64,000 nucleotides of DNA from a virus. The notes beneath the pieces were generated by a model that saw only the letters and a list, made by a program, of their open reading frames with translations, did not search any database and was not told where the DNA came from. This document shows positions 1-64,000 of this stretch, one piece after another. A program made the translations under genes and the position numbers. The DNA lies in the IMG/VR virus record IMGVR_UViG_3300047548_000772, positions 64,001 through 128,000 of that record, one strand, 5' to 3'. Position 1 is the first letter of the stretch; each line of letters begins with the position of its first letter.

Positions 1-492
1 CATTTTGCACGTGAATGGAGAGACAACGGTAAACCTATACATCACTTAGTGGGCACTAACTCACGTATGAGCGAACTAGACTGTGCGCATATGATGGTTA
101 AGACTCGTTATATCGACCAATGGCAGTCGCGACGTAGAGCAATTGCAACATACTGGCTCGAACGACTAAGCAAACACCCTCAGATTAAAACACTAGTTGA
201 TTCAAAGAACTTGTCTACACACGCACTACACAAGTTTGTTATTCATGTAGACAATCGAGATCAACTTCGTAAGATGTTAGAAGTTCGTAAGATTGAAACT
301 AAAGTTCACTACGAACGCCCGCTACACGAAATGGGGATGTTTACACAATATCCAGGGCCTAACATGTTAAGCACAGCATCTTCATTGGCTCGTCGTGTGC
401 TGTCGTTACCTATATACCCTGAACTAACAGATCTTGAAGTAGAATATATTATCGATCAGGTAATAGATTGCGTTTCAGAAATGCATAACTAG
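1..492 (+). CDS. DegT/DnrJ/EryC1/StrS-family PLP aminotransferase, C-terminal part (5'-truncated by window edge)
   Basis: Frame is open from base 1 (HFAREWRDNGKPIHHLVGTNSRMSELDCA). Family motifs GTNSRMSE, HALHKFVI, GIETKVHY-like IETKVHYERPLH, and LSLPIYPELT. Confidence 0.85.
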   Translation, partial: HFAREWRDNGKPIHHLVGTNSRMSELDCAHMMVKTRYIDQWQSRRRAIATYWLERLSKHPQIKTLVDSKNLSTHALHKFVIHVDNRDQLRKMLEVRKIETKVHYERPLHEMGMFTQYPGPNMLSTASSLARRVLSLPIYPELTDLEVEYIIDQVIDCVSEMHN

Positions 493-2065
493 CAAGCCAG
501 TCCCACTCGTAACTTTTCTTTAGTTCATCAAAGTCGCCGTTGACTGTATCGTAGTATTCTACTGCATCAAGGGCGCCATAACGGCTCCAATCTTCGTTGA
601 CCACTGCTGACAAGGTGTTAGTTTCCTTGGTCCATTGCTTAATACGATACGCACTTTCCATATCGGGCAAGTTTGCTTTGAGTTTTAGTACTTCGCGGAA
701 AGCAGTACGCCAGGCAATCCAAGGTGTGTAGTTATAACGTGCAACACCAGACAAGATAGGTACAACTTCGTGAGCATCATCTAATGTAAAGTCTAGTCCC
801 TTACCAGGATTGTTTAATACTAGTTGTTTGTTATAGGCAATCATTGCTTGATGCCCATACTCTAATCCGTTAACAGGATTCTTAGCATGGAAGATATAAT
901 GCTTGGCTGCTTGTAGTCTATCGGGTTGCCAATCCCATGGAAAATCGATGTCAACTTCTAACTTGGCAAACACGGCAAAGAACCAATCAGTTTCGCTGGC
1001 AGCGGCAGCGGCTTTGTACGCGGCAGCACGACCATTAACTCCGTCGACTCGGTGTAATCGTAACGAACCATAGTAAGGTGCCACACGTGCTTGAAGCCAT
1101 TGCCAATGTTGTTCAGCACACGGTTCGCCGTTGCTGATAAACACAATGTCTAATAGACGTTCCGGCCAGTTAGCAATAGACTTGTCGATTACAGGATAAT
1201 CGTAGAGTTGTGTTTTTAAAAAGTTCTTTGCTTCCCGTGGAACAACAACGTTAGATGCACCCGGAGTAAGCGGCACAATCGCTTTGGTTTCTTGGCGCCA
1301 TAGATTAATCACAGGATCATAACCAATAGGATCATAACGTGCAAATTGTACTACAGGATCTCGAAAATCGTATTCCCATACTGCTGGTACTTGACTGTCG
1401 TGCTCGTGATGATACACAGGAATGGGTCGACGTTTTACTGAAATATCTTCTACAAAGTGAATAGTGTCAAACCACTCAAGCAACGCTAGGTTTTCTACTT
1501 TCTTTAAGAAACTCGGAACATGTACAAAAAACGTATCGCCAAACCTTTGATCTTGGCTTGGAAATACGTGTAACATATCTAACTGCCATTCACTAGGGTG
1601 CCATGTAAAGTCAAAATCTGTGTAATCACAAACGCTAGATACTACCCAAACATATTCTTCATTGACTTTGCTTAGTGCACGTTTTAGTGTGCCTAAGTAG
1701 TCGCTAATATAACGTGTAGAGTATTCGCAGTCAATGTTTAGTCCGTTGCCGTGATCAATACCAACTCGAGATATCTGACCCTTTCTAAGAACTATATCGT
1801 GATTACGATTAATATCGTTTACACCCGATTTAGGAATTAAGTAAGTGCCGCCGTTTTCTTGCCACTGACTAGGCCATACATGTGTTTGATCGGATTCCCA
1901 GGGCACAGGTTCCCAAAGCCAATCGAACCGAGAATAGTCATTCAGGCCATCAACGACCCATAAGTATCGAGTACGACTGAGTTCGCAGGCATGCTCTAAA
2001 CTATTAGCACGCTGTTCATGCGGAAATAGTCCAGTTGCATTATTTAGATAAAAAACGTCAAACAT
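449..2065 (-). CDS. Glycosyltransferase-like (GT-A) protein with three tandem related modules, 538 aa
   Basis: C-terminal module (DIVFISNGEP...RVDGVNGRAAAYKAAAAASETDWFFAV...AWRTAFRE) aligns by eye with 18155..19081. Two upstream modules repeat the WVV...DF.W.P..W...HV.PS pattern. Confidence 0.6.
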   Translation of the reverse strand: MFDVFYLNNATGLFPHEQRANSLEHACELSRTRYLWVVDGLNDYSRFDWLWEPVPWESDQTHVWPSQWQENGGTYLIPKSGVNDINRNHDIVLRKGQISRVGIDHGNGLNIDCEYSTRYISDYLGTLKRALSKVNEEYVWVVSSVCDYTDFDFTWHPSEWQLDMLHVFPSQDQRFGDTFFVHVPSFLKKVENLALLEWFDTIHFVEDISVKRRPIPVYHHEHDSQVPAVWEYDFRDPVVQFARYDPIGYDPVINLWRQETKAIVPLTPGASNVVVPREAKNFLKTQLYDYPVIDKSIANWPERLLDIVFISNGEPCAEQHWQWLQARVAPYYGSLRLHRVDGVNGRAAAYKAAAAASETDWFFAVFAKLEVDIDFPWDWQPDRLQAAKHYIFHAKNPVNGLEYGHQAMIAYNKQLVLNNPGKGLDFTLDDAHEVVPILSGVARYNYTPWIAWRTAFREVLKLKANLPDMESAYRIKQWTKETNTLSAVVNEDWSRYGALDAVEYYDTVNGDFDELKKSYEWDWLASYAFLKRNLLPDR

Positions 2066-3176
2066 GATTCGTATTGATGAAATATATAATAACGTATTTC
2101 TAGCAGCATTGCAAGATCAACGGAGAACCTCTATACATTGGTTTGATCCTTTTGGGTCAACTAGTTTTGACGATATCAAAAGCGAACCCAAAATTCAAAG
2201 TATTCCTTATACAGGCCCGAACAACACAACACTATATTGGGAAGTTGATCATCGAATACTATTCTGGGATCAAGAACCATTACACAGAGATCGTGCTGCA
2301 CAATGCCTTGATTCATTTTGTGCTGTTTACAACTCACACAATAAGTATCGAACATTAGTAACTTCAGAATATTGCAGCGAAGATGTTCAATGGGCACAAG
2401 ATACTTATGGGCTAAGACCTGCGTATTATTTCTTTCATGCCTGGGCATCATTAGATTGGTACCGCGGGTACAATCACAGTTATCTAATAGAACCATTTAA
2501 ATACCGTCAGCCTACATACACATTTTTGTGCCCGAATAATATTATCGGCGGTCGTCGCCGACATAGATTAGAATTGTTATCGGAATTAATTGATCGTGAA
2601 CTTGTGTACAACAACTTGGTTAGCTTTCCAGATCGTTGTCCTTATGAAAACAAATCGGTTACTGAACTATGTCAGGAATACGACATAGACATGGCCGCCG
2701 TCGACTTACCGTTAAAGATCGATCACGGTGCTAATTATCATTCAGGTAGCCATCAAATTGACATGTGGTCGTTGGCCAGTCAAAGTCTGTTGCACGTTGT
2801 CACTGAAACTGTGTATAATGGACGTAAGCAACATCTAACAGAAAAAACATTTAAACCTATTGTTATGCAACAGCCGTTTGTTTTAGTCAGTTGTCGAGGC
2901 AGTTTAGAATACTTACGCAGGTATGGATTTAAAACGTTCAATGATGTGTGGGACGAAAGCTATGACGACGCAAGCGACGAGTCGCGTATTTTAAAAATAG
3001 GTAAATTGTTGTCGGACATTCACAACTTGTCTTTAAAAGAAAAACAACAGTTACAAAAGCATCTAACACCAATTGTCGAACATAACTACAATTGGTTTTA
3101 CTCCAATGACTATCAAAGTTTATTGTGGGACGAATTAACAACTATGGTGAATCAATGGTTTTATCGTTTTGTGTAG
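2064..3176 (+). CDS. Putative GT-B glycosyltransferase (GT10-like 'TEK' motif family)
   Basis: HVVTETVYNGRKQHLTEKTFKPIVMQQPFVLV...GFKTF..WDESYD, reminiscent of the alpha-1,3-fucosyltransferase ITEK motif. Confidence 0.55.
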   Translation: MIRIDEIYNNVFLAALQDQRRTSIHWFDPFGSTSFDDIKSEPKIQSIPYTGPNNTTLYWEVDHRILFWDQEPLHRDRAAQCLDSFCAVYNSHNKYRTLVTSEYCSEDVQWAQDTYGLRPAYYFFHAWASLDWYRGYNHSYLIEPFKYRQPTYTFLCPNNIIGGRRRHRLELLSELIDRELVYNNLVSFPDRCPYENKSVTELCQEYDIDMAAVDLPLKIDHGANYHSGSHQIDMWSLASQSLLHVVTETVYNGRKQHLTEKTFKPIVMQQPFVLVSCRGSLEYLRRYGFKTFNDVWDESYDDASDESRILKIGKLLSDIHNLSLKEKQQLQKHLTPIVEHNYNWFYSNDYQSLLWDELTTMVNQWFYRFV

Positions 3177-4345
3177 ACAAACTTGTCGACGGCAAGCCTT
3201 ATCCAAATGCTGCTGTTTGGCAAGCACAACCTTATACACCCGAATGGCGTAAATTTAGTGTTAACTGGCCGTATTCAGAACCTGTGCACTTTTTTGAATA
3301 TTTAGATCGTTGTAGGATTCCTTATAAGATCGTACAGTGGACACAAGCCGACCGCAACACATTTTATCCTATAAGTTTAAGCTTCTTTGATTTTGGTATC
3401 GATTGGTTCGCAACCATACGCCCAGAGATCAAGGAAAAGCTACGTGCCGACGGCCTAACACTTTGGTTCTTTTACAGCGAGGGCGACAACCCCAAACGCA
3501 TATACGAACATTTGTTAAAGCAAGCAGAACAACACACAATCAAACCTGAACGCATACGTTTTACCAGTGCAAACTCAATGGCAGATTCACTGGAAAACTT
3601 TAGTTACTTTGTTGACGATGAATGTCTATACCAATTGCGCAACACAGACGCTCCGGTGGACTTTCATACACAACCGCGCGATAAGAAATTTACTATGTTG
3701 GTTCGTACACACAAGTGGTGGCGTGCTACAACCATGGCTAGATTTTGGTCGCAAGGCTTGCATAAACAAGGTTACTTTTCATATAACAACGCACTAGGCG
3801 TAGATGACCAAGAAAATGATAATCCAATTGAAATTGATAGCTTTGAAAATCTACGCAACAATACCTATGAATTCTTAAATCAATGCCCGTTTGTTGCAGA
3901 TAGCCTTAGTCCGGACCAGCACAACTTGTATGCTACCACGGTTGAAGAACACTTCGGTAACAGTTATCTTAACGTTATATTAGAAACACACTTGGACGTG
4001 GATCAAAGTAATGGCGTATTTTTAACAGAAAAAACTTTTAAACCAATCAAGCATTCGCAACCATTTATTATATTTGGCGCAGCAGGTAGCATTGCACAAC
4101 TTCGTGCAATGGGTTACCGAACATTCGACCACGTAATTAACCACAATTACGATAGTATTGCTGATAACACACAACGTTGGGATGCAGCATGCCGCGAATT
4201 TGAACACTTAATGACCTGCGACTTACATCAATTATATCTTGCTTGCGAAGGTGATCTTCGACACAACCAACAATTATTCTTAGCAAGCAAAGAAGCCCGC
4301 GTAAATAGTCTACTAGAGAGAATAACACATGCAACCATTAGTTAA
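3155..4345 (+). CDS. Putative GT-B glycosyltransferase (GT10-like 'TEK' motif family)
   Basis: NVILETH...FLTEKTFKPIKHSQPFIIFG. ATG at 3155 preferred over the GTG at 3125. Confidence 0.55.
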   Translation: MVLSFCVDKLVDGKPYPNAAVWQAQPYTPEWRKFSVNWPYSEPVHFFEYLDRCRIPYKIVQWTQADRNTFYPISLSFFDFGIDWFATIRPEIKEKLRADGLTLWFFYSEGDNPKRIYEHLLKQAEQHTIKPERIRFTSANSMADSLENFSYFVDDECLYQLRNTDAPVDFHTQPRDKKFTMLVRTHKWWRATTMARFWSQGLHKQGYFSYNNALGVDDQENDNPIEIDSFENLRNNTYEFLNQCPFVADSLSPDQHNLYATTVEEHFGNSYLNVILETHLDVDQSNGVFLTEKTFKPIKHSQPFIIFGAAGSIAQLRAMGYRTFDHVINHNYDSIADNTQRWDAACREFEHLMTCDLHQLYLACEGDLRHNQQLFLASKEARVNSLLERITHATIS

Positions 4346-5357
4346 TAGTTACACCAGCTGGCAACCACTTGAAGAAGTTATCGTAGGGCGAGCATACACG
4401 CCTGACTATTTTGATTTTATCGAAAATGCGCAAGTGCGTAACCAACTACAACAAATTCTAGCCGAAACTGATGAAGATTTAAACAATCTACAACGTATTA
4501 TTGAACAATACGGTGCTGTTGTTCGTCGTCCAGATTTACCAAACAAAGACTGGTTTATTGATTCGCAAATTAATTCAGACGGTGCACCGTTGCCTCCGCT
4601 TACTCCACGCGACTGGCAAATTAGTCTTGGACAAAAACTCCTGCGTGTGTTACCAATGACAGAGTTAAATGATATATGTAAACTCTACGGAGATCAAGTT
4701 ATTAACCCACACGGTGAAACATGGGATCCTAACTGTATCCTAAACGGTGCATCAGCAAGTTGTATCGTGCGTGTAGGACGTGACGTATTCTTTGATAACT
4801 CGGATCATTTAAAGCCAGAACAAACTCAATGGATAATCGAAAACTGCTTAGGACCGGAATATCGTGTGCATGAAGCAATCACCGATGGTCACGGCGATGC
4901 TGTATTTGCTATTCTAAAGCCAGGAGTTATTTTGAGCAGCAAGCACGATGTTAACTTAGATCTAGCCGGGGACTTTCCAGGGTGGGATGTATGTAAGATT
5001 TGGGATTCTAGCATTTGGGCTGCTATGGAAGTTGGTAAGTTCAAAGAAGAAAACTTCAACGGTTCCTGGTATGTACAGGGACAAACACCCACAGCAGAAT
5101 TTACAAACTTTGTAGATACTTACTTAAAGAACTGGGTAGGATTTGTATCAGAAACTGTGTTTGATGTTAATTGTTTAGTACTCGATGAAGAAAATGTAAT
5201 CTTCAGTGCTTACAACAAACAAGTATTTGATTTTTGCGCCAAGCACAAGATCAATCCTATTATTGCAGAACTGCGTCACAGTTACTTTTGGGATGGCGGC
5301 GTTAGTTGCTGTACCCAAGACATCCGACGCCGCGGCGGACTAGAGTCTTATCTCTAA
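4329..5357 (+). CDS. Amidinotransferase (glycine / inosamine-phosphate amidinotransferase family), copy 1
   Basis: VNSYTSWQPLEEVIVGRA N-terminus, PRD, GHGD, DVN, and C-terminal GGVSCCTQDIRR with the catalytic Cys position. Confidence 0.85.
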   Translation: MQPLVNSYTSWQPLEEVIVGRAYTPDYFDFIENAQVRNQLQQILAETDEDLNNLQRIIEQYGAVVRRPDLPNKDWFIDSQINSDGAPLPPLTPRDWQISLGQKLLRVLPMTELNDICKLYGDQVINPHGETWDPNCILNGASASCIVRVGRDVFFDNSDHLKPEQTQWIIENCLGPEYRVHEAITDGHGDAVFAILKPGVILSSKHDVNLDLAGDFPGWDVCKIWDSSIWAAMEVGKFKEENFNGSWYVQGQTPTAEFTNFVDTYLKNWVGFVSETVFDVNCLVLDEENVIFSAYNKQVFDFCAKHKINPIIAELRHSYFWDGGVSCCTQDIRRRGGLESYL

Positions 5358-6160
5358 CTGTTACTACGTTGTAGTAACTTTTCCCAGGTATCGTCAGGAC
5401 CCAACACTGGCAATGGCCAAGCATTTGGGGAATTTGGCGGGAAAGCAACAATACTAAAAATAGCGTCATTGCCAAATTGATTATCTGGGTTATTGTTAAA
5501 GTTTTGTGGGTTGTAATTGCGCACCACACACCAGCCCATTTGATAACCTAGTGCGTCGAGCATATTATACAGCTCAGGAATATTTTCGCTTTCTTGTGCT
5601 TCAAAGTAAATTACAGGCAAATACTTTTTAATAGTTTCTGCTGCACCTTGAAATACGCCCGGTTCGTGTCCTTCAACGTCAATTTTTATTAACCCTGGTG
5701 GCAAAATTTTACCCGCGGTGACCAACGAATCTATAGAATCCATTGCTACTTCAACACCCGTCTTGGTACCAACACGGGCCATACCATAGTTGCCAATTTG
5801 TGTTACATCAATTTCTTCTACTAAGATTTTTCCTGCAGCATTGCTTACTGCTAGATTAAACAATGTACAACGCGGCTCTTCTTGTAGGTTCATACGCAAC
5901 ATTTTATAGTGCTGCGGATTTGCTTCAAAACAATAAACATGCTTGCTACGACTTGCAAATGCACTAGCGTGATAACCTATGTTACTGCCAATGTCATAGA
6001 CCACAGTATCTTCACCAACTAACTGTAGTAGCATGTCTAATTCAACTTGTTGATATTCACCATACAAGCGCAAACTTGCACTGATAATATCGTCCCAACG
6101 ATAAACAATGAATCTATCTCGGTACCTTGTTCGTATTACATCTGTATAATCTAACTGCAT
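5354..6160 (-). CDS. FkbM-family SAM-dependent methyltransferase
   Basis: VYDIGSNIGYH, VYCFEANP, LIKIDVEGHE motifs. Confidence 0.9.
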   Translation of the reverse strand: MQLDYTDVIRTRYRDRFIVYRWDDIISASLRLYGEYQQVELDMLLQLVGEDTVVYDIGSNIGYHASAFASRSKHVYCFEANPQHYKMLRMNLQEEPRCTLFNLAVSNAAGKILVEEIDVTQIGNYGMARVGTKTGVEVAMDSIDSLVTAGKILPPGLIKIDVEGHEPGVFQGAAETIKKYLPVIYFEAQESENIPELYNMLDALGYQMGWCVVRNYNPQNFNNNPDNQFGNDAIFSIVAFPPNSPNAWPLPVLGPDDTWEKLLQRSNS

Positions 6161-7635
6161 ACTCGCACACCATATTTTTCTTCAAAGCGATCGGCATCGG
6201 CACGATCATCAACCATTGGTTCACCGCGGATATTTAGCGATGTGTTTAGTAACATCGGGCAACCTGTTTCTGCATACCACGCTTCTAAGAGTTGTCGGAT
6301 GCCTGATCCACAATCCTTTGGCACAGTTTGTACACGACTACTCCCGTCAACATGAACAATAGCAGGATATACGTCAGGATTCCTACAACGAGCGACTGTT
6401 TGCATATACCTGCTGTGATGCCAGCCATAAGGCATACTGAAGTAATCACTAACATACTCTTCCAGAATAACTGGCGCAAAGGGTCTAAACTTTTGTCTAC
6501 GTTTGATCTCATTTACTTGATCCTTGATTTCTGTACCACGAGGGTCTGCTAACAAACTACGATTGCCCAAAGCACGTGGACCGAATTCGGCGCGGCCGCT
6601 GGCAACACCTACAATCTTATTGATCTTTAATTCTTTAACTAGTTCGCCTACGGGATAAGGGCCTGTGATATCTGTGCCCAAGTAAGGATGTTCCCAATTT
6701 AACTTGCCACCGTGAGCTAAAGCTGCTGCGCCAAGACTTGACCCACAATCGCCTGGGTTAGGCATAATCCAGAAATTACTAAAGAACTTGCCCATGTGCG
6801 AGTTAGCCACACAATTAAGAGCAACGCCTCCCATATACACTACATTCATGCTACGAGTCATGTGCGATGCTCTAAGCATTACGCTATCGACCATTTGCTC
6901 AACAATCTTTTGTGCAGCATAAGCAAGTTCAACATCGCTAAACTGATCTAACCAATTATCAGGTACGCCAATATGGAAGTTCTCTTTAAATCGGCACTCG
7001 GTTATGCTGTCTACTACTAAGTCGTACATTGCACGATAAGCCTTATTGTCACCCCAAGCAGCCATGCCCATAGTAATGTATTCTTCGTCCATTGGACGCA
7101 ATCCTACACGCTTGGTTACTGCAGAGAAGAACATACCTATGCTGTGCGGGTACTTTTGACGCCATAGTAAATGATACTGTGCCCGACCCTTAGGATCATA
7201 ATAAGCATCGTAAATGCTGATTGTGTCGGATTCACCGATAGCATCAATAACAACTACCGCTGCTTCCGCAAATGGCGACGTTTGAAATCCTGCGGCTGCA
7301 TGGCTCTTGTGGTGGTCGCTTGATGAAATTTGTCGCGGGTTAAGAAAATAGTTGCCCAGTTGATCACGTAGGGCTCGCTTAGTCGTCCAGACGTCACTAA
7401 ATCCTTCACCAGATCTAAGCGATCGTAATTGTCTTCGCCACGGTGTTTCATAGTATGCTAAATGTCCTGTATAATAAGGTTCTACTGCATCTAAAATGCC
7501 TGCACACAAATTCGGATCGTTTTTCTTTTTACTAAAACGTTCCGAGTGCCCTGCAAATAGTATGTCGCCCTGCTGGTTAACAACGCTGATACCAGCGTCA
7601 TGAAATCCAGCCGAAATTCCGATTATGTTGCTCAT
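6151..7635 (-). CDS. Carbamoyltransferase, NodU/CmcH/TobZ family
   Basis: FHDAG, HHKSHAA, VIDAIGE, GGVALNCVAN, EFGPRALGNRSLLADP, KRRQKFRPFAP, HVDGSSRVQTV, LNTSLNIRGEP. Confidence 0.95.
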   Translation of the reverse strand: MSNIIGISAGFHDAGISVVNQQGDILFAGHSERFSKKKNDPNLCAGILDAVEPYYTGHLAYYETPWRRQLRSLRSGEGFSDVWTTKRALRDQLGNYFLNPRQISSSDHHKSHAAAGFQTSPFAEAAVVVIDAIGESDTISIYDAYYDPKGRAQYHLLWRQKYPHSIGMFFSAVTKRVGLRPMDEEYITMGMAAWGDNKAYRAMYDLVVDSITECRFKENFHIGVPDNWLDQFSDVELAYAAQKIVEQMVDSVMLRASHMTRSMNVVYMGGVALNCVANSHMGKFFSNFWIMPNPGDCGSSLGAAALAHGGKLNWEHPYLGTDITGPYPVGELVKELKINKIVGVASGRAEFGPRALGNRSLLADPRGTEIKDQVNEIKRRQKFRPFAPVILEEYVSDYFSMPYGWHHSRYMQTVARCRNPDVYPAIVHVDGSSRVQTVPKDCGSGIRQLLEAWYAETGCPMLLNTSLNIRGEPMVDDRADADRFEEKYGVRVCS

Positions 7636-7733
7636 TTGTAGATAAATGGATCGCGCTTGCGAAGTTCCTTTAGTTTACGACGATAGTTAATTTCTAACTT
7701 AATTTTGTAATATAAATTACGAATCCAACCCAT
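7632..7733 (-). CDS. 33-aa basic peptide MGWIRNLYYKIKLEINYRRKLKELRKRDPFIYK (absent from ORF track)
   Basis: Hand-translated. AAGGAG Shine-Dalgarno upstream, fills the gap between 7735 and 7635 exactly, and its TGA overlaps the carbamoyltransferase ATG (ATGA). Confidence 0.8.
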   Translation of the reverse strand: MGWIRNLYYKIKLEINYRRKLKELRKRDPFIYK

Positions 7734-7734
7734 T

Positions 7735-8820
7735 TTACTCTCCTTGAATTATGCTTACTTGACGTGCAATAAAATCTGCATCATTCCAATGATAATTGTA
7801 TGTTGCTGACGCTTGACTAGTCTTTACTGAATATACATCTAAATATCTACTTAGCGTATTCCAAATGACCCGGAAATCATTGGTACCAAATGTTCTAATC
7901 AAATCTACTTGCCCGATTTGTGGATGGCCGATTGTTAAACTCTTATCCTCTGGATCGAATCCATTGGCTGTTAACCAATTGCGAAAATCTTCTAACTTTT
8001 GTTGCTGCCACGCAAACTCTCCAGGATTGCGTCCCCATTCTATGTCAAAGTCGCCAGCGGCTTCTGTTTGACTGCGCAGCGTAGAGCTGACTAACTCACC
8101 CAATCGGCTGTCGCGACCTTCATCATTAAACACTTCCCAGTGGTGTTTGCCTACTGCTTTGTTAACTCCAACAAATACACCACCGAGATCGCGATTAATT
8201 GTGTTAATACCAAACAATTCGTAGTCCTCGGGTTCTAGTACAAACCTAGGAGCACGTAACCAACACATTAGTTGACTAGGGCGTACCCATTCTGGTGCTT
8301 CAATTTCTTTGCGATAACTTAGTGCCCAAGACTCAAACTCGTGACATAGCAAGTTTAATTGACGTATGTGCCAGCGTGTTTGCGGATCTGCTTGTGTATA
8401 ATAAGGACTAATGGCGCCGCTGACGCCTTGTAAATCTTCAAAGTAACGATGCAACCAATTAAACTTATCGTGTACTAAATTTCTACCAACAGTTCTATTA
8501 CCCACTGGATCGTCGGTAATGGTGTTGTCCATTGAAAAGTAGTCGTCGATTGTGTATCCCAAATTGGCTGAATTAATTGCAGCAATACTACGGTTAATTT
8601 GATCTAATATATAAGGACCATTGCGCCCGGACTCTACAAATCCAAAAAAGCAATAATTCTTTTCTAAATGATAATTGTTGACTAATAGATTATCTAGCGC
8701 AGCAAGCCATTTACGACTTAATGAATTATCCCAAATGTCTAAATGTACAGTAAAGAACTCGTTGTTTACAGAATCACGTAATTGGATTTCAACTTTATCT
8801 AAGATTTTGCCACCACTCAT
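7735..8820 (-). CDS. Hypothetical protein, 361 aa
   Basis: Long ORF in operon register. No family recognised; contains LHRYFE and LNLLCHEFE segments. Confidence 0.75.
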   Translation of the reverse strand: MSGGKILDKVEIQLRDSVNNEFFTVHLDIWDNSLSRKWLAALDNLLVNNYHLEKNYCFFGFVESGRNGPYILDQINRSIAAINSANLGYTIDDYFSMDNTITDDPVGNRTVGRNLVHDKFNWLHRYFEDLQGVSGAISPYYTQADPQTRWHIRQLNLLCHEFESWALSYRKEIEAPEWVRPSQLMCWLRAPRFVLEPEDYELFGINTINRDLGGVFVGVNKAVGKHHWEVFNDEGRDSRLGELVSSTLRSQTEAAGDFDIEWGRNPGEFAWQQQKLEDFRNWLTANGFDPEDKSLTIGHPQIGQVDLIRTFGTNDFRVIWNTLSRYLDVYSVKTSQASATYNYHWNDADFIARQVSIIQGE

Positions 8821-10087
8821 AAACTTCTGCGTCTTCCTTTAAGATGTCACTCATAGTATAATTATCTTCGCGGATACGCTCGATGTTAGAATTGCGTTCT
8901 TTGGCTGCTAGCAAAATAGGCTTATAAGTGTCAGGCCATTGTTCTTCAAACGTAGGACGGCTTTTTAATTGTACCAACACATCACGCATAGGACCACTGG
9001 TACAGTCTGTGATTAGCTTGTCTAAGATTCTATTTAATATTGGACGCGGTAAAGCCAATGGGCTCATAATAACTTCTGGACTAAAACTAAACACAACTTT
9101 GGGCAGAATATCAACATTTAATTCTTCAGCTAATTTTTGTATATTGTTGACTTCAAACAAGCCAGGTAACGTTAGCGTAAAATCAAGTCGCATTTGGCGG
9201 CGGTGACGCTGGTGTGCTACACCTTGCTTAAAGTTTTCCAACCATTCAGCATAGTTTAATCCTGTGCGTATGTATTCGCCGATGCGCCCGGTGCCGTCAA
9301 TTGACGCACATATTTGCCAATCGCGTAAATGATCTAATACATCGCGGAATAAATTAATACCACGATAATCAACGCGACTTAAATTGGTATTGTAACGAGC
9401 ATATACACGATATCCATCGCCTAATTCAACAATGCGCTGCATATAACGCCAGTGTTGTTCAAACATCAATGGTTCGCCGCCGACCCAATATACTTCTTCT
9501 ACTCGATGTTCTTCTACTGCTTGAGCAAACTCTGCTTCAATTTGTGTGTCTTGAAATGCAGTAATTTGTTGTTTGATTTCAGGACGCATCCAGTTGTTTT
9601 TAGGGTCAGACCAGTCAACAGAATTGTGCTGGCGTTCTTCGGATTCCCACGAACTAGATAGCATATCGCCGCACATGCGACATTTAAAGTTACATAAGTT
9701 AGAGAAGCGATAATCCCACGACACAGGTTTAGCTGACGTATATCCTGTGTTATCTGTGGCAGCCATTAAATCATCATATTTGTGTTTAAACAAATGCCAA
9801 AAGTAACTACGGTAAACGTCAGTGTTTAACAACTTACTATTACATACATCACATTCGGGCAAGGTTTCGCCAGCCATCATACGGCGGCGCACTGACTTCA
9901 TGTGCTCAGAATTCCAATGTTCATCTAGTGTTATAGGTATGTATTTGCCTGTGCCCGCGGATGTGTCAATATACTGACGAAAGTTTTGTGCTGGTTCTCG
10001 TGATGCACAGCACATTCTGCGCTCTGTTTGCGGCGACAAATATGTGTGAGTCCACGGTGCTAGACAAAGCGTATCAGGTTTTGACAT
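8795..10087 (-). CDS. Radical SAM enzyme with N-terminal twitch/SPASM-like domain
   Basis: CLAPW...MCC and CDVC at the N-terminus; core motif SNLCNFKCRMCG; GGEPLM; YNTN. Confidence 0.9.
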   Translation of the reverse strand: MSKPDTLCLAPWTHTYLSPQTERRMCCASREPAQNFRQYIDTSAGTGKYIPITLDEHWNSEHMKSVRRRMMAGETLPECDVCNSKLLNTDVYRSYFWHLFKHKYDDLMAATDNTGYTSAKPVSWDYRFSNLCNFKCRMCGDMLSSSWESEERQHNSVDWSDPKNNWMRPEIKQQITAFQDTQIEAEFAQAVEEHRVEEVYWVGGEPLMFEQHWRYMQRIVELGDGYRVYARYNTNLSRVDYRGINLFRDVLDHLRDWQICASIDGTGRIGEYIRTGLNYAEWLENFKQGVAHQRHRRQMRLDFTLTLPGLFEVNNIQKLAEELNVDILPKVVFSFSPEVIMSPLALPRPILNRILDKLITDCTSGPMRDVLVQLKSRPTFEEQWPDTYKPILLAAKERNSNIERIREDNYTMSDILKEDAEVYEWWQNLR

Positions 10088-11288
10088 AGTTAATAGCTCG
10101 GGCTAGATCGGGCATTACTTCGGCTAAGTTTTGGTTGCGTTTAAAGTCTAAATCATTGGCATGCATACGCAATAATTGACCGTCTAAACTATTGCCATTG
10201 TTCATAAAATCAATAATGCGGTCGATTTCGCGTTGATATTCATCGGGGAACACACACATACGCAAATAATCGGCAATAATTTCCTTAGCATGCACAGGCA
10301 ACGTAGCAATGCTAAAATAATATGCATCGTGTAACATATTCCAATAGACAAAATCAAAACCTGTGTGCTTGATCCACCAGGCAACATCTTGCAAATACAT
10401 GACGTTAAACACATTAACAGTACAACACACTTGCAATGATATATTTGAATTTCGGCTGCGCATTTCTTTGAACTTTTGCACGTTAGCAGTTACTTCAAGC
10501 CAATTAGCATTGGTGCGTTGATATTCGAATCGTGCCCCGATATCATCAATGCTAAATGCAATTTCTACATGCTTAAACGCACGCCAAATGTCTTCGGCAA
10601 ATTCAGGAAACTGTGTGCCGTTGGTATTATAATGAATTTCAATTTGTTCTGCATAACCACGCTGTACTAGTCGTGCTAGTAGTTCAAAGTGTTCTTGAAT
10701 CATAAATGGCTCGCCGCCGGTGAATTCAATATAACGAATTTCGCTCATTGATTCATCTAATTGATCCCAAAACTGCTGGCTGTTGCGTGGCCAAGCACCG
10801 TCTTGCAGCATTTGATAATGAAATGAGTTTTTCTTTTCTTCTTTGTTTATAATAAAGTTTAATTCTTCTGTGGCAAATTGACTGCTAGACCACGATCCGC
10901 ATATACGACACTTTAAATTACAAATATTACCTAGCTTTAAATCCAAGAACATCAAAGGTTTGGCGTCAGCAGTCCATGGTTCGTCGTCGATCATGTGCTT
11001 TAAACGATCTAGTGTGTGCATACGCTTTGATGTCCGGCCCGAACGCTCTTCATTCCAGCAGCGACGGCATGTCTGCGGTTGCTTACCAGCTAAAAAGTCT
11101 TCACGTAGTTGACGCATGTGTGCAGAGTTTTGTATTTGGTCAAAACCTGCAGTATGCAATTTAAACTTTTCGCCTGTTTCATCGACTACTTCGTCGATAG
11201 CCAAGCAACATGGGCGCACAGTACCTATAGGACTGGCTTCTAAGCTAACCCAAGGTAGTACGCAGAATTTTTCGTGTGGTATTTTCAT
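10074..11288 (-). CDS. Radical SAM enzyme with N-terminal twitch/SPASM-like domain
   Basis: CVLPW...RPCC, CRRCWNEE, GNICNLKCRICG, FTGGEPF, YNTNGT. Confidence 0.9.
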   Translation of the reverse strand: MKIPHEKFCVLPWVSLEASPIGTVRPCCLAIDEVVDETGEKFKLHTAGFDQIQNSAHMRQLREDFLAGKQPQTCRRCWNEERSGRTSKRMHTLDRLKHMIDDEPWTADAKPLMFLDLKLGNICNLKCRICGSWSSSQFATEELNFIINKEEKKNSFHYQMLQDGAWPRNSQQFWDQLDESMSEIRYIEFTGGEPFMIQEHFELLARLVQRGYAEQIEIHYNTNGTQFPEFAEDIWRAFKHVEIAFSIDDIGARFEYQRTNANWLEVTANVQKFKEMRSRNSNISLQVCCTVNVFNVMYLQDVAWWIKHTGFDFVYWNMLHDAYYFSIATLPVHAKEIIADYLRMCVFPDEYQREIDRIIDFMNNGNSLDGQLLRMHANDLDFKRNQNLAEVMPDLARAINYVKT

Positions 11289-12547
11289 TTTAATCGAATT
11301 AACTCCGGGAGTGCGTGTAATACATTTTCGTTACGCAATGCATCTAGCGTTTGTGTACGTGACCAAAACTCAGGCAACAAATGACTGTTGTCTGTGCTAT
11401 CCATAAACTTAATTGCTGATTCAAAGCCTACTGTAGCACGTTGTAGCGGATCCTGTGGGCGCAACCATTCTAAGTGTTTTAAATATTTTTCTCGCAGTTG
11501 ATCTTTGAATTCTGGTGTGGCAATGTCAATGCGATAATATGCAGGATCTTGTAATATGTTTACGTTTAAATCCTTGGGTTCAATTAATCCCAAAGATGCC
11601 CACATACGATGAAAGTCTGGCAAGTGCCAAGCATTCATTATGCTTAGTGTAGGACTAATATAAAAGTCAACATTAGGGCACACATCTATCATTTCTATGC
11701 GATTTGCTTCAACCTTGGCCCATTCCGACCCCTTGCGAATATATTCAGCACGTGGGCCGTCGGCATCTAAACTTGCGCCCACTGCTACAGAATTAAATAG
11801 TTTCCAATATTCAAATACACTACGATCTTTTAATTGCGTGTGCGTGAAATTGGTATTATAAATTAGGCGTACATCAAAGCGTTCGCGGCGCACCAATTCT
11901 TCTAGAATATTGTAGTGTTCTTCCATTAATAATGGCTCACCGCCAGCAAAGTATATTTGCTCTACGTAGTCTAAGTGTGGTTCTAGTTGTTCCCACATGT
12001 CTGTTTCCCAACGTCCTGCGTAGTTCAATGGCTTATTCTTTGATTTCCAATCGCCACCAGCTAGTGCTGCTTGATCCTGGTACCAAGAACTAGAGAAGAT
12101 ATGTCCACAACTACGGCAGCTTAGATTACACAGGTTAGAGAAACGTATGTCCCAGTAGGTTAATTCAAATGGGTTTGCTTCGAGTTTTTTGATATGGTGT
12201 CCGTGATGTTTATTAGCACTACGGCGACCCGAAAAGAATCCAGCGGCTTCTTGTTCATAGCAACGTGCGCAAGCAGGGTTAGGAGTTTCTGTGAGCATGG
12301 CTTGGCGCAGTTGTGCCAATGGCTGATCGGTCCATATTTGTTCAAGTGTTTTTTCGCGGCAGTTTCCTACTTGTCCTACGCCCATTTCGGCATGGCAACA
12401 AGGATACGCTTCGCCGGTGGGATATGCATGAATGTGTATCCAAGGATAAATGCAAAACGTCTTAGAATCTTTTAATAAGAATTCTTCACGTTCTGTAAGT
12501 TCTATGGGCTTGACTAAGTCTGCGGAATTATACTTGTATTGACTCAT
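11285..12547 (-). CDS. Radical SAM enzyme with N-terminal twitch/SPASM-like domain
   Basis: CIYPW...YPCC, CARCYEQE, SNLCNLSCRSCG, FAGGEPL, YNTN. Confidence 0.9.
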   Translation of the reverse strand: MSQYKYNSADLVKPIELTEREEFLLKDSKTFCIYPWIHIHAYPTGEAYPCCHAEMGVGQVGNCREKTLEQIWTDQPLAQLRQAMLTETPNPACARCYEQEAAGFFSGRRSANKHHGHHIKKLEANPFELTYWDIRFSNLCNLSCRSCGHIFSSSWYQDQAALAGGDWKSKNKPLNYAGRWETDMWEQLEPHLDYVEQIYFAGGEPLLMEEHYNILEELVRRERFDVRLIYNTNFTHTQLKDRSVFEYWKLFNSVAVGASLDADGPRAEYIRKGSEWAKVEANRIEMIDVCPNVDFYISPTLSIMNAWHLPDFHRMWASLGLIEPKDLNVNILQDPAYYRIDIATPEFKDQLREKYLKHLEWLRPQDPLQRATVGFESAIKFMDSTDNSHLLPEFWSRTQTLDALRNENVLHALPELIRLK

Positions 12548-13883
12548 AGAAATCTTTTAATCCTGGGAATGTTGCTGTAAAATCTTTATTACGGCGTTGA
12601 TCATATTGTTGATAAAAATGCTTAAAATCATTGTGTAATTTAGGCATTTCAAATGTGTCTGCATGTGGTGTTTTTACTACGTCTAAGTAATCAATTAGTC
12701 GTTGTACTTGATTTAATTCCATTTCATGTAGCAAAGGATTGTTGCAATTAGCATCGTACCAACGCTGTAGGTTTTGTCCACGTTCTGCACGAATTTCGTC
12801 AGGCAGGACCAATGGGCTTTGGAAACTTGGAAAACGTAGTATGTTTAGTGTAAATGTAGGGAAGTCGCGTCCATATTCGGCTTTGAAGTCTAAACACCAA
12901 TTTAAAAAGTCTGTCAATGATTCTAAGCATAGTGCATTAATAGTGCACATAACATGCAAGCCGCGTAGTTTGTTTGACTTGGCTAGTTTGTGCATATTAG
13001 ATTCCCAAGAATCCCAGTGCAATCCGTCGCGAATATATTCAGCGTGATTGAACATGCTTTCATTGCTAGTATATAAATCTACTGTTAGTCCTGTAATGCT
13101 GTCTAAAAAGCGATCAACCTCGACATCTGTGCCCAAGTTACTGTTAATTGCTAGTCGTGTATTAGTGCGTCCTTGATTATCTCTGAACCAATCTAGTAAT
13201 TTCCAAGTGTGCCCAGACATCAGCGGCTCGCCACCGGTAATTCTGAGTTCTTGGAGTGTTCTGTGTAGGTCTGATTCCCACCAGGCAAAGAACGCTTCGA
13301 CATAGGGATTGGTTTCACCATAAGCATATAGCTGCGAGGAATCGTGAGGATGTGTAAAATGGTTACGCCCGTCGCTAATAAGATTAGCATAAGGCCCGTT
13401 ACGATTAATATCTTTGACCCAAGTACTAGAGAAAGCAGGATTACAATAGCTGCAAGCGAATTGACAAGTGCGATCAAACGCAATCTCAAGGGTTTGTAAG
13501 TTAACATCCTGTTCTGCAGGTGTATTAAATGCTGTATCAAGATCTTTGTCCGAATAAATTACTGTTTTGTAAACGCGATCCGAAATGTTGTCGCGGCCAA
13601 TATCTTCAATTTTCCAACAATAACTGCAACCCGCAGGACGTTCTCCACGTTGCATCATTGCCCGTTCTGATTTCTTTTGATCAGTATTGTGCAGTTCCTT
13701 AGGGTTAGCTCTAACTTTATCAATGTTCACTAAGTGAGGAAGCGGATGGTGGCAACTTGTAGTCATGCCAGATCCCAACCAAATAGTAGCATTGTACCAT
13801 TTGGCTGCACAAAATGATTCCGACTTTATGTCGATAACACGGCGTTTGTATTCTAAGTCTGATTCGTTGTTGAGTCTAGGCAT
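12528..13883 (-). CDS. Radical SAM enzyme with N-terminal twitch-like domain (CHH variant)
   Basis: CAAKW...TSCHHP, CSYCWKIE, DRTCQFACSYCNP, ITGGEPL. Confidence 0.9.
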   Translation of the reverse strand: MPRLNNESDLEYKRRVIDIKSESFCAAKWYNATIWLGSGMTTSCHHPLPHLVNIDKVRANPKELHNTDQKKSERAMMQRGERPAGCSYCWKIEDIGRDNISDRVYKTVIYSDKDLDTAFNTPAEQDVNLQTLEIAFDRTCQFACSYCNPAFSSTWVKDINRNGPYANLISDGRNHFTHPHDSSQLYAYGETNPYVEAFFAWWESDLHRTLQELRITGGEPLMSGHTWKLLDWFRDNQGRTNTRLAINSNLGTDVEVDRFLDSITGLTVDLYTSNESMFNHAEYIRDGLHWDSWESNMHKLAKSNKLRGLHVMCTINALCLESLTDFLNWCLDFKAEYGRDFPTFTLNILRFPSFQSPLVLPDEIRAERGQNLQRWYDANCNNPLLHEMELNQVQRLIDYLDVVKTPHADTFEMPKLHNDFKHFYQQYDQRRNKDFTATFPGLKDFYESIQV

Positions 13884-14883
13884 AAATGAATTTTAAGAAA
13901 TCGTTGTTAAACTGTGTTTGTCTATTACTATGTAGTTCAAATAAGTGCTGCTGGTTATATAAACGTGTTTCGGTTACTTCTTGCCAGAATTTAACTAAGT
14001 TTTGTTGGCACAACCACGTGACTTCGGCAATAATTCGATTTAATCTAGTTTGGTTGTCTTCAATTAAATCAAAAGATTCGTCAATTACGCTATTATACGA
14101 CATAAACCCCAGGTTGCGCAAGTCCCGATAAAATCCATAATTGGCTGCTACAATAAAAGGATGCGCTGCTAGTATAGGTTTATAAATCTTTTCTGTGCGA
14201 AAGCTATATGGGTATTCAACTACGGTTTCAGATACCAAGCTAAACCAAGTGTCTTGATATTGTTTAGGATAAACCATTCCGTCTATCCAAGCGGGTTCTA
14301 CGTCAGGATCGTAACCCTGCGGCAACAAATGTGGCTCAAAGCCTTGACGTGTGTATTCGCAATTAAACGCAGGATGCCCCCAGGTTGTTTGGCTTTCTCG
14401 TGCTGACCATAATGCACGATCTAATAGGCCTTGATGTTTTAATTCGGTAATTAAATATCTACGATGCGGGCGTATTTTTCTATTAGTAAAAAGAAATGTA
14501 AATGGTCTATTATTTGTATAGTCAATATCAGGGCATTGATTACCATTGGAATTCACAGTCATTGTTAAAAAATGCTCTGAATTAAGATTAACTACACTAG
14601 CATCGCCGCCGGTGATAAATCTCAGCAGCCCAGCATCAATCCATTGCTGATACTCTAAACGCTGTACTGTGTGCCATATGGTAGCGCAACTTTCGTCAAC
14701 CTTTTCTACACAAACAACACTGCCCGACTGTAAGCTACGCTCAACTATAGCCCAATATGAGTTTAGTGTGTTGACACTAATAACATAATGCCCTGGGTGT
14801 GCTGCAATAGTATCAACGCGACTGTCGGGATATGTTAGTGCTAGCCCAGGCTCAACTGTTATTGGCATAGTACTTGCACTCAT
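13876..14883 (-). CDS. Putative GT-B glycosyltransferase (GT10-like 'TEK' motif family)
   Basis: SLVSETVV...RTEKIYKPILAAHPFIV...GF...IDESFD. Start may be the ATG at 14868. Confidence 0.55.
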   Translation of the reverse strand: MSASTMPITVEPGLALTYPDSRVDTIAAHPGHYVISVNTLNSYWAIVERSLQSGSVVCVEKVDESCATIWHTVQRLEYQQWIDAGLLRFITGGDASVVNLNSEHFLTMTVNSNGNQCPDIDYTNNRPFTFLFTNRKIRPHRRYLITELKHQGLLDRALWSARESQTTWGHPAFNCEYTRQGFEPHLLPQGYDPDVEPAWIDGMVYPKQYQDTWFSLVSETVVEYPYSFRTEKIYKPILAAHPFIVAANYGFYRDLRNLGFMSYNSVIDESFDLIEDNQTRLNRIIAEVTWLCQQNLVKFWQEVTETRLYNQQHLFELHSNRQTQFNNDFLKFIYA

Positions 14884-16285
14884 CCCACCAGGCTTTCATT
14901 TCTGGGAATGTTGCTAAAAAGTCTGTGCCGCGGCGGCGATCATGTTCAGCGAAGAAACGATAAAAATCTGCTTTGTTGCGCTGTACATACGCAGGATCTA
15001 ACTTGGCACCATCGCGCATCCAAGCAATGTCACGATCTAGCCTAGCAATTTCATAGTCCTTAAACCCTTTAAAGCGAGTTTGTTCGGTTTCTGCATTTTT
15101 AAGCATATACACCCAAACTTCTTCTAAATGATCTGCATAGGATTCTGGCAGTAATTGCATACTTTGCCAAGCGGGTGTGCGTAGTACAGGCGTGTCAAAC
15201 CACACACGTTGATAATGATTAGAATAAATCTGACGCAAGCCTAGTATAGCTGTCATTAGATATTCAAGTGTGCTTACGCTTAAATTATTCATTGTAATAA
15301 TAAACGTAATCGAACTGCGTCCGGGAATTTCTGTTAAAAATTGATTAACACGATCCCATAATAGCGCAAAGTCTAATCCATTACGAATATATTCCGCACG
15401 TTCAAACATAGCATCTAAACTAACATATTGCATAAAGTGTTCAACGTGTGGGTCATTGTCGTCGCACAAGCGTTTAACATAGGACTTGTACTTTTGCCAC
15501 AGGCTTTCTTCTACTGAAAAATTACTGGTTACATTTAAATGTAACTTGGGATTGTGATTGGCCAGCACATAATCAAACACACGATATGTATTTTTATCCA
15601 TTAATGGCTCACCACCAGTCATGCGGAAATGTTCTAACTGTGGATAAAGCTCGGGCCACCACTGCCAAAATGCTTCTACATAAGGATTATGTTCTCTATT
15701 AGGTATTGGGCGGCGCTGCCCAGTAAAATAACCGGGATCATTATGAGGAGTGGAAGTAGGAAACGCTCCTTCACGCTGAGCCTCATCCATCCACGAACTC
15801 GAGAACTGAGGGCTACAGTAACTACAACGTAGGTTGCAAGCATAGTTAAAATTAACTTCAACATAACTGGGGATAGCATCTTCGTCTCCTGTGCTGTGTG
15901 CTATTTGATCAAAACTAGGTGCAGCCCAAGGTTCGCCCGAACGATAATGACGGTCCGATAATTTGCCATTATCTTCCATAGCCCAACAGTAACTACATTC
16001 TGCAGGCCGGGTTCCTTGTAACATTAACTTACGTTGCGACTTTTTATATTCAGTATTGTGTAATGCGCTGGGTTTACGCTGTATTTCTTCTACGGGTATA
16101 ACATGCAGTGGAGGATGATAGCACGAGTTATTCATGCCCGTGGTTAAATGTAAACTAACTTGCTTCCATTTGGCCAAGCACAAACTCGGACTAACTGCGT
16201 CTAGTTTTTCCTTGATTATTTCTGCATCACTTAAAAACTTTGATTTAAAGTCCTGTGTAACTTCATCGCCCTTGTTATTATTCAT
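14852..16285 (-). CDS. Radical SAM enzyme with N-terminal twitch-like domain (CYH variant)
   Basis: CLAKW...NSCYHP, CSYCWAME, NYACNLRCSYCSP, MTGGEPL. Start taken at MNNNKG (16285). Confidence 0.9.
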   Translation of the reverse strand: MNNNKGDEVTQDFKSKFLSDAEIIKEKLDAVSPSLCLAKWKQVSLHLTTGMNNSCYHPPLHVIPVEEIQRKPSALHNTEYKKSQRKLMLQGTRPAECSYCWAMEDNGKLSDRHYRSGEPWAAPSFDQIAHSTGDEDAIPSYVEVNFNYACNLRCSYCSPQFSSSWMDEAQREGAFPTSTPHNDPGYFTGQRRPIPNREHNPYVEAFWQWWPELYPQLEHFRMTGGEPLMDKNTYRVFDYVLANHNPKLHLNVTSNFSVEESLWQKYKSYVKRLCDDNDPHVEHFMQYVSLDAMFERAEYIRNGLDFALLWDRVNQFLTEIPGRSSITFIITMNNLSVSTLEYLMTAILGLRQIYSNHYQRVWFDTPVLRTPAWQSMQLLPESYADHLEEVWVYMLKNAETEQTRFKGFKDYEIARLDRDIAWMRDGAKLDPAYVQRNKADFYRFFAEHDRRRGTDFLATFPEMKAWWDECKYYANNS

Positions 16286-16736
16286 GTGAGTTTGTTCCGA
16301 GACGGTTAAGGTCAAATTGACTTTGATTCTTTAACATATAGCGCATTGGATTGTTTTCTGTTAAACACATTTCAATCGTACCGTTAAATCCCCAATAATT
16401 TTCGTGTGTGATTTCACTGTGATTATCACGGCGGCAACTAAAGACCTGATCTATTAGATCAATGTGTAAAGGAAAATTGTTTATTTTGATTCCTGTAATT
16501 TCAATCGCTTTGTCTTTGGTAATTGTGCCAGTGGCGTCAATTTCCATGTCGTTTTTATTTTTATTACTGACTGTAATTTTTAGTGTAGTCGGCCAATTTA
16601 CATCAAATGTAACAGTTGATGGTCCTTCGGGAAAATTATTGTTGCTGTAAATTTCTTGGTCGTCGCTACAGATTAACAAATGCATTGATCCGTTGCAATT
16701 TGTAGAATTAACATCAAAAGTAATTGTGGTTTTCAT
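16278..16736 (-). CDS. Hypothetical protein, 152 aa
   Basis: In-operon ORF, ATGA-coupled to the upstream B12 radical SAM gene; no motif recognised. Confidence 0.65.
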   Translation of the reverse strand: MKTTITFDVNSTNCNGSMHLLICSDDQEIYSNNNFPEGPSTVTFDVNWPTTLKITVSNKNKNDMEIDATGTITKDKAIEITGIKINNFPLHIDLIDQVFSCRRDNHSEITHENYWGFNGTIEMCLTENNPMRYMLKNQSQFDLNRLGTNSHE

Positions 16737-18145
16737 GATGACAATTCTTTATGTGCTATACCTAGTGTGTCGTTGTTGCCCGACGTCGTCGGAATATTTA
16801 GATCCTTTAAAAGGTCCTTGAGTTCTTGTGCATATTTTATACGATCTTGAGTTGTTACGCAAGTAGTTGGTGTTATCCAAATAGTGGGTATTGATCCCAC
16901 TGAAATACCATATTCCTTTTGCTTTTTATCAAGTTGCGTATTTGGTAATATTGCTGCCAAAGAAAAAACTACTTGCGATACAGTATTGCGGGCGTATTGT
17001 TTTCGGTCCTTGAACCATTGTTTAGTGAATTCAAAGTCTTCTTTAGTCTCGGTTGGGTATCCAACAATTAACAATAACAGCAGTGGCACCGAATACTTTT
17101 GCGCCATTGCTAAATGATAATCAATTGCAGCATTGGTAAAGTTTTTACCTAGTGCTACGCGAACTTTTTCAATTACGCTTTCTATGCCAAGTTGTAAAAA
17201 CCCATTGGACTTTTTAAGTTTTTTCCAAAATTCTTCTGGGTGCTGCTGTTGGTTTCTAACAATAAAATATCCATCCCACGATATTTGCTGGTCAGGGTGT
17301 TGATCGTTGTACTCACAGATAAAATCCAATAATAGTCGAAACTCTTTCATGTTACCATTGGTCAAACTATTGTAAAAAAAGAATTTACGGATATTGTAGC
17401 GTTTAATTTGTTCGACCATTTCTGCAATAATGTTATCTGCAGTACGATATTGATATTTTTTCCAATGCTCAATTACATCGCAGAATTCACATGTGCGCAC
17501 ACACCCGCGGCTATCACATATTGGAATTCCTTGTTCTTTGTAATTGTCAAAATTGTAATCGTCAAAATCCGGATAAGGCAGTTGGTTAAGATCGCGTATA
17601 GGTTGCCACGCTGCTGAGTTAATTCCAATGTAGTTTAAGTTGTCTTTAAGGTACTCAATAATACTGTATTCACCGTCGCCGTTGATGTAATCGCTGATAT
17701 ACCCGTGACTCTTTAACATTTCGGCATAACTCATTGATGAATCTGCAATAAAGTTTTTAATACCGCTGCCGCCGATTACTATCTTAAGTGTAGGATTAGT
17801 ATATGATAAGTGATAGCATAGCCACAATCCAAAATATTGTGTGTCTTGAGTTAGAAAACTTAACCCTAGCACATGTGGGTTTACTTGTGTAATTCTATCT
17901 ACACAATAGTCTAACAAATCACCTATTTCTTGTTCAATGCCCGGGGAAAACTCTTGCTCCTTAAGGAACTTTTCAAGATCTTCGCGACGCGGACTTTGCT
18001 CGATTTTATTCATTACTTCGATGTTCAGATCAATGGCTTGAGCGTCGAAGCCGCTGGCTTTTGCGCAGGCTTTTAATAGCGCAGGAGCCAAAATAGGTCT
18101 TTGCGTTATAGTTCCTGGAACAGAAGCAAATAAAATATCAATCAT
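16733..18145 (-). CDS. B12-binding radical SAM enzyme (class B methylase-like)
   Basis: N-terminal cobalamin-binding-type region (LGLSF, IVIGGSG, NGDGE), YPDFDDY, SRGCVRTCEFC, LGIES, LLIVGYPTET. Confidence 0.85.
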   Translation of the reverse strand: MIDILFASVPGTITQRPILAPALLKACAKASGFDAQAIDLNIEVMNKIEQSPRREDLEKFLKEQEFSPGIEQEIGDLLDYCVDRITQVNPHVLGLSFLTQDTQYFGLWLCYHLSYTNPTLKIVIGGSGIKNFIADSSMSYAEMLKSHGYISDYINGDGEYSIIEYLKDNLNYIGINSAAWQPIRDLNQLPYPDFDDYNFDNYKEQGIPICDSRGCVRTCEFCDVIEHWKKYQYRTADNIIAEMVEQIKRYNIRKFFFYNSLTNGNMKEFRLLLDFICEYNDQHPDQQISWDGYFIVRNQQQHPEEFWKKLKKSNGFLQLGIESVIEKVRVALGKNFTNAAIDYHLAMAQKYSVPLLLLLIVGYPTETKEDFEFTKQWFKDRKQYARNTVSQVVFSLAAILPNTQLDKKQKEYGISVGSIPTIWITPTTCVTTQDRIKYAQELKDLLKDLNIPTTSGNNDTLGIAHKELSS

Positions 18146-18154
18146 TTATTAAAC

Positions 18155-19081
18155 TTACCAACCTTCGATACTTCTAATAACGTCTATTTCGCGTGTCATA
18201 ACACCACGATTGTGCCAGTTGCTCCGATAATGATGCTTAAAGAAAGCACTTTGTTCTGCTAGTAGCATAGACATAGGCAAGTCAAGTTGAATATGTAACT
18301 CGTCGGCTACTGTGTTTGCTACTAATTCTGGTTGCGAGTCTTTGACAGTTAACCATAGTTCTTGTAACTTATCAAAGTTTTGTACCTCGGTATAATCCCA
18401 GTTTGTAAGCATAGTCATGTATGTGCCTTGGCGTGCGCCAGCAATTGCCCACATACCAAAATCCACATCTGCGCCTACGTTGTGCCAAATTGTTAAATGA
18501 TCTAGATTGCGCTTATGTACTAAGTCTTTGAACTCTGTTTGATTAGGTTTACGACCTCGATCTAAGCACATCTTGACGCCTTCGCGGAATCCTGCACGCC
18601 AAGCCTGGAACGCTGATCCATTAGGATATGTAGTTGAATAACAATCATGCATGGGCCAGTATAACGGATCGAAACAAAACTCCACTACAGTTTCGCTGCG
18701 TCCATCGGTATTTTCATGTGTGCGCATGTTATTGACAAACTCACGTGTCCAAGAACTTATACCACCGTTGCCGTACATTAGACCATTGATGTGATTACGA
18801 GCACGCCAACGTAGTGTTGCCTTTTCCCAGGATTCATCTGGAAACTCTAAGGTCAAGTTAAAGAAACTTTCGTCGGGTATGTTATCACCATCAATTAAGA
18901 TAAAACGTTCTGTGTCGGACGCTGCGGCTGCTGCTTTGTGTGCTGCATCGGATCCTTTGACACCATCTACACGTTTGGCCCAAGGTACCATATTACGAAT
19001 ACGCACCCAAAATTCTTCCTTTTGTGGTTCATCGTAGCTTAGGTAAATGCAATCTAAATCTGCTATATCAACTTGCTTCAT
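18155..19081 (-). CDS. Putative GT-A glycosyltransferase
   Basis: CIYLSYDEP, RVDGVKGSDAAHKAAA, FILIDGDN (DxD motif), AWRAGFREG. Confidence 0.65.
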   Translation of the reverse strand: MKQVDIADLDCIYLSYDEPQKEEFWVRIRNMVPWAKRVDGVKGSDAAHKAAAAASDTERFILIDGDNIPDESFFNLTLEFPDESWEKATLRWRARNHINGLMYGNGGISSWTREFVNNMRTHENTDGRSETVVEFCFDPLYWPMHDCYSTTYPNGSAFQAWRAGFREGVKMCLDRGRKPNQTEFKDLVHKRNLDHLTIWHNVGADVDFGMWAIAGARQGTYMTMLTNWDYTEVQNFDKLQELWLTVKDSQPELVANTVADELHIQLDLPMSMLLAEQSAFFKHHYRSNWHNRGVMTREIDVIRSIEGW

Positions 19082-19415
19082 AAGTTATCTCTGCTTTCCA
19101 GTAAGTTTTGTTAGGATAGTCTTTGCTGACAATAATAGTAATATCATCGGCGTAGCATGCATAGTCACCCGACTCAGCGGGCTTTAATTTCCAACTTTGC
19201 GGTACGCTTGTGTATATAATGCGACCATCGCGCACCACAGCGTCATATCGCATTTCAGCAAATGTTTGCCGATCAACAACAATAAAGTTGCCAGGAAGGT
19301 CGTCCATTGTGTAACATATAATTGTACCATCGTCATTGTAGTACAATCTATATTCTAGTCGTTGTTCCGGTTGCGACCAATCAAACTCTGCTAGTGCTTG
19401 TAAGAAGGGATCCAT
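19068..19415 (-). CDS. Hypothetical protein, ~115 aa
   Basis: In-operon ORF; start MDPFLQ at 19415 preferred. Confidence 0.65.
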   Translation of the reverse strand: MDPFLQALAEFDWSQPEQRLEYRLYYNDDGTIICYTMDDLPGNFIVVDRQTFAEMRYDAVVRDGRIIYTSVPQSWKLKPAESGDYACYADDITIIVSKDYPNKTYWKAEITYEAS

Positions 19416-20217
19416 AATGTTTTTCCAATATATGTGCAAGAGCTTTTTCTTGATAATGCCATGCACCTTGTTGTTCTACTGTGTTAATGCGCACACGACC
19501 CTGATCCAATTCCCATACGTATTCTGATGTCCAAGGACGTATGTCTGACTTTAAATAATTGACCTGTGGTTTCATATGTATGATACTAGGCCAAGCATCG
19601 GGTAGTGTTACACGTTCTACGCCCATGTATTTGGCAACCATGGCATAAATCATGTCCGTGTTAGCAGGCACGTTGTCACAGAACTTTAGTGTTTTACGAA
19701 CTTCGGTCCATTGCTCAAAGAAGGTCTGCACTAGGTTGAAGAACTCCGCTGCTGTGCGACTAAGTCGCCAATATGTAATTGCATTGTACACATCGGGCAG
19801 ATCATTATCATCAAACATGCGTCGATATGCTCGACACTCACTAACATCATTTAAGTAGTTACGCATACCCCGGCTAATAACTACGTCGCGGTGCTCAAAC
19901 CATGACCACCAATGAGCAATGGATTCTGTAATTACCATGTCGGCTTCTAGTTTAATAGTTTCGCGGAACGGGCTGGCAGCAAACACTTGCCAGTCGTTGT
20001 GCCATCCGCCGACATCGCCGTATGGTAATGGCTTAACTAAATCAAATACTGGGTCAGTTTCTGTGTCGTTGGTTACTAGACAAATTTTGCAATCAGGCAT
20101 CCAATAACGTAGGCTTTTAGCCAGTGCTCTGGCACAAGCAAGATAGTCATCTTGGCCGTTGTTGCTGGCTAGGATTAAGTATCCACGTTCAAATTCTACT
20201 GCCACAGATTTTTCCAA
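19381..20217 (-). CDS. Putative GT-A glycosyltransferase (GT8-like)
   Basis: RGYLILA...YLACARALAKSLR...KICLVT, SPFRETIKLEADM (ExD in the DxD position). Paralogous to the next gene. Confidence 0.65.
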   Translation of the reverse strand: MEKSVAVEFERGYLILASNNGQDDYLACARALAKSLRYWMPDCKICLVTNDTETDPVFDLVKPLPYGDVGGWHNDWQVFAASPFRETIKLEADMVITESIAHWWSWFEHRDVVISRGMRNYLNDVSECRAYRRMFDDNDLPDVYNAITYWRLSRTAAEFFNLVQTFFEQWTEVRKTLKFCDNVPANTDMIYAMVAKYMGVERVTLPDAWPSIIHMKPQVNYLKSDIRPWTSEYVWELDQGRVRINTVEQQGAWHYQEKALAHILEKHYGSLLTSTSRV

Positions 20218-21010
20218 AGTCAGGTTTATTCATTACATGTAAGTCTGTATTAGACAATATCATGCGTTGATGACGTTCTTTAAACTCTACCATGCGTACA
20301 TAGTTAAGTTGAAACTGATCATCGTCTAGTTGATTTAGATATACATCATAAAAACTTGTTAACAAAGGCCAAGGAATACTAGGCACAGCGTTAGGTAAAT
20401 GTCCGTATAATGTGCTTAGTGCAATACTAATGGCGTAGTCATTGCGGTAAGGTTCTTCTTTGAATTTGTACAATCTGCTATAATGATAATAGTTGTTCTC
20501 TATCATATTCATCATAGCAAATGTATCTTCTGCTAGTCGGCTGCGCTTGAAATAAAGCACCGTTGCCCACCACATGGGAAATTCCACAAAGCCAAATCGT
20601 GTATCGATGGCAAAGTTTTCTCGATCTGTTACGTCTAGTACATAACGATGGCACAGTAAATCTTGTCCAACGTCAAACAATACTTTTAAACGATCGCTAG
20701 CAACAATGTAATCTGTATCTAAAACAAGCGTTTCATCGTATGGACTAAATGCATAAGCATTATGGCGCCCACAGTTGTACCAATGTGCGCTAGAATCGGC
20801 ATTCATATGATCGTATTTGCGTGTTCCGCCAGACTTTGATTCAGTGACAACAACGTTATCAAACATAGAGGTATCCTCGGGAGGATCATTTGTTACTAAC
20901 GTTGTTGGCAACCCTAAATGACGTTCAATGCGAGGTGCTGACCACTGTGCTTGACTAACATAGTCAACCTTGTCATTGTTAAATGCAAAAAGTACTGCGC
21001 CCTTGGTCAT
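20189..21010 (-). CDS. Putative GT-A glycosyltransferase (GT8-like)
   Basis: KGAVLFAFN, SPYDETLVLDTDY (DxD), WWATVLYF, RNDYAISIA. Start MTKG at 21010, ATGA-coupled. Confidence 0.7.
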   Translation of the reverse strand: MTKGAVLFAFNNDKVDYVSQAQWSAPRIERHLGLPTTLVTNDPPEDTSMFDNVVVTESKSGGTRKYDHMNADSSAHWYNCGRHNAYAFSPYDETLVLDTDYIVASDRLKVLFDVGQDLLCHRYVLDVTDRENFAIDTRFGFVEFPMWWATVLYFKRSRLAEDTFAMMNMIENNYYHYSRLYKFKEEPYRNDYAISIALSTLYGHLPNAVPSIPWPLLTSFYDVYLNQLDDDQFQLNYVRMVEFKERHQRMILSNTDLHVMNKPDFGKICGSRI

Positions 21011-21327
21011 CGTTGACGTGCTAATTCTTCGTGTTCGACTAACCAGGCATTCATTTGCTCTTGCCATATTTGCGATGCTTTGTCAAACAACTCTCGAGGC
21101 ACTACTTTTACAGGTGTGTCGTACAAATCTAAAAGCACAATGGCGGGTAGCCATTCGTCGCAAAGGTGTAAGGTAGCCATTAATTCTGGGCCTGCTCGCC
21201 ACATTCCACCAGCATGGGCAAATACCATTTTGCTGGCATACTTTTCTTTGAGTAGTTTCTTTTGCGTAGCGTGGTCAAAACGGCTACGTATTTCTTTAAC
21301 TAGAGTATCTGGATTAGACATATTCAT
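21007..21327 (-). CDS. Hypothetical protein, 106 aa; first gene of the tailoring operon
   Basis: ORF directly downstream of a sigma70-like promoter; TGA overlaps the next ATG. Confidence 0.7.
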   Translation of the reverse strand: MNMSNPDTLVKEIRSRFDHATQKKLLKEKYASKMVFAHAGGMWRAGPELMATLHLCDEWLPAIVLLDLYDTPVKVVPRELFDKASQIWQEQMNAWLVEHEELARQR

Positions 21328-21333
21328 TCCGTA

Positions 21334-21362
21334 ATTTTACTACAATATGTAGCAAAAGTAAA
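21334..21362 (-). promoter_or_regulatory. Sigma70-type promoter TTTACT-N17-TAAAAT, 6 nt upstream of the ATG (leaderless-type)
   Basis: Minus strand reads tttact tttgctacatattgtag taaaat tacgga ATG. Confidence 0.55.
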
Positions 21363-21382
21363 GGGCCCGAAGGCCCTTTTTT
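21360..21382 (-). terminator. Intrinsic terminator with cUUCGg tetraloop ending the structural operon
   Basis: Minus strand aaagggcc-TTCG-ggcccttt followed by acttttg. cUUCGg hairpins are typical of T4-like terminators. A T-run on the plus side suggests it may be bidirectional. Confidence 0.85.
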
Positions 21383-21401
21383 GTCCAGATACTGTAACCT
21401 A

Positions 21402-22331
21402 TTAGGCTACTGCTGATGTATAAGAAGCAGTGATTGAACCCCAGGTGTTGCTGATGTTTGTTGTTTCACTAGCAACTGCGGTAAATGTCGGTGTCCATGT
21501 ACCGTCAACTGTACCGCCCGAAACTGTACCAGTACGGTTGATAGCAGCAGTAATGATAATCGATGGTGCTGGAGCAGCAGTACTACCGCGAATATTGATA
21601 GTTAGGTTGTCGCCTTCGTAACCATAATAACTTGTTGTAGTTTGTTGGAATACTTGTTGGTTAACGTTGGTTAATTGATAATATCCAGTACCAGTTGAGA
21701 TAGTTGGGGAACCCGAACCACCAGTTTTAGTTGTGCCTGTGTAGCTCGATCCAGCAATTGTTTGTGTTACGCCACCACATGTCCAGTTTAATGTACCACA
21801 TGCTGTTAATAAAGAACCTAGTGCTGTACCAGCTGGTGATGCTGTGCCACCAGAACGAGCAATAGCACATGTTAGACGGCCGCCTGTGTTAAAGAAATAA
21901 CGTGCTTGTGCAGCAGAACCAAATGTAAATGTAGCAGTAAATGTTAGTGAGTTAGTCCAAGCCGATGTGTATGCTGAACCGGTTGCAGTAGTTGTAGTAC
22001 CAACCGCCGAGCAGTTATAACGAGCGTTAGTGATTGCAGTAATATTGGTCGATAGTGCAGCATAAGCACTAATTGTGTTACCAGCCACTGGGCTAGTAAT
22101 ACCAGTAATTGTTGTTCCTTGGTGAGCAGCAGCTGACGAAATTCTGCTTAATAATGTTGACCATTGTGTAGCTGTTACTGTGTTTGTAGCTGCAACTGAA
22201 CTAATTGCTGTTTGTCCGTAACCATAGTTATCGTTTGCACTAGGACTTTTGTCATTCCAAATGTTATTTACGCTAGTGGCAAACGAGTTATAGTCGCTGG
22301 CTAAAATTACTGATCCTGTTGAATATGTCAT
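21402..22331 (-). CDS. Ser/Thr/Ala/Gly-rich virion protein (tail-fibre/collar-like), 309 aa
   Basis: Last gene of the structural operon; extremely T/S-rich and almost devoid of acidic residues; N-terminal YGYGQT motif. Confidence 0.55.
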   Translation of the reverse strand: MTYSTGSVILASDYNSFATSVNNIWNDKSPSANDNYGYGQTAISSVAATNTVTATQWSTLLSRISSAAAHQGTTITGITSPVAGNTISAYAALSTNITAITNARYNCSAVGTTTTATGSAYTSAWTNSLTFTATFTFGSAAQARYFFNTGGRLTCAIARSGGTASPAGTALGSLLTACGTLNWTCGGVTQTIAGSSYTGTTKTGGSGSPTISTGTGYYQLTNVNQQVFQQTTTSYYGYEGDNLTINIRGSTAAPAPSIIITAAINRTGTVSGGTVDGTWTPTFTAVASETTNISNTWGSITASYTSAVA

Positions 22332-22347
22332 TACTTATTTTCCCTTT

Positions 22348-22435
22348 GTATTAGTTGATTATGATCAACGCTATAAACCAACGGCGCTTGCACGTCATTG
22401 TACTACTTTGTCTATAGCTGGGTATAATCCAATAC
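22348..22435 (-). ncRNA. Candidate structured cis-RNA between two structural genes
   Basis: GCUAUAGAC/GUUUAUAGC 9-bp stem, CAAUG/CGUUG stem, CGU-GCAA-GCG GNRA hairpin, GUUGAU-CAUA-AUCAAC hairpin, closing GUAUU/AAUAC stem. Confidence 0.5.
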
Positions 22436-22444
22436 TTGCCTTTC

Positions 22445-23986
22445 TTAGTTCTTAATACTAACAATGGCTTCTACTGTACCTTCGCCATCAGTTAATTTAT
22501 CTGTTAGTGCGCGGCCAATTACGTTAAACGGTGTTAACTCTTCTTTGGCTGCGCTACGAGCAATACCCCATCCTGCGCAAACTAAACGATCGCCTTTGCG
22601 TACAATACCTGTACATAATACAGGAACTCGTCCAGTCATTGCAATAGCAGGGTGAGTTAAATCGTCACCAGCGCCGCCATTCATTGTAAACGCAGGGCGT
22701 GTACTTACAACGCCAAATACGTTTTCGCTTAATTCATCAATAGCACGTGTGATTTCGGCAGCACCGCCAATTTCAACAATGGTGCCGGGTGTGTATGTTT
22801 CATCTGCTGCAAAACGTTCTGCAACGTCAGCGTACAATGCAGTGGTCGCTGTGGCAAAAATCTTATTGAAATATCCAGTTGAACTACCAATATTACCAAC
22901 ACCGTTGGCGTTGTTGTTTATTATATTACCCAACGAAACAGTTGATGTACCAAAGTTTGCACCACCCGAATATGTGATGTTGCCTGCATTTAATGTTCCG
23001 CAAGTTACAGCACCTACAACAGAAATATTACCAACTTGGGCGTTTCCTGCAATATTTAATGCACCCGAAACTGAAGAAATTGCACCGTTAACTGATAAGT
23101 TTGAGTTAACAACTACGTTGCTTGTTGAACCAACCACAGTAATAGCGTTTGTAGGTGTGCCACCATCGTTTACACGAATGTAAACGTTACCGTTTTCTGT
23201 TTGGTTGTAGATATAACCGTCATTGCCGTTAACGTAGACATTAACGTCTTGGTTAACACCAACGTATAAACCATTGTCATTTAAAACACTTAGGTTGCCA
23301 ACTGTAGATGTGTTTACATCTGAGCGCATAAACTGGCTAGCAGTAAAGCCACCGAATGTTTCTGCGCTGGTTGCGGTACCAACAAACATTGCTTCGCCAG
23401 AAGCAACAGTGGTACTCATATTTAAACCAGGGTTAATTGTAGCAAACCCTGAAATAGCAACTGCTGGAGTAAAAGTAGCTGAGTTAGAGAAGATCGAAAC
23501 AACTTGGTTGTTAACGTACATCTTAACAATAACGTGATCAGCACCAGGCGAAGTATCTGTTACTGTATCAACAATAGCACCCGAAGTACCTGTGCCCGAA
23601 GTGTACGAAGGACCAACAAGAATATAACTAGTGCCGTTATAAATTTTTAACTGTTGGTTAACTGTGTCAAACCACAAATCGCCAGTGACGCTACCGGTCG
23701 GTGCGCTAGCTTGCGAAGTTGCAGCTGATAAGACTTTAAATGATGAGCCGTTATAAACCTTTAACAGACTAGTACTAGTATCGTACCATAGTTGACCTGT
23801 CAGTGGCGCTGTAGGTGGCGTTGAATTTGCACCATTTTCTAGTAGATGAATAAAGTTATCATCTAAAAATTGACCATATCCAGCATAATTTTTACCCACT
23901 AGGGTCATGCTAGAATCGGTATTAATGGTACCATCTGCGATTGTCGCAAAAATTGTACCATTTGTTAGGTTAATTGTATAAGCCAT
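22445..23986 (-). CDS. Baseplate/tail-fibre connector-like virion protein with C-terminal autoproteolytic-chaperone (peptidase G2/IMC-like) domain
   Basis: N-terminal LVGKNYAGYGQFLDDNFIHLLEN and duplicated GQLWYD/GDLWFD; C-terminal ADVAERF...GVVSTRP...GRVPV...KGDRLV. Confidence 0.6.
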   Translation of the reverse strand: MAYTINLTNGTIFATIADGTINTDSSMTLVGKNYAGYGQFLDDNFIHLLENGANSTPPTAPLTGQLWYDTSTSLLKVYNGSSFKVLSAATSQASAPTGSVTGDLWFDTVNQQLKIYNGTSYILVGPSYTSGTGTSGAIVDTVTDTSPGADHVIVKMYVNNQVVSIFSNSATFTPAVAISGFATINPGLNMSTTVASGEAMFVGTATSAETFGGFTASQFMRSDVNTSTVGNLSVLNDNGLYVGVNQDVNVYVNGNDGYIYNQTENGNVYIRVNDGGTPTNAITVVGSTSNVVVNSNLSVNGAISSVSGALNIAGNAQVGNISVVGAVTCGTLNAGNITYSGGANFGTSTVSLGNIINNNANGVGNIGSSTGYFNKIFATATTALYADVAERFAADETYTPGTIVEIGGAAEITRAIDELSENVFGVVSTRPAFTMNGGAGDDLTHPAIAMTGRVPVLCTGIVRKGDRLVCAGWGIARSAAKEELTPFNVIGRALTDKLTDGEGTVEAIVSIKN

Positions 23987-24037
23987 CTTCTACTTTACTC
24001 CGCTATTAGAATTATTTAGCATTTCTTTATCTGCATA

Positions 24038-24044
24038 TATTTAT
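24038..24044 (-). promoter_or_regulatory. T4-like late promoter ATAAATA
   Basis: Intergenic, upstream of 23986, inside a perfect ctgcata/tatgcag inverted repeat. A second CTAAATA lies at 24013-24019. Confidence 0.6.
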
Positions 24045-24646
24045 GCAGAACTTAAATTAGTTAAGGTCTGGATACGAATTGTGTAATCAATTTGAATCTG
24101 ACGATTTAAGCTCTTTTGAACTGGGTGAAAAATCACGTGGGTTACTAAACGTAAATCCTCGGCAGATCCGTTCCAAGTCTTAACACCTAGTTCGTCAAAT
24201 ACGTATTCACCGTTAAAGTTAGTCGAGTTATCAAATGCTTGTTGCCCGGCAGGTTCGCCGTAGTCAAGCAAACATGTGATCAAAATGTCTGTGTAAACTG
24301 TGCCTGTTGTGTGCAATACTGTGATCTTATTACGAGCAGGGTCTGTGTTAGTTGATGAGTTATCGTCAACTACTTTGCTGTATGTTTGGTTGTACAAGTC
24401 GGCGTTTTCGCCGGTGGTATTTGGTGGCAAATAAGTGATGACTCCAGTTGGGTCAACACTGGCGCCGCCGTTGCCAAATGCCATAGCATAAATTTGGCCA
24501 ATAGGCTTATTAGAAATAGCATTAGCTAAACTAACGGACATGTTTTCGTAATGGATAGCATTATGCTTATCTACAAAAACTTCGCCGCTATTTGGGTCGT
24601 GAATCTTTAAAAATCCATCAATTTTTACTGGTCCGTTAATAATCAT
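24041..24646 (-). CDS. Virion structural protein, 201 aa
   Basis: In the late operon; MAFGNGG, FDELG, HVIFHPVQKS...IQIDYTIRI pattern typical of baseplate-associated beta proteins. Confidence 0.6.
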   Translation of the reverse strand: MIINGPVKIDGFLKIHDPNSGEVFVDKHNAIHYENMSVSLANAISNKPIGQIYAMAFGNGGASVDPTGVITYLPPNTTGENADLYNQTYSKVVDDNSSTNTDPARNKITVLHTTGTVYTDILITCLLDYGEPAGQQAFDNSTNFNGEYVFDELGVKTWNGSAEDLRLVTHVIFHPVQKSLNRQIQIDYTIRIQTLTNLSSA

Positions 24647-24801
24647 GCTCTAACCTCTACAAAAGTTTCGTTGGTATTTGGATCATAAATCTTTACAAAC
24701 CCAGAAATGTCAAGTCCGCCTAATTCGTTGGGCTTGCGCACAGGCTTTGTTTGTTGCTGAGCCTGTGCTTGCTGTTCAGTTGGTTGTGTGTTATTGTCCA
24801 T
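24643..24801 (-). CDS. 52-aa protein MDNNTQPTEQQAQAQQQTKPVRKPNELGGLDISGFVKIYDPNTNETFVEVRA (absent from ORF track)
   Basis: Hand-translated. Preceded by ATAAATA, TGA overlaps the ATG of 24646, and it is similar to that protein's N-terminus. Confidence 0.8.
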   Translation of the reverse strand: MDNNTQPTEQQAQAQQQTKPVRKPNELGGLDISGFVKIYDPNTNETFVEVRA

Positions 24802-24806
24802 GATAC

Positions 24807-24813
24807 TATTTAT
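24807..24813 (-). promoter_or_regulatory. T4-like late promoter ATAAATA
   Basis: Intergenic, 5 nt upstream of the ATG at 24801. Confidence 0.65.
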
Positions 24814-24821
24814 CCTAAAAA

Positions 24822-27800
24822 TTACGCCTGTCCGCGAATAAACTTAGCAGCCTTTGTTGTTTGCTCCTGTAAGGCAATACCATTGCTAGCAGTACCTACT
24901 CCTTGTGCATACATCACATGTGCTTCAACAATATAAACATTTACTTCAACCCCTTCAGCAGGTGGTGTTGTAATTTGTACTGCTACTGTTGGGCTTATTG
25001 ACGAAACAACATAGGCCCCTGTGCCAGGTAGTAATTCAGTACCTCCAACTCGAACACGCACCGCACCTTCCATTGCTGCTGTCATATCAGCATAGAACGG
25101 TAAATCTGTAGCAAAAGTATCAGTTACCCCGTCACCGTAGAATGTATTGTTGTGTACCTGTTGTTGGTAGTAAGCAGGAAGTGCTTCTCCTCGACCGATG
25201 TCGTAAACGGCTGCGCCAACATAGTGATGGTCAGCAGCAGTACCAGCAACACCTCGTCGTAACCCAGAAACAGTATTAGATTCTACATCTCGATTACGGT
25301 ATGTGATGCGTTCGCCGTTGATTGTAATTACACCAAAAATACCAATTGCTAAGTTTGGTTCCGATAAATGGCTTGCGTCTGCGACATAAATCACATCAGC
25401 GTCTGCAGTTAAATCTGCAACTAATTCTGTTGTTGTATTTGGAGTCATACGATAGAGGACCTGATTTCCTCTCATGTCTTGGAAAATACGGAACTCCATA
25501 GCGTCTGGTACCACTGATTGAGTAAAGCTAGTAATTACAACTACGTCACCAAGACTGATGATAGGGCCAGTTAATTGAACAACTGTGCCGCTAACAGTAT
25601 AACCTTCACCAAATGCCAAACGTTTACCATTTTTAGTTACCCACAAACGTTCTGGATTTAGAATAGCTCTGCCTGTATCAAAGTTATTGCTATAAATTAC
25701 AACGCCAGCAGCATAGTCATATGTGCCCGGGCCACCAGTGACTAAACCAGAATCGAAATCAGTTTCGTCGTAACCTTCTGATTCTAGTGCACCAGTTGTT
25801 GTTGGACCCACAAATACTTGTGTTAACAAATCTTGTTGGCGTGTGTCACCCCAAGTTGTAACTGCAATAGGCGCACCAGGAATAGCACTTACATAAAGTG
25901 TTAAAAGATTGTTTCCTGGATTGATTGTATAATCTGCATCGGTTGTTACAGCAATGTAGATGTGTGCGCCAGCAGCAGGTGCTGTGAAGAATGAAATGTA
26001 ACGATTATTGGTACCAGTCCAAGGAGATAACGAAAAATCAAGACTTGGGTACTTGCGCACATTGTCAACAAACACAATTACTTCGTTGCTAGCAATGTAT
26101 TGCTGGTTTGTGCCGGCGCGGGTTGGAAGTGCGTATTCAACAGTTAAGTTATCACCATAATACTCAATACCTTCCGCAGGACGTAAGCGTAACCCGCTAC
26201 GCTCAACTACTGCATTGATCATGTTAGTGTAGACTAAGCTGTTGGTTAGATTGTAGGTCGATGAACCAGTATATGGAATATACTGAGTAACCGGATAACT
26301 GTAGTCGTACTGTACCGGAGTTTGCACGCCAAAGGCAGCAACAAACACACGATCTAAATCAGTATATGTGTTATCAAAAGTAATTTCTGTAAAGAATGTT
26401 GCAAATGAATTATAAGTGTAATTGGTTATACGTTCGCCGTTGACAATTACTAATAGATCGTATATTTCGTTGAAGTTAACAGAAATAACTAGATTGTTAC
26501 CTACGTCACCACCAAGATAAGATTTGTAATAAAGTTGGTTGCCACCGCCCAATCCATAGACGTCAACTTCGATGTTGTTGCCATCAAACACACTAGCAGT
26601 TGTAGGTAAGATCTCAACTGTATATGTTGGCCAATCAATCATGTAATCAACGTTCGGAATTAATGACGCACCAGTAGTTAAATTAACTACTCTAACAGCA
26701 GTAACTTCGTCTGACATGCCGCCGAAATAAAAGCTAGAATGAATTATAGGTTCATAAACAAATGCTCGGCTGTACATTGGGAATCCATGACCGTTACCTG
26801 TCCAGTCTGCACCCGGGCGTGTGTAAACACGAAAATCTAATGTGTCGAATGTAGCGCCTGGTACTAACTCTTCAGGCGCATGACTCGAGTAAGTGTCTAC
26901 AAACTCACCGCCAGAAACAACTATTGGATTTGGTCCCAGGTTTGGTGGTGCGCCGTCGTATGCAGGTGCTGGTAAAATACCCAAATACGGATCCAAGAAT
27001 TCGCTTGTGTAAGTGGCATCTAAAATAGACGGATCATAAGTTGGGGCACCGTCGGGTAGATACGAAATGTTATCAAAAGGATTAATATCAAAGTTACCTA
27101 CGTCAAATCCAGTGTTTTGATCAAAGTTGACACCGTAAACTTGTACTCCTGGATAGTCAATACCATTGATTACTAATGCAAGTTCAAGACCAGGTTCGTT
27201 TATACCTGGATTATAGTAACCCATTACACGATTAGATGCGGTTAGATCTGCTGGGTCAACTTCGGTATAATACGCAGGATCAAACTGTGTGCCGCTGTTA
27301 ATATTTTCATTAACTTCGTATGCAGCATTATTGAAACGCACTAGTTGACCAGCATCGTAGTTAGTATTTTCTGTCCAGTCAATAACCGAGCTAGTGTAGT
27401 CAATACGGTCAAACTTGATAGTAGTCAAGAACGAACGCACTAGTTCGTTGTTCATTACTGGAACTGCCCATGCACCTGTACTATCTTCTCCTTCGATATA
27501 AATCGATGGAGTAAGTGTGTAGCCGGTACCTGGTGTTAGCACTTCAATATATCTAATTGTGCCATCAGTATAAAGTTGTACCGATAGTGTTGCTTCAACG
27601 ATGTTGTTAATGTTCGGATCCAACGGATTTGGAACTACTGTTGCCTTTGGTGGTAGTGTATAAGCACCACCAGCATCGATAATAGTTACGCTGTCAACAT
27701 ATAGTGTATAATTTTGGAACCATTGACTATAAGGAATTTGTTGCCAACCTGTCCACGAACCTGTGCGAGAACTAATTGGATCTAAAGGATATTCTGAATC

Positions 27801-30800
27801 ATCTAGTATTGGGCTTACGAATTGGCTAGCAGATTCATCAAAGTATGCCGGAACATCAAAATCAGTCAATGTGCCCTTGTAAGTATCAAATCCTTCGTAG
27901 CGTAGATTAAACTCACGAATTTGTACGTGATATGGTTTGACTTCTTTAATGTAATCAAGAACGAAATCTTGATTATCGCGACGATAAATTTGGTATGGTA
28001 ACAAGTCGCGAATCTTGTGGTTAACGTCGATTAGCGAGGTCTTGAACAACCAATCCGGTGACCCTTGCTCGGTCATAATAAATTCAAACGCAAGCATTAG
28101 TAGTTGGTTACGGTAGATTGCTAAATCGTCAATGAAGATTTCTTCATTGAGTGCTTTGAGTATTTGTCGAGTTTCAGCAATTGGTGCTTCGTCGAAGCGT
28201 TGAGAATCAAACACTTCAACATCGAAACCAAATGCTCCTTCGCCATAACTCCAAAGAACAGAACTAATAGCAATTGTACCATCCTCTAGTACTACACGAA
28301 CCCATTCGTACACCGGATCAACATCTGTTCCTGTGTTCTGATATTGATATACTTCGTATTTGCCAGAACTGTTCTTAAGAACTTTAACAGTTAAGTCAAC
28401 AACCGGAGTAATGCGTAGCAAGTCAGCATAGGTTGGAACTTCTAACAACGGTTTAACATTGTTATTATATCCTTGCTTAATCCAGTTGACATAGCTCCAA
28501 TATTGACGAGTGTCATAAGTTTGTACACGTGATAAATGTAACTCTCGTTCAACGCCTGTGCTGTTCATTTGCACAGTATAGATAGTCCATAAGCCTTCAA
28601 CGGTTTCGTCGCTGGCAACTAGATAGTTATAACCTAACGGTACTGCCCATAAATCTTGATAAGTTAGAATTTCATATGTAGCAACTCTCTTGTTCCACAG
28701 TCCAGATGAAGCACTCGGTTCTGGCTCTGCGCTATCAAGTAACGCAAAACTACGCATGTCAACAATTGGGTATAGTGACAAGATGTTGTTTGCGCGAGTT
28801 AGATAATTTTGTAGGGCTGCGAATCGATCAACAAACATCGATTGGCGTGGTCTAAACTGCACACCATAGCGGTTAGCAGGGCTTAGTGTTGGATCCGGAA
28901 CTAGTCCGCCAAGTGTATTTTCACCGCAGAAACTATCTAGCAACTTACGATATAGTCCTGCTTGGATAAATGCATCAGGATTGCCATCAGCAACTAAATC
29001 GTATTCGCTGTGGATATTGTCATCATTCTTGATACGATCAAAATTAACTGTTAAGATAGTATCTTGTGCAGAGATATATGGAGCACCGTTATACAATGCA
29101 ATTGCACTTGGCGCCACCGCAGCAGCATAAGGAATACCGGCACTCTTTGGATTTTCAATGTATTGTTTGATTGCCGCTGTGCTTAGATTTTTCTTAGCAA
29201 ATGTAGCAACTTCTGGAATGTCTTTGACCCAGAAGAAATAACGAGTTTCAAACACGCCAGTATTAGAGTTTAACTTAGTATTAACTGTGTAACTTGTTGT
29301 ACTGTAAGGAGTACCAACACCAACAGTATCTACATAGTCTGCTGGCGGAACTGAACTACCAATCCACTGATAAACATCAACACTTGACCCAGGGAATACT
29401 TGTCCCCAACGGCGCGAAGCATATTGTAGTGTACTTTGATGATAATCAACAAAACGTACTGTGCTTAGATCCCACCAAATTTCTCCAAGATGTTCTTCAC
29501 CCCAGGTAATTCCATTGTTGTTTTCTGTACCAACGTTATACATTGCCGGATCTCTTGCGCCAAGGAAGTCAATGTTCTGACGAGCAGCACCAAGAATCTT
29601 TCCTTGTAACGGATCGATAAAGTCAAAGTATTGTGTAACACCCGATGTTAAGCGGTCGTATGTGTAAATAGAATCTAATAGGTACACATCAACTACAGGT
29701 TGTTGAGTATAAATTGCTTGCCATGCAGGAGTGCGTGTTGGGTTTTCAAATTGCACTAAGCCGCCGACTACAGTTGAATCGCCGTCGGTTCGATCGCTTG
29801 GTGCGCCAACTAATAAATTAGCGCCAACATAACTTACACTCTGTCCAAACTTCTCCATTGATTTTAGCGACGGATCGTATAGTTGCTGCCCAAACACGAA
29901 TTTAGTGATATCGTTGATTGATCCAGCTGGACTTGTTCCAATATAATCAAATGTATAAGCAACACCGCTTTGATCAGCAGCTGAGTAGAAGTTTGTAGTA
30001 TTGAAATCAAAGGTTGTTTCGCCACCGTCGAAAGTTACAGGTTCTTGAGCTTCACCGTCGGGGGCACCAACTGTTAATGTTAAGTTATTTTTGCCTGCGT
30101 TAACGCTGGTACCAAAGTGTGCGTAAGCAGTTTCGTTTGGTGAGCGAAGTGTTTGAGACCAAATAAATGTGCTGATACCTAGATCAGTAAACAAGTTATT
30201 TGTTCCAGGACCTGGCAAAACTTCTAGTTTGTTAAATGCTGTTGCTGCTGCGTCATCAACAATACTAATTGTTAAATAGCCGTTTGAACTAAATGCAGTA
30301 ACATTAGGTACATTGGCATCAATAATATTTTGTGCAAAATTATCAACCCAGGTTGATACAGTCCAATAATTAGTGTCTGATATAGCAATGCCAATAGGTA
30401 CATTCTGTGATGCTCGGTAAATGTCAGAACCATTGATAACAAATGTGCCGGCGGCCCATGTTACTAGACTATTCCACGAAGTTGGTTCAACAACGCTAAC
30501 CGAATAATTGTTAATATATAAAATATCCCCTGGTGTTAGCGTTGGATCTTGGTTCGCTGTGGTTACTACACCAAATTGACGAATTTGATTGATCCAACGA
30601 TCTGTGCTACCAGCTTCAGGTAAGTTAATTGAGTCGTTAGGTACGCCAATGTAGGTAGTGCAATTTGTAGGGCATACGTCAATAGCAGCACCAAACAATT
30701 GTTTTTCATGAGGATTATTAGAGATAATTGTTTGTACGTTGAAGAAATTATTTGTAGCAATTTCAACTGCGTCGCCTACGGATAATACACCGTTGTTAAT

Positions 30801-33800
30801 TGTAACAATTGTTGACCCTGCACTATACTCAACGGTATATTGTCCGTTGTTGTTATAACCGTTATCAATTGTCAAGAACGAACCTTGTACACTTACCCAG
30901 ACCGGTTCGGGGATTTCAAAATCAAAAGTAAATTGATTGTTAGATACGTCTGCAACTGTAAACTCTTGCACGGTGCGGTGGATATAGTGTGCAGATCCAG
31001 CACGAACAAATGTGCTCACAGTATTATCAGGTGCACCAACAATAATATCACTGCCATCATTGCCAACGGTCACAGAATGACCAAATCTAGCAAGCCCAGT
31101 TAAACCACCAACTGTAAACTGATCAACATATCTAAAGTATGTTCCTGATGAAATTAACAAGTTACCGTTGTTAATAGGATTTAACAAGGTTAATGTAGCA
31201 ACTGTCGACCCATCGTCAATAGGATCAAACGTGTAATCGATTCCTGGGCGCAAAATAGTTTCGTTGTTATAAACTGTAATTGATTCTGCGCTAGTCGCAG
31301 TATAAATGCTAGTTAAATCAAAATCATTAGTAGGCGCCCAATATAAAGTGTCAGGAATATTAACGCCTACTGGAACATCATCAATAGCAACATAAATGTC
31401 ATGATTGATGTCAATTACATACTGACCTTCGGTCCAAGTTTGAGTGTTTAGCCACACATCAATTGGGAACGATTTACTTTGATTGCGAATTACTCTTATC
31501 TCATCGCCTGGGTTTGGTGCTACGTTAAACACAACTCCAGTGCCATTGTATGAATAGTCACGATCGGTTCCTGAAACATTTGGATACTTAGGAATGTTAT
31601 TTACAGTAACGCCTAGCTGTAGTGCGCCAACTGAAAGATCTGTACCATTGACAATAACAGTATCGTTTGTAGCGAATGTAACAGTTGACCCGTCACCGAT
31701 AAATTCTTTAACTTGGAATTCAACATCTACACGAGAGTAAGCCATTGCTGAATCGTTAGACGGAGAGCCAACATAGATCCAACGCTCGTCGGGACTAATA
31801 GCAACACTATATCCAAATTCGTCTGTGCCTACCGATGTTGGCGGAACTAGTAGTTGTGTTGGAATGTAATCGCCGGTATTAGGGTTTCTATAAACTACGC
31901 CGGCATGACCGCGGTCACCAGTTAACGATGGTGCACCAATAACAGCCCAGGTGTTACTACCAGCATCAATAGACCAACCATAGTTTTCCATGTCAGTTGT
32001 TGTACTTGCTGTTAAAACAGCAGTTTCAACATACTTGCCATTGTTGTCTAAAGCAAATCCATGAACTGCACCTTTGTTGTTGCCGTAACCTGGAGCACCG
32101 ACTAATGCGCCCGGAATGACAAAGCCTTGTGCAACCGACCAACCAAATTTTTCGCCAGCCTGTGCTCCGCCTTCGACATCTTGAACGACTGTAAACGGTT
32201 GTGTCTTACGATAAACTGCCCATGTGTCATCTCCGATGTTATCGATCCATACTTGTGCACCTGGCAATAGGCTGTTAACATATGGCAATGATGCAACTTG
32301 GTTAGGTGTTGCAACACGCATAGTTCCAAGATAGAAACAACGACCGTCGCCCGATAATGAGGTGGTGGTTCCAAGCAACGACAACGCAATAGTAATTGTG
32401 TATAGACTTGGAACAGTCAAGACATCATACACGCCATCAACGTCTGCGCTAAACTGTTTTATAATAATCTTTTGATTTGGTGTTAGTCCATGTTGGTTGT
32501 TGAATGTAACAGTTGATGTACCGTTTAAATTATCTTTGACTAAGATAACAGAACCATTAGACAAATTAGTTCTATAGATGCCCCAATTGTAGTCGTTAAC
32601 TTTGGCTACCCAAATTGGTGTTCCAACGATTAAGTTAGCTTCGCCAACTGTGTTAGTGTAGTCTGCGATAGCTTGAGGTAAACTTGCCCAGTCAAATGCT
32701 TTAACTGGCACATCATCATAGTTTACATAACCAGCACTTGGTAAACTTATGTCTGTGCTTACCAAGGTTGTTGTTGGTAAAATATCTGGACCGGTAATCT
32801 TATAACTTTCTTTCCAAAGTGTGTTATAAGTTACTGTTTGATCTGCAGTACTTTCCTGCCCAGGAGATATAATTTGAATAGTTGAAGGATTTGATTCTAA
32901 CAATGCTTGATTCAAACGAATCTCAAAATATGCGCGGCTAGCAGTTGCGCCGTAACTTGCACGTTGGATTGCCCAGTTTTCAAAAATTTCGTACTCAGCA
33001 ACTTCTTTGTTTAGATTAGCGCGAGTGAAGATATCTGTAGCACGTTTAGTACCTTTGGTGCCAAGGAATTGTTGATACAAGTTAACCTGACTAATGTCGT
33101 CAAGATTTAATGCTTGCATGTATTCGCGAGGACGGAACCCGATTAAGCCAAATGACAACAAATCTGCATCTCGTTCAAGGTTGGCAGAGTAAGTGTTATA
33201 AAAGTTACGAATTAATTCATCCTTGGTTGCTAAGTTAGGTAGCAAGCCCTTTTGAATTTGATTGTAATCGCTCTTGATCCACACAGAAAAATCAAATGCT
33301 TCTGCAGGTGGAATTACCTTGGCAGCAGACCAATAGGTACCCTTATAAAGAACAATTTGTCCTTTACTATAAGTTGTATTTGGACGCCACTCAGTGATGT
33401 TATCCTGGTTAAGGATAAAGCCTTGAGCATCAAGTTGTCCGTTCCAGTCATAGGTGGTGTAACCATTGAATAGCAATCTGCTTTGGCGTGCACCAGTGAT
33501 TGGCTTGTAGATCAAATCATTGAAAACGCTAGTATTGTCAAAAACAATAATATTTTCATAGGCTGTAAACTTAGCATACAAGTAGTTAAATGTCTGGTTG
33601 TTAATTCCAGTTAACTTTAATGTGTTGTCGATTCGATCAACCACATAGTCTTGATTTGCTAAAGGTTGTTTGTTCTGATTTAAAATAATATCGTCAATGG
33701 TAATAACATTGAGAGGTTCGACAATTTGACCTTCTCGTGTAATCTCTAAAACATTAGCTGCTGGATTGAGATTGATTAGGCTACCTGGACCCCATCCTTG

Positions 33801-36800
33801 CTGAGTCCAGTATAAGAATTCTTTGCCCATCTGATCCCAGTCAAGAACTTTTGTATTTTCAACATTTGTAAATGTCATGCCCTGACGTTCTAACAGTTTT
33901 CCGTAACTTACTAAAAAGTCAACAACTGCAGATTCACTTACGAATTCGTAACCATATGGCACTTGAACTACATTTTCAGAATAAGCAGTATTCACACGAA
34001 CATCTTGCTCGCCGACACGAATTGTACGATATACGCCATTAGGTACGCTTACTAAAATTTCAAAGTATGGACGATTTGTGCTGTAACCATAAACAGCATA
34101 ACCGTTTTCGGTTCTTTGAACAATCACGGAACTCCAAGTTAATGTATCAAACGTTGGGTTTCTATACAATAAGACTTGGAAACTTTCGTCCGGTAATAAT
34201 AAACTTGTGTTGGTACTGTCTGGGCTAGATTTTTCTGTGTAAATCTTGAGATATTGTTTGTCAGAGAAACTTGCCATGCGATAGCAAAGTCTTACATCGA
34301 TGTTGTGCAAAGTTGCATGCAAATTAGCAGTACTGTCTAAACCGCTAACACGATTATAGTCAACGATCCAGTCAATATAACTGGCTTTGCTTGTTCCGTC
34401 ACCGTAGATTTCAATGTTAACAGGGTTTACACGGAAACGACCTTGGTACAAATATTGGTCATATTCGGCATTATACTGATACAAATCTCGATCAATGTTA
34501 AGTGCAAAGAACTTAGCTGGCTTAGTTACTGACAATAGTTTCATAACCGCAAATGGCCAAGCACTTGAACGGCGCCACGATGCTTCAACAGGGCCGTCGT
34601 CGCCTGCTACCCAGGATTTACGGAAGCTAAGGGCATTATAATCACCAACAACTGTGCTAATTGGTGGTAATAAATTGCCTTGTGAATCAACTGGAATAAC
34701 ATTTGTCAAACCAGGACGAACATACAATGGATTAATATACGGACCAGCAGGATCTTTAACCAAACCTGCTTCAAGGTCTTCCCATAAAACCATATTGCCT
34801 GATGTATATGGCGCTGAGCCATATTCTAGTTGCCACCATGCTGGTTCCTCAGAGAAGCCAAGCATTTCCCACGGACGAGTGTGCGGATAATTTGTGTCGT
34901 AGAAGTATTGATAGATTCCACGCCAATTGCCTAGTAAAGGATCTTGGTTAAGTTTGTCCGACGAACTTGAATAGTTCCAAGTAAATGCATTATCGGCATC
35001 ATAATCTTGTGCGCGATAGTCTAGTTTGTTTGTACCGACCCAAGTTAAGAAACTTAGATTTAATATTTGAGTTATTTCACCTTGTGAGTATTCGGTTGTA
35101 CGGAACTGACCTGGTGCAACATCTTCGTAAGATAAGGTAGCAAGTTGATGTTCACCTTTGAGATTGTCATAAACTCGACGTTCAAACTCTAATAAAACTT
35201 CGTCGCGGAAGTCACTGAATGCAACAGTAATAGATCCATCGTGTCCTTGAATAACCCATGTTGGATTAACATAGGTGTCATCTAAGAACATCTCCGGCAT
35301 GTATGCTGGGTACATTCTTAGTTTGGTTGGTGTGTTTGGAACAAAACTTCCGGTGGTATTTTGAAATTCTCGAATAGTTACAACATCACCAACTTGCAAA
35401 TCAACAAGCAATGTTACTTTGCGAGTGCCGTTGGTGTACGAATATTGGTGATCATCACCAACTAGCAAAATGTCGTTTAGATATACCAAGAATCCAGTAT
35501 AACCTGCCACTTCAAAATCGTAACTATAAAGCAAATCAAACGTTTGTGTTGATACAGGTGTAATGTTGTAAACAGTTTGTTCGTAAGCATCACCCGAAGG
35601 TATCATGTCGCTCCAGTAGAATGGCGACATTTGTGTCTTACCTATATTAATATAGGCCAACGCTTCATCGAGTACCTGCGCGGCTGTTTTGTTTTCGACA
35701 TTAAGTTTAGCAACAGTATCTAGCAATAAGTTTTTAAACTGCTGGTATGACCCTGCATTAAAGTCTGCGGCGCGAGCAAACTCGTAGGCTCCTGTGCGCA
35801 TAAACACGCCAGCAAAACTCAAAGGCGAACTTTGTTGTAAAATAACTTGACCATAAGGAACAATGTTTCCAAGGTCTCGAGTATTGTTGCGTCCGTTAAT
35901 TGTACCAGAAAAGTCTTTAAGATTTTGACAAATAGTTCCGTAGTGTGTTCTAATAGTGCCTAATGTTAATTCTGTTGCATTTTCGTTGATTGGGTTATTT
36001 TCAAGATTCAACGGAACGCTGTAAAAACCTACATTGCTGGCTACATCGCTAACAACTGATACTTCGATAACTGTTCCTTCGACTACGATATCTTGATCGA
36101 GTACCCATTGATTAAATGTAATTGTAGTCGATCCGTTGCTGTTAATTGCGTAGGTGTAACCAGAAGGTTCTAAAAAGTTTGAGTCAACAAATACTTTAAC
36201 TGGAATTTCGTCAAGGTTAGTAGTAACTGGAACATCGACAATTAGTGGTTGGTTAGCATAGATGAACTTAAACTCTTGTCGGCTAACTGTTTGGGTAAAC
36301 CCGGTTTGCCAACCTAAAAGTTGTTGGTATGTAGTGCGAGTAGAGTATTGACGAACTACCCCAGCCTGAATCGGCTCTGTAATACCAACGGTGTTTTCTA
36401 CATACACAAAACTATCAGTGTATAAATTGTTGTCGAACACAATGTCGCCAACATTGTTAATTGTTAGATAACGTAGTGGTTGACCAATTACCAAATCTTC
36501 TGCGCCGGTACCAACAGCATAACTGAATAACTTTGTGCCAGAGAATGTTGAACTAGGGTAAACGGCAATGTCAGAAAAACTATAGCCATTCTGGTCAAAC
36601 ACATCAAATAGCGGCGGTTGGTTAATTGATGTTTTTTGTTGTGCTGGTACCCAAGTTATTCCATTAAACCAGTAGCTCTTACCTTGTTGGCTTACACCAC
36701 TTAAACAAACAACATTTTGATCAACTAAAATATCCGGTGTGCGTAAATCTGCAGGTTGTAGATCAATTATAGGAGTGCCAGTGTTACCTGGGTCAACAAA

Positions 36801-38612
36801 TCTTACAACATATACTTTGTTTCTAACTTCTGGATCTCTATCGTTGGCAAAAATTACACGGCTGCCGGTGATAAATGCGTACCCATCAACAGAATAACCA
36901 ATGGTACCATTGATATTAGACATTGCATCTGTTTCTTGGAAATCAATGATGTTAACTGGTTCGATTGCTTCAGTACCGAAGTTGAATAACTTAATATCCG
37001 GGCGGAACTCAATAATTGGACGGCGTGCTCTAAATGCATTGTCAACATACGGAACTGTGTTGTTGTATTCGGCACTTGCATAGATTACATCAATGTGGAA
37101 CCAACGGTTGCTGCGGCTCCATGCATTTTTATCAAAACTTGCGCGGTTAATAGTCATGTAATCTGGATACAACGGTGCATTTTGAGTTGCATCGAAACTG
37201 CCAACATCGTACGGCGTTGAGTCGTAAGGAACCGATGAGCTTTCTGTGTAAGTTTCAGGAGTAATGAATTCTAGTACAGGCAATAACTTAATTGCTTGAC
37301 CGACACCCTCGACATAATATTCGTTGCCAACATATGATGAAGGAACAACTGCGCCCTGGAATTGTACTTTTAACCCATTGGTGAAAACCACACCATTAGG
37401 GCTAGTATAATTTTTACGTCCTAAAATTTCTGTATCAACATTAATTGTTTGTGCAGTAGTGTCGTTGATAACTTTAATTGCGCCAAAGAATGTAGGATCG
37501 GTTGCATCTTGATAATACAACAAATCTAAATCTGCTGTAATTAACGGAATACGTTGAAACTCTAGGTTTTCGTCTTTGTAAAAACTAATATTAGCGTATG
37601 TGTTTCCATAAAGAATTGTAGTGCGAGTATTGATAGCAAGACTTTGATCCAACTGAAGCTGAATTACACCGTTGACTACAGTAATACGCCAAATGTTATA
37701 AACATCAACATCAAAACCCGGAGTAACAAAAATTAACGTGCGATTGACAATATCTGCAAAGCCGTCGATGCCACCGTGTGTGGTCATAAATGTCACATAG
37801 TCTTGTCCGTTAATGTCGTCGAACGCTAACGTTGTTGCAAAATCTGTGCCACCGATATTTGTAAAATCAAAATAAAAGTTCTGAGCGTTAATTGCCGGAA
37901 CTGAAAAATCAATTGCACCAAGGTCCTCGCCATTGTTAGTAACACCTAAGACTTCTCGACTACTTTGATTTGGTGTAGCCGGAAGTACACCGTTAACTCC
38001 TGGGACGCTTTGAATATACAAACGATTACCGGTTTGATTAACGTTAAAAGTATATGTGCCATTACGTACAATCGAAATTGTAGGATTGAGTCCTGTGTAT
38101 CCCTCAACAGTATAGCCACGATCGGTGCGTGTGATATTAAAGTCATTGGTTGTTGGTACAACGGTTGGGCTGACTGTTACCGAATTTGGACCACCAGGAA
38201 TCCAAAAGTACTGACTAAAGTTAACAAACTTGTCGTAGTCAACAAAAGGATCGAATGAGTAATACTCGCTTGACCATAGGCGATCTTGTCTAGTAGTGAT
38301 ACCACCTTGTACACCTACAGCATCAACTAAACCAGGGTAAGTGATTGCATCAACAACAGTATTGGTATTGTCTTTTAAGAATACAACTCCAGGCTCAAGT
38401 TGATAATCAGATCGAGTCTTTGTTGGTTCTAGTACATAACTATCTGTAGGATTAACGCCAGGACCAACACGACGTCCAATGTAACCTTGAGTAGGTTTTA
38501 ATTTTGGATTTTGTGTTAGCTGATCTAGTGTTGCACTTAAAAACTGTTTGTTAGTTTCTGTGCGAAAGATCTCAGGTAGAAAATCAACTGTACGAATTCT
38601 TGACATTGCCAT
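24822..38612 (-). CDS. Giant baseplate wedge-associated protein (gp7-like position), 4596 aa, with FG-GAP-like propeller repeats
   Basis: Follows the gp6-like gene. Repeats EKFGWSVA, DEFGYSVAIS...VGSP, ARFGHSV...VGAP, AHFGTSV...VGAP, EKFGQSVS...VGAP. Confidence 0.65.
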   Translation of the reverse strand: MAMSRIRTVDFLPEIFRTETNKQFLSATLDQLTQNPKLKPTQGYIGRRVGPGVNPTDSYVLEPTKTRSDYQLEPGVVFLKDNTNTVVDAITYPGLVDAVGVQGGITTRQDRLWSSEYYSFDPFVDYDKFVNFSQYFWIPGGPNSVTVSPTVVPTTNDFNITRTDRGYTVEGYTGLNPTISIVRNGTYTFNVNQTGNRLYIQSVPGVNGVLPATPNQSSREVLGVTNNGEDLGAIDFSVPAINAQNFYFDFTNIGGTDFATTLAFDDINGQDYVTFMTTHGGIDGFADIVNRTLIFVTPGFDVDVYNIWRITVVNGVIQLQLDQSLAINTRTTILYGNTYANISFYKDENLEFQRIPLITADLDLLYYQDATDPTFFGAIKVINDTTAQTINVDTEILGRKNYTSPNGVVFTNGLKVQFQGAVVPSSYVGNEYYVEGVGQAIKLLPVLEFITPETYTESSSVPYDSTPYDVGSFDATQNAPLYPDYMTINRASFDKNAWSRSNRWFHIDVIYASAEYNNTVPYVDNAFRARRPIIEFRPDIKLFNFGTEAIEPVNIIDFQETDAMSNINGTIGYSVDGYAFITGSRVIFANDRDPEVRNKVYVVRFVDPGNTGTPIIDLQPADLRTPDILVDQNVVCLSGVSQQGKSYWFNGITWVPAQQKTSINQPPLFDVFDQNGYSFSDIAVYPSSTFSGTKLFSYAVGTGAEDLVIGQPLRYLTINNVGDIVFDNNLYTDSFVYVENTVGITEPIQAGVVRQYSTRTTYQQLLGWQTGFTQTVSRQEFKFIYANQPLIVDVPVTTNLDEIPVKVFVDSNFLEPSGYTYAINSNGSTTITFNQWVLDQDIVVEGTVIEVSVVSDVASNVGFYSVPLNLENNPINENATELTLGTIRTHYGTICQNLKDFSGTINGRNNTRDLGNIVPYGQVILQQSSPLSFAGVFMRTGAYEFARAADFNAGSYQQFKNLLLDTVAKLNVENKTAAQVLDEALAYINIGKTQMSPFYWSDMIPSGDAYEQTVYNITPVSTQTFDLLYSYDFEVAGYTGFLVYLNDILLVGDDHQYSYTNGTRKVTLLVDLQVGDVVTIREFQNTTGSFVPNTPTKLRMYPAYMPEMFLDDTYVNPTWVIQGHDGSITVAFSDFRDEVLLEFERRVYDNLKGEHQLATLSYEDVAPGQFRTTEYSQGEITQILNLSFLTWVGTNKLDYRAQDYDADNAFTWNYSSSSDKLNQDPLLGNWRGIYQYFYDTNYPHTRPWEMLGFSEEPAWWQLEYGSAPYTSGNMVLWEDLEAGLVKDPAGPYINPLYVRPGLTNVIPVDSQGNLLPPISTVVGDYNALSFRKSWVAGDDGPVEASWRRSSAWPFAVMKLLSVTKPAKFFALNIDRDLYQYNAEYDQYLYQGRFRVNPVNIEIYGDGTSKASYIDWIVDYNRVSGLDSTANLHATLHNIDVRLCYRMASFSDKQYLKIYTEKSSPDSTNTSLLLPDESFQVLLYRNPTFDTLTWSSVIVQRTENGYAVYGYSTNRPYFEILVSVPNGVYRTIRVGEQDVRVNTAYSENVVQVPYGYEFVSESAVVDFLVSYGKLLERQGMTFTNVENTKVLDWDQMGKEFLYWTQQGWGPGSLINLNPAANVLEITREGQIVEPLNVITIDDIILNQNKQPLANQDYVVDRIDNTLKLTGINNQTFNYLYAKFTAYENIIVFDNTSVFNDLIYKPITGARQSRLLFNGYTTYDWNGQLDAQGFILNQDNITEWRPNTTYSKGQIVLYKGTYWSAAKVIPPAEAFDFSVWIKSDYNQIQKGLLPNLATKDELIRNFYNTYSANLERDADLLSFGLIGFRPREYMQALNLDDISQVNLYQQFLGTKGTKRATDIFTRANLNKEVAEYEIFENWAIQRASYGATASRAYFEIRLNQALLESNPSTIQIISPGQESTADQTVTYNTLWKESYKITGPDILPTTTLVSTDISLPSAGYVNYDDVPVKAFDWASLPQAIADYTNTVGEANLIVGTPIWVAKVNDYNWGIYRTNLSNGSVILVKDNLNGTSTVTFNNQHGLTPNQKIIIKQFSADVDGVYDVLTVPSLYTITIALSLLGTTTSLSGDGRCFYLGTMRVATPNQVASLPYVNSLLPGAQVWIDNIGDDTWAVYRKTQPFTVVQDVEGGAQAGEKFGWSVAQGFVIPGALVGAPGYGNNKGAVHGFALDNNGKYVETAVLTASTTTDMENYGWSIDAGSNTWAVIGAPSLTGDRGHAGVVYRNPNTGDYIPTQLLVPPTSVGTDEFGYSVAISPDERWIYVGSPSNDSAMAYSRVDVEFQVKEFIGDGSTVTFATNDTVIVNGTDLSVGALQLGVTVNNIPKYPNVSGTDRDYSYNGTGVVFNVAPNPGDEIRVIRNQSKSFPIDVWLNTQTWTEGQYVIDINHDIYVAIDDVPVGVNIPDTLYWAPTNDFDLTSIYTATSAESITVYNNETILRPGIDYTFDPIDDGSTVATLTLLNPINNGNLLISSGTYFRYVDQFTVGGLTGLARFGHSVTVGNDGSDIIVGAPDNTVSTFVRAGSAHYIHRTVQEFTVADVSNNQFTFDFEIPEPVWVSVQGSFLTIDNGYNNNGQYTVEYSAGSTIVTINNGVLSVGDAVEIATNNFFNVQTIISNNPHEKQLFGAAIDVCPTNCTTYIGVPNDSINLPEAGSTDRWINQIRQFGVVTTANQDPTLTPGDILYINNYSVSVVEPTSWNSLVTWAAGTFVINGSDIYRASQNVPIGIAISDTNYWTVSTWVDNFAQNIIDANVPNVTAFSSNGYLTISIVDDAAATAFNKLEVLPGPGTNNLFTDLGISTFIWSQTLRSPNETAYAHFGTSVNAGKNNLTLTVGAPDGEAQEPVTFDGGETTFDFNTTNFYSAADQSGVAYTFDYIGTSPAGSINDITKFVFGQQLYDPSLKSMEKFGQSVSYVGANLLVGAPSDRTDGDSTVVGGLVQFENPTRTPAWQAIYTQQPVVDVYLLDSIYTYDRLTSGVTQYFDFIDPLQGKILGAARQNIDFLGARDPAMYNVGTENNNGITWGEEHLGEIWWDLSTVRFVDYHQSTLQYASRRWGQVFPGSSVDVYQWIGSSVPPADYVDTVGVGTPYSTTSYTVNTKLNSNTGVFETRYFFWVKDIPEVATFAKKNLSTAAIKQYIENPKSAGIPYAAAVAPSAIALYNGAPYISAQDTILTVNFDRIKNDDNIHSEYDLVADGNPDAFIQAGLYRKLLDSFCGENTLGGLVPDPTLSPANRYGVQFRPRQSMFVDRFAALQNYLTRANNILSLYPIVDMRSFALLDSAEPEPSASSGLWNKRVATYEILTYQDLWAVPLGYNYLVASDETVEGLWTIYTVQMNSTGVERELHLSRVQTYDTRQYWSYVNWIKQGYNNNVKPLLEVPTYADLLRITPVVDLTVKVLKNSSGKYEVYQYQNTGTDVDPVYEWVRVVLEDGTIAISSVLWSYGEGAFGFDVEVFDSQRFDEAPIAETRQILKALNEEIFIDDLAIYRNQLLMLAFEFIMTEQGSPDWLFKTSLIDVNHKIRDLLPYQIYRRDNQDFVLDYIKEVKPYHVQIREFNLRYEGFDTYKGTLTDFDVPAYFDESASQFVSPILDDSEYPLDPISSRTGSWTGWQQIPYSQWFQNYTLYVDSVTIIDAGGAYTLPPKATVVPNPLDPNINNIVEATLSVQLYTDGTIRYIEVLTPGTGYTLTPSIYIEGEDSTGAWAVPVMNNELVRSFLTTIKFDRIDYTSSVIDWTENTNYDAGQLVRFNNAAYEVNENINSGTQFDPAYYTEVDPADLTASNRVMGYYNPGINEPGLELALVINGIDYPGVQVYGVNFDQNTGFDVGNFDINPFDNISYLPDGAPTYDPSILDATYTSEFLDPYLGILPAPAYDGAPPNLGPNPIVVSGGEFVDTYSSHAPEELVPGATFDTLDFRVYTRPGADWTGNGHGFPMYSRAFVYEPIIHSSFYFGGMSDEVTAVRVVNLTTGASLIPNVDYMIDWPTYTVEILPTTASVFDGNNIEVDVYGLGGGNQLYYKSYLGGDVGNNLVISVNFNEIYDLLVIVNGERITNYTYNSFATFFTEITFDNTYTDLDRVFVAAFGVQTPVQYDYSYPVTQYIPYTGSSTYNLTNSLVYTNMINAVVERSGLRLRPAEGIEYYGDNLTVEYALPTRAGTNQQYIASNEVIVFVDNVRKYPSLDFSLSPWTGTNNRYISFFTAPAAGAHIYIAVTTDADYTINPGNNLLTLYVSAIPGAPIAVTTWGDTRQQDLLTQVFVGPTTTGALESEGYDETDFDSGLVTGGPGTYDYAAGVVIYSNNFDTGRAILNPERLWVTKNGKRLAFGEGYTVSGTVVQLTGPIISLGDVVVITSFTQSVVPDAMEFRIFQDMRGNQVLYRMTPNTTTELVADLTADADVIYVADASHLSEPNLAIGIFGVITINGERITYRNRDVESNTVSGLRRGVAGTAADHHYVGAAVYDIGRGEALPAYYQQQVHNNTFYGDGVTDTFATDLPFYADMTAAMEGAVRVRVGGTELLPGTGAYVVSSISPTVAVQITTPPAEGVEVNVYIVEAHVMYAQGVGTASNGIALQEQTTKAAKFIRGQA

Positions 38613-38613
38613 A

Positions 38614-41600
38614 TTAGATTACACCACTGTTAGGAGCTGTTTTAAGTTCACTGCTGGTTAGAGCAGTAATTACAAGTATATCGTTAACGCTTGCAGCGTT
38701 AACAAAAATTTCATTTGGAGCACAACGTATTTCGTATAAGTCACCAAAGTTCTTAGTTGCATTTACCGGCACAAGTACTGCGGTGCTAATAATGTCACCA
38801 AGTTCTTTGTGCAGATAAGCTGCAAGTTCAGAGAAGTAAAACGTCTGGCCAAAATCCCACTTATCTAAAGTAAAGTACTCGTTGATCTTAGCAACTACGC
38901 GACTCTTAATTTCTGTATCACTAACTGCAACCTTAGGATAACGAATAACCTTAATGGTTGCACGAAGCTCGCTAGCGGCTTTAGATCCGAATAATGGTTT
39001 GAAGCTTACGCTGTTTAAGATAATATTGTCAGAGATCATCTTAAATTGGTTGAGTGAGCTGTACGCTGCTGTTAATTCATCTGTAGTGGGCACAGATGGT
39101 TTAGGTACTGTTCCGGTACTATCCTTGATATAATTTTGATAAGCATTGTAGTATGCTTGTGTTACCAAATACATATCAATAATATTTGTTGAACCAGGAT
39201 CAATGCGGCGGTTCAACGGAGCATTATGTCGATACTGGAAGTACAAATCTTGACGTCCAACACGAGCAAAAAATTCGTCACTAACAACAATTAAATTTCT
39301 TGCACCTAAGTAGTCAATGGTTAACTGATAAAAGATTCCTGTGTCATAAGCATAGAAATACTGTCCATTAGCATAGTCGCCTTTGACTTGTTCAATGGCA
39401 AGTTGGTTTGGATAGCTAGAGTTGATTGTGTTTGGAGGAACTAACACAAAACGCTCTAAGTTATCAAAGTCAACAGTACGTTGCAAGAACACATACTTTT
39501 GCGTTGGATTAACTGTTGGTGCAACAATTGTTGTAAAATAATCTGGGTTATCTGCAATACCATCGTTGTCTGCGTCAACAAAGCTAACTCGAACACGAAA
39601 ATCATTTACATAACCATCATCTTCAACCGGCTGACCAATAATATCTAAAATCTCATCGTTGTTTAAAGGAGTACTTGCATCCGGTGCGCTATTTGTTTTT
39701 AGAACATTAATAAAGTCGTTGACAACAAAACCTGTGCGAGGATCATAAACTTGCTGTGAACCGTCATAGAAGAAACGTGTTTGTAGCACACTACCAAAGT
39801 AACGATCCAACGAACGCGAAGTGATTGTGTAACTAGATCCGTCGGTAATAAATGCAACTAGCCACGAATTATCTAAGCCGAGACCGTCGGTATTACCAGC
39901 ATAGGTTAAGCTAAAGGTTGTAGCTGAATTTAAATTAGTTTGTGTAATTAGATACCACGAACCAACGCTGCCTGTAACAGTACCTGTGCTGTCGTAGCCG
40001 ATGCCAAAGTCTCGATATAACTCCATTTGATCCATGATTTGTTGTTCAAATGTAGTTGGCAAGTCTGTAACAAACTTTGGAATTACTTGTACAGGAATCG
40101 CGCCCGAAGGAATATAATTGTTAAGAACAACTGGACCAGTGCCATCAACGAAATTACCTTGTCCAAAGTTAGTACCGTCAAGGTAACAGCCAGAAATTGT
40201 AGCCCATAAAACTGTTTTGTCGTTTGGTCCAGTTGCAGTACCTACCTTTAGTCGATTATTAGAATCAAAATAGTAACCCGAAGGTGGTACAAACTTAACC
40301 AAGGCATCCTGAACAATGTACTTGGCATTGTTACTAACAGTAGGGCCAATTGGTGCTGGATTATTTTTAGCAGCACCTGCGGTGTAGTAAAAATAACCAG
40401 TGGTTTCATTGGCTAGGGTCGTGCTTTCTTGCCAAGCAAAATTTAACACGCCTAGGCTAGGGCGAGGGAAATCTTGGTAGTAAAATTCTAACATACCTCG
40501 ATTGCTTAACAATGGCTCAAGATCATTGACAATCATGTTAGCAATATCGTTGGTATCTAAGAATGTAAAATTAAAACTCGGAGTGGTAACTTCTTCCCAT
40601 AGACCACCGTCGCTGGCAAAAATATTTGTTGATGAATATTTTCCAGTGATGTCAACTAGGTCTAGGTAACGACTTGTGCCAATTGAGCTGCGATTGACGG
40701 CCTTTGACTTGATAATGCTGCTGTATAAGGTATATGGAAAATTATTGTAATCTTCGCCGTTAACCATACGATCTTGTGTGTAATAGCGAGCCGGTGCACG
40801 TTGCTTAATGTCGCCAATGGTTTCACGTGTAGCTGCATTACTTACAGGCTGACTTAAATTACATGTGAATGTAATTGTTTCTTGACGACCAGTGCGGCTA
40901 ATGTACCCGATGTTAATTGCAATGGCTTGCATTTCGTCAGGAGTGATTACATATTGCAAACCATTGGATGCACGTACATAGGTACGGAACAAGCCGACTG
41001 GGATTTCAGTAAACACACCGTCGCCAAAGTTTAGATTAATTTGGTCATTGGTGCGTGAAGTTACAGTAAAGAACTTACGGGCTTCTGGATTAACTTGCTC
41101 AATTGCTGCACCGTATAAGTTTTGTACTTCAGTCCATTCATACTGAATCTGACCATTGTCGTTTAATTGATATACCCAAACGTCTGTGTTGTTAATTCCG
41201 TCGACGTTGACATTAACTACACGATTACTAATTCGTTCGCCTAGACTAAAATCTAAATTTTGCAAGTTACCTTGTTTAAAGAAGAAAAAGAATCCTGTGT
41301 TAGGACTTGCATAACCCATGTAATCGTTACGATACAAAATGTTAAACAATCCGTTAGGACGAGGCGCAGGTTCATAGACATAATCACGATCTTGTGTTGT
41401 AGCACTAACGGCTTCGAAGACCATAGCATTGTTGTCAACTGTAGCATTAAAAGGAATTACAGGAAGGTATCCCGGAACAAGGTTTAGTGAATATTCTTGT
41501 GTTAAAATACCAACAATATCTTTAACTGCACCCGGTTTTCCTATACGTTGACTGTCAACTAACGCGGCGTTGATGATAACAGTCATTTGTTCTAACCATG

Positions 41601-42051
41601 TTGGGTTAGTAGTATCATTCCAGTTTATAGTTACATTGCTTAAATTAGTGCCATTGTAATCTACAATATTTTCAGTAGTACTAACGCTCGCAACTTTTAA
41701 AAAGCCATTGGCTTCTTCGTTGCGCTTTGGAGTGTAGCTAACAAGATTAGCAAGTTTAACCACTGAATCACGACGTTCAGCAGTATCAATAAAGTTTTCA
41801 CGAATGTTTAAATCGTTGCGGAACGATAATGCTTGGCCCATAAAAGCCATAACATCCATCATTGCGATAAATTCAGAACTTTCAACGTAGTCGTTAAAGT
41901 TCTCCGGGTAGTACAAACGAATGTAATCAATGAAACTTTTGCGTAAAGTTTCAAAGTCGTAGCTTTGGAAGTCTGCTTCGCGATAAGTGCGATAGATACG
42001 CTTCCAATCTTCTACCCCAAATAATGCTGTTTGTCGTGTGGTTTTTGCCAT
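38614..42051 (-). CDS. gp6: Baseplate wedge subunit, gp6-like
   Basis: YDFETLRKSFIDY...NDYVESSE...NENF-like RENFIDTAERRDSVVKLANLVSYTPKR; RYYTQDRMVNGEDY; position after gp25. Confidence 0.8.
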   Translation of the reverse strand: MAKTTRQTALFGVEDWKRIYRTYREADFQSYDFETLRKSFIDYIRLYYPENFNDYVESSEFIAMMDVMAFMGQALSFRNDLNIRENFIDTAERRDSVVKLANLVSYTPKRNEEANGFLKVASVSTTENIVDYNGTNLSNVTINWNDTTNPTWLEQMTVIINAALVDSQRIGKPGAVKDIVGILTQEYSLNLVPGYLPVIPFNATVDNNAMVFEAVSATTQDRDYVYEPAPRPNGLFNILYRNDYMGYASPNTGFFFFFKQGNLQNLDFSLGERISNRVVNVNVDGINNTDVWVYQLNDNGQIQYEWTEVQNLYGAAIEQVNPEARKFFTVTSRTNDQINLNFGDGVFTEIPVGLFRTYVRASNGLQYVITPDEMQAIAINIGYISRTGRQETITFTCNLSQPVSNAATRETIGDIKQRAPARYYTQDRMVNGEDYNNFPYTLYSSIIKSKAVNRSSIGTSRYLDLVDITGKYSSTNIFASDGGLWEEVTTPSFNFTFLDTNDIANMIVNDLEPLLSNRGMLEFYYQDFPRPSLGVLNFAWQESTTLANETTGYFYYTAGAAKNNPAPIGPTVSNNAKYIVQDALVKFVPPSGYYFDSNNRLKVGTATGPNDKTVLWATISGCYLDGTNFGQGNFVDGTGPVVLNNYIPSGAIPVQVIPKFVTDLPTTFEQQIMDQMELYRDFGIGYDSTGTVTGSVGSWYLITQTNLNSATTFSLTYAGNTDGLGLDNSWLVAFITDGSSYTITSRSLDRYFGSVLQTRFFYDGSQQVYDPRTGFVVNDFINVLKTNSAPDASTPLNNDEILDIIGQPVEDDGYVNDFRVRVSFVDADNDGIADNPDYFTTIVAPTVNPTQKYVFLQRTVDFDNLERFVLVPPNTINSSYPNQLAIEQVKGDYANGQYFYAYDTGIFYQLTIDYLGARNLIVVSDEFFARVGRQDLYFQYRHNAPLNRRIDPGSTNIIDMYLVTQAYYNAYQNYIKDSTGTVPKPSVPTTDELTAAYSSLNQFKMISDNIILNSVSFKPLFGSKAASELRATIKVIRYPKVAVSDTEIKSRVVAKINEYFTLDKWDFGQTFYFSELAAYLHKELGDIISTAVLVPVNATKNFGDLYEIRCAPNEIFVNAASVNDILVITALTSSELKTAPNSGVI

Positions 42052-42069
42052 AGTACTTTCCGTTTCAAG

Positions 42070-42076
42070 TATTTAT
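42070..42076 (-). promoter_or_regulatory. T4-like late promoter ATAAATA
   Basis: Intergenic, upstream of the gp6-like ATG at 42051. Confidence 0.65.
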
Positions 42077-42097
42077 GGCAATTATAAACTGGGTAGT

Positions 42098-42472
42098 TTA
42101 TACGTAGGATGCTCTGCGTGTTTGTTGATTAAAAAATACCGATAACACTTCTGCATTACTGCCGGCAACTGTTTGTACTTCTATCTCAATTAAAATACCG
42201 TTAAGTTGTGGGTAAACATTCATACTGGTAACAACAACTCGTGGATCTTGTGCTACAACTCGCTGAACTTCCGCTTCGATAGCACTTACTGTTTCTGCTG
42301 CTTGTGGTTCAAAAATTAGGTTCCACATAACTGTGCCAACTGCAGGTTTTCCAACAATTTCGCCTTGACGAATATTGAATGCATTTAATAAGTCGCGTTT
42401 GATCAGCGGAAAATCTACAAGTGTAAACTTCTTGTATTGATCAATAGTGTTATATCCGATAAATGTTGGCAT
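42098..42472 (-). CDS. gp25: Baseplate wedge subunit, gp25-like
   Basis: LIKRDLLNAFNIRQGE...P..GT..W.L.FEP...DPRV; 124 aa; between gp5- and gp6-like genes. GTAAATA at 42478-42484 upstream. Confidence 0.85.
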   Translation of the reverse strand: MPTFIGYNTIDQYKKFTLVDFPLIKRDLLNAFNIRQGEIVGKPAVGTVMWNLIFEPQAAETVSAIEAEVQRVVAQDPRVVVTSMNVYPQLNGILIEIEVQTVAGSNAEVLSVFFNQQTRRASYV

Positions 42473-42487
42473 ACTTGTATTTACCCA

Positions 42488-44761
42488 TTACTCTGTGGTG
42501 TAGCTTGTTGGCGTTGATTCAAGTTTCTGAATTTGATCTGGTGTTAAACCTGATGCACTATAATTCCACTGATTGACTTTATCGTTATCAATGACATCGC
42601 TGACTGCTTTATCTACGACTGCTCGACTAGTAGTGTTAGAAGATCCAAATGTTGATGGATTGAGTCCTTGCTCTGCCGGAGTTAGTTTTTGTTCAACTAA
42701 GTCCACAGCGAATTGTGCGTTTCTTGCAACAATGTTCATTTCAGTGACTAATCCGCTTGATATGTCAATGTTGTCCAACCACGATTTAGTTCTATCTAAG
42801 CCGTATTTGGTAGCTACTTGCACTATTGGTGCCATTACATTAGCGGCTTCAGAACCTAACAATAATCCTGCAGCTTTAGTTTCCTCGTAAGCAGCTTGAT
42901 ACAATGAATATTGAATTGTATCTTGTAGTGCAGAATCGTTGAGAACTTGCGCCAAAGCTGTTACTCCGGCCTTGCCTGTCCAAACCACTGGAGAACTTAT
43001 AATGTCTAAGTAATCTGGATTGCCTTCGATATAAATCTCGACTGTACCGGGTTTGAGATAGCCACCAGCTTCGAGCTGTTGCGGACTAAAGCCGTACTTA
43101 CCCACACCCTTTTCGAGACTAACTTCGTCAAACGGTTGATCAGTTTCTTTGATCATTTGTGCTGCCATGCCTGTTACTTGTTGAGGATTGATTGTTGCAG
43201 TACCTAAGCTAAACTCTGCTTGTGGTTGCTTTGCGTAATCACCTGCGTCGATTGTAGCAGTTGGTGTTTCTGTCTTAATTTCTTCTGTCTTTGCTGCAAC
43301 CTTAGGTGTTGGCTCGGTCGCTTCAGCAGGACTTAGGCTCGTAGTTGCAGTTGTACCTTTGTTATGATACGGATAAGGTTCGTGTGTTGGAGCACGAGTT
43401 GCAATAGTTTCAATCTTACCTTGTTCAACCACCCAACCAGTTTTATCTTTAAAAACTGTGTTAGGAAGTTTATTCACTGTAATAGCCTTAGGCTTATTAA
43501 CGCTTGGTGCCTTGCCGCCATTTAGTGCAATACATCCTGCACTTAATGTCATGTTAGAACCACCATTAAATGTGCCGCTCTTAGAACCGTCTAGGCAAAG
43601 TGCTCCGTCGCTTTTAAGACCAATATACTTGTCGCTACCAGCAATTAGCGCATTTTTACCTGTTAGGTTTAGCATTTCGCTTTCGATGTTAAACTGCTTC
43701 TTGCCATACATATTAAGCATGCCATTGGCATTAATGTTAATATTTTTATCAGCATGGATGTTAATGTCACCTTGGCTGCGCATGTTAATAGAGTTTGAGC
43801 TGTAAACATCAATGGTGCCTTCCTGGCCAAACTCTAACCATGTTTGTCCGTTAGCATGAATAATGTAAAAACAATCACCAGAGTCACTCATTAAAATTTG
43901 ATGGCCTTTGGCTGTGCGAATACGAACTTGGGCATCTTGTCCCTTTAGGTCGCCGTCGTCCATAACAAAACTGTGTCCACCTTTACGTCCTAATATCTTT
44001 GCTTGCTCAGGAGTAACTTCATTCTTTTCAAGTTTTGTTTGAATGTCTTTGTCAGGAAGTCCGCCAGCGTAGATTGGACGGCCAGGTGTTGAAAATCCAA
44101 ATACTGTACTTGGCGATTCACGTTGACTATTTGAATTAATTGTTCCACGAATTGGGTCAGTCACTAAGCCCTGTTGTAGCAATGTACCCGCTACCACTGA
44201 GTGCACTGGCTTTTTCTGATCAAAGAATCTTGGGTTTTCATCAATGCCTTGATTGCCAGCATTAATTTCTGTTACTGGTAATCGACTTGCACCTTTAAAA
44301 TAGGTGTCTTGATTTTTGTTATCAAGGTTGTAGTTTGCGGTTGCTCCAATTGCTGGCAACATATGATTCAAGCCAGGCTGTATAACACTTCCGATATAGT
44401 AACCTTGGTTTGGGTCGCCAGAAGCAAAAAAGCAAACAACTTGTGCTCCGATGTCGGGAGTGGTCATCCACATGCCGTAGCTTTGTGGGTTACCAACATA
44501 ATTACCTGTACCTTGTGTTGTGCCTGTTTGTCCAACGCCACCATAAAATGGGCTAACATAACTTACAGTACGCCATAAACTTTGATCTTGTTTATTCGAT
44601 CCTGCAAAATCTTCAATCCACACTTGTACACGACCCGACCGTGTTGGGTCAACATTATTCATTACCTCGCCTAGGTACGGACCTGATTCAGCTGGTGCGC
44701 CACCGCGATCAAGTTTATACCCTGCTGGGCGGCCTTTACTTCTTTGTACGTTTTCTGCCAT
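42488..44761 (-). CDS. gp5: Baseplate central spike, gp5/VgrG-like, with C-terminal extension
   Basis: OB-fold N-terminus (DPTRSGRVQVW, SYGMWM..PD.G..V...F..GD), beta-helix region (GGHSFVMDDG, RIRTAKGHQI), THEPYPYH. Confidence 0.8.
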   Translation of the reverse strand: MAENVQRSKGRPAGYKLDRGGAPAESGPYLGEVMNNVDPTRSGRVQVWIEDFAGSNKQDQSLWRTVSYVSPFYGGVGQTGTTQGTGNYVGNPQSYGMWMTTPDIGAQVVCFFASGDPNQGYYIGSVIQPGLNHMLPAIGATANYNLDNKNQDTYFKGASRLPVTEINAGNQGIDENPRFFDQKKPVHSVVAGTLLQQGLVTDPIRGTINSNSQRESPSTVFGFSTPGRPIYAGGLPDKDIQTKLEKNEVTPEQAKILGRKGGHSFVMDDGDLKGQDAQVRIRTAKGHQILMSDSGDCFYIIHANGQTWLEFGQEGTIDVYSSNSINMRSQGDINIHADKNININANGMLNMYGKKQFNIESEMLNLTGKNALIAGSDKYIGLKSDGALCLDGSKSGTFNGGSNMTLSAGCIALNGGKAPSVNKPKAITVNKLPNTVFKDKTGWVVEQGKIETIATRAPTHEPYPYHNKGTTATTSLSPAEATEPTPKVAAKTEEIKTETPTATIDAGDYAKQPQAEFSLGTATINPQQVTGMAAQMIKETDQPFDEVSLEKGVGKYGFSPQQLEAGGYLKPGTVEIYIEGNPDYLDIISSPVVWTGKAGVTALAQVLNDSALQDTIQYSLYQAAYEETKAAGLLLGSEAANVMAPIVQVATKYGLDRTKSWLDNIDISSGLVTEMNIVARNAQFAVDLVEQKLTPAEQGLNPSTFGSSNTTSRAVVDKAVSDVIDNDKVNQWNYSASGLTPDQIQKLESTPTSYTTE

Positions 44762-44776
44762 ATCTTACTCGCTTAA

Positions 44777-47700
44777 TCAAGGATCATATCCTGCATCATC
44801 GTCGGGTGCCATACCAAAATCGGTTGTTGACGGTAAGCTCGGAGACACCTCATTGTTATTTGCATCTTCTTGTATTGGGTTGCTACTTTCTGCTAATACT
44901 GTTCCGGTACCAGTTTGATTTACGGTACCACCGATGCCACCAGCATCGTCAATAGTATCAGCAACTGCGTTATATGCTGCATAATCAAGAACTTGTTGCT
45001 GTTCCTGTGTAGTCATTTCGGCGCCGCCTGCATCGTCGATTGTGTTTGCAATTGCATTGTAAGCACTAGTATCAAACGTTTGTGCATTTTCAATCGAAGC
45101 ACCGCTTTGCCCAATTGTTTGACTACCGACTCTTGTCTGGCTTGATAATGCTGTATATGCATTATTAATTATTGCGGCGCCACCTGTGCCTACACCTTTA
45201 TCAAAGTTCTTAATTGTACCAGACAATTTTTGTGTAAACTTGCCGCCCTTAAAATATGACTTTACTACGTTGGCTGAATATACAATACTTTCAGATGGTA
45301 AATTAGTTTCGCCTGTAGCAGCACTAAACGCTGTGTTATTTTGAAATACCGGAGTCAATCCAGTACCCAGATTAAAGTCAGTCGGTGCGTTAAATCGTAC
45401 TTCGTACAGTACTTCGCTGGCTGCTGCATTAACTGAACCATCTGGCATAAACGAATCAAAAGAAGGGTTTGTGTAAAATACTTCGCTTTGTATTAACCAG
45501 TCTGGATCGCCCAGGATTGTAAGTTCACATTTCATTACATCTTCAGCTGAGTATAAACGATCCGCTAAACTAGCAGCAGGCATTGTTGATGTGCCTTTGG
45601 CGCCTTGGCTGGACTCCCCTGGACGGGTTTGGAACGCACGTTTTTCTGCCCAGCGACCACTAAATGATGCATCAACTGCAACGTCAACACCAACTACCTG
45701 TGCATAGTTATAATTAACATCAATTACAAAATCTAGTACTTCAGAATTTTGTCCAGTGAACCAATAATTGTAAATTTTATGTACGCCACGATATTTGGCA
45801 TTGTTAAAATAAGGGCTTCGTGGCTCATTGATTTGATAAGGAGTGATCACATACTTAAATTTGTAAGCAGAATTTCTACGTTTGCGATCGTAGCCAATGC
45901 GTTGAGCAGTACCTTGAATTCTAAACCACATTGTGGTTGCCACTGGTTGTTGTTTTTTAGCTTGTTGTGTGTTTTGATCGTAAACGATTGTTTGTTGGTT
46001 AGTAATAAAACTACTGTTTCTTAGAGCTAAATCAATTAACTGAACAACTTGTGTGCCAGCAGTAATATTGTAATTCTTGGTGTTCTTATCGTAACTATTC
46101 TTACTCATAAGAAGTCGCTGACTAGCATTAGTTGATTTTTGCATTGGTGCATTGGTTTTATCTTGCGTGCCTTGCTTAATCAACGTTGCATCAATTAACC
46201 CTGGTAAGTTGTATAATTGAATTTCGTATTGATCTGCAATTTCTTGCTGACCTTTTTTAACAAGATCTTGTTGGTGTTGATTTAGTGCTGCGGCTAAACC
46301 TTGTGTTACTGTTTGTGTTGCTCCAGCAGCGGTGGCTTTCTGCGGTGCCGTGGTTGTGGTATTAGTTGTAGGGGCAGCTCCTGTAACCGGAGCTGCGCTG
46401 GCCGCAGCAGCAGCTGGTGCTGAACCTGTGGGTGTAGTTGTGGTATTAGCCTGTGTTTGTTGATCGGTCGAATACGCTACTGGTCCATTGAACAGAGTTT
46501 TTAAATCAGGAGCAACCAACTCAAAGTTAAACGGAATAGTACCACCAAAGGTGCTACTAAACATAGTGTTAGATTGGGTAACTACTGCAGTCACATCGTA
46601 TTCAACACCCTTGCTGCTAATCTGATATTGCAAATCACCAATGGTAAAAGGGATCCACTTTTCTGAAATGGCATTCTTGTCAGATCCAAAGAACGATGAG
46701 TTCAATCCTAACTGTTCACCGGTAACCAATTTTCCTTCTTGGTCGTATCCGTAAAATCTAATAATCATCACATAGTTTTGATTAATTGCAGTTGACGGAA
46801 CATTACCTAATTTTGAGTATTCACGAACAGCACGATCAAGTCGATTCAACAAAGTAATACCGTTTACTTCGCTAATACGAAATTTCATTTTTGTAACGTT
46901 GTGTGCAGCGCCAGTGCCTTGAGTTCCGACAAGGCTTTCTAATTCAATGTCGTCGATATAAAAGTCGACATCAAAGTATCGATTACGCTGGTTTGCAACT
47001 GTACTGCTATTGATGCCTCCGCTTTGAATAATCAGTGAATTTGGAGGGAACGCAATCTTTTGTCCATTAATGATTGCTTGGTTTTCTGCTTCGCTCAACA
47101 TATAGATTGAAATGCTATAAGTTTGCGATGATAAACTAGCCAACTTATTAGGTGTGGCAACAATTGGTGCTGTAAACCCAGGAGGAATCACCGGGCGGCC
47201 GCTGCCACCAATGCTAGTAGTTGTGCCGATTGATGTTTTAAATTGATTAATCCAGTCGTCGGGCGCAGCACAAACTCCGTTTTGAATTGCCGATGCTGGA
47301 ACTGGAACTCGTGCGCCACCAACATCTTGTGATGCGCCGCCGGTGCCGTTTGGTCCAAGGTCTGTGTTATTAGATAAGTCAGTACGTTCAGCATTTGAAT
47401 CATTGCTAGCACTTGATCTCGGTATTACATTATCTTCGTTGTCAATTACTAAAGGATTTGCAGGAGGGTTTTGTACGTCGGCACTTTCTGCGTTAACAGC
47501 CTGTTGTTCTTGAACAATAGCACCGGCAGAATCATCAGACAACGCTTGTGTTGATTGTACTGTTCTTGACGTAAACTCGCCTTCGGATGCTTGCAACATC
47601 AATGTAGTCGATGTATTGCGAAGATCATTAATACCCGAGGTTAACTTAAAATAAGTTTGTTCTAATGAAGTAACATCAGCCTGGCGTCCAGGTGTGTCGG

Positions 47701-47992
47701 CTTGTGGCTTCATTAGATTTGTGTATTCGTATCCAGCATCTGCACTAGATTGTGCGTAGCCTAAAAACGTATTAACTTGCGGATATATTGCTGTGGCGCG
47801 ATAAAAATTTAAATCTGTAATTGCTGCGCCCATGCTACCTGTTAAATTACGAGCTTGATTTAATTGTTGTTCTGACTGTTCGTATGCACTAACCGCTGAT
47901 GTTTTATTTTGATCAAATGTGCCAGATGCTGCTTGGCGCATTGCATAATTCCACGATGGAGATCCAGGACGACCGTAGGGAAGATTTGCCAT
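44777..47992 (-). CDS. Baseplate hub protein, gp27-like
   Basis: Directly upstream of gp5; LTILGDPDW and G.F.Q.L.-type C-terminal hub motifs; long low-complexity N-terminus. Confidence 0.55.
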   Translation of the reverse strand: MANLPYGRPGSPSWNYAMRQAASGTFDQNKTSAVSAYEQSEQQLNQARNLTGSMGAAITDLNFYRATAIYPQVNTFLGYAQSSADAGYEYTNLMKPQADTPGRQADVTSLEQTYFKLTSGINDLRNTSTTLMLQASEGEFTSRTVQSTQALSDDSAGAIVQEQQAVNAESADVQNPPANPLVIDNEDNVIPRSSASNDSNAERTDLSNNTDLGPNGTGGASQDVGGARVPVPASAIQNGVCAAPDDWINQFKTSIGTTTSIGGSGRPVIPPGFTAPIVATPNKLASLSSQTYSISIYMLSEAENQAIINGQKIAFPPNSLIIQSGGINSSTVANQRNRYFDVDFYIDDIELESLVGTQGTGAAHNVTKMKFRISEVNGITLLNRLDRAVREYSKLGNVPSTAINQNYVMIIRFYGYDQEGKLVTGEQLGLNSSFFGSDKNAISEKWIPFTIGDLQYQISSKGVEYDVTAVVTQSNTMFSSTFGGTIPFNFELVAPDLKTLFNGPVAYSTDQQTQANTTTTPTGSAPAAAAASAAPVTGAAPTTNTTTTAPQKATAAGATQTVTQGLAAALNQHQQDLVKKGQQEIADQYEIQLYNLPGLIDATLIKQGTQDKTNAPMQKSTNASQRLLMSKNSYDKNTKNYNITAGTQVVQLIDLALRNSSFITNQQTIVYDQNTQQAKKQQPVATTMWFRIQGTAQRIGYDRKRRNSAYKFKYVITPYQINEPRSPYFNNAKYRGVHKIYNYWFTGQNSEVLDFVIDVNYNYAQVVGVDVAVDASFSGRWAEKRAFQTRPGESSQGAKGTSTMPAASLADRLYSAEDVMKCELTILGDPDWLIQSEVFYTNPSFDSFMPDGSVNAAASEVLYEVRFNAPTDFNLGTGLTPVFQNNTAFSAATGETNLPSESIVYSANVVKSYFKGGKFTQKLSGTIKNFDKGVGTGGAAIINNAYTALSSQTRVGSQTIGQSGASIENAQTFDTSAYNAIANTIDDAGGAEMTTQEQQQVLDYAAYNAVADTIDDAGGIGGTVNQTGTGTVLAESSNPIQEDANNNEVSPSLPSTTDFGMAPDDDAGYDP

Positions 47993-47995
47993 TGA

Positions 47996-48301
47996 TTAGA
48001 ACCCTAGTACTGTTTGTAGTGTCGCAATCTTAGGCAAATAAATTCTTGTGCCTTTAACAAATGACCCAAGCGGATCAACTAAGGCATTTGGATTACGCTG
48101 TGCAAATACCCACCATAAACCTGCGTCACCGTATAAGTCAAAGGCTAATAGGTCTGGACGCAAATGATAAGTTTCATTGATGATAAAAGTAATATCGTCG
48201 GATTGCTTTGGAATAGGACGATTTACCCAGTTACTGAGATAGAAATTAACAACCGGTGTTGTAAAATAAGGACTGGTAGCATTATAATTTGCCATTACCA
48301 A
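47996..48301 (-). CDS. gp53: Baseplate wedge protein, gp53/LysM-like
   Basis: YHLRPDLLAFDLYGDAGLWWVFAQRN motif. Confidence 0.75.
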   Translation of the reverse strand: MVMANYNATSPYFTTPVVNFYLSNWVNRPIPKQSDDITFIINETYHLRPDLLAFDLYGDAGLWWVFAQRNPNALVDPLGSFVKGTRIYLPKIATLQTVLGF

Positions 48302-49860
48302 TAACCTCCCTTGAGCAAGTTGCCATTGGCAAATTTTTGTAAACTAAACTGTTTGCTAACTTGTTGGCGACTCATCATCGGCAACAATGTAAGTGTAATT
48401 GTCATCTTAGTAGGCACATAAGTTGACTCGTTTAATCCTAGATTTGGCGGCGATGGCGGAATGTTCATAGCACCATTTAACAATACTTGTGCATTGTTGC
48501 TGCCAAAGCCAATGCCAACCGATTGCGCTGAGCCAGTTAGTCGTGCCCATATAGCACTTAGGTCAAAACCTGATTGTGTGTAACTTAAACTACGGCGCCA
48601 CATCATTTGTCCACCTGTGGTTGTTTGTTTACCACGTGCACGAATGTAGTCAACATCATTAGGTAAGTTAAAAGCAAAGTTGCTAATAGCACAAGCATTT
48701 TCAGCGAACTGATATTGACCAAGCCCTGATAAGAAAACCAACGGCGGTGGTGATCCACGATACTTGTCCTGACCATAGAACATTTTTGTACAGGCTTTAA
48801 AGAATGTAATGACTGCTAGCAAATAATCTGCTTCAGCAGAATCTTGTGCCGTAAAATCAGCAGTTAGTGTCACTTCACCGACACGACTACCTTTGTAAAA
48901 GTAACCGCGATAGTTTGAATGTGTTAGGTCGTAAGGGCTGTAGTCTGCTGAATAGTTTGTAGCTATCGTTGGCATGTATGGAAATATTACGCCGTCGGTT
49001 GCACGAAGTGGAGAGAGGACGCCTGGGTCAACATCTTTATACAAATAATTTGCACTAGGCGCCAAACGTAATCGTACACGCCAGTCGCCAAGTTTAGATC
49101 CTGCACCTTGGTTACGCTGTTCAGCAACAGTTTGTTGCTGTTGCAACAACGAAGTTGCAATCGCTGCCTGATTAGCTTGTTCTTGTGCATAGGTAGCATT
49201 AGGCCCAAAGTTAGCTTGGTTAATTGTAGGCTCTACTGGATTCTGATAACTTGTTCCTGTGCCAGGGGGATTAGTATTATACTGCTCTGCTAATTGTCCT
49301 GCTTGATACGCTGACAGATCCATGGCCATAACATCGCTAGGATTGGCAGTATTGTAAACATACCAAGAACCGTTTTGCGGATCTTGAGCGATCGAATACG
49401 AACCGCCAACTGTAGCAGCATTATAATTTTGAACGGTGGGCTCTTCTACCAAAGGCGTTGTTTCAGCAATAATTACTTGCCCTTCAACCGATTGTATTCG
49501 TAGGTTAGTGCCTTCTTCTGATGTGGTCGCAGCGTTATATGACGATGCTGTTGCGCTATCTTCTCGTGGAGTAAAATTAACAGCAATAGCATCATCGTTA
49601 GCTGTTAGTGTAGGGACGCTGGCGCTGGTTTCCGTAGCGGGCTGAGAAACTGTTTGTACGCCGCCTTGTGCATTAATAGTTGCTTCGTTGGCTAGTGCAA
49701 TTATTTCTGAGTCAGTGCGGCCAGATTGAACAAAATTTCTAGCAACTGAATATACAGGCGTTTCGTAGATTTGTTTGCCACTGGCGTTATCAACAACTCC
49801 GTAGATAAACTGCCCATTAGCTGGATTCTTAGTAATCGTTAGTGACAAATTGCTGGCCAT
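48295..49860 (-). CDS. Tail-tube initiator / baseplate-tube junction protein (gp48/gp54-like)
   Basis: DWRVRL, GVIFPYMP.I, YSPYDLTHSNY, FTAQ..EA.YLLA...F, PPPLV.L.G.G, VPTK..I..TL.P in the C-terminal half. Confidence 0.6.
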   Translation of the reverse strand: MASNLSLTITKNPANGQFIYGVVDNASGKQIYETPVYSVARNFVQSGRTDSEIIALANEATINAQGGVQTVSQPATETSASVPTLTANDDAIAVNFTPREDSATASSYNAATTSEEGTNLRIQSVEGQVIIAETTPLVEEPTVQNYNAATVGGSYSIAQDPQNGSWYVYNTANPSDVMAMDLSAYQAGQLAEQYNTNPPGTGTSYQNPVEPTINQANFGPNATYAQEQANQAAIATSLLQQQQTVAEQRNQGAGSKLGDWRVRLRLAPSANYLYKDVDPGVLSPLRATDGVIFPYMPTIATNYSADYSPYDLTHSNYRGYFYKGSRVGEVTLTADFTAQDSAEADYLLAVITFFKACTKMFYGQDKYRGSPPPLVFLSGLGQYQFAENACAISNFAFNLPNDVDYIRARGKQTTTGGQMMWRRSLSYTQSGFDLSAIWARLTGSAQSVGIGFGSNNAQVLLNGAMNIPPSPPNLGLNESTYVPTKMTITLTLLPMMSRQQVSKQFSLQKFANGNLLKGGYW

Positions 49861-49880
49861 TGAAGTGTTCCTTTGTAGTA

Positions 49881-49887
49881 TATTTAT
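49881..49887 (-). promoter_or_regulatory. T4-like late promoter ATAAATA heading the baseplate operon
   Basis: Intergenic, upstream of an AAGGA Shine-Dalgarno and the ATG at 49860. Confidence 0.65.
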
Positions 49888-49914
49888 TCGGGTTAAAAAC
49901 GGCTAACATAATGA

Positions 49915-49942
49915 TTGACAACAGGGATTTACATGCTATACT
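49915..49942 (+). promoter_or_regulatory. Sigma70-type promoter TTGACA-N16-(TGc)TATACT for gp55
   Basis: Perfect -35, extended -10, GGAG Shine-Dalgarno before the ATG at 49972. Confidence 0.75.
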
Positions 49943-49971
49943 AACTAGTATATCTACGGAGAACTCTAACC

Positions 49972-50862
49972 ATGGCGGTAGTAACAACAAAAAAAGTAAA
50001 TTACTTAAACAACAGAGACATATTAAAAGAGATTCACCTAAGCAAAAACACATTCTGTTCGTACCGAGATCCTAAATTGGACCATCAATACGACATTATT
50101 TTGCCTAGTCTGGACAAAATTAATCAGCGCACAATTGCAGAAGCACGTAGAAATCGTGCCGATCGGTTAAAACGAGAAACTGGCGAAGAACAAAACGAAA
50201 AGAAAATTCCGCACACAGACTTAGTTTTTCGCATTACATGTTGGGACCATATACCCATGGCGCCCAAAAAACTAACCAAAGCACAGCAAGCAAAGAAGAA
50301 AAAACTCGAAGATCTAATGGAGTTTGACGAAGAATTATCCGACGGTTTAGAAGACTTAATCGACGAACCTGTGTTAGATATGAACCATGTTCGACTAAAC
50401 TTTCCACCGTTTTACCACTATCGCTTAGACGAAGATAAGAACCCGTTTTTAGTAGGTAAGAGCCACTGGAAAGGTGATTTAGAAACTGGTGAATTCAGCC
50501 GTGATCACGGAAAAATGACTAACAAGTTAGCCACTATGTTTATTAAGTTATGTGAGCGTTATGCCACTCGTTCAAACTGGCGTGGTTATACTTACAACGA
50601 AGAAATGCGTGGGCAAGCACTACTACAATTAAGTCAAATTGGTTTACAGTTTGATGAGTCAAAATCACAAAACCCATTTGCTTACTATACAGCAGCAATT
50701 ACAAACTCATTTACTCGTGTGTTGAACATTGAAAAGAAGATGCAAAACATTCGAGATGATATTTTGGAAATCAACGGACTTAATCCGTCATGGACTCGTC
50801 AGAATAGCCAAATGCAGAACGGCGAATCTGGTGAGGTGGTTGTAATTAAATCAGACGAGTAG
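49972..50862 (+). CDS. gp55: Late-transcription sigma factor, gp55-like
   Basis: NYLNNRDILKEI; RYATRSNWRGYTYNEEM...FDESKSQNPFAYYTAAITNSF; T4-like 55-47-46 synteny. Confidence 0.85.
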   Translation: MAVVTTKKVNYLNNRDILKEIHLSKNTFCSYRDPKLDHQYDIILPSLDKINQRTIAEARRNRADRLKRETGEEQNEKKIPHTDLVFRITCWDHIPMAPKKLTKAQQAKKKKLEDLMEFDEELSDGLEDLIDEPVLDMNHVRLNFPPFYHYRLDEDKNPFLVGKSHWKGDLETGEFSRDHGKMTNKLATMFIKLCERYATRSNWRGYTYNEEMRGQALLQLSQIGLQFDESKSQNPFAYYTAAITNSFTRVLNIEKKMQNIRDDILEINGLNPSWTRQNSQMQNGESGEVVVIKSDE

Positions 50863-50868
50863 TATAAT
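50840..50868 (+). promoter_or_regulatory. Sigma70-type promoter TTGTAA-N17-TATAAT, 6 nt before the gp47 ATG (leaderless-type)
   Basis: TATAAT at 50863-50868, ATG at 50875, no Shine-Dalgarno in between. Confidence 0.55.
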
Positions 50869-50874
50869 ACCTAG

Positions 50875-51891
50875 ATGGCAAATCTATTTAAAAAAGCACT
50901 AGTATTCACTGACATCCATTTTGGACTCAAAAGCAATAGTCTTGTACACAACCAGGACTGTTCCCAATTTGTTGATTGGGCGATTCAAACTGCCAAAGAG
51001 CAGGGTTGCGAAACTGGATTCTTTCTTGGCGACTGGCATCACCATCGTGCAAGCATCAACTTACAAACTTTAGACTTTAGTTTACAAAGTTTAGAAAAAC
51101 TAAGTGCAGCGTTTTCTCAGTTCTTTTTTATTCCAGGCAATCACGATTTATACTATCGCGACAAACGTGATATTCATGGTGCTGCTTGGGCCAAGCACTT
51201 GCCCAATATCCATGTGTGCAACGATTGGTTCAACGAAAACGATGTAGTTATTGCTCCATGGTTATGTGGCGATGATCACAAACGTATTCACAAGATGAAG
51301 GGTCAGTATATCTTCGGCCACTTTGAGCTACCTCATTTTAAGATGAATGCTATGGTTGAAATGCCAGATCATGGCGAAATCCAAAGTGAGCACTTTTCAA
51401 ACTTTGCTGAAGTATATTCTGGTCACTTTCACATGCGTCAACACAAACGCAACATTAACTATATCGGCAATGCGTTTCCACATAACTTTGCTGATGCCGG
51501 CGATGACAACCGTGGCTGCATGATTTTGGAATGGGGCAAACCTCCTACATTCCATGCATGGCCAGGGCAACCTACATATCGTGTGTATGATCTAAGCCAG
51601 ATTATTGATAACGGTGCTGCCTTGCTCAAACCAAATATGCATGTGCGTGTAGGACTTGACATTGAGATTTCCTACGAAGAAGCAAACTTTATTAAAGAAA
51701 CATTTATTCGAGACTACAATCTTCGTGAAATGGCACTTATTCCTAACAAGAAAGGTGCACTCGAAGAAGATATGGCACCCGGAGAGGTTAAGTTCGAATC
51801 TGTTGATCAAATTGTAACTGACCAAATTACTAAAATCGAATCTGAGTTTTATGATTCTAAACTATTGCTACAAATTTACCAGGCACTATGA
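50875..51891 (+). CDS. gp47: Recombination endonuclease, gp47/SbcD/Mre11-like
   Basis: Metallophosphoesterase motifs FTDIHFG, LGDWHH, GNHD, GHFE, SGHFH. Confidence 0.92.
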   Translation: MANLFKKALVFTDIHFGLKSNSLVHNQDCSQFVDWAIQTAKEQGCETGFFLGDWHHHRASINLQTLDFSLQSLEKLSAAFSQFFFIPGNHDLYYRDKRDIHGAAWAKHLPNIHVCNDWFNENDVVIAPWLCGDDHKRIHKMKGQYIFGHFELPHFKMNAMVEMPDHGEIQSEHFSNFAEVYSGHFHMRQHKRNINYIGNAFPHNFADAGDDNRGCMILEWGKPPTFHAWPGQPTYRVYDLSQIIDNGAALLKPNMHVRVGLDIEISYEEANFIKETFIRDYNLREMALIPNKKGALEEDMAPGEVKFESVDQIVTDQITKIESEFYDSKLLLQIYQAL

Positions 51892-52973
51892 TTAGAAGTC
51901 TAGGATACTCAGAAGATCAAATCAATCAGTTTGTCAAAGACCAAGGGTACAATGTACTTGGTGAAATTATGATCGCAACAGTTGATACTAACTGGCACCG
52001 ACTGTTGGCTTCTTTAGGAAAAATAAAAAAATCTAGTTACAAAGCCAGCGAAAAATACATTGTTCATCATCAAGACACAGAATATTTCATCGGCAACGTT
52101 GCATTTACTATAGAAAACTTTAATCGAGTCATAAGAGCATTGAATATCGATCCGTGTCGTTTTGTAATCTTTACCAACCATTATGGCAGCACATACAAAT
52201 GGCTGGAGTACTGCAATCACGAAAAAAATCAATTCATTGTGGTCGAATCTCCGTGGACCAATTATGTTCGCTGCGAGCAACCAACTAAGCCCATTGCAAC
52301 AACTAACTGCAACTATCACTTTTCCTGCATTATGGGCAGAGCAAGAGCACACCGTGACAAGTTATCCCACTGGTTGTTAGAAAATCATCTTGATCAATTA
52401 AACCTAGTAGTTTACAATCGTTCCGACGATGCACCGACACCCGAAGAAACATTTTCTCAAACAACAGATTCTATCGGCATTAATCACTTTAGTTACTTGT
52501 CGCCAATTCCATTTACTAGAATCAACGAAGAATGGACTAACTATTCAAAACTTAAATCTAGTTTAATTCCTATAAAGAATTACGAGATTCCACCTTACCA
52601 GTTTAGTGATAAATTTGCTTCTCCGTGGTACGAATCTGTGCTGCTTGACTTAATTACAGAAACTGTGTTTAACTATCCGTATGCGTACATAAGCGAAAAG
52701 ACTATAAGACCAATTGCTGTTGGGCGTCCGTTTGTTATAGTCGGTGCGCCGCAAACACTAGACTGGTTACGCAACATGGGCTTCAATACATTTGATCGTT
52801 GGTGGGACGAATCCTACGACCAATGTCAAGATCCAGACTCGAGGTTACAAAAAGTTTTTGCAACCATTGAGCATATTTGCTCAATTCCATTAGAGCAATG
52901 CCAACAGATGTTAGAAGAAATGGCTCCTGTGTTACTGCACAACCAAAAACGCTACGAAGAACTTGCATTTTGA
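51888..52973 (+). CDS. Putative GT-B glycosyltransferase (GT10-like 'TEK' motif family)
   Basis: DLITETVF...ISEKTIRPIAVGRPFVIVG...GFNTFDRWWDESYD. Confidence 0.55.
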   Translation: MIRSLGYSEDQINQFVKDQGYNVLGEIMIATVDTNWHRLLASLGKIKKSSYKASEKYIVHHQDTEYFIGNVAFTIENFNRVIRALNIDPCRFVIFTNHYGSTYKWLEYCNHEKNQFIVVESPWTNYVRCEQPTKPIATTNCNYHFSCIMGRARAHRDKLSHWLLENHLDQLNLVVYNRSDDAPTPEETFSQTTDSIGINHFSYLSPIPFTRINEEWTNYSKLKSSLIPIKNYEIPPYQFSDKFASPWYESVLLDLITETVFNYPYAYISEKTIRPIAVGRPFVIVGAPQTLDWLRNMGFNTFDRWWDESYDQCQDPDSRLQKVFATIEHICSIPLEQCQQMLEEMAPVLLHNQKRYEELAF

Positions 52974-53803
52974 ATACACTAGAATATATCGAAAGTATGA
53001 TCATTAGACCTTGCAACCTTAGTTGCCAAGGTTGTACCACCTTTAGTGATCTTACATGGGCGGGCTACACCACATGGGAACAAGGTAAAGCTGAAATCGA
53101 ACCTTGGCTTGCAAGACTTAAATTTGAGAGCTGGGGAGTCATGGGCGGAGAGCCGCTAATGAATCCCGATTTAAAAAATTGGCTCAGAGGTATCAGAGAT
53201 TTAATGCCCGAAACTCAAATAAGAGTTGTAACCAATGGGTTGTTATTAAACAAGCATCGATGGATTGTCGATTTATTGCACGAACTAGGCAATAGCACAC
53301 TTAAAATTAGCTATCACTTGCCAGACAATCAACTTGATCAAGAAATTGAGTTTATACAAAAACGCTTTGCATGGAAACCTGTTACAGAGTACGGAATTAA
53401 TCGTTGGCTTACCGATAACGAGTACCGTTTTCAAATTGCTCGTCCTGAAAAGTTTTTAAGAACATTCCGCGGTTCATATGATAACATGATGCCGCACAAT
53501 AACGCACCCAACGAGGCATTTGAAATTTGTGTACAAAAACGTTGCCCGATGATGTTCAAAGGTCGCATATACAAATGTGGTACTGCAGGATTGACTCCAG
53601 ATTTGTTAGAAAGATTTAATTACCCAAACAAAGAAATGTGGGAGCCCTTTATTGACGCTGGTTTGGCGCCTGACTGCTCCGACGACGACCTTGCACGATT
53701 TGTACAGAACTTCGGAAAACCGCATAAAATATGTAGACAATGTCCAACTAACAAAGACATTGAATCATTGATTGACCACACCATTACAGTAAAAAGGAAA
53801 TAA
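52970..53803 (+). CDS. Radical SAM enzyme (MoaA/4Fe-4S single-cluster type with C-terminal Cys motifs)
   Basis: RPCNLSCQGC, MGGEPL, VVTNGLLL, C-terminal CVQKRC...IYKC and CRQCP. TTG start at 52970 (TTGA overlap) preferred. Confidence 0.85.
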   Translation: MNTLEYIESMIIRPCNLSCQGCTTFSDLTWAGYTTWEQGKAEIEPWLARLKFESWGVMGGEPLMNPDLKNWLRGIRDLMPETQIRVVTNGLLLNKHRWIVDLLHELGNSTLKISYHLPDNQLDQEIEFIQKRFAWKPVTEYGINRWLTDNEYRFQIARPEKFLRTFRGSYDNMMPHNNAPNEAFEICVQKRCPMMFKGRIYKCGTAGLTPDLLERFNYPNKEMWEPFIDAGLAPDCSDDDLARFVQNFGKPHKICRQCPTNKDIESLIDHTITVKRK

Positions 53804-53804
53804 C

Positions 53805-54980
53805 ATGTATTCAGTATATCAACACTGGGATCCGCTAAATGTTTGTCTAGTAGGACGAACTTACCCACCAGAGTTTTACTCATGGATTAAGGACCCAGAC
53901 ACCAGATCTAGATTTGAAAAACTTGCCGAGGAAACCGAAGAAGATTACCAAAATCTAATCGGCCTACTGCAAAACAAATTCAATGTAAAAATACATCGAC
54001 CAGAGTTTCCTGAAGATCTTTCTTCACTGTACATCGGTAACAAATGGGTGCAACCACCTACTGCTCCTAGAGATTATTTTCTCATGATTCAAGATAAGTT
54101 TTGGGTTCCGCATGTTCCCAATGCTAGTCATGCATGGTCAGTATTCTATCGCCAAAACAAACAAAGTTGGTGGGATGACTTTATTCGCCCACAAGACTTT
54201 TATGCAGCAATGCCCGAATTTAAAAATGAAATGGAAGAAAAATTCCAACAGTTTCAAATCAACGACCAAGCGCACCTAGATGCTAAGTTAAAATTCTACA
54301 CACATGTATTTGACGACATTCGCGCACAAAATAACGAGATTGTTTATACTGATTTAGACTTTATCAACGGATGCTTTGTAGGACGTTTAGGACAAGATTT
54401 ATATTTTGCTACACAAACTTACCACGATGACAAACAACTCATTTTGGATCAAGTTAACAAACTCTTCCCTGACACACGCAACCACGTAGTTAATTCAGGA
54501 GGACACGGAGATGCTGTGTATTGTCCAGTTACCCCAGGATTAATTATTAGTCTTAACGATGTACCAACCTACGCCGACACTTTCCCAGATTGGGAGGTTG
54601 TGTATTTGCCACCTAGTAACTATTCGCACATGCGAGAATTTGAAGTTTCAATGAAACGAAACAAGGGTCGCTGGTTCATGCCTGGGTTTGAACAAGATAA
54701 CAACCTTATTCACATGGTAGATCACTACTTCGATGAATGGGTTGGGCAAGTTAGTGAAACCGTTTTTGATGTTAACATTCTTATTGTTGATCCTAAAAAC
54801 ATTGTTGTTAGCACACACAACGACAAAGTCGAAGAAGCATGCGCACGACACGGAATCGAAGTTCACGTAAGTCCGTTTAGACACAAGTATTTCTGGGACT
54901 GCGGTATTCATTGTGTAACCAACGATCTTTCTCGCACCGGAACCAAAGAAAACTTTTTCCCAAATCGCCGTCTTGGTTGA
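53805..54980 (+). CDS. Amidinotransferase, copy 2
   Basis: SVYQHWDPLNVCLVGR, APRD, GHGD, DVN, WDCGIHCVTNDL. Confidence 0.85.
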   Translation: MYSVYQHWDPLNVCLVGRTYPPEFYSWIKDPDTRSRFEKLAEETEEDYQNLIGLLQNKFNVKIHRPEFPEDLSSLYIGNKWVQPPTAPRDYFLMIQDKFWVPHVPNASHAWSVFYRQNKQSWWDDFIRPQDFYAAMPEFKNEMEEKFQQFQINDQAHLDAKLKFYTHVFDDIRAQNNEIVYTDLDFINGCFVGRLGQDLYFATQTYHDDKQLILDQVNKLFPDTRNHVVNSGGHGDAVYCPVTPGLIISLNDVPTYADTFPDWEVVYLPPSNYSHMREFEVSMKRNKGRWFMPGFEQDNNLIHMVDHYFDEWVGQVSETVFDVNILIVDPKNIVVSTHNDKVEEACARHGIEVHVSPFRHKYFWDCGIHCVTNDLSRTGTKENFFPNRRLG

Positions 54981-55005
54981 TTCTGTTCAACGTTGACTGT
55001 ATAAT
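54977..55005 (+). promoter_or_regulatory. Sigma70-type promoter TTGATT-N17-TATAAT, 6 nt before the gp46 ATG (leaderless-type)
   Basis: TATAAT at 55000-55005, ATG at 55012. The spacer contains the palindrome tcaacgttga. Confidence 0.6.
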
Positions 55006-55011
55006 TTCTAT

Positions 55012-56775
55012 ATGATTCAGATTAAAGATCTTACTGTTAAAAACTTTATGAGTGTGGGTAATGCCACACAAGCCGTTAACTTCGATCGTCAAGATCTCAC
55101 GCTTGTTTTAGGTGAGAACTTAGACTTAGGCGGCGATGGTTCACGCAACGGAACTGGTAAAACTACTATTATCAATGCGCTGAGTTATGCGCTATATGGC
55201 CAGGCACTAACTAACATTAAGAAAGATAACTTAATCAACAAAACCAATGGCAAGAACATGTTGGTTAGTTTAGAGTTTAATGTAAACGGTCAAGATTATC
55301 GTGTCGAGCGTGGTCGCAAACCCAATCTTCTTAAGTTTTATGTTAACAATGAAGAACAAGCCTCGGAAGATAATGCGCAAGGCGACAGTCGAGAAACACA
55401 ACAAGCCATCGAAGACATTCTCGGTCTTAGCCATGACATGTTTAAGCATGTCTTGGCTCTTAACACTTATACAGAACCGTTCTTAAGTTTAAAGGCCAAC
55501 GATCAACGCACTATTATTGAACAGTTGCTAGGCATTACATTACTGTCCGAACGTGCTGAAAAGATCAAAGAACTAAACAAACAAACCAAAGATGCGATTA
55601 CTCAAGAGGAGTTTCGTATTCGTGCTATTCAAGAAGCCAACAAACGCATCGAAGAACAAATTGAATCACTAAAGAAACGACAAAAGATGTGGGAAGCCAA
55701 GCAAAAAGAAGATTGCGAAAAACTTGGTGCAGCTATTGTAAGCCTTGAACACATTGATATTGATGCAGAGATTCAAGCACACAGAAACTTAGCCGACTAC
55801 AGCGTTCGTAAGAAACAAATTCAAGACGAAGAAACTGCTATCAAACGATTAAAGTTAGATATTGATCGCGAACAAAAGACTATTGCTAAAATCGAAGCAG
55901 ATCTTCAAGCATTGCGCGAACACAAGTGCCATGCTTGCGGACAAGATCTTCACGACTCTAAGCACGAAGAAGTTCTTAAAGTTAAAGAAGCAGACTTAGT
56001 AAGTGCACAAGATAACATTCACTTGCATCAAACACAACTTGCAGAACACGAAAACGAACTAGATGACCTAGGAGAACTAGGGTCACAACCGCAGGTGTTT
56101 TATGATACCATTGAAGATGCACTAAATCATCGCAATAGCTTAGAAATGCTGCGCAAAGACTTAGACAGTCGCAGTCAGGAAGTCGATCCGTATACAGAAC
56201 AAATTGCCGATATGCAAGGACAAGCCTTGCAAGCGATTAGTTATGATACGCTAAACGAATTAACTAGAGTGCAGGATCATCAAGACTTCTTGCTAAAACT
56301 ACTAACCAACAAAGACTCATTTATTCGTAAGAAGATTATCGAACAAAATCTAAGTTACCTGAACTCAAGATTAACACATTACTTAGATCGCATCGGTTTA
56401 CCACACTCTGTAATATTCCAAAATGACTTGTCCGTGGAAATCACTGAACTCGGGCGCGACTTAGACTTTGACAACTTATCTCGTGGTGAACGTAACCGAT
56501 TAATCCTATCAATGTCGTGGGCTTTCCGTGACGTTTGGGAAAGTTTGTACAGCCCAATTAACTTGTTGTTCATTGACGAACTTGTTGATTCGGGTATGGA
56601 CACACAAGGTGTTGAAAACAGTCTAGCATTGCTCAAGAAGATGTCGCGTGAACGTCAAAAATCTATTTGGCTAGTAAGCCACCGCGATGAACTTGCAGGG
56701 CGTGTAGAAAATATTCTTAAAGTTGTTAAAGAAAACGGCTTTACTAGTTATAATACGGATGTTGAGATAGCATGA
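55012..56775 (+). CDS. gp46: Recombination ATPase, gp46/SbcC/Rad50-like
   Basis: Walker A NGTGKTT, coiled coil with CHAC zinc hook, LSRGE signature, LLFIDE Walker B, VSH. Confidence 0.95.
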   Translation: MIQIKDLTVKNFMSVGNATQAVNFDRQDLTLVLGENLDLGGDGSRNGTGKTTIINALSYALYGQALTNIKKDNLINKTNGKNMLVSLEFNVNGQDYRVERGRKPNLLKFYVNNEEQASEDNAQGDSRETQQAIEDILGLSHDMFKHVLALNTYTEPFLSLKANDQRTIIEQLLGITLLSERAEKIKELNKQTKDAITQEEFRIRAIQEANKRIEEQIESLKKRQKMWEAKQKEDCEKLGAAIVSLEHIDIDAEIQAHRNLADYSVRKKQIQDEETAIKRLKLDIDREQKTIAKIEADLQALREHKCHACGQDLHDSKHEEVLKVKEADLVSAQDNIHLHQTQLAEHENELDDLGELGSQPQVFYDTIEDALNHRNSLEMLRKDLDSRSQEVDPYTEQIADMQGQALQAISYDTLNELTRVQDHQDFLLKLLTNKDSFIRKKIIEQNLSYLNSRLTHYLDRIGLPHSVIFQNDLSVEITELGRDLDFDNLSRGERNRLILSMSWAFRDVWESLYSPINLLFIDELVDSGMDTQGVENSLALLKKMSRERQKSIWLVSHRDELAGRVENILKVVKENGFTSYNTDVEIA

Positions 56776-57806
56776 ACTTAGCCTGGGACCACTGGCACAT
56801 TGAGCCATCTAGTATTTGCACCTTAAAATGCCCAAGGTGCCCTCGTGCTGAAGTTCCAGAAAGTTTGCTAAACAGACAATTGACCTTGGATTTTTTTGTA
56901 AATCAATTAGGTGCCGATGTTGTTCGTCAGATTCGTAAAATTACATTCTGCGGCAACGATGGAGACCCAATTTACTGCAAAGATTTTTTAGAAATATGCA
57001 GTTGGATCAAAGAAGTCAATCCATCAATTAACTTAGTACTCATTACCAACGGCAGTTATAAACCTGTTGAATGGTGGACACGTCTTGCAGAAATATTTAA
57101 TGAGCACGACGAAGTGCATTGGAGTTTAGATGGATGGGATCAACACAGCAACGAACAATACCGTGTAAATTCTGATTGGGCGTCAATAGCACAAGGCATA
57201 CGTACATTCCGTTGCTACAACGGATCAACATACACCGTTTGGGCCAGTATTGCTTTTAGATTTAATGAACATGCTATTAACTGGCAAAAGGGCTTAGCCA
57301 AAGAGTGGAGATTTGATCTTTATCAGCTAACAAAAAGCACTAAATTTGCGAGTAAATATCCCGAAGCATATGGCGGTGCACAAGATATGCTCGAACCCAC
57401 TGACCCTAATTTAGTGGCCAGCGGACATCGCTTTGAGCGTGTTTTAACACCTATAAGTGCTAAAATACGCCCCGGGGCAGAACTGAAGGCAATTTTTTTA
57501 CAACGGGCTCAAGACTTAGATAAACATACACAATACTCAGGCATTTGTTTAATAGGCAACAAAGGCGTGTTTTTAAACAGCCAAGGGGAGTTTTATCCTT
57601 GCTGTTGGACCGCTAATAGATACGAACATAATAATTTTTGGCACACACTGGCACAAAGCCGTTTTAATTTAAATCAAAAAACTTTTACAGAGATAATGTC
57701 TGACCCGTTTTGGACGTCAGATTTCTTAAAGTTTGATAGTCTCGAATGCCGCACTAAATGTACACGAGAGAAACTATCAGACTTATCGCACACAACTGAA
57801 TGGTAA
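56772..57806 (+). CDS. Radical SAM enzyme with C-terminal twitch/SPASM-like motif
   Basis: SICTLKCPRCPR, FCGNDGDP, ITNGS, SLDG; C-terminal CLIG...GEFYPCCW and ECRTKC. Confidence 0.88.
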   Translation: MNLAWDHWHIEPSSICTLKCPRCPRAEVPESLLNRQLTLDFFVNQLGADVVRQIRKITFCGNDGDPIYCKDFLEICSWIKEVNPSINLVLITNGSYKPVEWWTRLAEIFNEHDEVHWSLDGWDQHSNEQYRVNSDWASIAQGIRTFRCYNGSTYTVWASIAFRFNEHAINWQKGLAKEWRFDLYQLTKSTKFASKYPEAYGGAQDMLEPTDPNLVASGHRFERVLTPISAKIRPGAELKAIFLQRAQDLDKHTQYSGICLIGNKGVFLNSQGEFYPCCWTANRYEHNNFWHTLAQSRFNLNQKTFTEIMSDPFWTSDFLKFDSLECRTKCTREKLSDLSHTTEW

Positions 57807-57810
57807 CAAA

Positions 57811-58326
57811 TTGACAAGCCCAAGTAAAGCCAAAGGAAACTCGTTTGAACGTCAAACTGCAGATTTTTTAACAAATCTCTATGGAGAGAAGTTTATTCGT
57901 GCACCCGGCTCAGGCGCTTATGTAGGCGGTAAAAATACTCATCGTAAACAACTGTTGCACGAAGGACAAATACGCAACTTTAAAGGGGACATTGTTCCAG
58001 GACAAAGTTTTCCTAAGATGAATGCTGAGTGCAAAAGTTACAAAGAATTTCCATTTCATCAATTATTCTCTGGCGAAGTAAAACTATTAGAATCATGGAT
58101 TGATCAATGTATGGACGTTGCTGACGAGGGCGACTTCAACATTATATTCATGAAATTCAATCGCAAAGGCACTTACGTAGCCATCCAGGCACAACCCAAT
58201 CAAACAGAACTATTTTTTACAAGACACTTTAACTACGCTTCTAAAAAACACGGGCATTGGTTCATTATGGACCATGATTTATTTTTTGAACTAAACGAAG
58301 ACACAGTACGAGAGTTATGTCAGTGA
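57811..58326 (+). CDS. PD-(D/E)XK Holliday-junction resolvase-like nuclease
   Basis: SKAKGNSFER...GDIV...ECKSYK (Hjc-like). TTG start at 57811 preferred. Confidence 0.7.
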   Translation: MTSPSKAKGNSFERQTADFLTNLYGEKFIRAPGSGAYVGGKNTHRKQLLHEGQIRNFKGDIVPGQSFPKMNAECKSYKEFPFHQLFSGEVKLLESWIDQCMDVADEGDFNIIFMKFNRKGTYVAIQAQPNQTELFFTRHFNYASKKHGHWFIMDHDLFFELNEDTVRELCQ

Positions 58327-59261
58327 TTGTCACTGTTGTAACCGACGGCGGATCTGGTGGAACATTCCTAACTTGGAGTTTGCATTTCTTATCCGGCGCA
58401 ACTGAATACTTCAGTACCGAAACTAAATCATGGACTAAGATTGTTGATAACCCGTTAACATCTAAAAACAGTCATGGCTTTATACCAAATCAACTAAACA
58501 GAATTAAAAATCACTCAATCGAAACATTAAACAACCAAATTAAATTATTACAAAACGAACAAACTAACACATTTCATACACTATACTTTCACGAAACCGA
58601 CGATCCAAACCTAGACAACAATGTCATTGACTTAACTAACAAACTAAACAACAAAACAATTTTATTAAGGTCTTATCATTATCCGCTGTATCACGACAAG
58701 TATGCATCAAGAGGTTATACTGCATTATCCCCTGATGATGCATTTGACGAATTTTGCAACAAGTACTTTAAAGATTCAGCAGAAACTTTTCAAAACTTAA
58801 ACTTAACTAATATCTGGGACAAACGAGAGTTCATTGCATTAAACTTTGACGCATTTAGACAACGTAACACTATTAAAGACCCTGACAATTATTACTACTT
58901 AGACGCACTAGAGCTTTGGACTAACTTTGACATTTCAGTCAAAACCCTATTTGACTACTTGAATCTAGGGTTAGATACCGAACGCTTTGAACATTGGAAA
59001 AACATATACAACAACTGGAAAAAATTACAATTCGACAGACTACAATTTCAAACTTACTTCGATAAAATTATTAACTCAATTATTAACAACACCGACTTAG
59101 ACTTAGAACGATTCAATTTAGACATTCAACAAGAAGCAACAATACAAAGAACGTTACTATACAAACACAACTTGGCTCTAAAAACTTGGCAACTTGAAAA
59201 ATTTATTAATACACAACAATTACATTCTCTATTAGAACCAAACACATACCACAATTTATAA
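58317..59261 (+). CDS. Hypothetical protein, 314 aa, AT-rich; possibly sulfotransferase/P-loop-like N-terminus
   Basis: Long ORF; VVTDGGSGGTFLTWSLHF N-terminus; low GC relative to neighbours. Confidence 0.6.
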   Translation: MSVIVTVVTDGGSGGTFLTWSLHFLSGATEYFSTETKSWTKIVDNPLTSKNSHGFIPNQLNRIKNHSIETLNNQIKLLQNEQTNTFHTLYFHETDDPNLDNNVIDLTNKLNNKTILLRSYHYPLYHDKYASRGYTALSPDDAFDEFCNKYFKDSAETFQNLNLTNIWDKREFIALNFDAFRQRNTIKDPDNYYYLDALELWTNFDISVKTLFDYLNLGLDTERFEHWKNIYNNWKKLQFDRLQFQTYFDKIINSIINNTDLDLERFNLDIQQEATIQRTLLYKHNLALKTWQLEKFINTQQLHSLLEPNTYHNL

Positions 59262-59693
59262 GCACCAGCAGTAACAGCTAGCACAGGCTAATATCGTGTG
59301 CCCTATACCTGGATCACAGATCGCAGGGACGGAAGACTCTTCGCTGTAAAGAGCACTCAACTACTACCCGTGAGGATGAAGATCGCCAATGCCGCGATTT
59401 AGTTGTTTGAATAGGAATAAAAGGCTAAAAAGACGCTCAAGACGATTGAGCACGTTGTACAAGTATGATAGCGTATATTTGTATAACCGCCGTTGTAATA
59501 AGACGGGGATGGAGGTACCGGACAACCGCCTCTGCTAAACACCCTAACGCTGTGTGACTATGCTACTCAGATGAAGTCAATCTTTGCCCAGTGCGGGCAA
59601 AGTGTGACCAATTAATCTAGATGAAGCATAAACGCTTCGCTTTAAAAATAAATGTTGTGAGCGTAAGCGAAACAACAGATCACGTAGTGATCT
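59262..59693 (+). ncRNA. Candidate large structured non-coding element (~430 nt); strand inferred from GNRA loops
   Basis: Longest intergenic gap in the window, with at least 12 hairpins read by eye, including ctttgccc/gggcaaag, gctcaa/ttgagc, agatcac/gtgatct and tgttgt-ga-gc-GTAA-gc-gaa-acaaca. Confidence 0.55.
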
Positions 59694-60025
59694 TATATAT
59701 TATCAGGCCAATCTCTAAATAATGCGTGTTGTATATCAGCAGCAACAAACTGATTAAATGATTTGTGTTTCTCTTCGAGTTCACCTTGCTGTGGTACTAC
59801 TCGTTGGAATGCTTGTTCCATTTGTGCCATGTTGTTAAATTCCATGAGTATCATCCACTCTGGCATATCAGCAATACTACGGAATCCCATTTTGCAACGA
59901 GTAATTCTGTACGATACCATTTTGCCTTCTGATACTAAGTGATCAAAAAACTTCTTCATGTTGTTGACCCAGTCTAGATCAGAAATGTCGCCTTCTTTGT
60001 TTGCCCAAATTGTATAAATGTCCAT
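59693..60025 (-). CDS. Small dimeric alpha/beta-barrel-like protein (resembles DUF6614 from memory), 110 aa
   Basis: MDIYTIW...DLDWV...FFDHL...G....YRITRCKMG...PEW.I.MEF...Q...AF...ALFRDWPD; AGAGG Shine-Dalgarno supports the start at 60025. Confidence 0.55.
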   Translation of the reverse strand: MDIYTIWANKEGDISDLDWVNNMKKFFDHLVSEGKMVSYRITRCKMGFRSIADMPEWMILMEFNNMAQMEQAFQRVVPQQGELEEKHKSFNQFVAADIQHALFRDWPDNI

Positions 60026-60026
60026 G

Positions 60027-61154
60027 TTATCCTCTTTCTGGAAAATAGTCTTGCATTGTACCTTCTCGGTGTAAATCACTAGTTACGCAATGAATCCCGC
60101 CATCCCAAAAATAACGGTGCCTAAATGGAACGACGTGCGGAGTAACGCCAAATCTTTCAAGTGCATCAAATACCTGTTTGTTGTAGTTAAACACCATGAC
60201 ATTCTTTGGGTCGATGATCAACATGTTTACGTCAAAAACTGTTTCTTCAACATACCCTGTCCAGTGTGATAACCACGATTCAACTGTGTTAATTACGTCA
60301 TGATCGTTTTCGAATCCGGGTATCCACCACTTGCCACCGTTTTTTGCTTTTAGTTTTATAAATTCTTCAATGCCTAGCCAACTTTGCCCGGGTAGATATA
60401 CAACTTCCCAGCCTGGATAAGTGTCTGCATACGTTGGTACATCGTATAAACTTATAATCAAGCCGGGTGTAACTGGACAATATGTGCCATCACTGTGTCC
60501 GCCGGTGTTTACAACGTGATTTCTGTAGTCAGTGAATTCGTTGGTAACAATCGACAATCGTTTGTTTAAGTCTTGATTGTAGTTTTCAGTACCCCAATAT
60601 AGATCCTTGCCAATTCTTGCACACTTTGCGGTGTCGGCAAACAATCTGCCAGAGTGTACAGTATTGCCGTTGGCTTTGATGTAATCGAGAATATGATCGT
60701 ATTCGCTGCGATGAAGTTGTGTGTTGCCAAAATCGAATACTTCTTTACATTCTTTTTGTATTGCTGCTGGTAGTTGATTAAACTCTTCCCAACTGTTACA
60801 GTCTGGCCAGCTAGGATCTGCAATGTCAGTGTAAGATGTTCTTAAAAAGTTTGTAGAATAGTATTCGTAAAACGTTGTGCCAAACATTCCTGTGTAGTCA
60901 CGAGGAGTCATTGGTGGTCGAACATACTGTCCGTTGACAAAAGTCTGTTTGGGTAACTCTGGTCGTAGTACTTCTACACCAAACTCGTGTAGTTTTTTAA
61001 TAATGCCTTGAAAGTCTTCTTCGGTTTCAATGGCAATTTTTTCAAACAATGATCTAACGCTGGGTTTGTTAATCCATGAATAAAATTCAGGAGGGTAACT
61101 ACGTCCAACGACGCAAACTTTTAACGGATCCCAATGTTGATATACTGAAAACAT
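60027..61154 (-). CDS. Amidinotransferase, copy 3
   Basis: SVYQHWDPLKVCVVGR, TPRD, GHSD, DVN, WDGGIHCVTSDL. Start at 61154 (TAATG overlap). Confidence 0.85.
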   Translation of the reverse strand: MFSVYQHWDPLKVCVVGRSYPPEFYSWINKPSVRSLFEKIAIETEEDFQGIIKKLHEFGVEVLRPELPKQTFVNGQYVRPPMTPRDYTGMFGTTFYEYYSTNFLRTSYTDIADPSWPDCNSWEEFNQLPAAIQKECKEVFDFGNTQLHRSEYDHILDYIKANGNTVHSGRLFADTAKCARIGKDLYWGTENYNQDLNKRLSIVTNEFTDYRNHVVNTGGHSDGTYCPVTPGLIISLYDVPTYADTYPGWEVVYLPGQSWLGIEEFIKLKAKNGGKWWIPGFENDHDVINTVESWLSHWTGYVEETVFDVNMLIIDPKNVMVFNYNKQVFDALERFGVTPHVVPFRHRYFWDGGIHCVTSDLHREGTMQDYFPERG

Positions 61155-61597
61155 TACGTCATAGGACCGAGTAGTTCGAATCCGTCCATGTCTTGTTTGT
61201 ATAGGTGTGCTTGTTCTAAATATAGATATTTGAATCCACGTTCTTTGTATATTGCACATTCAGCTTTCATAGTTTCAATGCCTAGTCGTAGTCTAGGACG
61301 ATGATAAGTCCAAGCAAACTGCGCACACTCGGCGTTGTGCTCGTCGTAACGTTTAATTAAACTAAAAGCTACTAATTGCTCCTTGTCGTAATACCCAATG
61401 ACGTCAGTCATTGGGTCTGTGTAGCGACTGTGAAACATGGGCATAACACTAGAAAAGTGTTTGTAGATACAATATGTGTGGTAAATGTTATCTAATTGAT
61501 TAAAAACAGTATCTGAAAATTCAGTGATATAACGCCAATCAACGTTTATCTCATAGTTTGTTTTACTTAAATCAATTCTAGCAAACTGGTAACTCAT
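61154..61597 (-). CDS. GNAT-fold protein resembling the ATE_C / Bpt aminoacyl-tRNA-protein transferase domain
   Basis: GYYDKEQLVAFS...FAW.Y..P.LRLG......EC......GFKYLYL...HLYK parallels ATE1/Bpt (L.AV..D...Y..YDP...SLG.Y..L.EI......Y.YLGY...KM.YK). Confidence 0.55.
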   Translation of the reverse strand: MSYQFARIDLSKTNYEINVDWRYITEFSDTVFNQLDNIYHTYCIYKHFSSVMPMFHSRYTDPMTDVIGYYDKEQLVAFSLIKRYDEHNAECAQFAWTYHRPRLRLGIETMKAECAIYKERGFKYLYLEQAHLYKQDMDGFELLGPMT

Positions 61598-62103
61598 TTG
61601 CGTGGATCCTTGCGATGTTGAAACAGCATTGTTAAGTAGTCTTCGGGCCATGCATCGTAAAATCCTTTGCGAGCCATAATTTCTGCCTTGGCATCTAAAT
61701 CACTTAGACATTGCACAAGTGCTAGAGCATAGGTACCTTGATTCATTGATACTCCGTTGACAATTTCTGGATCGTCGGGGTGGTCTTCTAAAACTAAAAT
61801 ATCCTTGCTTAACAAAAATTCACGGTTAGCAAAATCTAATGCGTTAGAAAATGTTTTGTAATCCCAAGTCTCAGGATCGTAGGCTATAGCGATAACTTCT
61901 CGGTTACCTAGCCCTGTGCGCCAAATGTCTAGCAAGTCACCGATTGGGTTTGTACCAATTCGAACTTCGTAGGTACCTTCCATTCGAGCTTTGCGAGCAT
62001 AAGGACAAGGAGGCCAACCTCCTAATGCTGGATGCGGAACTTCTACAAAGTTTGTGATCCAGTGTAAGATATCTGCTTCTAGTTGTTGCTGTGTAATATT
62101 CAT
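61594..62103 (-). CDS. DUF1415-like protein
   Basis: I..WI..FVE.......PCPYA N-terminus and EDHP motif recall DUF1415 (W....V....LCPFA...FHP). Confidence 0.45.
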   Translation of the reverse strand: MNITQQQLEADILHWITNFVEVPHPALGGWPPCPYARKARMEGTYEVRIGTNPIGDLLDIWRTGLGNREVIAIAYDPETWDYKTFSNALDFANREFLLSKDILVLEDHPDDPEIVNGVSMNQGTYALALVQCLSDLDAKAEIMARKGFYDAWPEDYLTMLFQHRKDPRK

Positions 62104-62336
62104 TAGAAATATGGTAATCCTGTTTTCTTAACAGTTTCTAAATTTTCTTTGATTAAATTGCCAATAACGGTGCGCTCGTTGTAACTTAGATTCATTGCTT
62201 CTTCGTAAGTTATGCCTCCACGCATTGACCAACACATTCTTAATATGTCTGAGCGTATTGAAGTTATTTCTTTGTCGTAACCTGCAACAATCTTTTCAAT
62301 ACGCTCGGCGGTCGCTGTTAGGAGGCGGAACCGAAA
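62103..62336 (-). CDS. Baseplate hub/tail assembly chaperone second segment (gp51-like or lambda gpT-like); probably reached by -1 frameshift
   Basis: CWSMRGGITYEEAMNLSYNER motif. No ATG/GTG/TTG between the slippery site and the internal Met at 62237. Confidence 0.6.
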   Translation of the reverse strand, partial: FRFRLLTATAERIEKIVAGYDKEITSIRSDILRMCWSMRGGITYEEAMNLSYNERTVIGNLIKENLETVKKTGLPYF

Positions 62337-63154
62337 AAATTTGTTACATTGAGTGTAAACGGTGTTTCGTATTCTTTTTGACAGCCTTGACATTGAATCT
62401 TAAGCGGTTTAAGTTCAGCAGCATCGCGAAGTTCAATAATACGATCACGCACTCGATTGAATAAATCTCGATCACAATTATTCATAAACTCGCGAATAAA
62501 TTCTGTTTCTACAACATTTTCGTTGCCGGCACGTACTAATCCAATGCTATGTGCAATTGCATCAATAGTCATGCGACTTAGTTTTAAAAATGCTTCGTTG
62601 ATTCGACGCATTTTTTCTTCTTCGCTTAGATCCGCTGTAGGCAACATTTCGATTAGCTTTTGATCTTCGTATTGCGCTAGCGAGTTAGCATTAATTTGAT
62701 CGTATGTTAATGGCTTTAAGAAAATTTCAATATCGCCTTGTTTAATTGATTCAGAGTAATTGCCTACTTGAATTTGCTCCATGACTAAACGAAGATCTAA
62801 ACCAAACGAATTTTCGTGTTGACAGTAAGGGCAATCACTTTCGAAATCCATTTCGTGACCGAAACTAGCAATGCGGATAGCAATTAGTATTGCATCAATG
62901 TCAGTAGCTGGAATCTTCCAAGCATCGCGAATGTTTGGAACGCAACTTTGGATTACACTAACGATAGCAGTACCGTTGAATAATGCATCTGCGGTACGAT
63001 AAGTGATTTCGTCCATTGCAGTCATTGGAAACACAGGTAGCTCGCGGTTCGGCGGCATGTCTAGTGTACCAGGTTCGTAGAAGTTACCGTTTGATGGTAA
63101 CTTGATGTAAATTGCTGGTTGTCTAAAATACTTGCGTAAAGGGTTATTTTGCAT
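62318..63154 (-). CDS. gp26: Baseplate hub assembly chaperone, gp26-like
   Basis: P...I.LPS.G, PMTAMDEI, D.DAIL..IRIAS.G, CPYC and CQGC zinc pairs. AGGA Shine-Dalgarno supports the start at 63154 (track gives 63169). Confidence 0.75.
   Translation of the reverse strand: MQNNPLRKYFRQPAIYIKLPSNGNFYEPGTLDMPPNRELPVFPMTAMDEITYRTADALFNGTAIVSVIQSCVPNIRDAWKIPATDIDAILIAIRIASFGHEMDFESDCPYCQHENSFGLDLRLVMEQIQVGNYSESIKQGDIEIFLKPLTYDQINANSLAQYEDQKLIEMLPTADLSEEEKMRRINEAFLKLSRMTIDAIAHSIGLVRAGNENVVETEFIREFMNNCDRDLFNRVRDRIIELRDAAELKPLKIQCQGCQKEYETPFTLNVTNFFGSAS
62333..62339 (-). other. -1 frameshift slippery heptamer T TTT TTC
   Basis: gp26 frame AAT TTT TTC GGT TCC GCC TCC TAA; -1 frame TTT TTT CGG TTC CGC CTC CTA is open to 62103. 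Confidence 0.65.
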
Positions 63155-63167
63155 GATTTTCCTGACC

Positions 63168-63190
63168 ATAAATATGTTAAGAGTACTTAT
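63168..63190. promoter_or_regulatory. Divergent late promoters: ATAAATA (+, 63168-63174) and ATAAGTA (-, 63184-63190)
   Basis: Located between the divergent starts at 63154 and 63203. Confidence 0.55.
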
Positions 63191-63202
63191 TCGGCGTATA
63201 TT

Positions 63203-64000
63203 ATGGCAGATAATTTAACAGATGAGCAGATAGAACTGCTTAGAAGAGCATTAGAAGAATTGCGTAAATCAACAGTTATGAGTGATAAAACTCAGGCTGA
63301 GTTAAATGCTGCTATGAAAAAAGACGCTGGTGCGTTTGAAGATAATACCAAAGCAGTCAATGATAATACGTCAGTTGCTAAGGATTTTGTCAAAGACCTG
63401 TCCGGTTTAGGCAACGAACTTGGTGCAGCGATTGGACAGATTAGAGAAAGCCGTGAGGATTTCCGTAGTTTAAATCCTGCAATCAGAGCAGCAGGTACAA
63501 TTTTTGGTGCTACTGGCAAAGCAATTGGCAGTATGGCCGAAGGTACTGGCGAAGCAGTTCAAGGTCTTGCTGGTTTAAACAAAGGATTTAAAGGCTTTAC
63601 CGCTACGATGGTTGGCGGTGGTCTAATCAAAGCATTTGGTAGCGGATTAAAAAGTGGTAGCGAAGCAGCAGCTAACATGGCAGTTGCTTTTGGCGAGTTT
63701 GCCACAGGCGAATTACAAACTGTTGTTGAAGCATATCGTAAAGTAGGTTCTGCTGGTGCCATTGGCGCTGGCGGTATGAATGAACTTTACGAATCATCGA
63801 ATCAATTAGGCATTGGCCTTCAAGGCATGGCCGAAATTGTATCGCGTAATTCTAAATCGTTGGCCTATGCTGGTGGTAGCACACTTGCTGGACGCAAAGC
63901 TCTAGTAGATTTAACCGCAAATTCTAAAGACTACGAAGATAAACTTTTAGCACTTGGTTACACATTTACTGAAATGCGTGATCAATCGGCTAAGTTCTTA
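63203..64000 (+). CDS. Probable tape measure protein, N-terminal part (3'-truncated; absent from ORF track)
   Basis: Hand-translated open frame MADNLTDEQIELLRRALEELRKS...; Ala/Gly-rich helical character; late promoter upstream; adjacent to the tail chaperone. Confidence 0.6.
   Translation, partial: MADNLTDEQIELLRRALEELRKSTVMSDKTQAELNAAMKKDAGAFEDNTKAVNDNTSVAKDFVKDLSGLGNELGAAIGQIRESREDFRSLNPAIRAAGTIFGATGKAIGSMAEGTGEAVQGLAGLNKGFKGFTATMVGGGLIKAFGSGLKSGSEAAANMAVAFGEFATGELQTVVEAYRKVGSAGAIGAGGMNELYESSNQLGIGLQGMAEIVSRNSKSLAYAGGSTLAGRKALVDLTANSKDYEDKLLALGYTFTEMRDQSAKFL

What the first reader, a model, noticed from the sequence alone, without database searches (positions are those of the whole stretch)
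1..21327. Phage-encoded aminosugar/glycan-tailoring supercluster with an aminoglycoside-like enzyme set
Seen: about 21 kb next to the tail module encoding a DegT aminotransferase, amidinotransferase, FkbM methyltransferase, NodU/TobZ carbamoyltransferase, five twitch radical SAM enzymes, one B12 radical SAM enzyme and about seven GT-like proteins, mostly translationally coupled. Known: these families decorate aminocyclitols and aminosugars (StsC/BtrR transamination, StrB1 amidination, TobZ carbamoylation, BtrN/NeoN twitch radical SAM oxidation or epimerisation, GenD1/GenK B12 methylation). Inference: the phage builds a guanidino-, carbamoyl- and methyl-decorated glycan and attaches it to virion proteins, the host surface or DNA. 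I know no characterised phage pathway of this size.
Basis: partly seen in the sequence, partly recalled or inferred. Interest (0 to 1): 0.9.

Follow-up and report, generated by a model that had tools for sequence, protein, structure and literature searches.

The report
Jumbo-phage radical-SAM sugar-tailoring island
An uncultured giant phage of about 350 kb carries, beside its tail genes, a conserved block of about 23 kb of soluble sugar-building, sugar-transferring and radical SAM enzymes plus a tiny conserved peptide; it most likely builds a heavily edited sugar decoration, but the product and its target are untested.

Summary
Window 1-21327 encodes a DegT aminotransferase, an amidinotransferase (4329-5357; catalytic His and Cys aligned with AGAT), an FkbM methyltransferase, a TobZ/NovN-type carbamoyltransferase, five radical SAM paralogs and one B12-type radical SAM enzyme.

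Seven GT-like proteins fall into three families. One family (three genes) is confirmed as GT-B by fold. The other two (four genes) are GT-A leads only.

- **Radical SAM genes:** they belong to NCBIfam NF033640, with the twitch domain at the N-terminus, not to the BtrN/NeoN type. No member has a known reaction.
- **Extent:** the island runs past the window start, where an SDR sugar-nucleotide enzyme sits.
- **Conservation:** the core keeps strict gene order in 80 related viral contigs of about 345-353 kb. The B12 enzyme (1/80) and FkbM (11/80) are accessory.
a conserved 33-residue peptide ending in DPFIYK, coupled to the carbamoyltransferase, and a conserved terminator separating the island from the tail genes.

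All proteins are soluble. No cyclitol synthase or hydroxymethylase was found in five complete relatives.

The best reading is cytoplasmic assembly of an edited glycan on a phage protein or peptide. The aminoglycoside analogy is superficial. This scan found the same island before in at least 61 other genomes.

The parts
1..492 (+). 3' part of the DegT/DnrJ/EryC1 aminotransferase (full gene contig 63356-64492). An SDR NDP-sugar epimerase/dehydratase precedes it at window -1608..-580, and an SGNH-like ORF at -2527..-1529.
   Evidence: Pfam 3.6e-62. The PLP lysine aligns with DesV (2oga, 5.9e-41). Nearest solved relatives are mostly C-3 aminotransferases: DesV, QdtB, WbpE. SDR: Pfam Epimerase 2.9e-44, YxxxK present.
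449..2065 (-). o538, famB paralog of o308 (GT-A/GT2-like lead)
   Evidence: phmmer 1.4e-12 to o308. No Pfam hit.
2064..3176 (+). o370, famA GT-B-type glycosyltransferase paralog
   Evidence: phmmer about 1e-11 to 1e-13 to o335 and o406. Fold evidence comes through o335.
3125..4345 (+). o406, famA GT-B-type glycosyltransferase paralog
   Evidence: Present in 40 or more of 80 relatives.
4329..5357 (+). Amidinotransferase (AGAT/StrB1 superfamily)
   Evidence: Profile A5 against PDB: AGAT 1.6e-18, StrB1 2.5e-14, HsvA, SxtG. GHGD His and GGISCC Cys align with the AGAT catalytic His and Cys. About 80% identical across relatives.
5354..6160 (-). FkbM-family methyltransferase (accessory)
   Evidence: TIGR01444 at 98 bits. 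Found in only 11 of 80 relatives.
6151..7635 (-). TobZ/NovN/NodU-type carbamoyltransferase (core)
   Evidence: Pfam Carbam_trans_C 9.7e-50 and Carbam_trans_N 3.1e-30. PDB: NovN 4.2e-46, GdmN, TobZ.
7632..7733 (-). 33-aa basic micropeptide ending in DPFIYK. Its stop overlaps the carbamoyltransferase start (ATGA).
   Evidence: Found in 71 of 80 relatives. 13 of 15 invariant residues use synonymous codons. 186 clusters at 50% identity; in most of the 150 listed hits the motif ends at the protein's C-terminus, and no fusion to a larger enzyme is evident.
7735..8820 (-). o361, conserved phage-only protein of unknown function
   Evidence: AF2 pLDDT 80.7. No PDB match by Foldseek. Cyclophilin-like barrel at Z about 8, borderline. 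Only uncharacterised phage proteins match in BFVD, best 2.7e-17.
8795..10087 (-). rS1, N-terminal-twitch radical SAM
   Evidence: NF033640 at 287 bits.
10074..11288 (-). rS2, N-terminal-twitch radical SAM
   Evidence: NF033640 at 336 bits.
11285..12547 (-). rS3, N-terminal-twitch radical SAM
   Evidence: NF033640 at 374 bits.
12528..13883 (-). rS4, N-terminal-twitch radical SAM
   Evidence: NF033640 at 296 bits. A 51.5% identical ortholog sits in Ralstonia phage RsoM2USA.
13876..14883 (-). o335, famA GT-B glycosyltransferase (the modelled member)
   Evidence: AF2 pLDDT 75. All Foldseek and VIA matches are GT-B transferases: H. pylori alpha-1,3-FucT Z 11.8, T4 BGT Z 11.4.
14852..16315 (-). rS5, N-terminal-twitch radical SAM
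   Evidence: NF033640 at 306 bits.
16278..16736 (-). o152, unknown (accessory, inserted together with the B12 enzyme)
   Evidence: Found in 1 of 80 relatives. The segment has low GC, 0.37.
16733..18145 (-). B12-type (class B-like) radical SAM enzyme (accessory)
   Evidence: Radical_SAM 1.4e-13. The best NCBIfam hits are all B12-binding radical SAM families but score below their cut-offs. Found in 1 of 80 relatives.
18155..19081 (-). o308, famB (GT-A/GT2-like lead; conserved DGD motif)
   Evidence: ESM Atlas nearest named cluster is 'Glycosyltransferase 2-like', 0.99. No Pfam or PDB sequence hit.
19068..19466 (-). o132, conserved unknown
   Evidence: Found in 67-72 of 80 relatives.
19381..20217 (-). 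o278, famC (GT-A lead)
   Evidence: hhalign to the o292 family: probability 100%, 2.2e-77.
20189..21067 (-). o292, famC (GT-A lead; true start probably 21010)
   Evidence: Top PDB hits are glycogenin with the DxD motif aligned, but E is about 1. ESM Atlas nearest named clusters are nucleotide-diphospho-sugar transferase, GT8 and Mannosyl_trans3 at 0.95-0.97.
21007..21327 (-). o106, conserved unknown; first gene of the minus-strand unit
   Evidence: Found in 55 of 80 relatives.
21334..21379 (-). Terminator-like GC hairpin with a T run, overlapping a promoter-like site, between the fibre-like gene o309 and o106
   Evidence: The hairpin is kept with compensatory stem changes in relatives, 36 of 51 by a strict pattern.

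Best explanation
The island is a self-contained cytoplasmic pathway for building and editing sugars, carried by a clade of jumbo phages of about 350 kb.

Inferred steps:
1. No nucleotidyltransferase was found in the 192-kb record (about 55% of the genome), so host NDP-sugars are probably the input.
2. The SDR enzyme makes a keto-sugar.
3. DegT transaminates it. Its closest solved relatives are mostly C-3 aminotransferases.
4. The amidinotransferase can turn an amine into a guanidino group.
5. The TobZ/NovN-type enzyme adds a carbamoyl group.
6. FkbM and the B12 radical SAM enzyme, where present, add methyl groups.
7. Up to seven soluble glycosyltransferase-like proteins assemble the chain directly on a soluble acceptor.
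8. The five divergent N-terminal-twitch radical SAM paralogs perform radical edits on the sugars or the acceptor. Candidates are epimerisation, oxidation, deoxygenation or C-C/C-methyl chemistry.

The acceptor is most likely a phage-made protein, such as a tail fibre or other virion protein, or the conserved 33-residue peptide.

Shown: gene identities, folds, paralogy, conservation and solubility. Inferred: all substrates, the order of steps and the target.
For: - Enzyme families.
- GT-B fold of famA.
- Strict synteny of the core in 80 related contigs.
- DegT lies beside the island in 5 of 5 complete relatives.
- The variable slots of relatives are filled with GDP-mannose dehydratase/epimerase, UDP-glucose dehydrogenase, an HldE-like kinase/cytidylyltransferase, hexapeptide acyltransferases, DegT, methyltransferases and extra radical SAM genes.
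- One bacterial array of NF033640 genes (G152) sits next to a methyltransferase-GT2 fusion, a GT-C enzyme and a GDSL protein.
- No protein has a hydrophobic segment above KD 1.5.
- The island lies directly beside tail-fibre and baseplate genes. A second set with a GT-B paralog and an amidinotransferase paralog lies on the other side of the tail module.
Against: - No product, substrate or target has been observed.
- Four of the seven GT-like proteins rest on leads only. There is no Pfam GT2 or GT8 match in the record, and hhalign to E. coli WaaJ/WaaO gives probability 1%.
- NF033640 has no known reaction.
- A second bacterial array (G080) sits with five PhyH dioxygenases, a WelO5-like enzyme and a methyltransferase. 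That context looks more like small-molecule or protein tailoring than glycan synthesis.
- A conserved terminator separates the island from the tail genes, so co-expression with them is not shown.
- The conserved micropeptide fits a peptide-centred pathway equally well.
Confidence: 0.55

Rival explanations
1. Peptide-centred (RiPP-like or scaffold-peptide) pathway. The 33-residue peptide with the invariant free C-terminus DPFIYK is the substrate or scaffold. The twitch radical SAM enzymes, the carbamoyltransferase and the amidinotransferase modify it, and sugars are secondary additions.
For: - The peptide is translationally coupled between o361 and the carbamoyltransferase, and it is under purifying selection.
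- The family has 186 clusters. In most of the 150 listed hits the motif ends at the protein's C-terminus.
- SPASM/twitch radical SAM enzymes are typical peptide maturases (PMC11002830). SkfB is among the nearest solved structures.
- From knowledge of the family: HypF, a relative of the carbamoyltransferases, carbamoylates a protein C-terminus.
Against: - No RiPP recognition element, protease or exporter was identified.
- The peptide is very basic and helix-like, so it could equally be a small enzyme subunit.
- Sugar-nucleotide enzymes dominate both the island and its variable slots.
Confidence: 0.2
2. Remodelling of the host surface glycan (LPS O-chain or capsule) during infection to block superinfection. 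This was proposed for the host recognition cluster of pelagimyophages.
For: PMC7029224 describes tail-fibre-linked islands with glycosyltransferases, rfaE, UDP-glucose dehydrogenase and radical SAM cassettes, and it favours this reading. Similar accessory genes occur here.
Against: - All island proteins are soluble.
- None of the island ORFs matched a membrane glycosyl- or phosphoglycosyl-transferase, flippase, polymerase or ligase family in Pfam or NCBIfam.
- The gene set is far larger than known seroconversion cassettes.
Confidence: 0.1
3. Hypermodification of phage DNA with a decorated sugar.
For: The famA fold matches T4 beta-glucosyltransferase (Z 11.4) and alpha-glucosyltransferase (Z about 10) about as well as it matches fucosyltransferases. 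ThyX lies about 3 kb upstream.
Against: - No thymidylate-synthase-family hydroxymethylase in the record or in five 95-100% complete relatives.
- The island sits in the structural region.
- Similarity to BGT is at fold level only, 7-10% identity.
Confidence: 0.07
4. A free aminoglycoside-like or other small-molecule natural product made during infection.
For:
- The second-best solved DegT relative is deposited as glutamine--scyllo-inositol transaminase (7b0d, 2.3e-37).
- Slots in relatives hold a Trp halogenase and AMP-binding enzymes.
- The bacterial context G080 looks like natural-product tailoring.
Against: - No DHQ-synthase/DOIS family gene in the record or in five complete relatives.
- No exporter or resistance gene was identified.
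- The radical SAM genes are not of the BtrN/NeoN type.
Confidence: 0.05

Closest known systems
NCBIfam NF033640, N_Twi_rSAM (twitch domain-containing radical SAM protein)
   Same: All five paralogs score 287-374 bits against a cut-off of 170. They have CxxxCxxC and four invariant N-terminal cysteines.
   Different: The family is a catalogue entry with no known reaction. Here it occurs as a fixed array of five paralogs only 19-26% identical to one another, inside a phage island.
Host recognition cluster of pelagimyophages and cyanomyophages (PMC7029224); radical SAM genes in structural clusters of Aeromonas phage 332-Vera (PMC12390700) and a T4-like marine genome (PMC5332604)
   Same: A variable island beside tail-fibre genes, holding glycosyltransferases, sugar-nucleotide enzymes and radical SAM cassettes. 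All are described only at annotation level.
   Different: This is a different phage clade of about 350 kb, related to Ralstonia phage RsoM2USA. It has a fixed syntenic core with a carbamoyltransferase, an amidinotransferase and the micropeptide, none of which those papers report.
Virus-encoded glycosylation of virion proteins (mycobacteriophage capsid and tail-tube glycosylation; chlorovirus and mimivirus glycan machinery).
   Same: Soluble virus-encoded transferases and sugar-nucleotide enzymes next to structural genes.
   Different: Those systems have one to about a dozen genes and no radical SAM array, amidinotransferase or carbamoyltransferase. No virion glycan has been shown here.
Aminoglycoside biosynthetic clusters (BtrN/NeoN twitch radical SAM, StrB1, TobZ, GenK)
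   Same: They share enzyme superfamilies: DegT, amidinotransferase (StrB1 2.5e-14), carbamoyltransferase (TobZ about 1e-28) and a B12-type radical SAM enzyme.
   Different: No cyclitol synthase was found. The twitch domain is N-terminal rather than C-terminal. The B12 enzyme is accessory. Seven transferases point to an oligosaccharide rather than a pseudo-trisaccharide.

Membership tests
NF033640 N_Twi_rSAM | Score over the curated cut-off (170 bits) across the full model | tested here: met
   287, 336, 374, 296 and 306 bits, covering model positions 1-398.
NF033640 N_Twi_rSAM | CxxxCxxC radical SAM motif, with an N-terminal cysteine cluster (twitch) ahead of the core | tested here: met
   Invariant C132, C136 and C139, plus C8, C26, C79 and C82. 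Pfam SPASM matches residues about 8-97, ahead of Radical_SAM.
BtrN/NeoN-type twitch radical SAM sugar enzymes | Radical SAM core followed by a C-terminal twitch domain, with sequence kinship to BtrN | tested here: not met
   The domain order is reversed. The only BtrN similarity is E 0.0078, between the N-terminal 24-92 here and BtrN 188-258.
Amidinotransferase (AGAT/StrB1, guanidino-group-modifying superfamily) | Full-length homology and the catalytic His and Cys | tested here: met
   AGAT 1.6e-18 and StrB1 2.5e-14. His of GHGD and the first Cys of GGISCC align with the AGAT catalytic residues and are invariant in 14 orthologs. The catalytic Asp was not checked.
TobZ/NodU/CmcH carbamoyltransferases | Kae1-like N domain plus YrdC-like C domain | tested here: met
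   Both Pfam domains score over their cut-offs. NovN 4.2e-46. It is not a NodU equivalog: 137 bits against a cut-off of 1000.
DegT/DnrJ/EryC1 sugar aminotransferases | Fold-type I domain with the PLP-binding lysine | tested here: met
   211 bits. The lysine of SFDPMKN aligns with DesV SFYPGKN.
GT-B glycosyltransferases (famA: o335, o370, o406) | Two Rossmann-like domains of the GT-B fold | tested here: met
   Z 11.8 over 248 residues at rmsd 3.9 to alpha-1,3-FucT. All 50 listed matches are GT-B transferases. There is no Pfam family match. Donor-binding residues were not examined.
GT8 / GT-A glycosyltransferases (famC: o278, o292) | Match to the Pfam Glyco_transf_8 model, or to known GT8 members | tested here: not met
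   No PF01501 match in the record at E<=1. hhalign to WaaJ/WaaO gives probability 1%. Only leads remain: glycogenin at E about 1 with DxD aligned, and ESM Atlas GT-A clusters at 0.95-0.97.
GT2 / GT-A glycosyltransferases (famB: o308, o538) | Match to Pfam Glycos_transf_2, or a GT-A fold | tested here: inconclusive
   No PF00535 match. One ESM Atlas lead names a GT2-like cluster at 0.99.
Class B (B12-binding) radical SAM methyltransferases | N-terminal cobalamin-binding domain plus radical SAM core, over a family cut-off | tested here: inconclusive
   All 17 NCBIfam hits are below their cut-offs and most are B12-binding radical SAM families. The best is TIGR03975 at 71 bits against 282, covering residues 64-378.
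Aminoglycoside (2-deoxystreptamine-type) pathway | A DHQ-synthase-family cyclitol synthase | tested here: not met
   No PF01761 match in the record or in five 95-100% complete relatives. The myo-inositol route was not tested.
RiPP pathway | A conserved precursor peptide next to its maturases | tested here: inconclusive
   A conserved 33-aa peptide is present. No leader/core architecture, recognition element or protease was identified.

The most novel reading that the evidence does not exclude
The invariant free C-terminus (DPFIYK) of the 33-residue peptide is the acceptor or scaffold. On it, five radical SAM enzymes of an uncharacterised family, a carbamoyltransferase, an amidinotransferase and soluble glycosyltransferases build a new kind of glycopeptide or peptide-scaffolded metabolite. 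The NF033640 enzymes would catalyse radical reactions not yet described.
Probability: 0.2. Interest if true: 0.9.

Novelty: new variant of a known kind. Interest (0 to 1): 0.66.

Why it matters
Virus-encoded glycosylation is known from giant eukaryotic viruses and a few phages, but not with this chemistry.

- **A family without a reaction:** a fixed array of five radical SAM paralogs from a catalogued family with no known reaction sits with guanidinylating and carbamoylating enzymes and a near-invariant micropeptide.
- **How common it is:** 226 viral stretches matched, and more than 7,000 metagenome proteins were found for one paralog alone. A substantial enzymatic capability of large aquatic phages is therefore unexplained.
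- **How testable it is:** a cultured distant relative, Ralstonia phage RsoM2USA, carries an rS4 ortholog, the carbamoyltransferase and the peptide.
- **What solving it would give:** a first reaction for NF033640, and possibly a new way for phages to alter particle or host recognition.

Tried and rejected
**Searches that found nothing**
- Pfam, NCBIfam and PHROGs on the 11 unnamed ORFs gave nothing usable.
- Ortholog profiles of famA, famB and o361 against PDB sequences gave no significant hit.
- The famC profile against PDB gave only glycogenin at E about 1.
- hhalign of famC and famB against E. coli WaaJ/WaaO gave probabilities of 1% and 0.3%.
- Pfam GT8, GT2 and NTP_transferase searches of the 192-kb record found nothing.
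- Foldseek of o361 against PDB found nothing. The cyclophilin-like match at Z about 8 lies in the range the tool calls non-specific.

- The search for related loci with the five-paralog alignment failed because no stretch was conserved enough.
- The one genome-contig hit is a 'Haliscomenobacter' MAG. The two of its contigs that carry the array (C1, C3) carry it in the same order as the phage, so it gives no bacterial context.
- Complex prediction (carbamoyltransferase plus peptide) was unreachable in five tries. It was never run.

**Statistics and literature**
- Counts of sigma-70 promoter and terminator patterns across the island are no higher than in shuffled sequence. Only the conserved hairpin at 21379-21360 is taken seriously.
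- Literature searches for an N-terminal-twitch radical SAM function found nothing.

Full report
**Setting.** The window is bases 64001-128000 of a 192,074-bp IMG/VR virus record that CheckV rates 55% complete. Relatives with the same island are 342-353 kb, and two have direct terminal repeats. This is therefore a fragment of a jumbo phage of about 350 kb. Baseplate proteins (gp25, gp6-like and a gp5/V-type OB domain) lie at 38.6-44.8 kb, and a 4596-aa ORF lies at 24.8-38.6 kb. The cultured Ralstonia phage RsoM2USA (343.8 kb) shares the gp6-like protein at 35% identity.

**Observation.** The ORF map and the family scans confirm most named enzymes.
- DegT: the full gene starts 644 nt before the window (3.6e-62).
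- FkbM: TIGR01444, 98 bits.
- Carbamoyltransferase: both Pfam domains are present. The nearest solved structures are NovN, GdmN and TobZ.
- Five paralogs of NF033640: 287-374 bits against a cut-off of 170.
- One radical SAM enzyme whose best matches are all B12-binding families, each below its cut-off.
- Amidinotransferase: invisible to Pfam, but real. A profile of 14 orthologs of the ORF at 4329-5357 hits AGAT (1.6e-18), StrB1 (2.5e-14), HsvA and SxtG, with the catalytic His and Cys aligned and invariant.

**The 'about seven GT-like proteins'.** They resolve into three paralog families.
- famA (o335, o370, o406) is GT-B by predicted fold: pLDDT 75, Z 11.8 to H. pylori alpha-1,3-fucosyltransferase and 11.4 to T4 BGT. 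Every listed match is a GT-B transferase.
- famB (o308, o538) rests on leads only: an ESM Atlas cluster name.
- famC (o278, o292) also rests on leads only: glycogenin at E about 1 with the DxD motif aligned, and GT-A clan clusters at 0.95-0.97. Pfam GT2 and GT8 models and an hhalign test against WaaJ/WaaO found nothing.

- The island continues upstream. An SDR NDP-sugar epimerase/dehydratase (2.9e-44, YxxxK) overlaps the DegT start, and an ORF with a GDSW motif precedes it.
- A 33-codon gene at 7632-7733 (-) sits between o361 and the carbamoyltransferase. It has a GGAG site upstream, and its stop overlaps the next start.
- That peptide occurs in 71 of 80 relatives. Its C-terminal 20 residues are almost invariant, and 13 of 15 invariant residues use synonymous codons.
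- A whole-library profile search finds 186 clusters of the peptide at 50% identity, nearly all 27-100 aa. In most listed hits the motif is at the extreme C-terminus, ending in DPFIYK, and no fusion to a larger enzyme is evident. RsoM2USA has it too.
- A GC hairpin with a T run at 21379-21360, between the fibre-like gene and o106, is kept in relatives with compensatory stem changes. The island is therefore at least partly a transcription unit of its own.

**Conservation.** tblastn of all island ORFs against 80 related loci shows this fixed order:

o106 - o292 - o278 - o132 - o308 - [slot] - rS5 - o335 - rS4 - rS3 - rS2 - [slot] - rS1 - o361 - peptide - carbamoyltransferase - [slot] - amidinotransferase/o406/o370

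- The B12 enzyme and o152 occur in 1 of 80 loci, and FkbM in 11 of 80. These are cargo of the slots.
- DegT lies next to the island in 5 of 5 complete relatives.
- A Pfam tally of 67 non-redundant slot genes gave extra radical SAM genes, GDP-mannose dehydratase/epimerase, UDP-glucose dehydrogenase, a PfkB-plus-cytidylyltransferase pair, hexapeptide acyltransferases, DegT and methyltransferases. It also gave two AMP-binding enzymes and a Trp halogenase.

**What the radical SAM genes are.**
- The five paralogs are 19-26% identical to one another. They share CxxxCxxC and four N-terminal cysteines.
- Against solved structures they reach only viperin, SkfB and MoaA in the core. BtrN's C-terminal twitch region aligns with their N-terminus at E 0.0078. 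They are therefore not BtrN/NeoN-type enzymes.
- Among 301 Bacteroidota genomes, three exceed the family cut-off, and one of those is a MAG whose contigs carrying the array (C1, C3) show it in the same order as the phage.
- In one real chromosome (G080) two copies sit with five PhyH dioxygenases, a WelO5-like enzyme, a methyltransferase, a GDSL protein and a T9SS-secreted protein that has a tail-fibre chaperone domain.
- In another genome (G152) four copies sit with a GDSL protein, a methyltransferase-GT2 fusion and a GT-C enzyme.
- The bacterial contexts are therefore mixed.

**Target.**
- No island protein has a hydrophobic stretch above KD 1.5.
- None of the island ORFs matched a membrane or lipid-carrier enzyme family, so assembly on a soluble acceptor is inferred.
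- No thymidylate-synthase-type hydroxymethylase and no DHQ-synthase-type cyclitol synthase were found in the record or in five complete relatives.
- A second set with a famA paralog and an amidinotransferase paralog lies on the other side of the tail module. A third amidinotransferase paralog lies at 60027-61259.
- Position therefore favours a virion protein, and the coupled micropeptide is the other candidate.

**Literature.**
- Descriptive reports exist: the 'host recognition cluster' of pelagimyophages, with glycosyltransferases, rfaE, UDP-glucose dehydrogenase and radical SAM cassettes (PMC7029224).
- Eight radical SAM genes sit in the structural cluster of Aeromonas phage 332-Vera, which its authors call highly unusual (PMC12390700).
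- A T4-like marine genome has 12 radical SAM genes (PMC5332604).
- None of these papers reports biochemistry.
- Earlier notes of this scan describe the same island in at least 61 other genomes. Their leads on the peptide and on the separate promoter were tested here and hold.

**Verdict.** This is a new variant of virus-encoded glycan machinery with unexplained radical chemistry. The product and the target remain open.

Noticed in passing
window 49972-59261 (+) and 60027-61259 (-): A second tailoring set lies on the far side of the tail module. It holds a famA GT-B paralog (51888-52973), an ORF with a weak radical SAM hit (52877-53803) and an amidinotransferase paralog (53805-54980, 2e-49 to o342). 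A third amidinotransferase paralog lies at 60027-61259 (1e-55).
   Followed up: partly
contig 8704-9678, 39523-40848, 140179-141291, 175029-176096, 183887-184909; contig 37102-39213: At least five further famA paralogs and a 703-aa paralog of the B12-type radical SAM enzyme are scattered through the 192-kb record.
   Followed up: no
L084 (Ralstonia phage RsoM2USA, MG752970.1 about 123.4-128.3 kb): A cultured 344-kb phage has an rS4 ortholog (51.5% identity), the carbamoyltransferase (42%) and a DPFIYK peptide. All three are annotated as hypothetical or left unannotated. Its gp6-like baseplate protein is 35% identical to the one here.
   Followed up: partly
L085/G001 (NZ_JBBAKG010000003.1, 'Haliscomenobacter sp.' MAG): Two contigs of this MAG (C1, C3) each carry the same five-gene radical SAM array. 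L085, on C3, also shows o361, the peptide, the carbamoyltransferase and the amidinotransferase at 60-80% identity. This is either phage contigs binned with a bacterium or a hint at the host.
   Followed up: partly
L096 (G080:C2:1208000-1227999): A Bacteroidota chromosome holds two NF033640 genes beside five PhyH dioxygenases, a WelO5-like halogenase/hydroxylase, a methyltransferase, a GDSL protein and an 842-aa T9SS-secreted protein with a Peptidase_S74 tail-fibre chaperone domain.
   Followed up: partly
slots of related loci, e.g. L050:17022-18509 and L068:17094-18386: Relatives carry a Trp halogenase (4.5e-91) and AMP-binding enzymes (7e-59) inside the island. These are unusual for a glycan pathway. 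The tally does not say which listed ORF holds which family.
   Followed up: no
window 24822-38612 (-): A single 4596-aa ORF lies between the island side and the baseplate genes. It is presumably a giant fibre or tail protein and is a candidate acceptor.
   Followed up: no
window 20189-21067 (-): The ESM Atlas and the protein database hold this protein from residue 20 (273 aa). The real start is therefore probably 21010, which gives a 4-nt overlap with o106.
   Followed up: partly
L002:14292-14978, 8377-11101 (contig 54.4-61 kb): Upstream of the island lie ThyX, a MoxR-type AAA ATPase and a DUF2201 metallopeptidase/VWA pair.
   Followed up: no

What the first reader, a model, noticed from the sequence alone, without database searches (positions are those of the whole stretch)
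59262..59695. ~430-nt hairpin-dense non-coding element: candidate large phage ncRNA or origin
In a genome with almost no intergenic DNA this gap folds throughout: gcaca/tgtgc (59281-301); cctg-gatc/gatc-cagg (59308-27); ctctt/aagag (59337-53); caacta/tagttg (59358-405) enclosing cc-GTGA-gg and atcgc/gcgat; gctcaa/ttgagc (59435-51); tacaagtatg/tatatttgta (59458-83); ccgtt/gacgg; ggagg-tac-cgg-acaa-ccg-cctct (59511-33); tgact/agtca; ctttgccc/gggcaaag (59582-602); gaagc/gcttc; tgttgt-ga-gc-GTAA-gc-gaa-acaaca (59653-77, GNRA plus tandem G-A loop); agatcac/gtgatct. G-U pairs and GNRA loops favour a plus-strand RNA. I cannot assign it to a family I know.
Basis: partly seen in the sequence, partly recalled or inferred. 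Interest (0 to 1): 0.8.

Follow-up and report, generated by a model that had tools for sequence, protein, structure and literature searches.

The report
Full-length Polynucleobacter-1 phage RNA, solo copy
The 430-base gene-free gap of this uncultured giant freshwater phage encodes a real, knotted non-coding RNA; only its first third is catalogued (Rfam Polynucleobacter-1, function unknown), and it shows the same 7-letter word twice for a reader that is still unknown.

Summary
Window 59262-59700 (+) is conserved end to end in 91 other distinct viral contigs, and conservation stops at both gene borders. A 101-pair structure with three pseudoknots is 94% paired, and 72 pairs show compensatory changes. 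The first 133 nt (59276-59408) match Rfam RF01718 (Polynucleobacter-1 RNA, 113 bits against a cut-off of 37), so the element is not family-less. The other ~290 nt match no Rfam family but covary just as well. An origin of replication is not supported.

Two heptamers (AGAUGAA at 59569-75 and 59619-25) are identical to each other in 91 of 92 RNAs. The word changed at least 33 times on the tree, always in both copies, and I found no partner sequence.

In 90 of 92 loci a small SegE-type GIY-YIG nuclease gene lies upstream, adjacent in 87. That protein has no DNA-binding domain and is predicted to form a homodimer. This window is one of two exceptions, so its RNA is a solo copy. The protein family also exists without the RNA in five cultured phages I checked.

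Function is unknown. My best guess is a scaffold RNA read by a two-fold symmetric partner. This scan has already found the same RNA on other DNA.

The parts
59262..59700 (+). Whole RNA gene, about 430 nt: the full-length Polynucleobacter-1 RNA.
   Evidence: Conserved across the whole gap in 92 distinct sequences, with a sharp drop at 59698. 101 pairs, 94% paired, 72 with compensatory changes.
59266..59269 (+). 5' leader strand of pseudoknot PK0. In this window CAGC pairs with GCUG at 59343-59346, inside the loop of hairpin P3.
   Evidence: The leader columns covary with the P3 loop (AACGGU/GCCGUU in most relatives, CAGC/GCUG here; mutual information 1.03 for columns 22-122). Only 68-78% of cells pair because the register differs between subclasses. 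Support is moderate.
59276..59408 (+). 5' domain, a full-length match to Rfam RF01718 Polynucleobacter-1 RNA. Helices: P1 59281-85/59297-301; P2 59302-03/59331-32 and 59308-15/59319-27; P3 59337-40/59350-53; P4 59354-55/59408-09 and 59358-63/59400-05; P4a 59364/59378 and 59368-69/59374-75 (GUGA loop); P5 59381-86/59394-99.
   Evidence: cmscan 113.4 bits against a gathering score of 37, E = 8e-24, model positions 1-141 of 141. Helices are 98-100% paired with compensatory changes.
59435..59451 (+). Hairpin H6 (GCUCA/UGAGC).
   Evidence: 82% of cells pair; four of five pairs have compensatory changes.
59454..59487 (+). Hairpin H7, a 13-bp stem. Its loop bases 59468-59474 (AUAGCGU) form pseudoknot PK2.
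   Evidence: All 12 aligned pairs show compensatory changes.
59547..59553 (+). 3' strand of pseudoknot PK2 (ACGCUGU), which pairs with 59468-59474.
   Evidence: 99.2% paired; all 7 pairs covary. A double compensatory change (GCGU/ACGC to GCAG/CUGC) separates the close relatives L036 and L080.
59492..59533 (+). Pseudoknot PK1. Stem a (59492-96 with 59522-26) crosses stem c (GGAGG 59511-15 with CCUCU 59529-33). Both sit inside helix E (59506-08 with 59542-44).
   Evidence: Stem a is 96.7% paired (UA63/CG29, GC68/AU22). Stem c is AU63/UA28. Helix E is 99.6% paired (GC45/CG28/UA12).
59554..59581 (+). Module 1: GUGAC, a variable spacer, ACUC, then box 1 AGAUGAA (59569-59575).
   Evidence: Box 1 is identical to box 2 in 91 of 92 RNAs. 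The local pairing is not resolved.
59582..59602 (+). Hairpin H9 (CUUUGCCC/GGGCAAAG), between the two modules.
   Evidence: 90% paired; three pairs have compensatory changes.
59603..59652 (+). Module 2: UGUGAC, a variable spacer, AUCU, then box 2 AGAUGAA (59619-59625), then a variable small hairpin with a UUC loop (about 59630-59643).
   Evidence: In relatives the stem around the UUC loop varies with compensation (GUGC-UUC-GCAC, CAUC-UUC-GAUG, CGUC-UUC-GACG).
59653..59677 (+). Hairpin H11: stem 59654-58/59672-76, tandem G-A pairs, then GC closing a GUAA loop (59661-62/59667-68).
   Evidence: All seven aligned pairs have compensatory changes.
59677..59693 (+). Terminal hairpin H12 followed by UAUAUAUUAU: the terminator-like 3' end. 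Read on the - strand it also ends the DUF6614 gene.
   Evidence: Found by the terminator scan on both strands. Seven of eight pairs have compensatory changes.
58317..59261 (+). Upstream neighbour: a 314-aa viral protein of unknown family. It sits where 87 of 92 relatives have the SegE-type nuclease gene.
   Evidence: No Pfam or PHROG hit. Weak sulfotransferase-like fold. Context census.
59693..60079 (-). Downstream neighbour: a DUF6614 gene that converges on the RNA.
   Evidence: Pfam PF20319, E = 5e-22. The same neighbour is found in 8 other loci.

Best explanation
Window 59262-59700 (+) is the gene of a non-coding RNA of about 430 nt. Its 5' third (59276-59408) is the orphan Rfam motif Polynucleobacter-1 (RF01718). 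The remaining ~290 nt are an uncatalogued 3' domain of the same RNA.

Shown:
- The whole gap is conserved in at least 92 distinct viral sequences.
- It folds on the + strand into about 16 helices with three pseudoknots: leader with the P3 loop, PK1, and the H7 loop with 59547-53.
- It carries two tandem modules. Each displays the same heptamer, AGAUGAA in this window and R-N-A-U-R-A-W in the family.
- The two heptamers co-change.

Inferred:
- It is transcribed by read-through from the upstream ORF and ends at the hairpin 59677-59693 (about 70% likely).
- It then acts in trans as a folded scaffold whose two identical, unpaired boxes are contact points for a two-fold symmetric or duplicated partner (about 35%).
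- The best candidate partner is the small SegE-type GIY-YIG nuclease, which has no DNA-binding domain and is predicted to be a homodimer. Its gene precedes the RNA in 90 of 92 relatives.
- In this phage that gene is absent from the locus and from the 192-kb record. The RNA therefore either works with a partner encoded elsewhere or does not need the nuclease.
For: Family membership: RF01718 at 113.4 bits against a cut-off of 37, full model length.

Conservation: the 3' 287 nt are conserved at 70-89% identity, at the same offset, in about 120 viral loci. Conservation is bounded by the gap.

Structure: 101 pairs, 94.0% paired against 79.8% in shuffles (0 of 500 shuffles as high). 72 pairs have compensatory changes. 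The covariation score is 0.418, against 0.166 shuffled and about 0.06 with partners slid. PK2 changed by a double compensation between two 97%-identical relatives.

Strand: 94.0% paired on + against 87.9% on -. Terminator-like hairpin on +.

Not coding: every + frame has at least 2 stops; - strand ORFs are scattered.

Read-through: no sigma-70-like promoter within 360 nt upstream. In 87 of 92 loci the RNA leader lies -15 to +18 nt from the upstream stop codon.

Twin boxes: identical in 91 of 92 RNAs, 9 different words. At least 33 word changes on the tree. In 15 of 15 independent pairs position 1 changed the same way in both boxes (p = 6e-5); 7 of 7 at position 5.

Nuclease link: Pfam SegE_GIY-YIG at E about 1e-33, catalytic domain only. 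Present upstream in 90 of 92 loci. Two copies of this protein scored ipSAE 0.53 against a best control of 0.02. That mark was reached by 21 of 30 proteins solved as pairs and 0 of 23 solved as single chains. The runs agree in at least 93% of contacts, pLDDT 89, and the interface is residues 107-139. This may partly reflect solved GIY-YIG oligomers.
Against: No transcript has been shown. Only short contigs from three metatranscriptome libraries match relatives of the RNA, and DNA carry-over is not excluded.

The nuclease link is separable both ways. This window and L040 have the RNA without the gene. Homologues of the protein occur in 520 cultured phage records, and the five loci I checked have no RF01718 and no room for it.

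No protein residue tracks the box switches in 27 close pairs. The closest pair differs only at V8T and L142Q.

No complementary partner of the box was found inside the RNA, in the 3-kb flanks, in 12.8 kb of aligned sister loci, or in the 192-kb genome and its tRNAs and tmRNA.

The pairing inside the two modules is unresolved.
Confidence: 0.8

Rival explanations
1. It is a cis-acting 3' untranslated element of the upstream mRNA. A large folded cap would protect the message from 3' exonucleases, or would couple termination of translation to RNA folding, and it would have no job of its own in trans.
For: The RNA always abuts the stop codon of the preceding ORF. The 5' strand of PK0 lies -15 to +18 nt from that stop, so a terminating ribosome would open PK0. 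No promoter of its own was found. One contig from an RNA library joins unlike upstream sequence to the RNA's 5' end (record 3). A terminator-like hairpin closes it.
Against: The upstream gene is unrelated in this window, and in L047, L126 and L114 other genes are inserted between the nuclease gene and the RNA. The RNA is fully conserved in all of them. About 430 nt with three pseudoknots and twin co-evolving boxes is far more than mRNA protection needs. The 2010 authors found the 5' motif as a recurrent unit (PMC2864571).
Confidence: 0.2
2. It is a programmable specificity subunit. The two identical heptamers base-pair with two copies of a 7-nt target in DNA or RNA. They address the dimeric GIY-YIG nuclease, which lacks a DNA-binding domain, much as guide RNAs address IscB or TnpB.
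For: The RNA-linked nuclease subfamily has only the catalytic domain. The classic Seg homing endonuclease of the same genome carries NUMOD3 DNA-binding motifs. The nuclease gene is adjacent in 87 of 92 loci. The protein is predicted to be a homodimer (0.53 against a best control of 0.02). The box word turns over quickly, at least 33 changes, without matching protein changes, which fits a nucleic-acid reader.
Against: Seven nucleotides is very short for addressing. No enriched or co-changing complementary site was found in the flanks, the sister loci or the whole 192-kb genome. The protein family works without the RNA in cultured phages, and the RNA persists without the protein here. Earlier notes of this scan record that later checks gave similar bold readings 2-3 in 100.
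Confidence: 0.05
3. It is a DNA-level element: an origin, a packaging or recombination site, or the target site of a homing endonuclease. The twin boxes would be direct-repeat protein-binding sites about five helical turns apart.
For: The two 7-bp boxes are direct repeats 50 bp apart. The junction between the nuclease gene and the RNA is an insertion hot spot. The gap lies at a convergent gene junction.
Against: Compensatory changes keep base pairs, including 7.6% G-U cells that read as mismatches on the other strand. Long-range pseudoknot covariation has no meaning for duplex DNA. There is no origin-like skew switch. The 5' third is a curated RNA family.
Confidence: 0.03

Closest known systems
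Polynucleobacter-1 RNA motif (Rfam RF01718; Weinberg et al. 2010, Genome Biol 11:R31, PMC2864571)
   Same: Window 59276-59408 matches the whole 141-position model at 113 bits. The helices, the aquatic metagenome source and the usual position behind a small phage-like gene (GOS11034 / PSSM2_218-like, here identified as SegE-type GIY-YIG) all agree. The function is unknown in both.
   Different: The catalogued motif is only the first ~31% of what is conserved. A leader pseudoknot, a 290-nt 3' domain with two more pseudoknots, the twin boxes and a terminator hairpin are not in the model. The 2010 paper found no copy in a purified phage, and I still find none in 50,697 phage records. Here the RNA sits in a viral contig related to giant phages. 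In this window the usual upstream gene is missing.
GOLLD and ROOL large non-coding RNAs of phages and prophages (comparison from my own knowledge)
   Same: They are large, intricately folded, pseudoknotted RNAs of unknown function that are carried by phages.
   Different: There is no sequence or model match. This RNA is smaller, is not next to the tRNA genes here, and has twin co-evolving heptamers.
HEARO / omega RNA of IscB (OMEGA systems; comparison from my own knowledge)
   Same: A structured RNA of a few hundred nucleotides is encoded directly beside a small nuclease gene.
   Different: The nuclease is of another type (GIY-YIG, not RuvC/HNH). There is no long variable guide segment, only two 7-nt boxes. 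The RNA and the nuclease occur apart. No target was found.
CsrB/RsmZ-type RNAs that present repeated short motifs to a dimeric protein (works-like comparison only, from my own knowledge)
   Same: Identical short single-stranded motifs are repeated on one RNA, as a homodimer with two equal binding faces would need.
   Different: There are only two motifs, the word varies between phages (the window's AGAUGAA has no GGA), and the scaffold around them is highly structured.

Membership tests
Rfam RF01718 Polynucleobacter-1 RNA | Covariance-model score at or above the curated gathering score, over the full model | tested here: met
   113.4 bits against 37; model positions 1-141 of 141; E = 8e-24; one copy in the 192-kb record.
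Rfam RF01718 Polynucleobacter-1 RNA | The model's helices are kept by compensatory changes | tested here: met
   P1, P3, P4 and P5 are 98-100% paired with compensatory changes in 92 sequences.
Rfam RF01718 Polynucleobacter-1 RNA | Usual context: directly downstream of a GOS11034 / PSSM2_218-like gene (supplement of PMC2864571) | tested here: not met
   In 90 of 92 relatives a SegE_GIY-YIG gene lies upstream. In this window the upstream gene is an unrelated 314-aa ORF, and the record holds only a distant classic Seg endonuclease 74 kb away. This context is typical of the family rather than defining.
Full-length 'twin-box' Polynucleobacter-1 RNA (defined within this scan, not published) | A 3' domain with PK1, PK2 and two identical heptamers behind GUGUGAC modules | tested here: met
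   All elements are present in the window: PK1 59492-96/59522-26 crossing 59511-15/59529-33; PK2 59468-74/59547-53; boxes AGAUGAA at 59569-75 and 59619-25.
Known large RNAs in Rfam (group I and II introns, RNase P, tmRNA, 6S, GOLLD, ROOL, HEARO, OLE) | Match to the family's covariance model | tested here: not met
   No hit over 59409-59695, even at E up to 5, apart from an 11-bit unstructured alpha_tmRNA fragment. ARAGORN finds no tRNA or tmRNA in the window.
Guide RNAs of RNA-guided nucleases (OMEGA / CRISPR type) | Obligate pairing with the nuclease gene, and a variable guide that matches a target | tested here: not met
   The RNA and the nuclease occur apart. Only 7-nt boxes vary. No complementary target is enriched or co-changing.
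Replication origin | Skew switch and DNA-level repeats, without RNA-type covariation | tested here: not met
   No GC-skew switch; the AT skew follows gene strand. The covariation is RNA-type and specific to the + strand.

The most novel reading that the evidence does not exclude
The RNA is the address-bearing subunit of a ribonucleoprotein nuclease. A homodimer of the small GIY-YIG protein, which has no DNA-binding domain, sits on the folded RNA. The two identical, fast-changing heptamers pair with two copies of a 7-nt site and so set which nucleic acid is cut. This would be a new kind of RNA-programmed nuclease used in conflicts between phages or between phage and host. The solo copy in this window would then act with a nuclease supplied from elsewhere, or as a decoy.
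Probability: 0.04. Interest if true: 0.95.

Novelty: new variant of a known kind. Interest (0 to 1): 0.6.

Why it matters
Polynucleobacter-1 has been an orphan motif since 2010. This work shows that the catalogued 141 positions are only the head of an RNA of about 430 nt with three pseudoknots, which puts it among the large bacterial and phage RNAs whose jobs are unknown.

Two features make it testable:
- Two heptamers are kept identical through at least 33 switches. That points to a symmetric or duplicated reader.
- The RNA is almost always adjacent to a nuclease that has no DNA-binding domain.

This window adds a natural control, because the RNA is fully conserved here without that nuclease gene. 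Any model in which the RNA exists only to serve the neighbouring gene has to explain that. A corrected, full-length model would also improve the Rfam annotation of thousands of freshwater viral contigs.

Tried and rejected
- Cultured phages. blastn of the gap (E up to 1e-5) and of a consensus-like relative (E up to 1) against 50,697 phage records found no match, so there is no cultured model.
- Cellular genomes. The core pattern hit 9 of 185,579 species genomes. None is RF01718 by cmscan, and about that many chance hits are expected. The bacterial-island relatives mentioned in earlier notes were therefore not seen at this stringency.
- Homologues of the 314-aa upstream protein (L002-L006) have no RF01718 nearby.
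- Reader of the twin boxes. No Watson-Crick partner column by mutual information. Only a wobble-rich match to the invariant U/G-rich 3' strand of P4, in 90 of 92 RNAs, which I take to be compositional. The locus's own word is not enriched in the 3-kb flanks (43 sense and 36 antisense, against 46.5 and 26.6 per control word). An apparent excess of GGATGAT came from conserved Trp-Met-Ile codons in the DUF6614 gene, which this window also has although its box differs. No third co-changing site in 12.8 kb of L036 against L080. No genome-wide enrichment (22 found against 16 expected; reverse complement 9 against 9.7), and no complement in the phage's 32 tRNAs or its tmRNA. No nuclease residue tracks the box.
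- Transcription. All runs that could be laid are assembled contigs. Three metatranscriptome libraries hold short contigs 90-97% like parts of the RNA, but the neighbouring gene is covered too and DNA carry-over cannot be excluded. Stretches without cover say nothing.
- Other readings considered from memory and dropped. CsrA sites: many boxes lack GGA. A codon-like AUR plus A read by tRNA anticodons: this leaves three co-varying positions unexplained. An RNase E site and a self-complementary AUCU-RGAU: both fail for the GCAU and GAAU words.
- Pairing inside the two modules could not be settled. Spacers pair with the tails in some lineages and with each other in others.
- Literature. 'Polynucleobacter-1' occurs in one paper only. 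Two further searches found nothing on this RNA.

Full report
**What is there.** The finding lies in the gap between a + strand ORF that ends at 59261 and a - strand ORF that ends at 59693. The window belongs to a 192-kb viral record estimated to be about 55% complete. It carries T4-type genes: a gp46/SbcC-like gene, a PDDEXK nuclease and a baseplate hub. Its gp46 is closest to that of the Pseudomonas jumbo phage PA5oct, at 51% identity. As an RNA, the + strand of the gap folds with z = -5.0 against shuffles, and the - strand with z = -3.1.

**Known part.** A scan of the whole window against Rfam gives one hit: RF01718, Polynucleobacter-1 RNA, at 59276-59408 (+). It scores 113.4 bits against a gathering score of 37 and covers model positions 1-141. 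A permissive scan of the gap finds nothing else, only an 11-bit unstructured fragment. The family was described in 2010 from freshwater and estuary metagenomes and one Polynucleobacter genome. Its function was unknown. The authors noted that it lies mostly downstream of GOS11034 genes, with possible homology to PSSM2_218 of cyanophage P-SSM2, and that they had detected no copy in any sequenced purified phage (PMC2864571, supplement).

**The rest of the gap belongs to the same RNA.**
- A 20-base core pattern of the motif hits at least 120 IMG/VR viral contigs.
- In nearly all of them the window's remaining 287 nt (59409-59695) align at the same offset, at 70-89% identity.
- In 92 distinct sequences, conservation runs from about 59268 to 59695 and collapses at 59698.
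- RNAalifold and a mutual-information scan gave a structure that I then wrote out and counted. It has 101 pairs in 23 helices. Of the cells, 94.0% are paired, against 79.8% in column shuffles (0 of 500 as high). 72 pairs have compensatory changes. The covariation score is 0.418, against 0.166 shuffled and about 0.06 when partners are slid by 1-3 columns.

**Features that are not in the Rfam model.**
- PK0: a pseudoknot between the leader (59266-69 in this window) and the loop of P3. Support is moderate, 68-78% paired.
- H6 and H7: two hairpins.
- PK2: the loop of H7 (59468-74) pairs with 59547-53. It is 99.2% paired and all seven pairs covary.
- PK1: stem 59492-96/59522-26 crosses stem 59511-15/59529-33. 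Both lie inside helix 59506-08/59542-44.
- H9, H11 (with tandem G-A pairs and a GUAA loop) and the terminal hairpin H12.
- Two relatives whose RNAs are 97% identical (L036 and L080) differ by a double compensatory change in PK2.

**Strand and coding.** The + strand is the RNA strand. It is 94.0% paired, with 7.6% G-U cells, against 87.9% on the other strand. There is no conserved reading frame.

Eleven of 14 are confirmed. ccgtt/gacgg is displaced by covarying alternatives. Two hairpins are specific to this window and remain unresolved.

**Ends.** I found no sigma-70-like promoter between 58900 and the RNA. H12 followed by UAUAUAUUAU matches the terminator pattern on the + strand, and on the - strand for the converging gene. 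In relatives the stop codon of the upstream ORF lies -15 to +18 nt from the first strand of PK0. I infer read-through transcription, but this is not shown. The public runs that could be laid are assembled contigs. Three metatranscriptome libraries hold short contigs 90-97% like parts of the RNA, which is weak evidence.

**Twin boxes.**
- Two tandem modules (GUGUGAC, spacer, A-Y-Y-Y, heptamer) flank H9.
- The heptamers are AGAUGAA at 59569-75 and at 59619-25. They are identical to each other in 91 of 92 RNAs, although nine different words occur (R-N-A-U-R-A-W).
- On a tree built without the box columns, the word changes at least 33 times.
- In 15 of 15 independent pairs on supported branches, position 1 changed the same way in both boxes (p = 6e-5). 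The count is 7 of 7 for position 5.
- L036 and L080 differ by the same G-to-A change in both boxes.
- I found no Watson-Crick partner in any of the places searched: inside the RNA, in the 3-kb flanks, in the aligned sister loci, in the 192-kb genome, and in its tRNAs and tmRNA.

**Context, and what is special about this window.**
- In 87 of 92 loci the gene immediately upstream is one family of 125-149 aa. Pfam calls it SegE_GIY-YIG (E about 1e-33), and it is the catalytic domain only.
- Three more loci have the same gene 0.7-1.8 kb upstream, with other genes inserted in between.
- Only this window and the most divergent member, L040, lack it.
- Here the upstream gene is a 314-aa viral protein of unknown family. 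Its homologues lie downstream, on the other strand, in four relatives.
- The only GIY-YIG gene in the record is a classic 245-aa Seg endonuclease with NUMOD3 motifs, 74 kb away.
- Conversely, the small protein has homologues in 520 cultured phage records, mostly cyanophages, and also Methylophilales phage Melnitz at 50% identity. The five loci I checked have no RF01718 and no room for it.
- RNA and protein are therefore usually linked but separable.
- Two copies of the protein are predicted to pair through residues 107-139: score 0.53, best control 0.02. That mark was reached by 21 of 30 proteins solved as pairs and 0 of 23 solved as single chains. The runs agree in at least 93% of contacts, pLDDT 89.
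- No residue of the protein tracks the box word.

**Reading.** With high confidence this is a real, plus-strand, structured non-coding RNA: the full-length form of Polynucleobacter-1. How it works is inference. The identity of the two boxes through many independent switches calls for one reader with two equal sites, or for two copies of one target. The predicted dimeric nuclease is the obvious candidate partner. The solo copy here and the RNA-less homologues elsewhere argue that the tie is not obligatory. A pure 3'-UTR role, an RNA-programmed nuclease and a DNA-level site are kept as rivals, with lower odds.

**Relation to earlier work of this scan.** A look-up made after I had seen the extension and the twin boxes shows that other agents reported the same RNA on other genomes, usually behind a GIY-YIG gene. 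My results agree with theirs.

Noticed in passing
own genome G000:C1:26251-51106 (outside the window): ARAGORN finds 32 tRNA genes and a permuted two-piece tmRNA (46123-46481, tag ANDEVYALAA) in this phage record.
   Followed up: no
own genome G000:C1:137951-138688 (locus L127:1378-2115): A classic free-standing Seg-type homing endonuclease (GIY-YIG plus NUMOD3, 245 aa). It is unlike the small RNA-linked subfamily, which lacks any DNA-binding motif.
   Followed up: partly
loci L047, L126, L114 (between the SegE gene and the RNA): One to three unrelated genes are inserted exactly between the nuclease gene and the RNA, so this junction is an insertion hot spot.
   Followed up: partly
window 58317-59261; loci L016, L026, L110, L117: The 314-aa protein family touches the RNA in five loci in two opposite arrangements: upstream on the same strand here, and downstream on the other strand in the relatives. 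It has a weak sulfotransferase-like fold (TM 0.48-0.52).
   Followed up: partly
whole window: The T4 late-promoter word TATAAATA does not occur at all (0 found, 5.4 expected by shuffling). Yet many relatives have ATAAAT directly after the RNA's terminal hairpin.
   Followed up: no
window 59302-59332: The bases around P2 (CCUAUAC ... GGGACGG) resemble the 11-nt GAAA-tetraloop receptor (CCUAAG/UAUGG). Many relatives have a GAAA loop on P4a. The resemblance is recalled from memory and was not tested.
   Followed up: no
window 59402-59408: The invariant U/G-rich 3' strand of P4 can pair, with several wobbles, with the box heptamer in 90 of 92 RNAs. This is probably compositional but could allow an alternative fold.
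   Followed up: partly
window 59843-59870 (- strand DUF6614 gene): The conserved Trp-Met-Ile codons read GGATGAT, the same as the box word of one RNA lineage. I judge this a coincidence, because the window keeps the codons while its box is AGAUGAA.
   Followed up: yes
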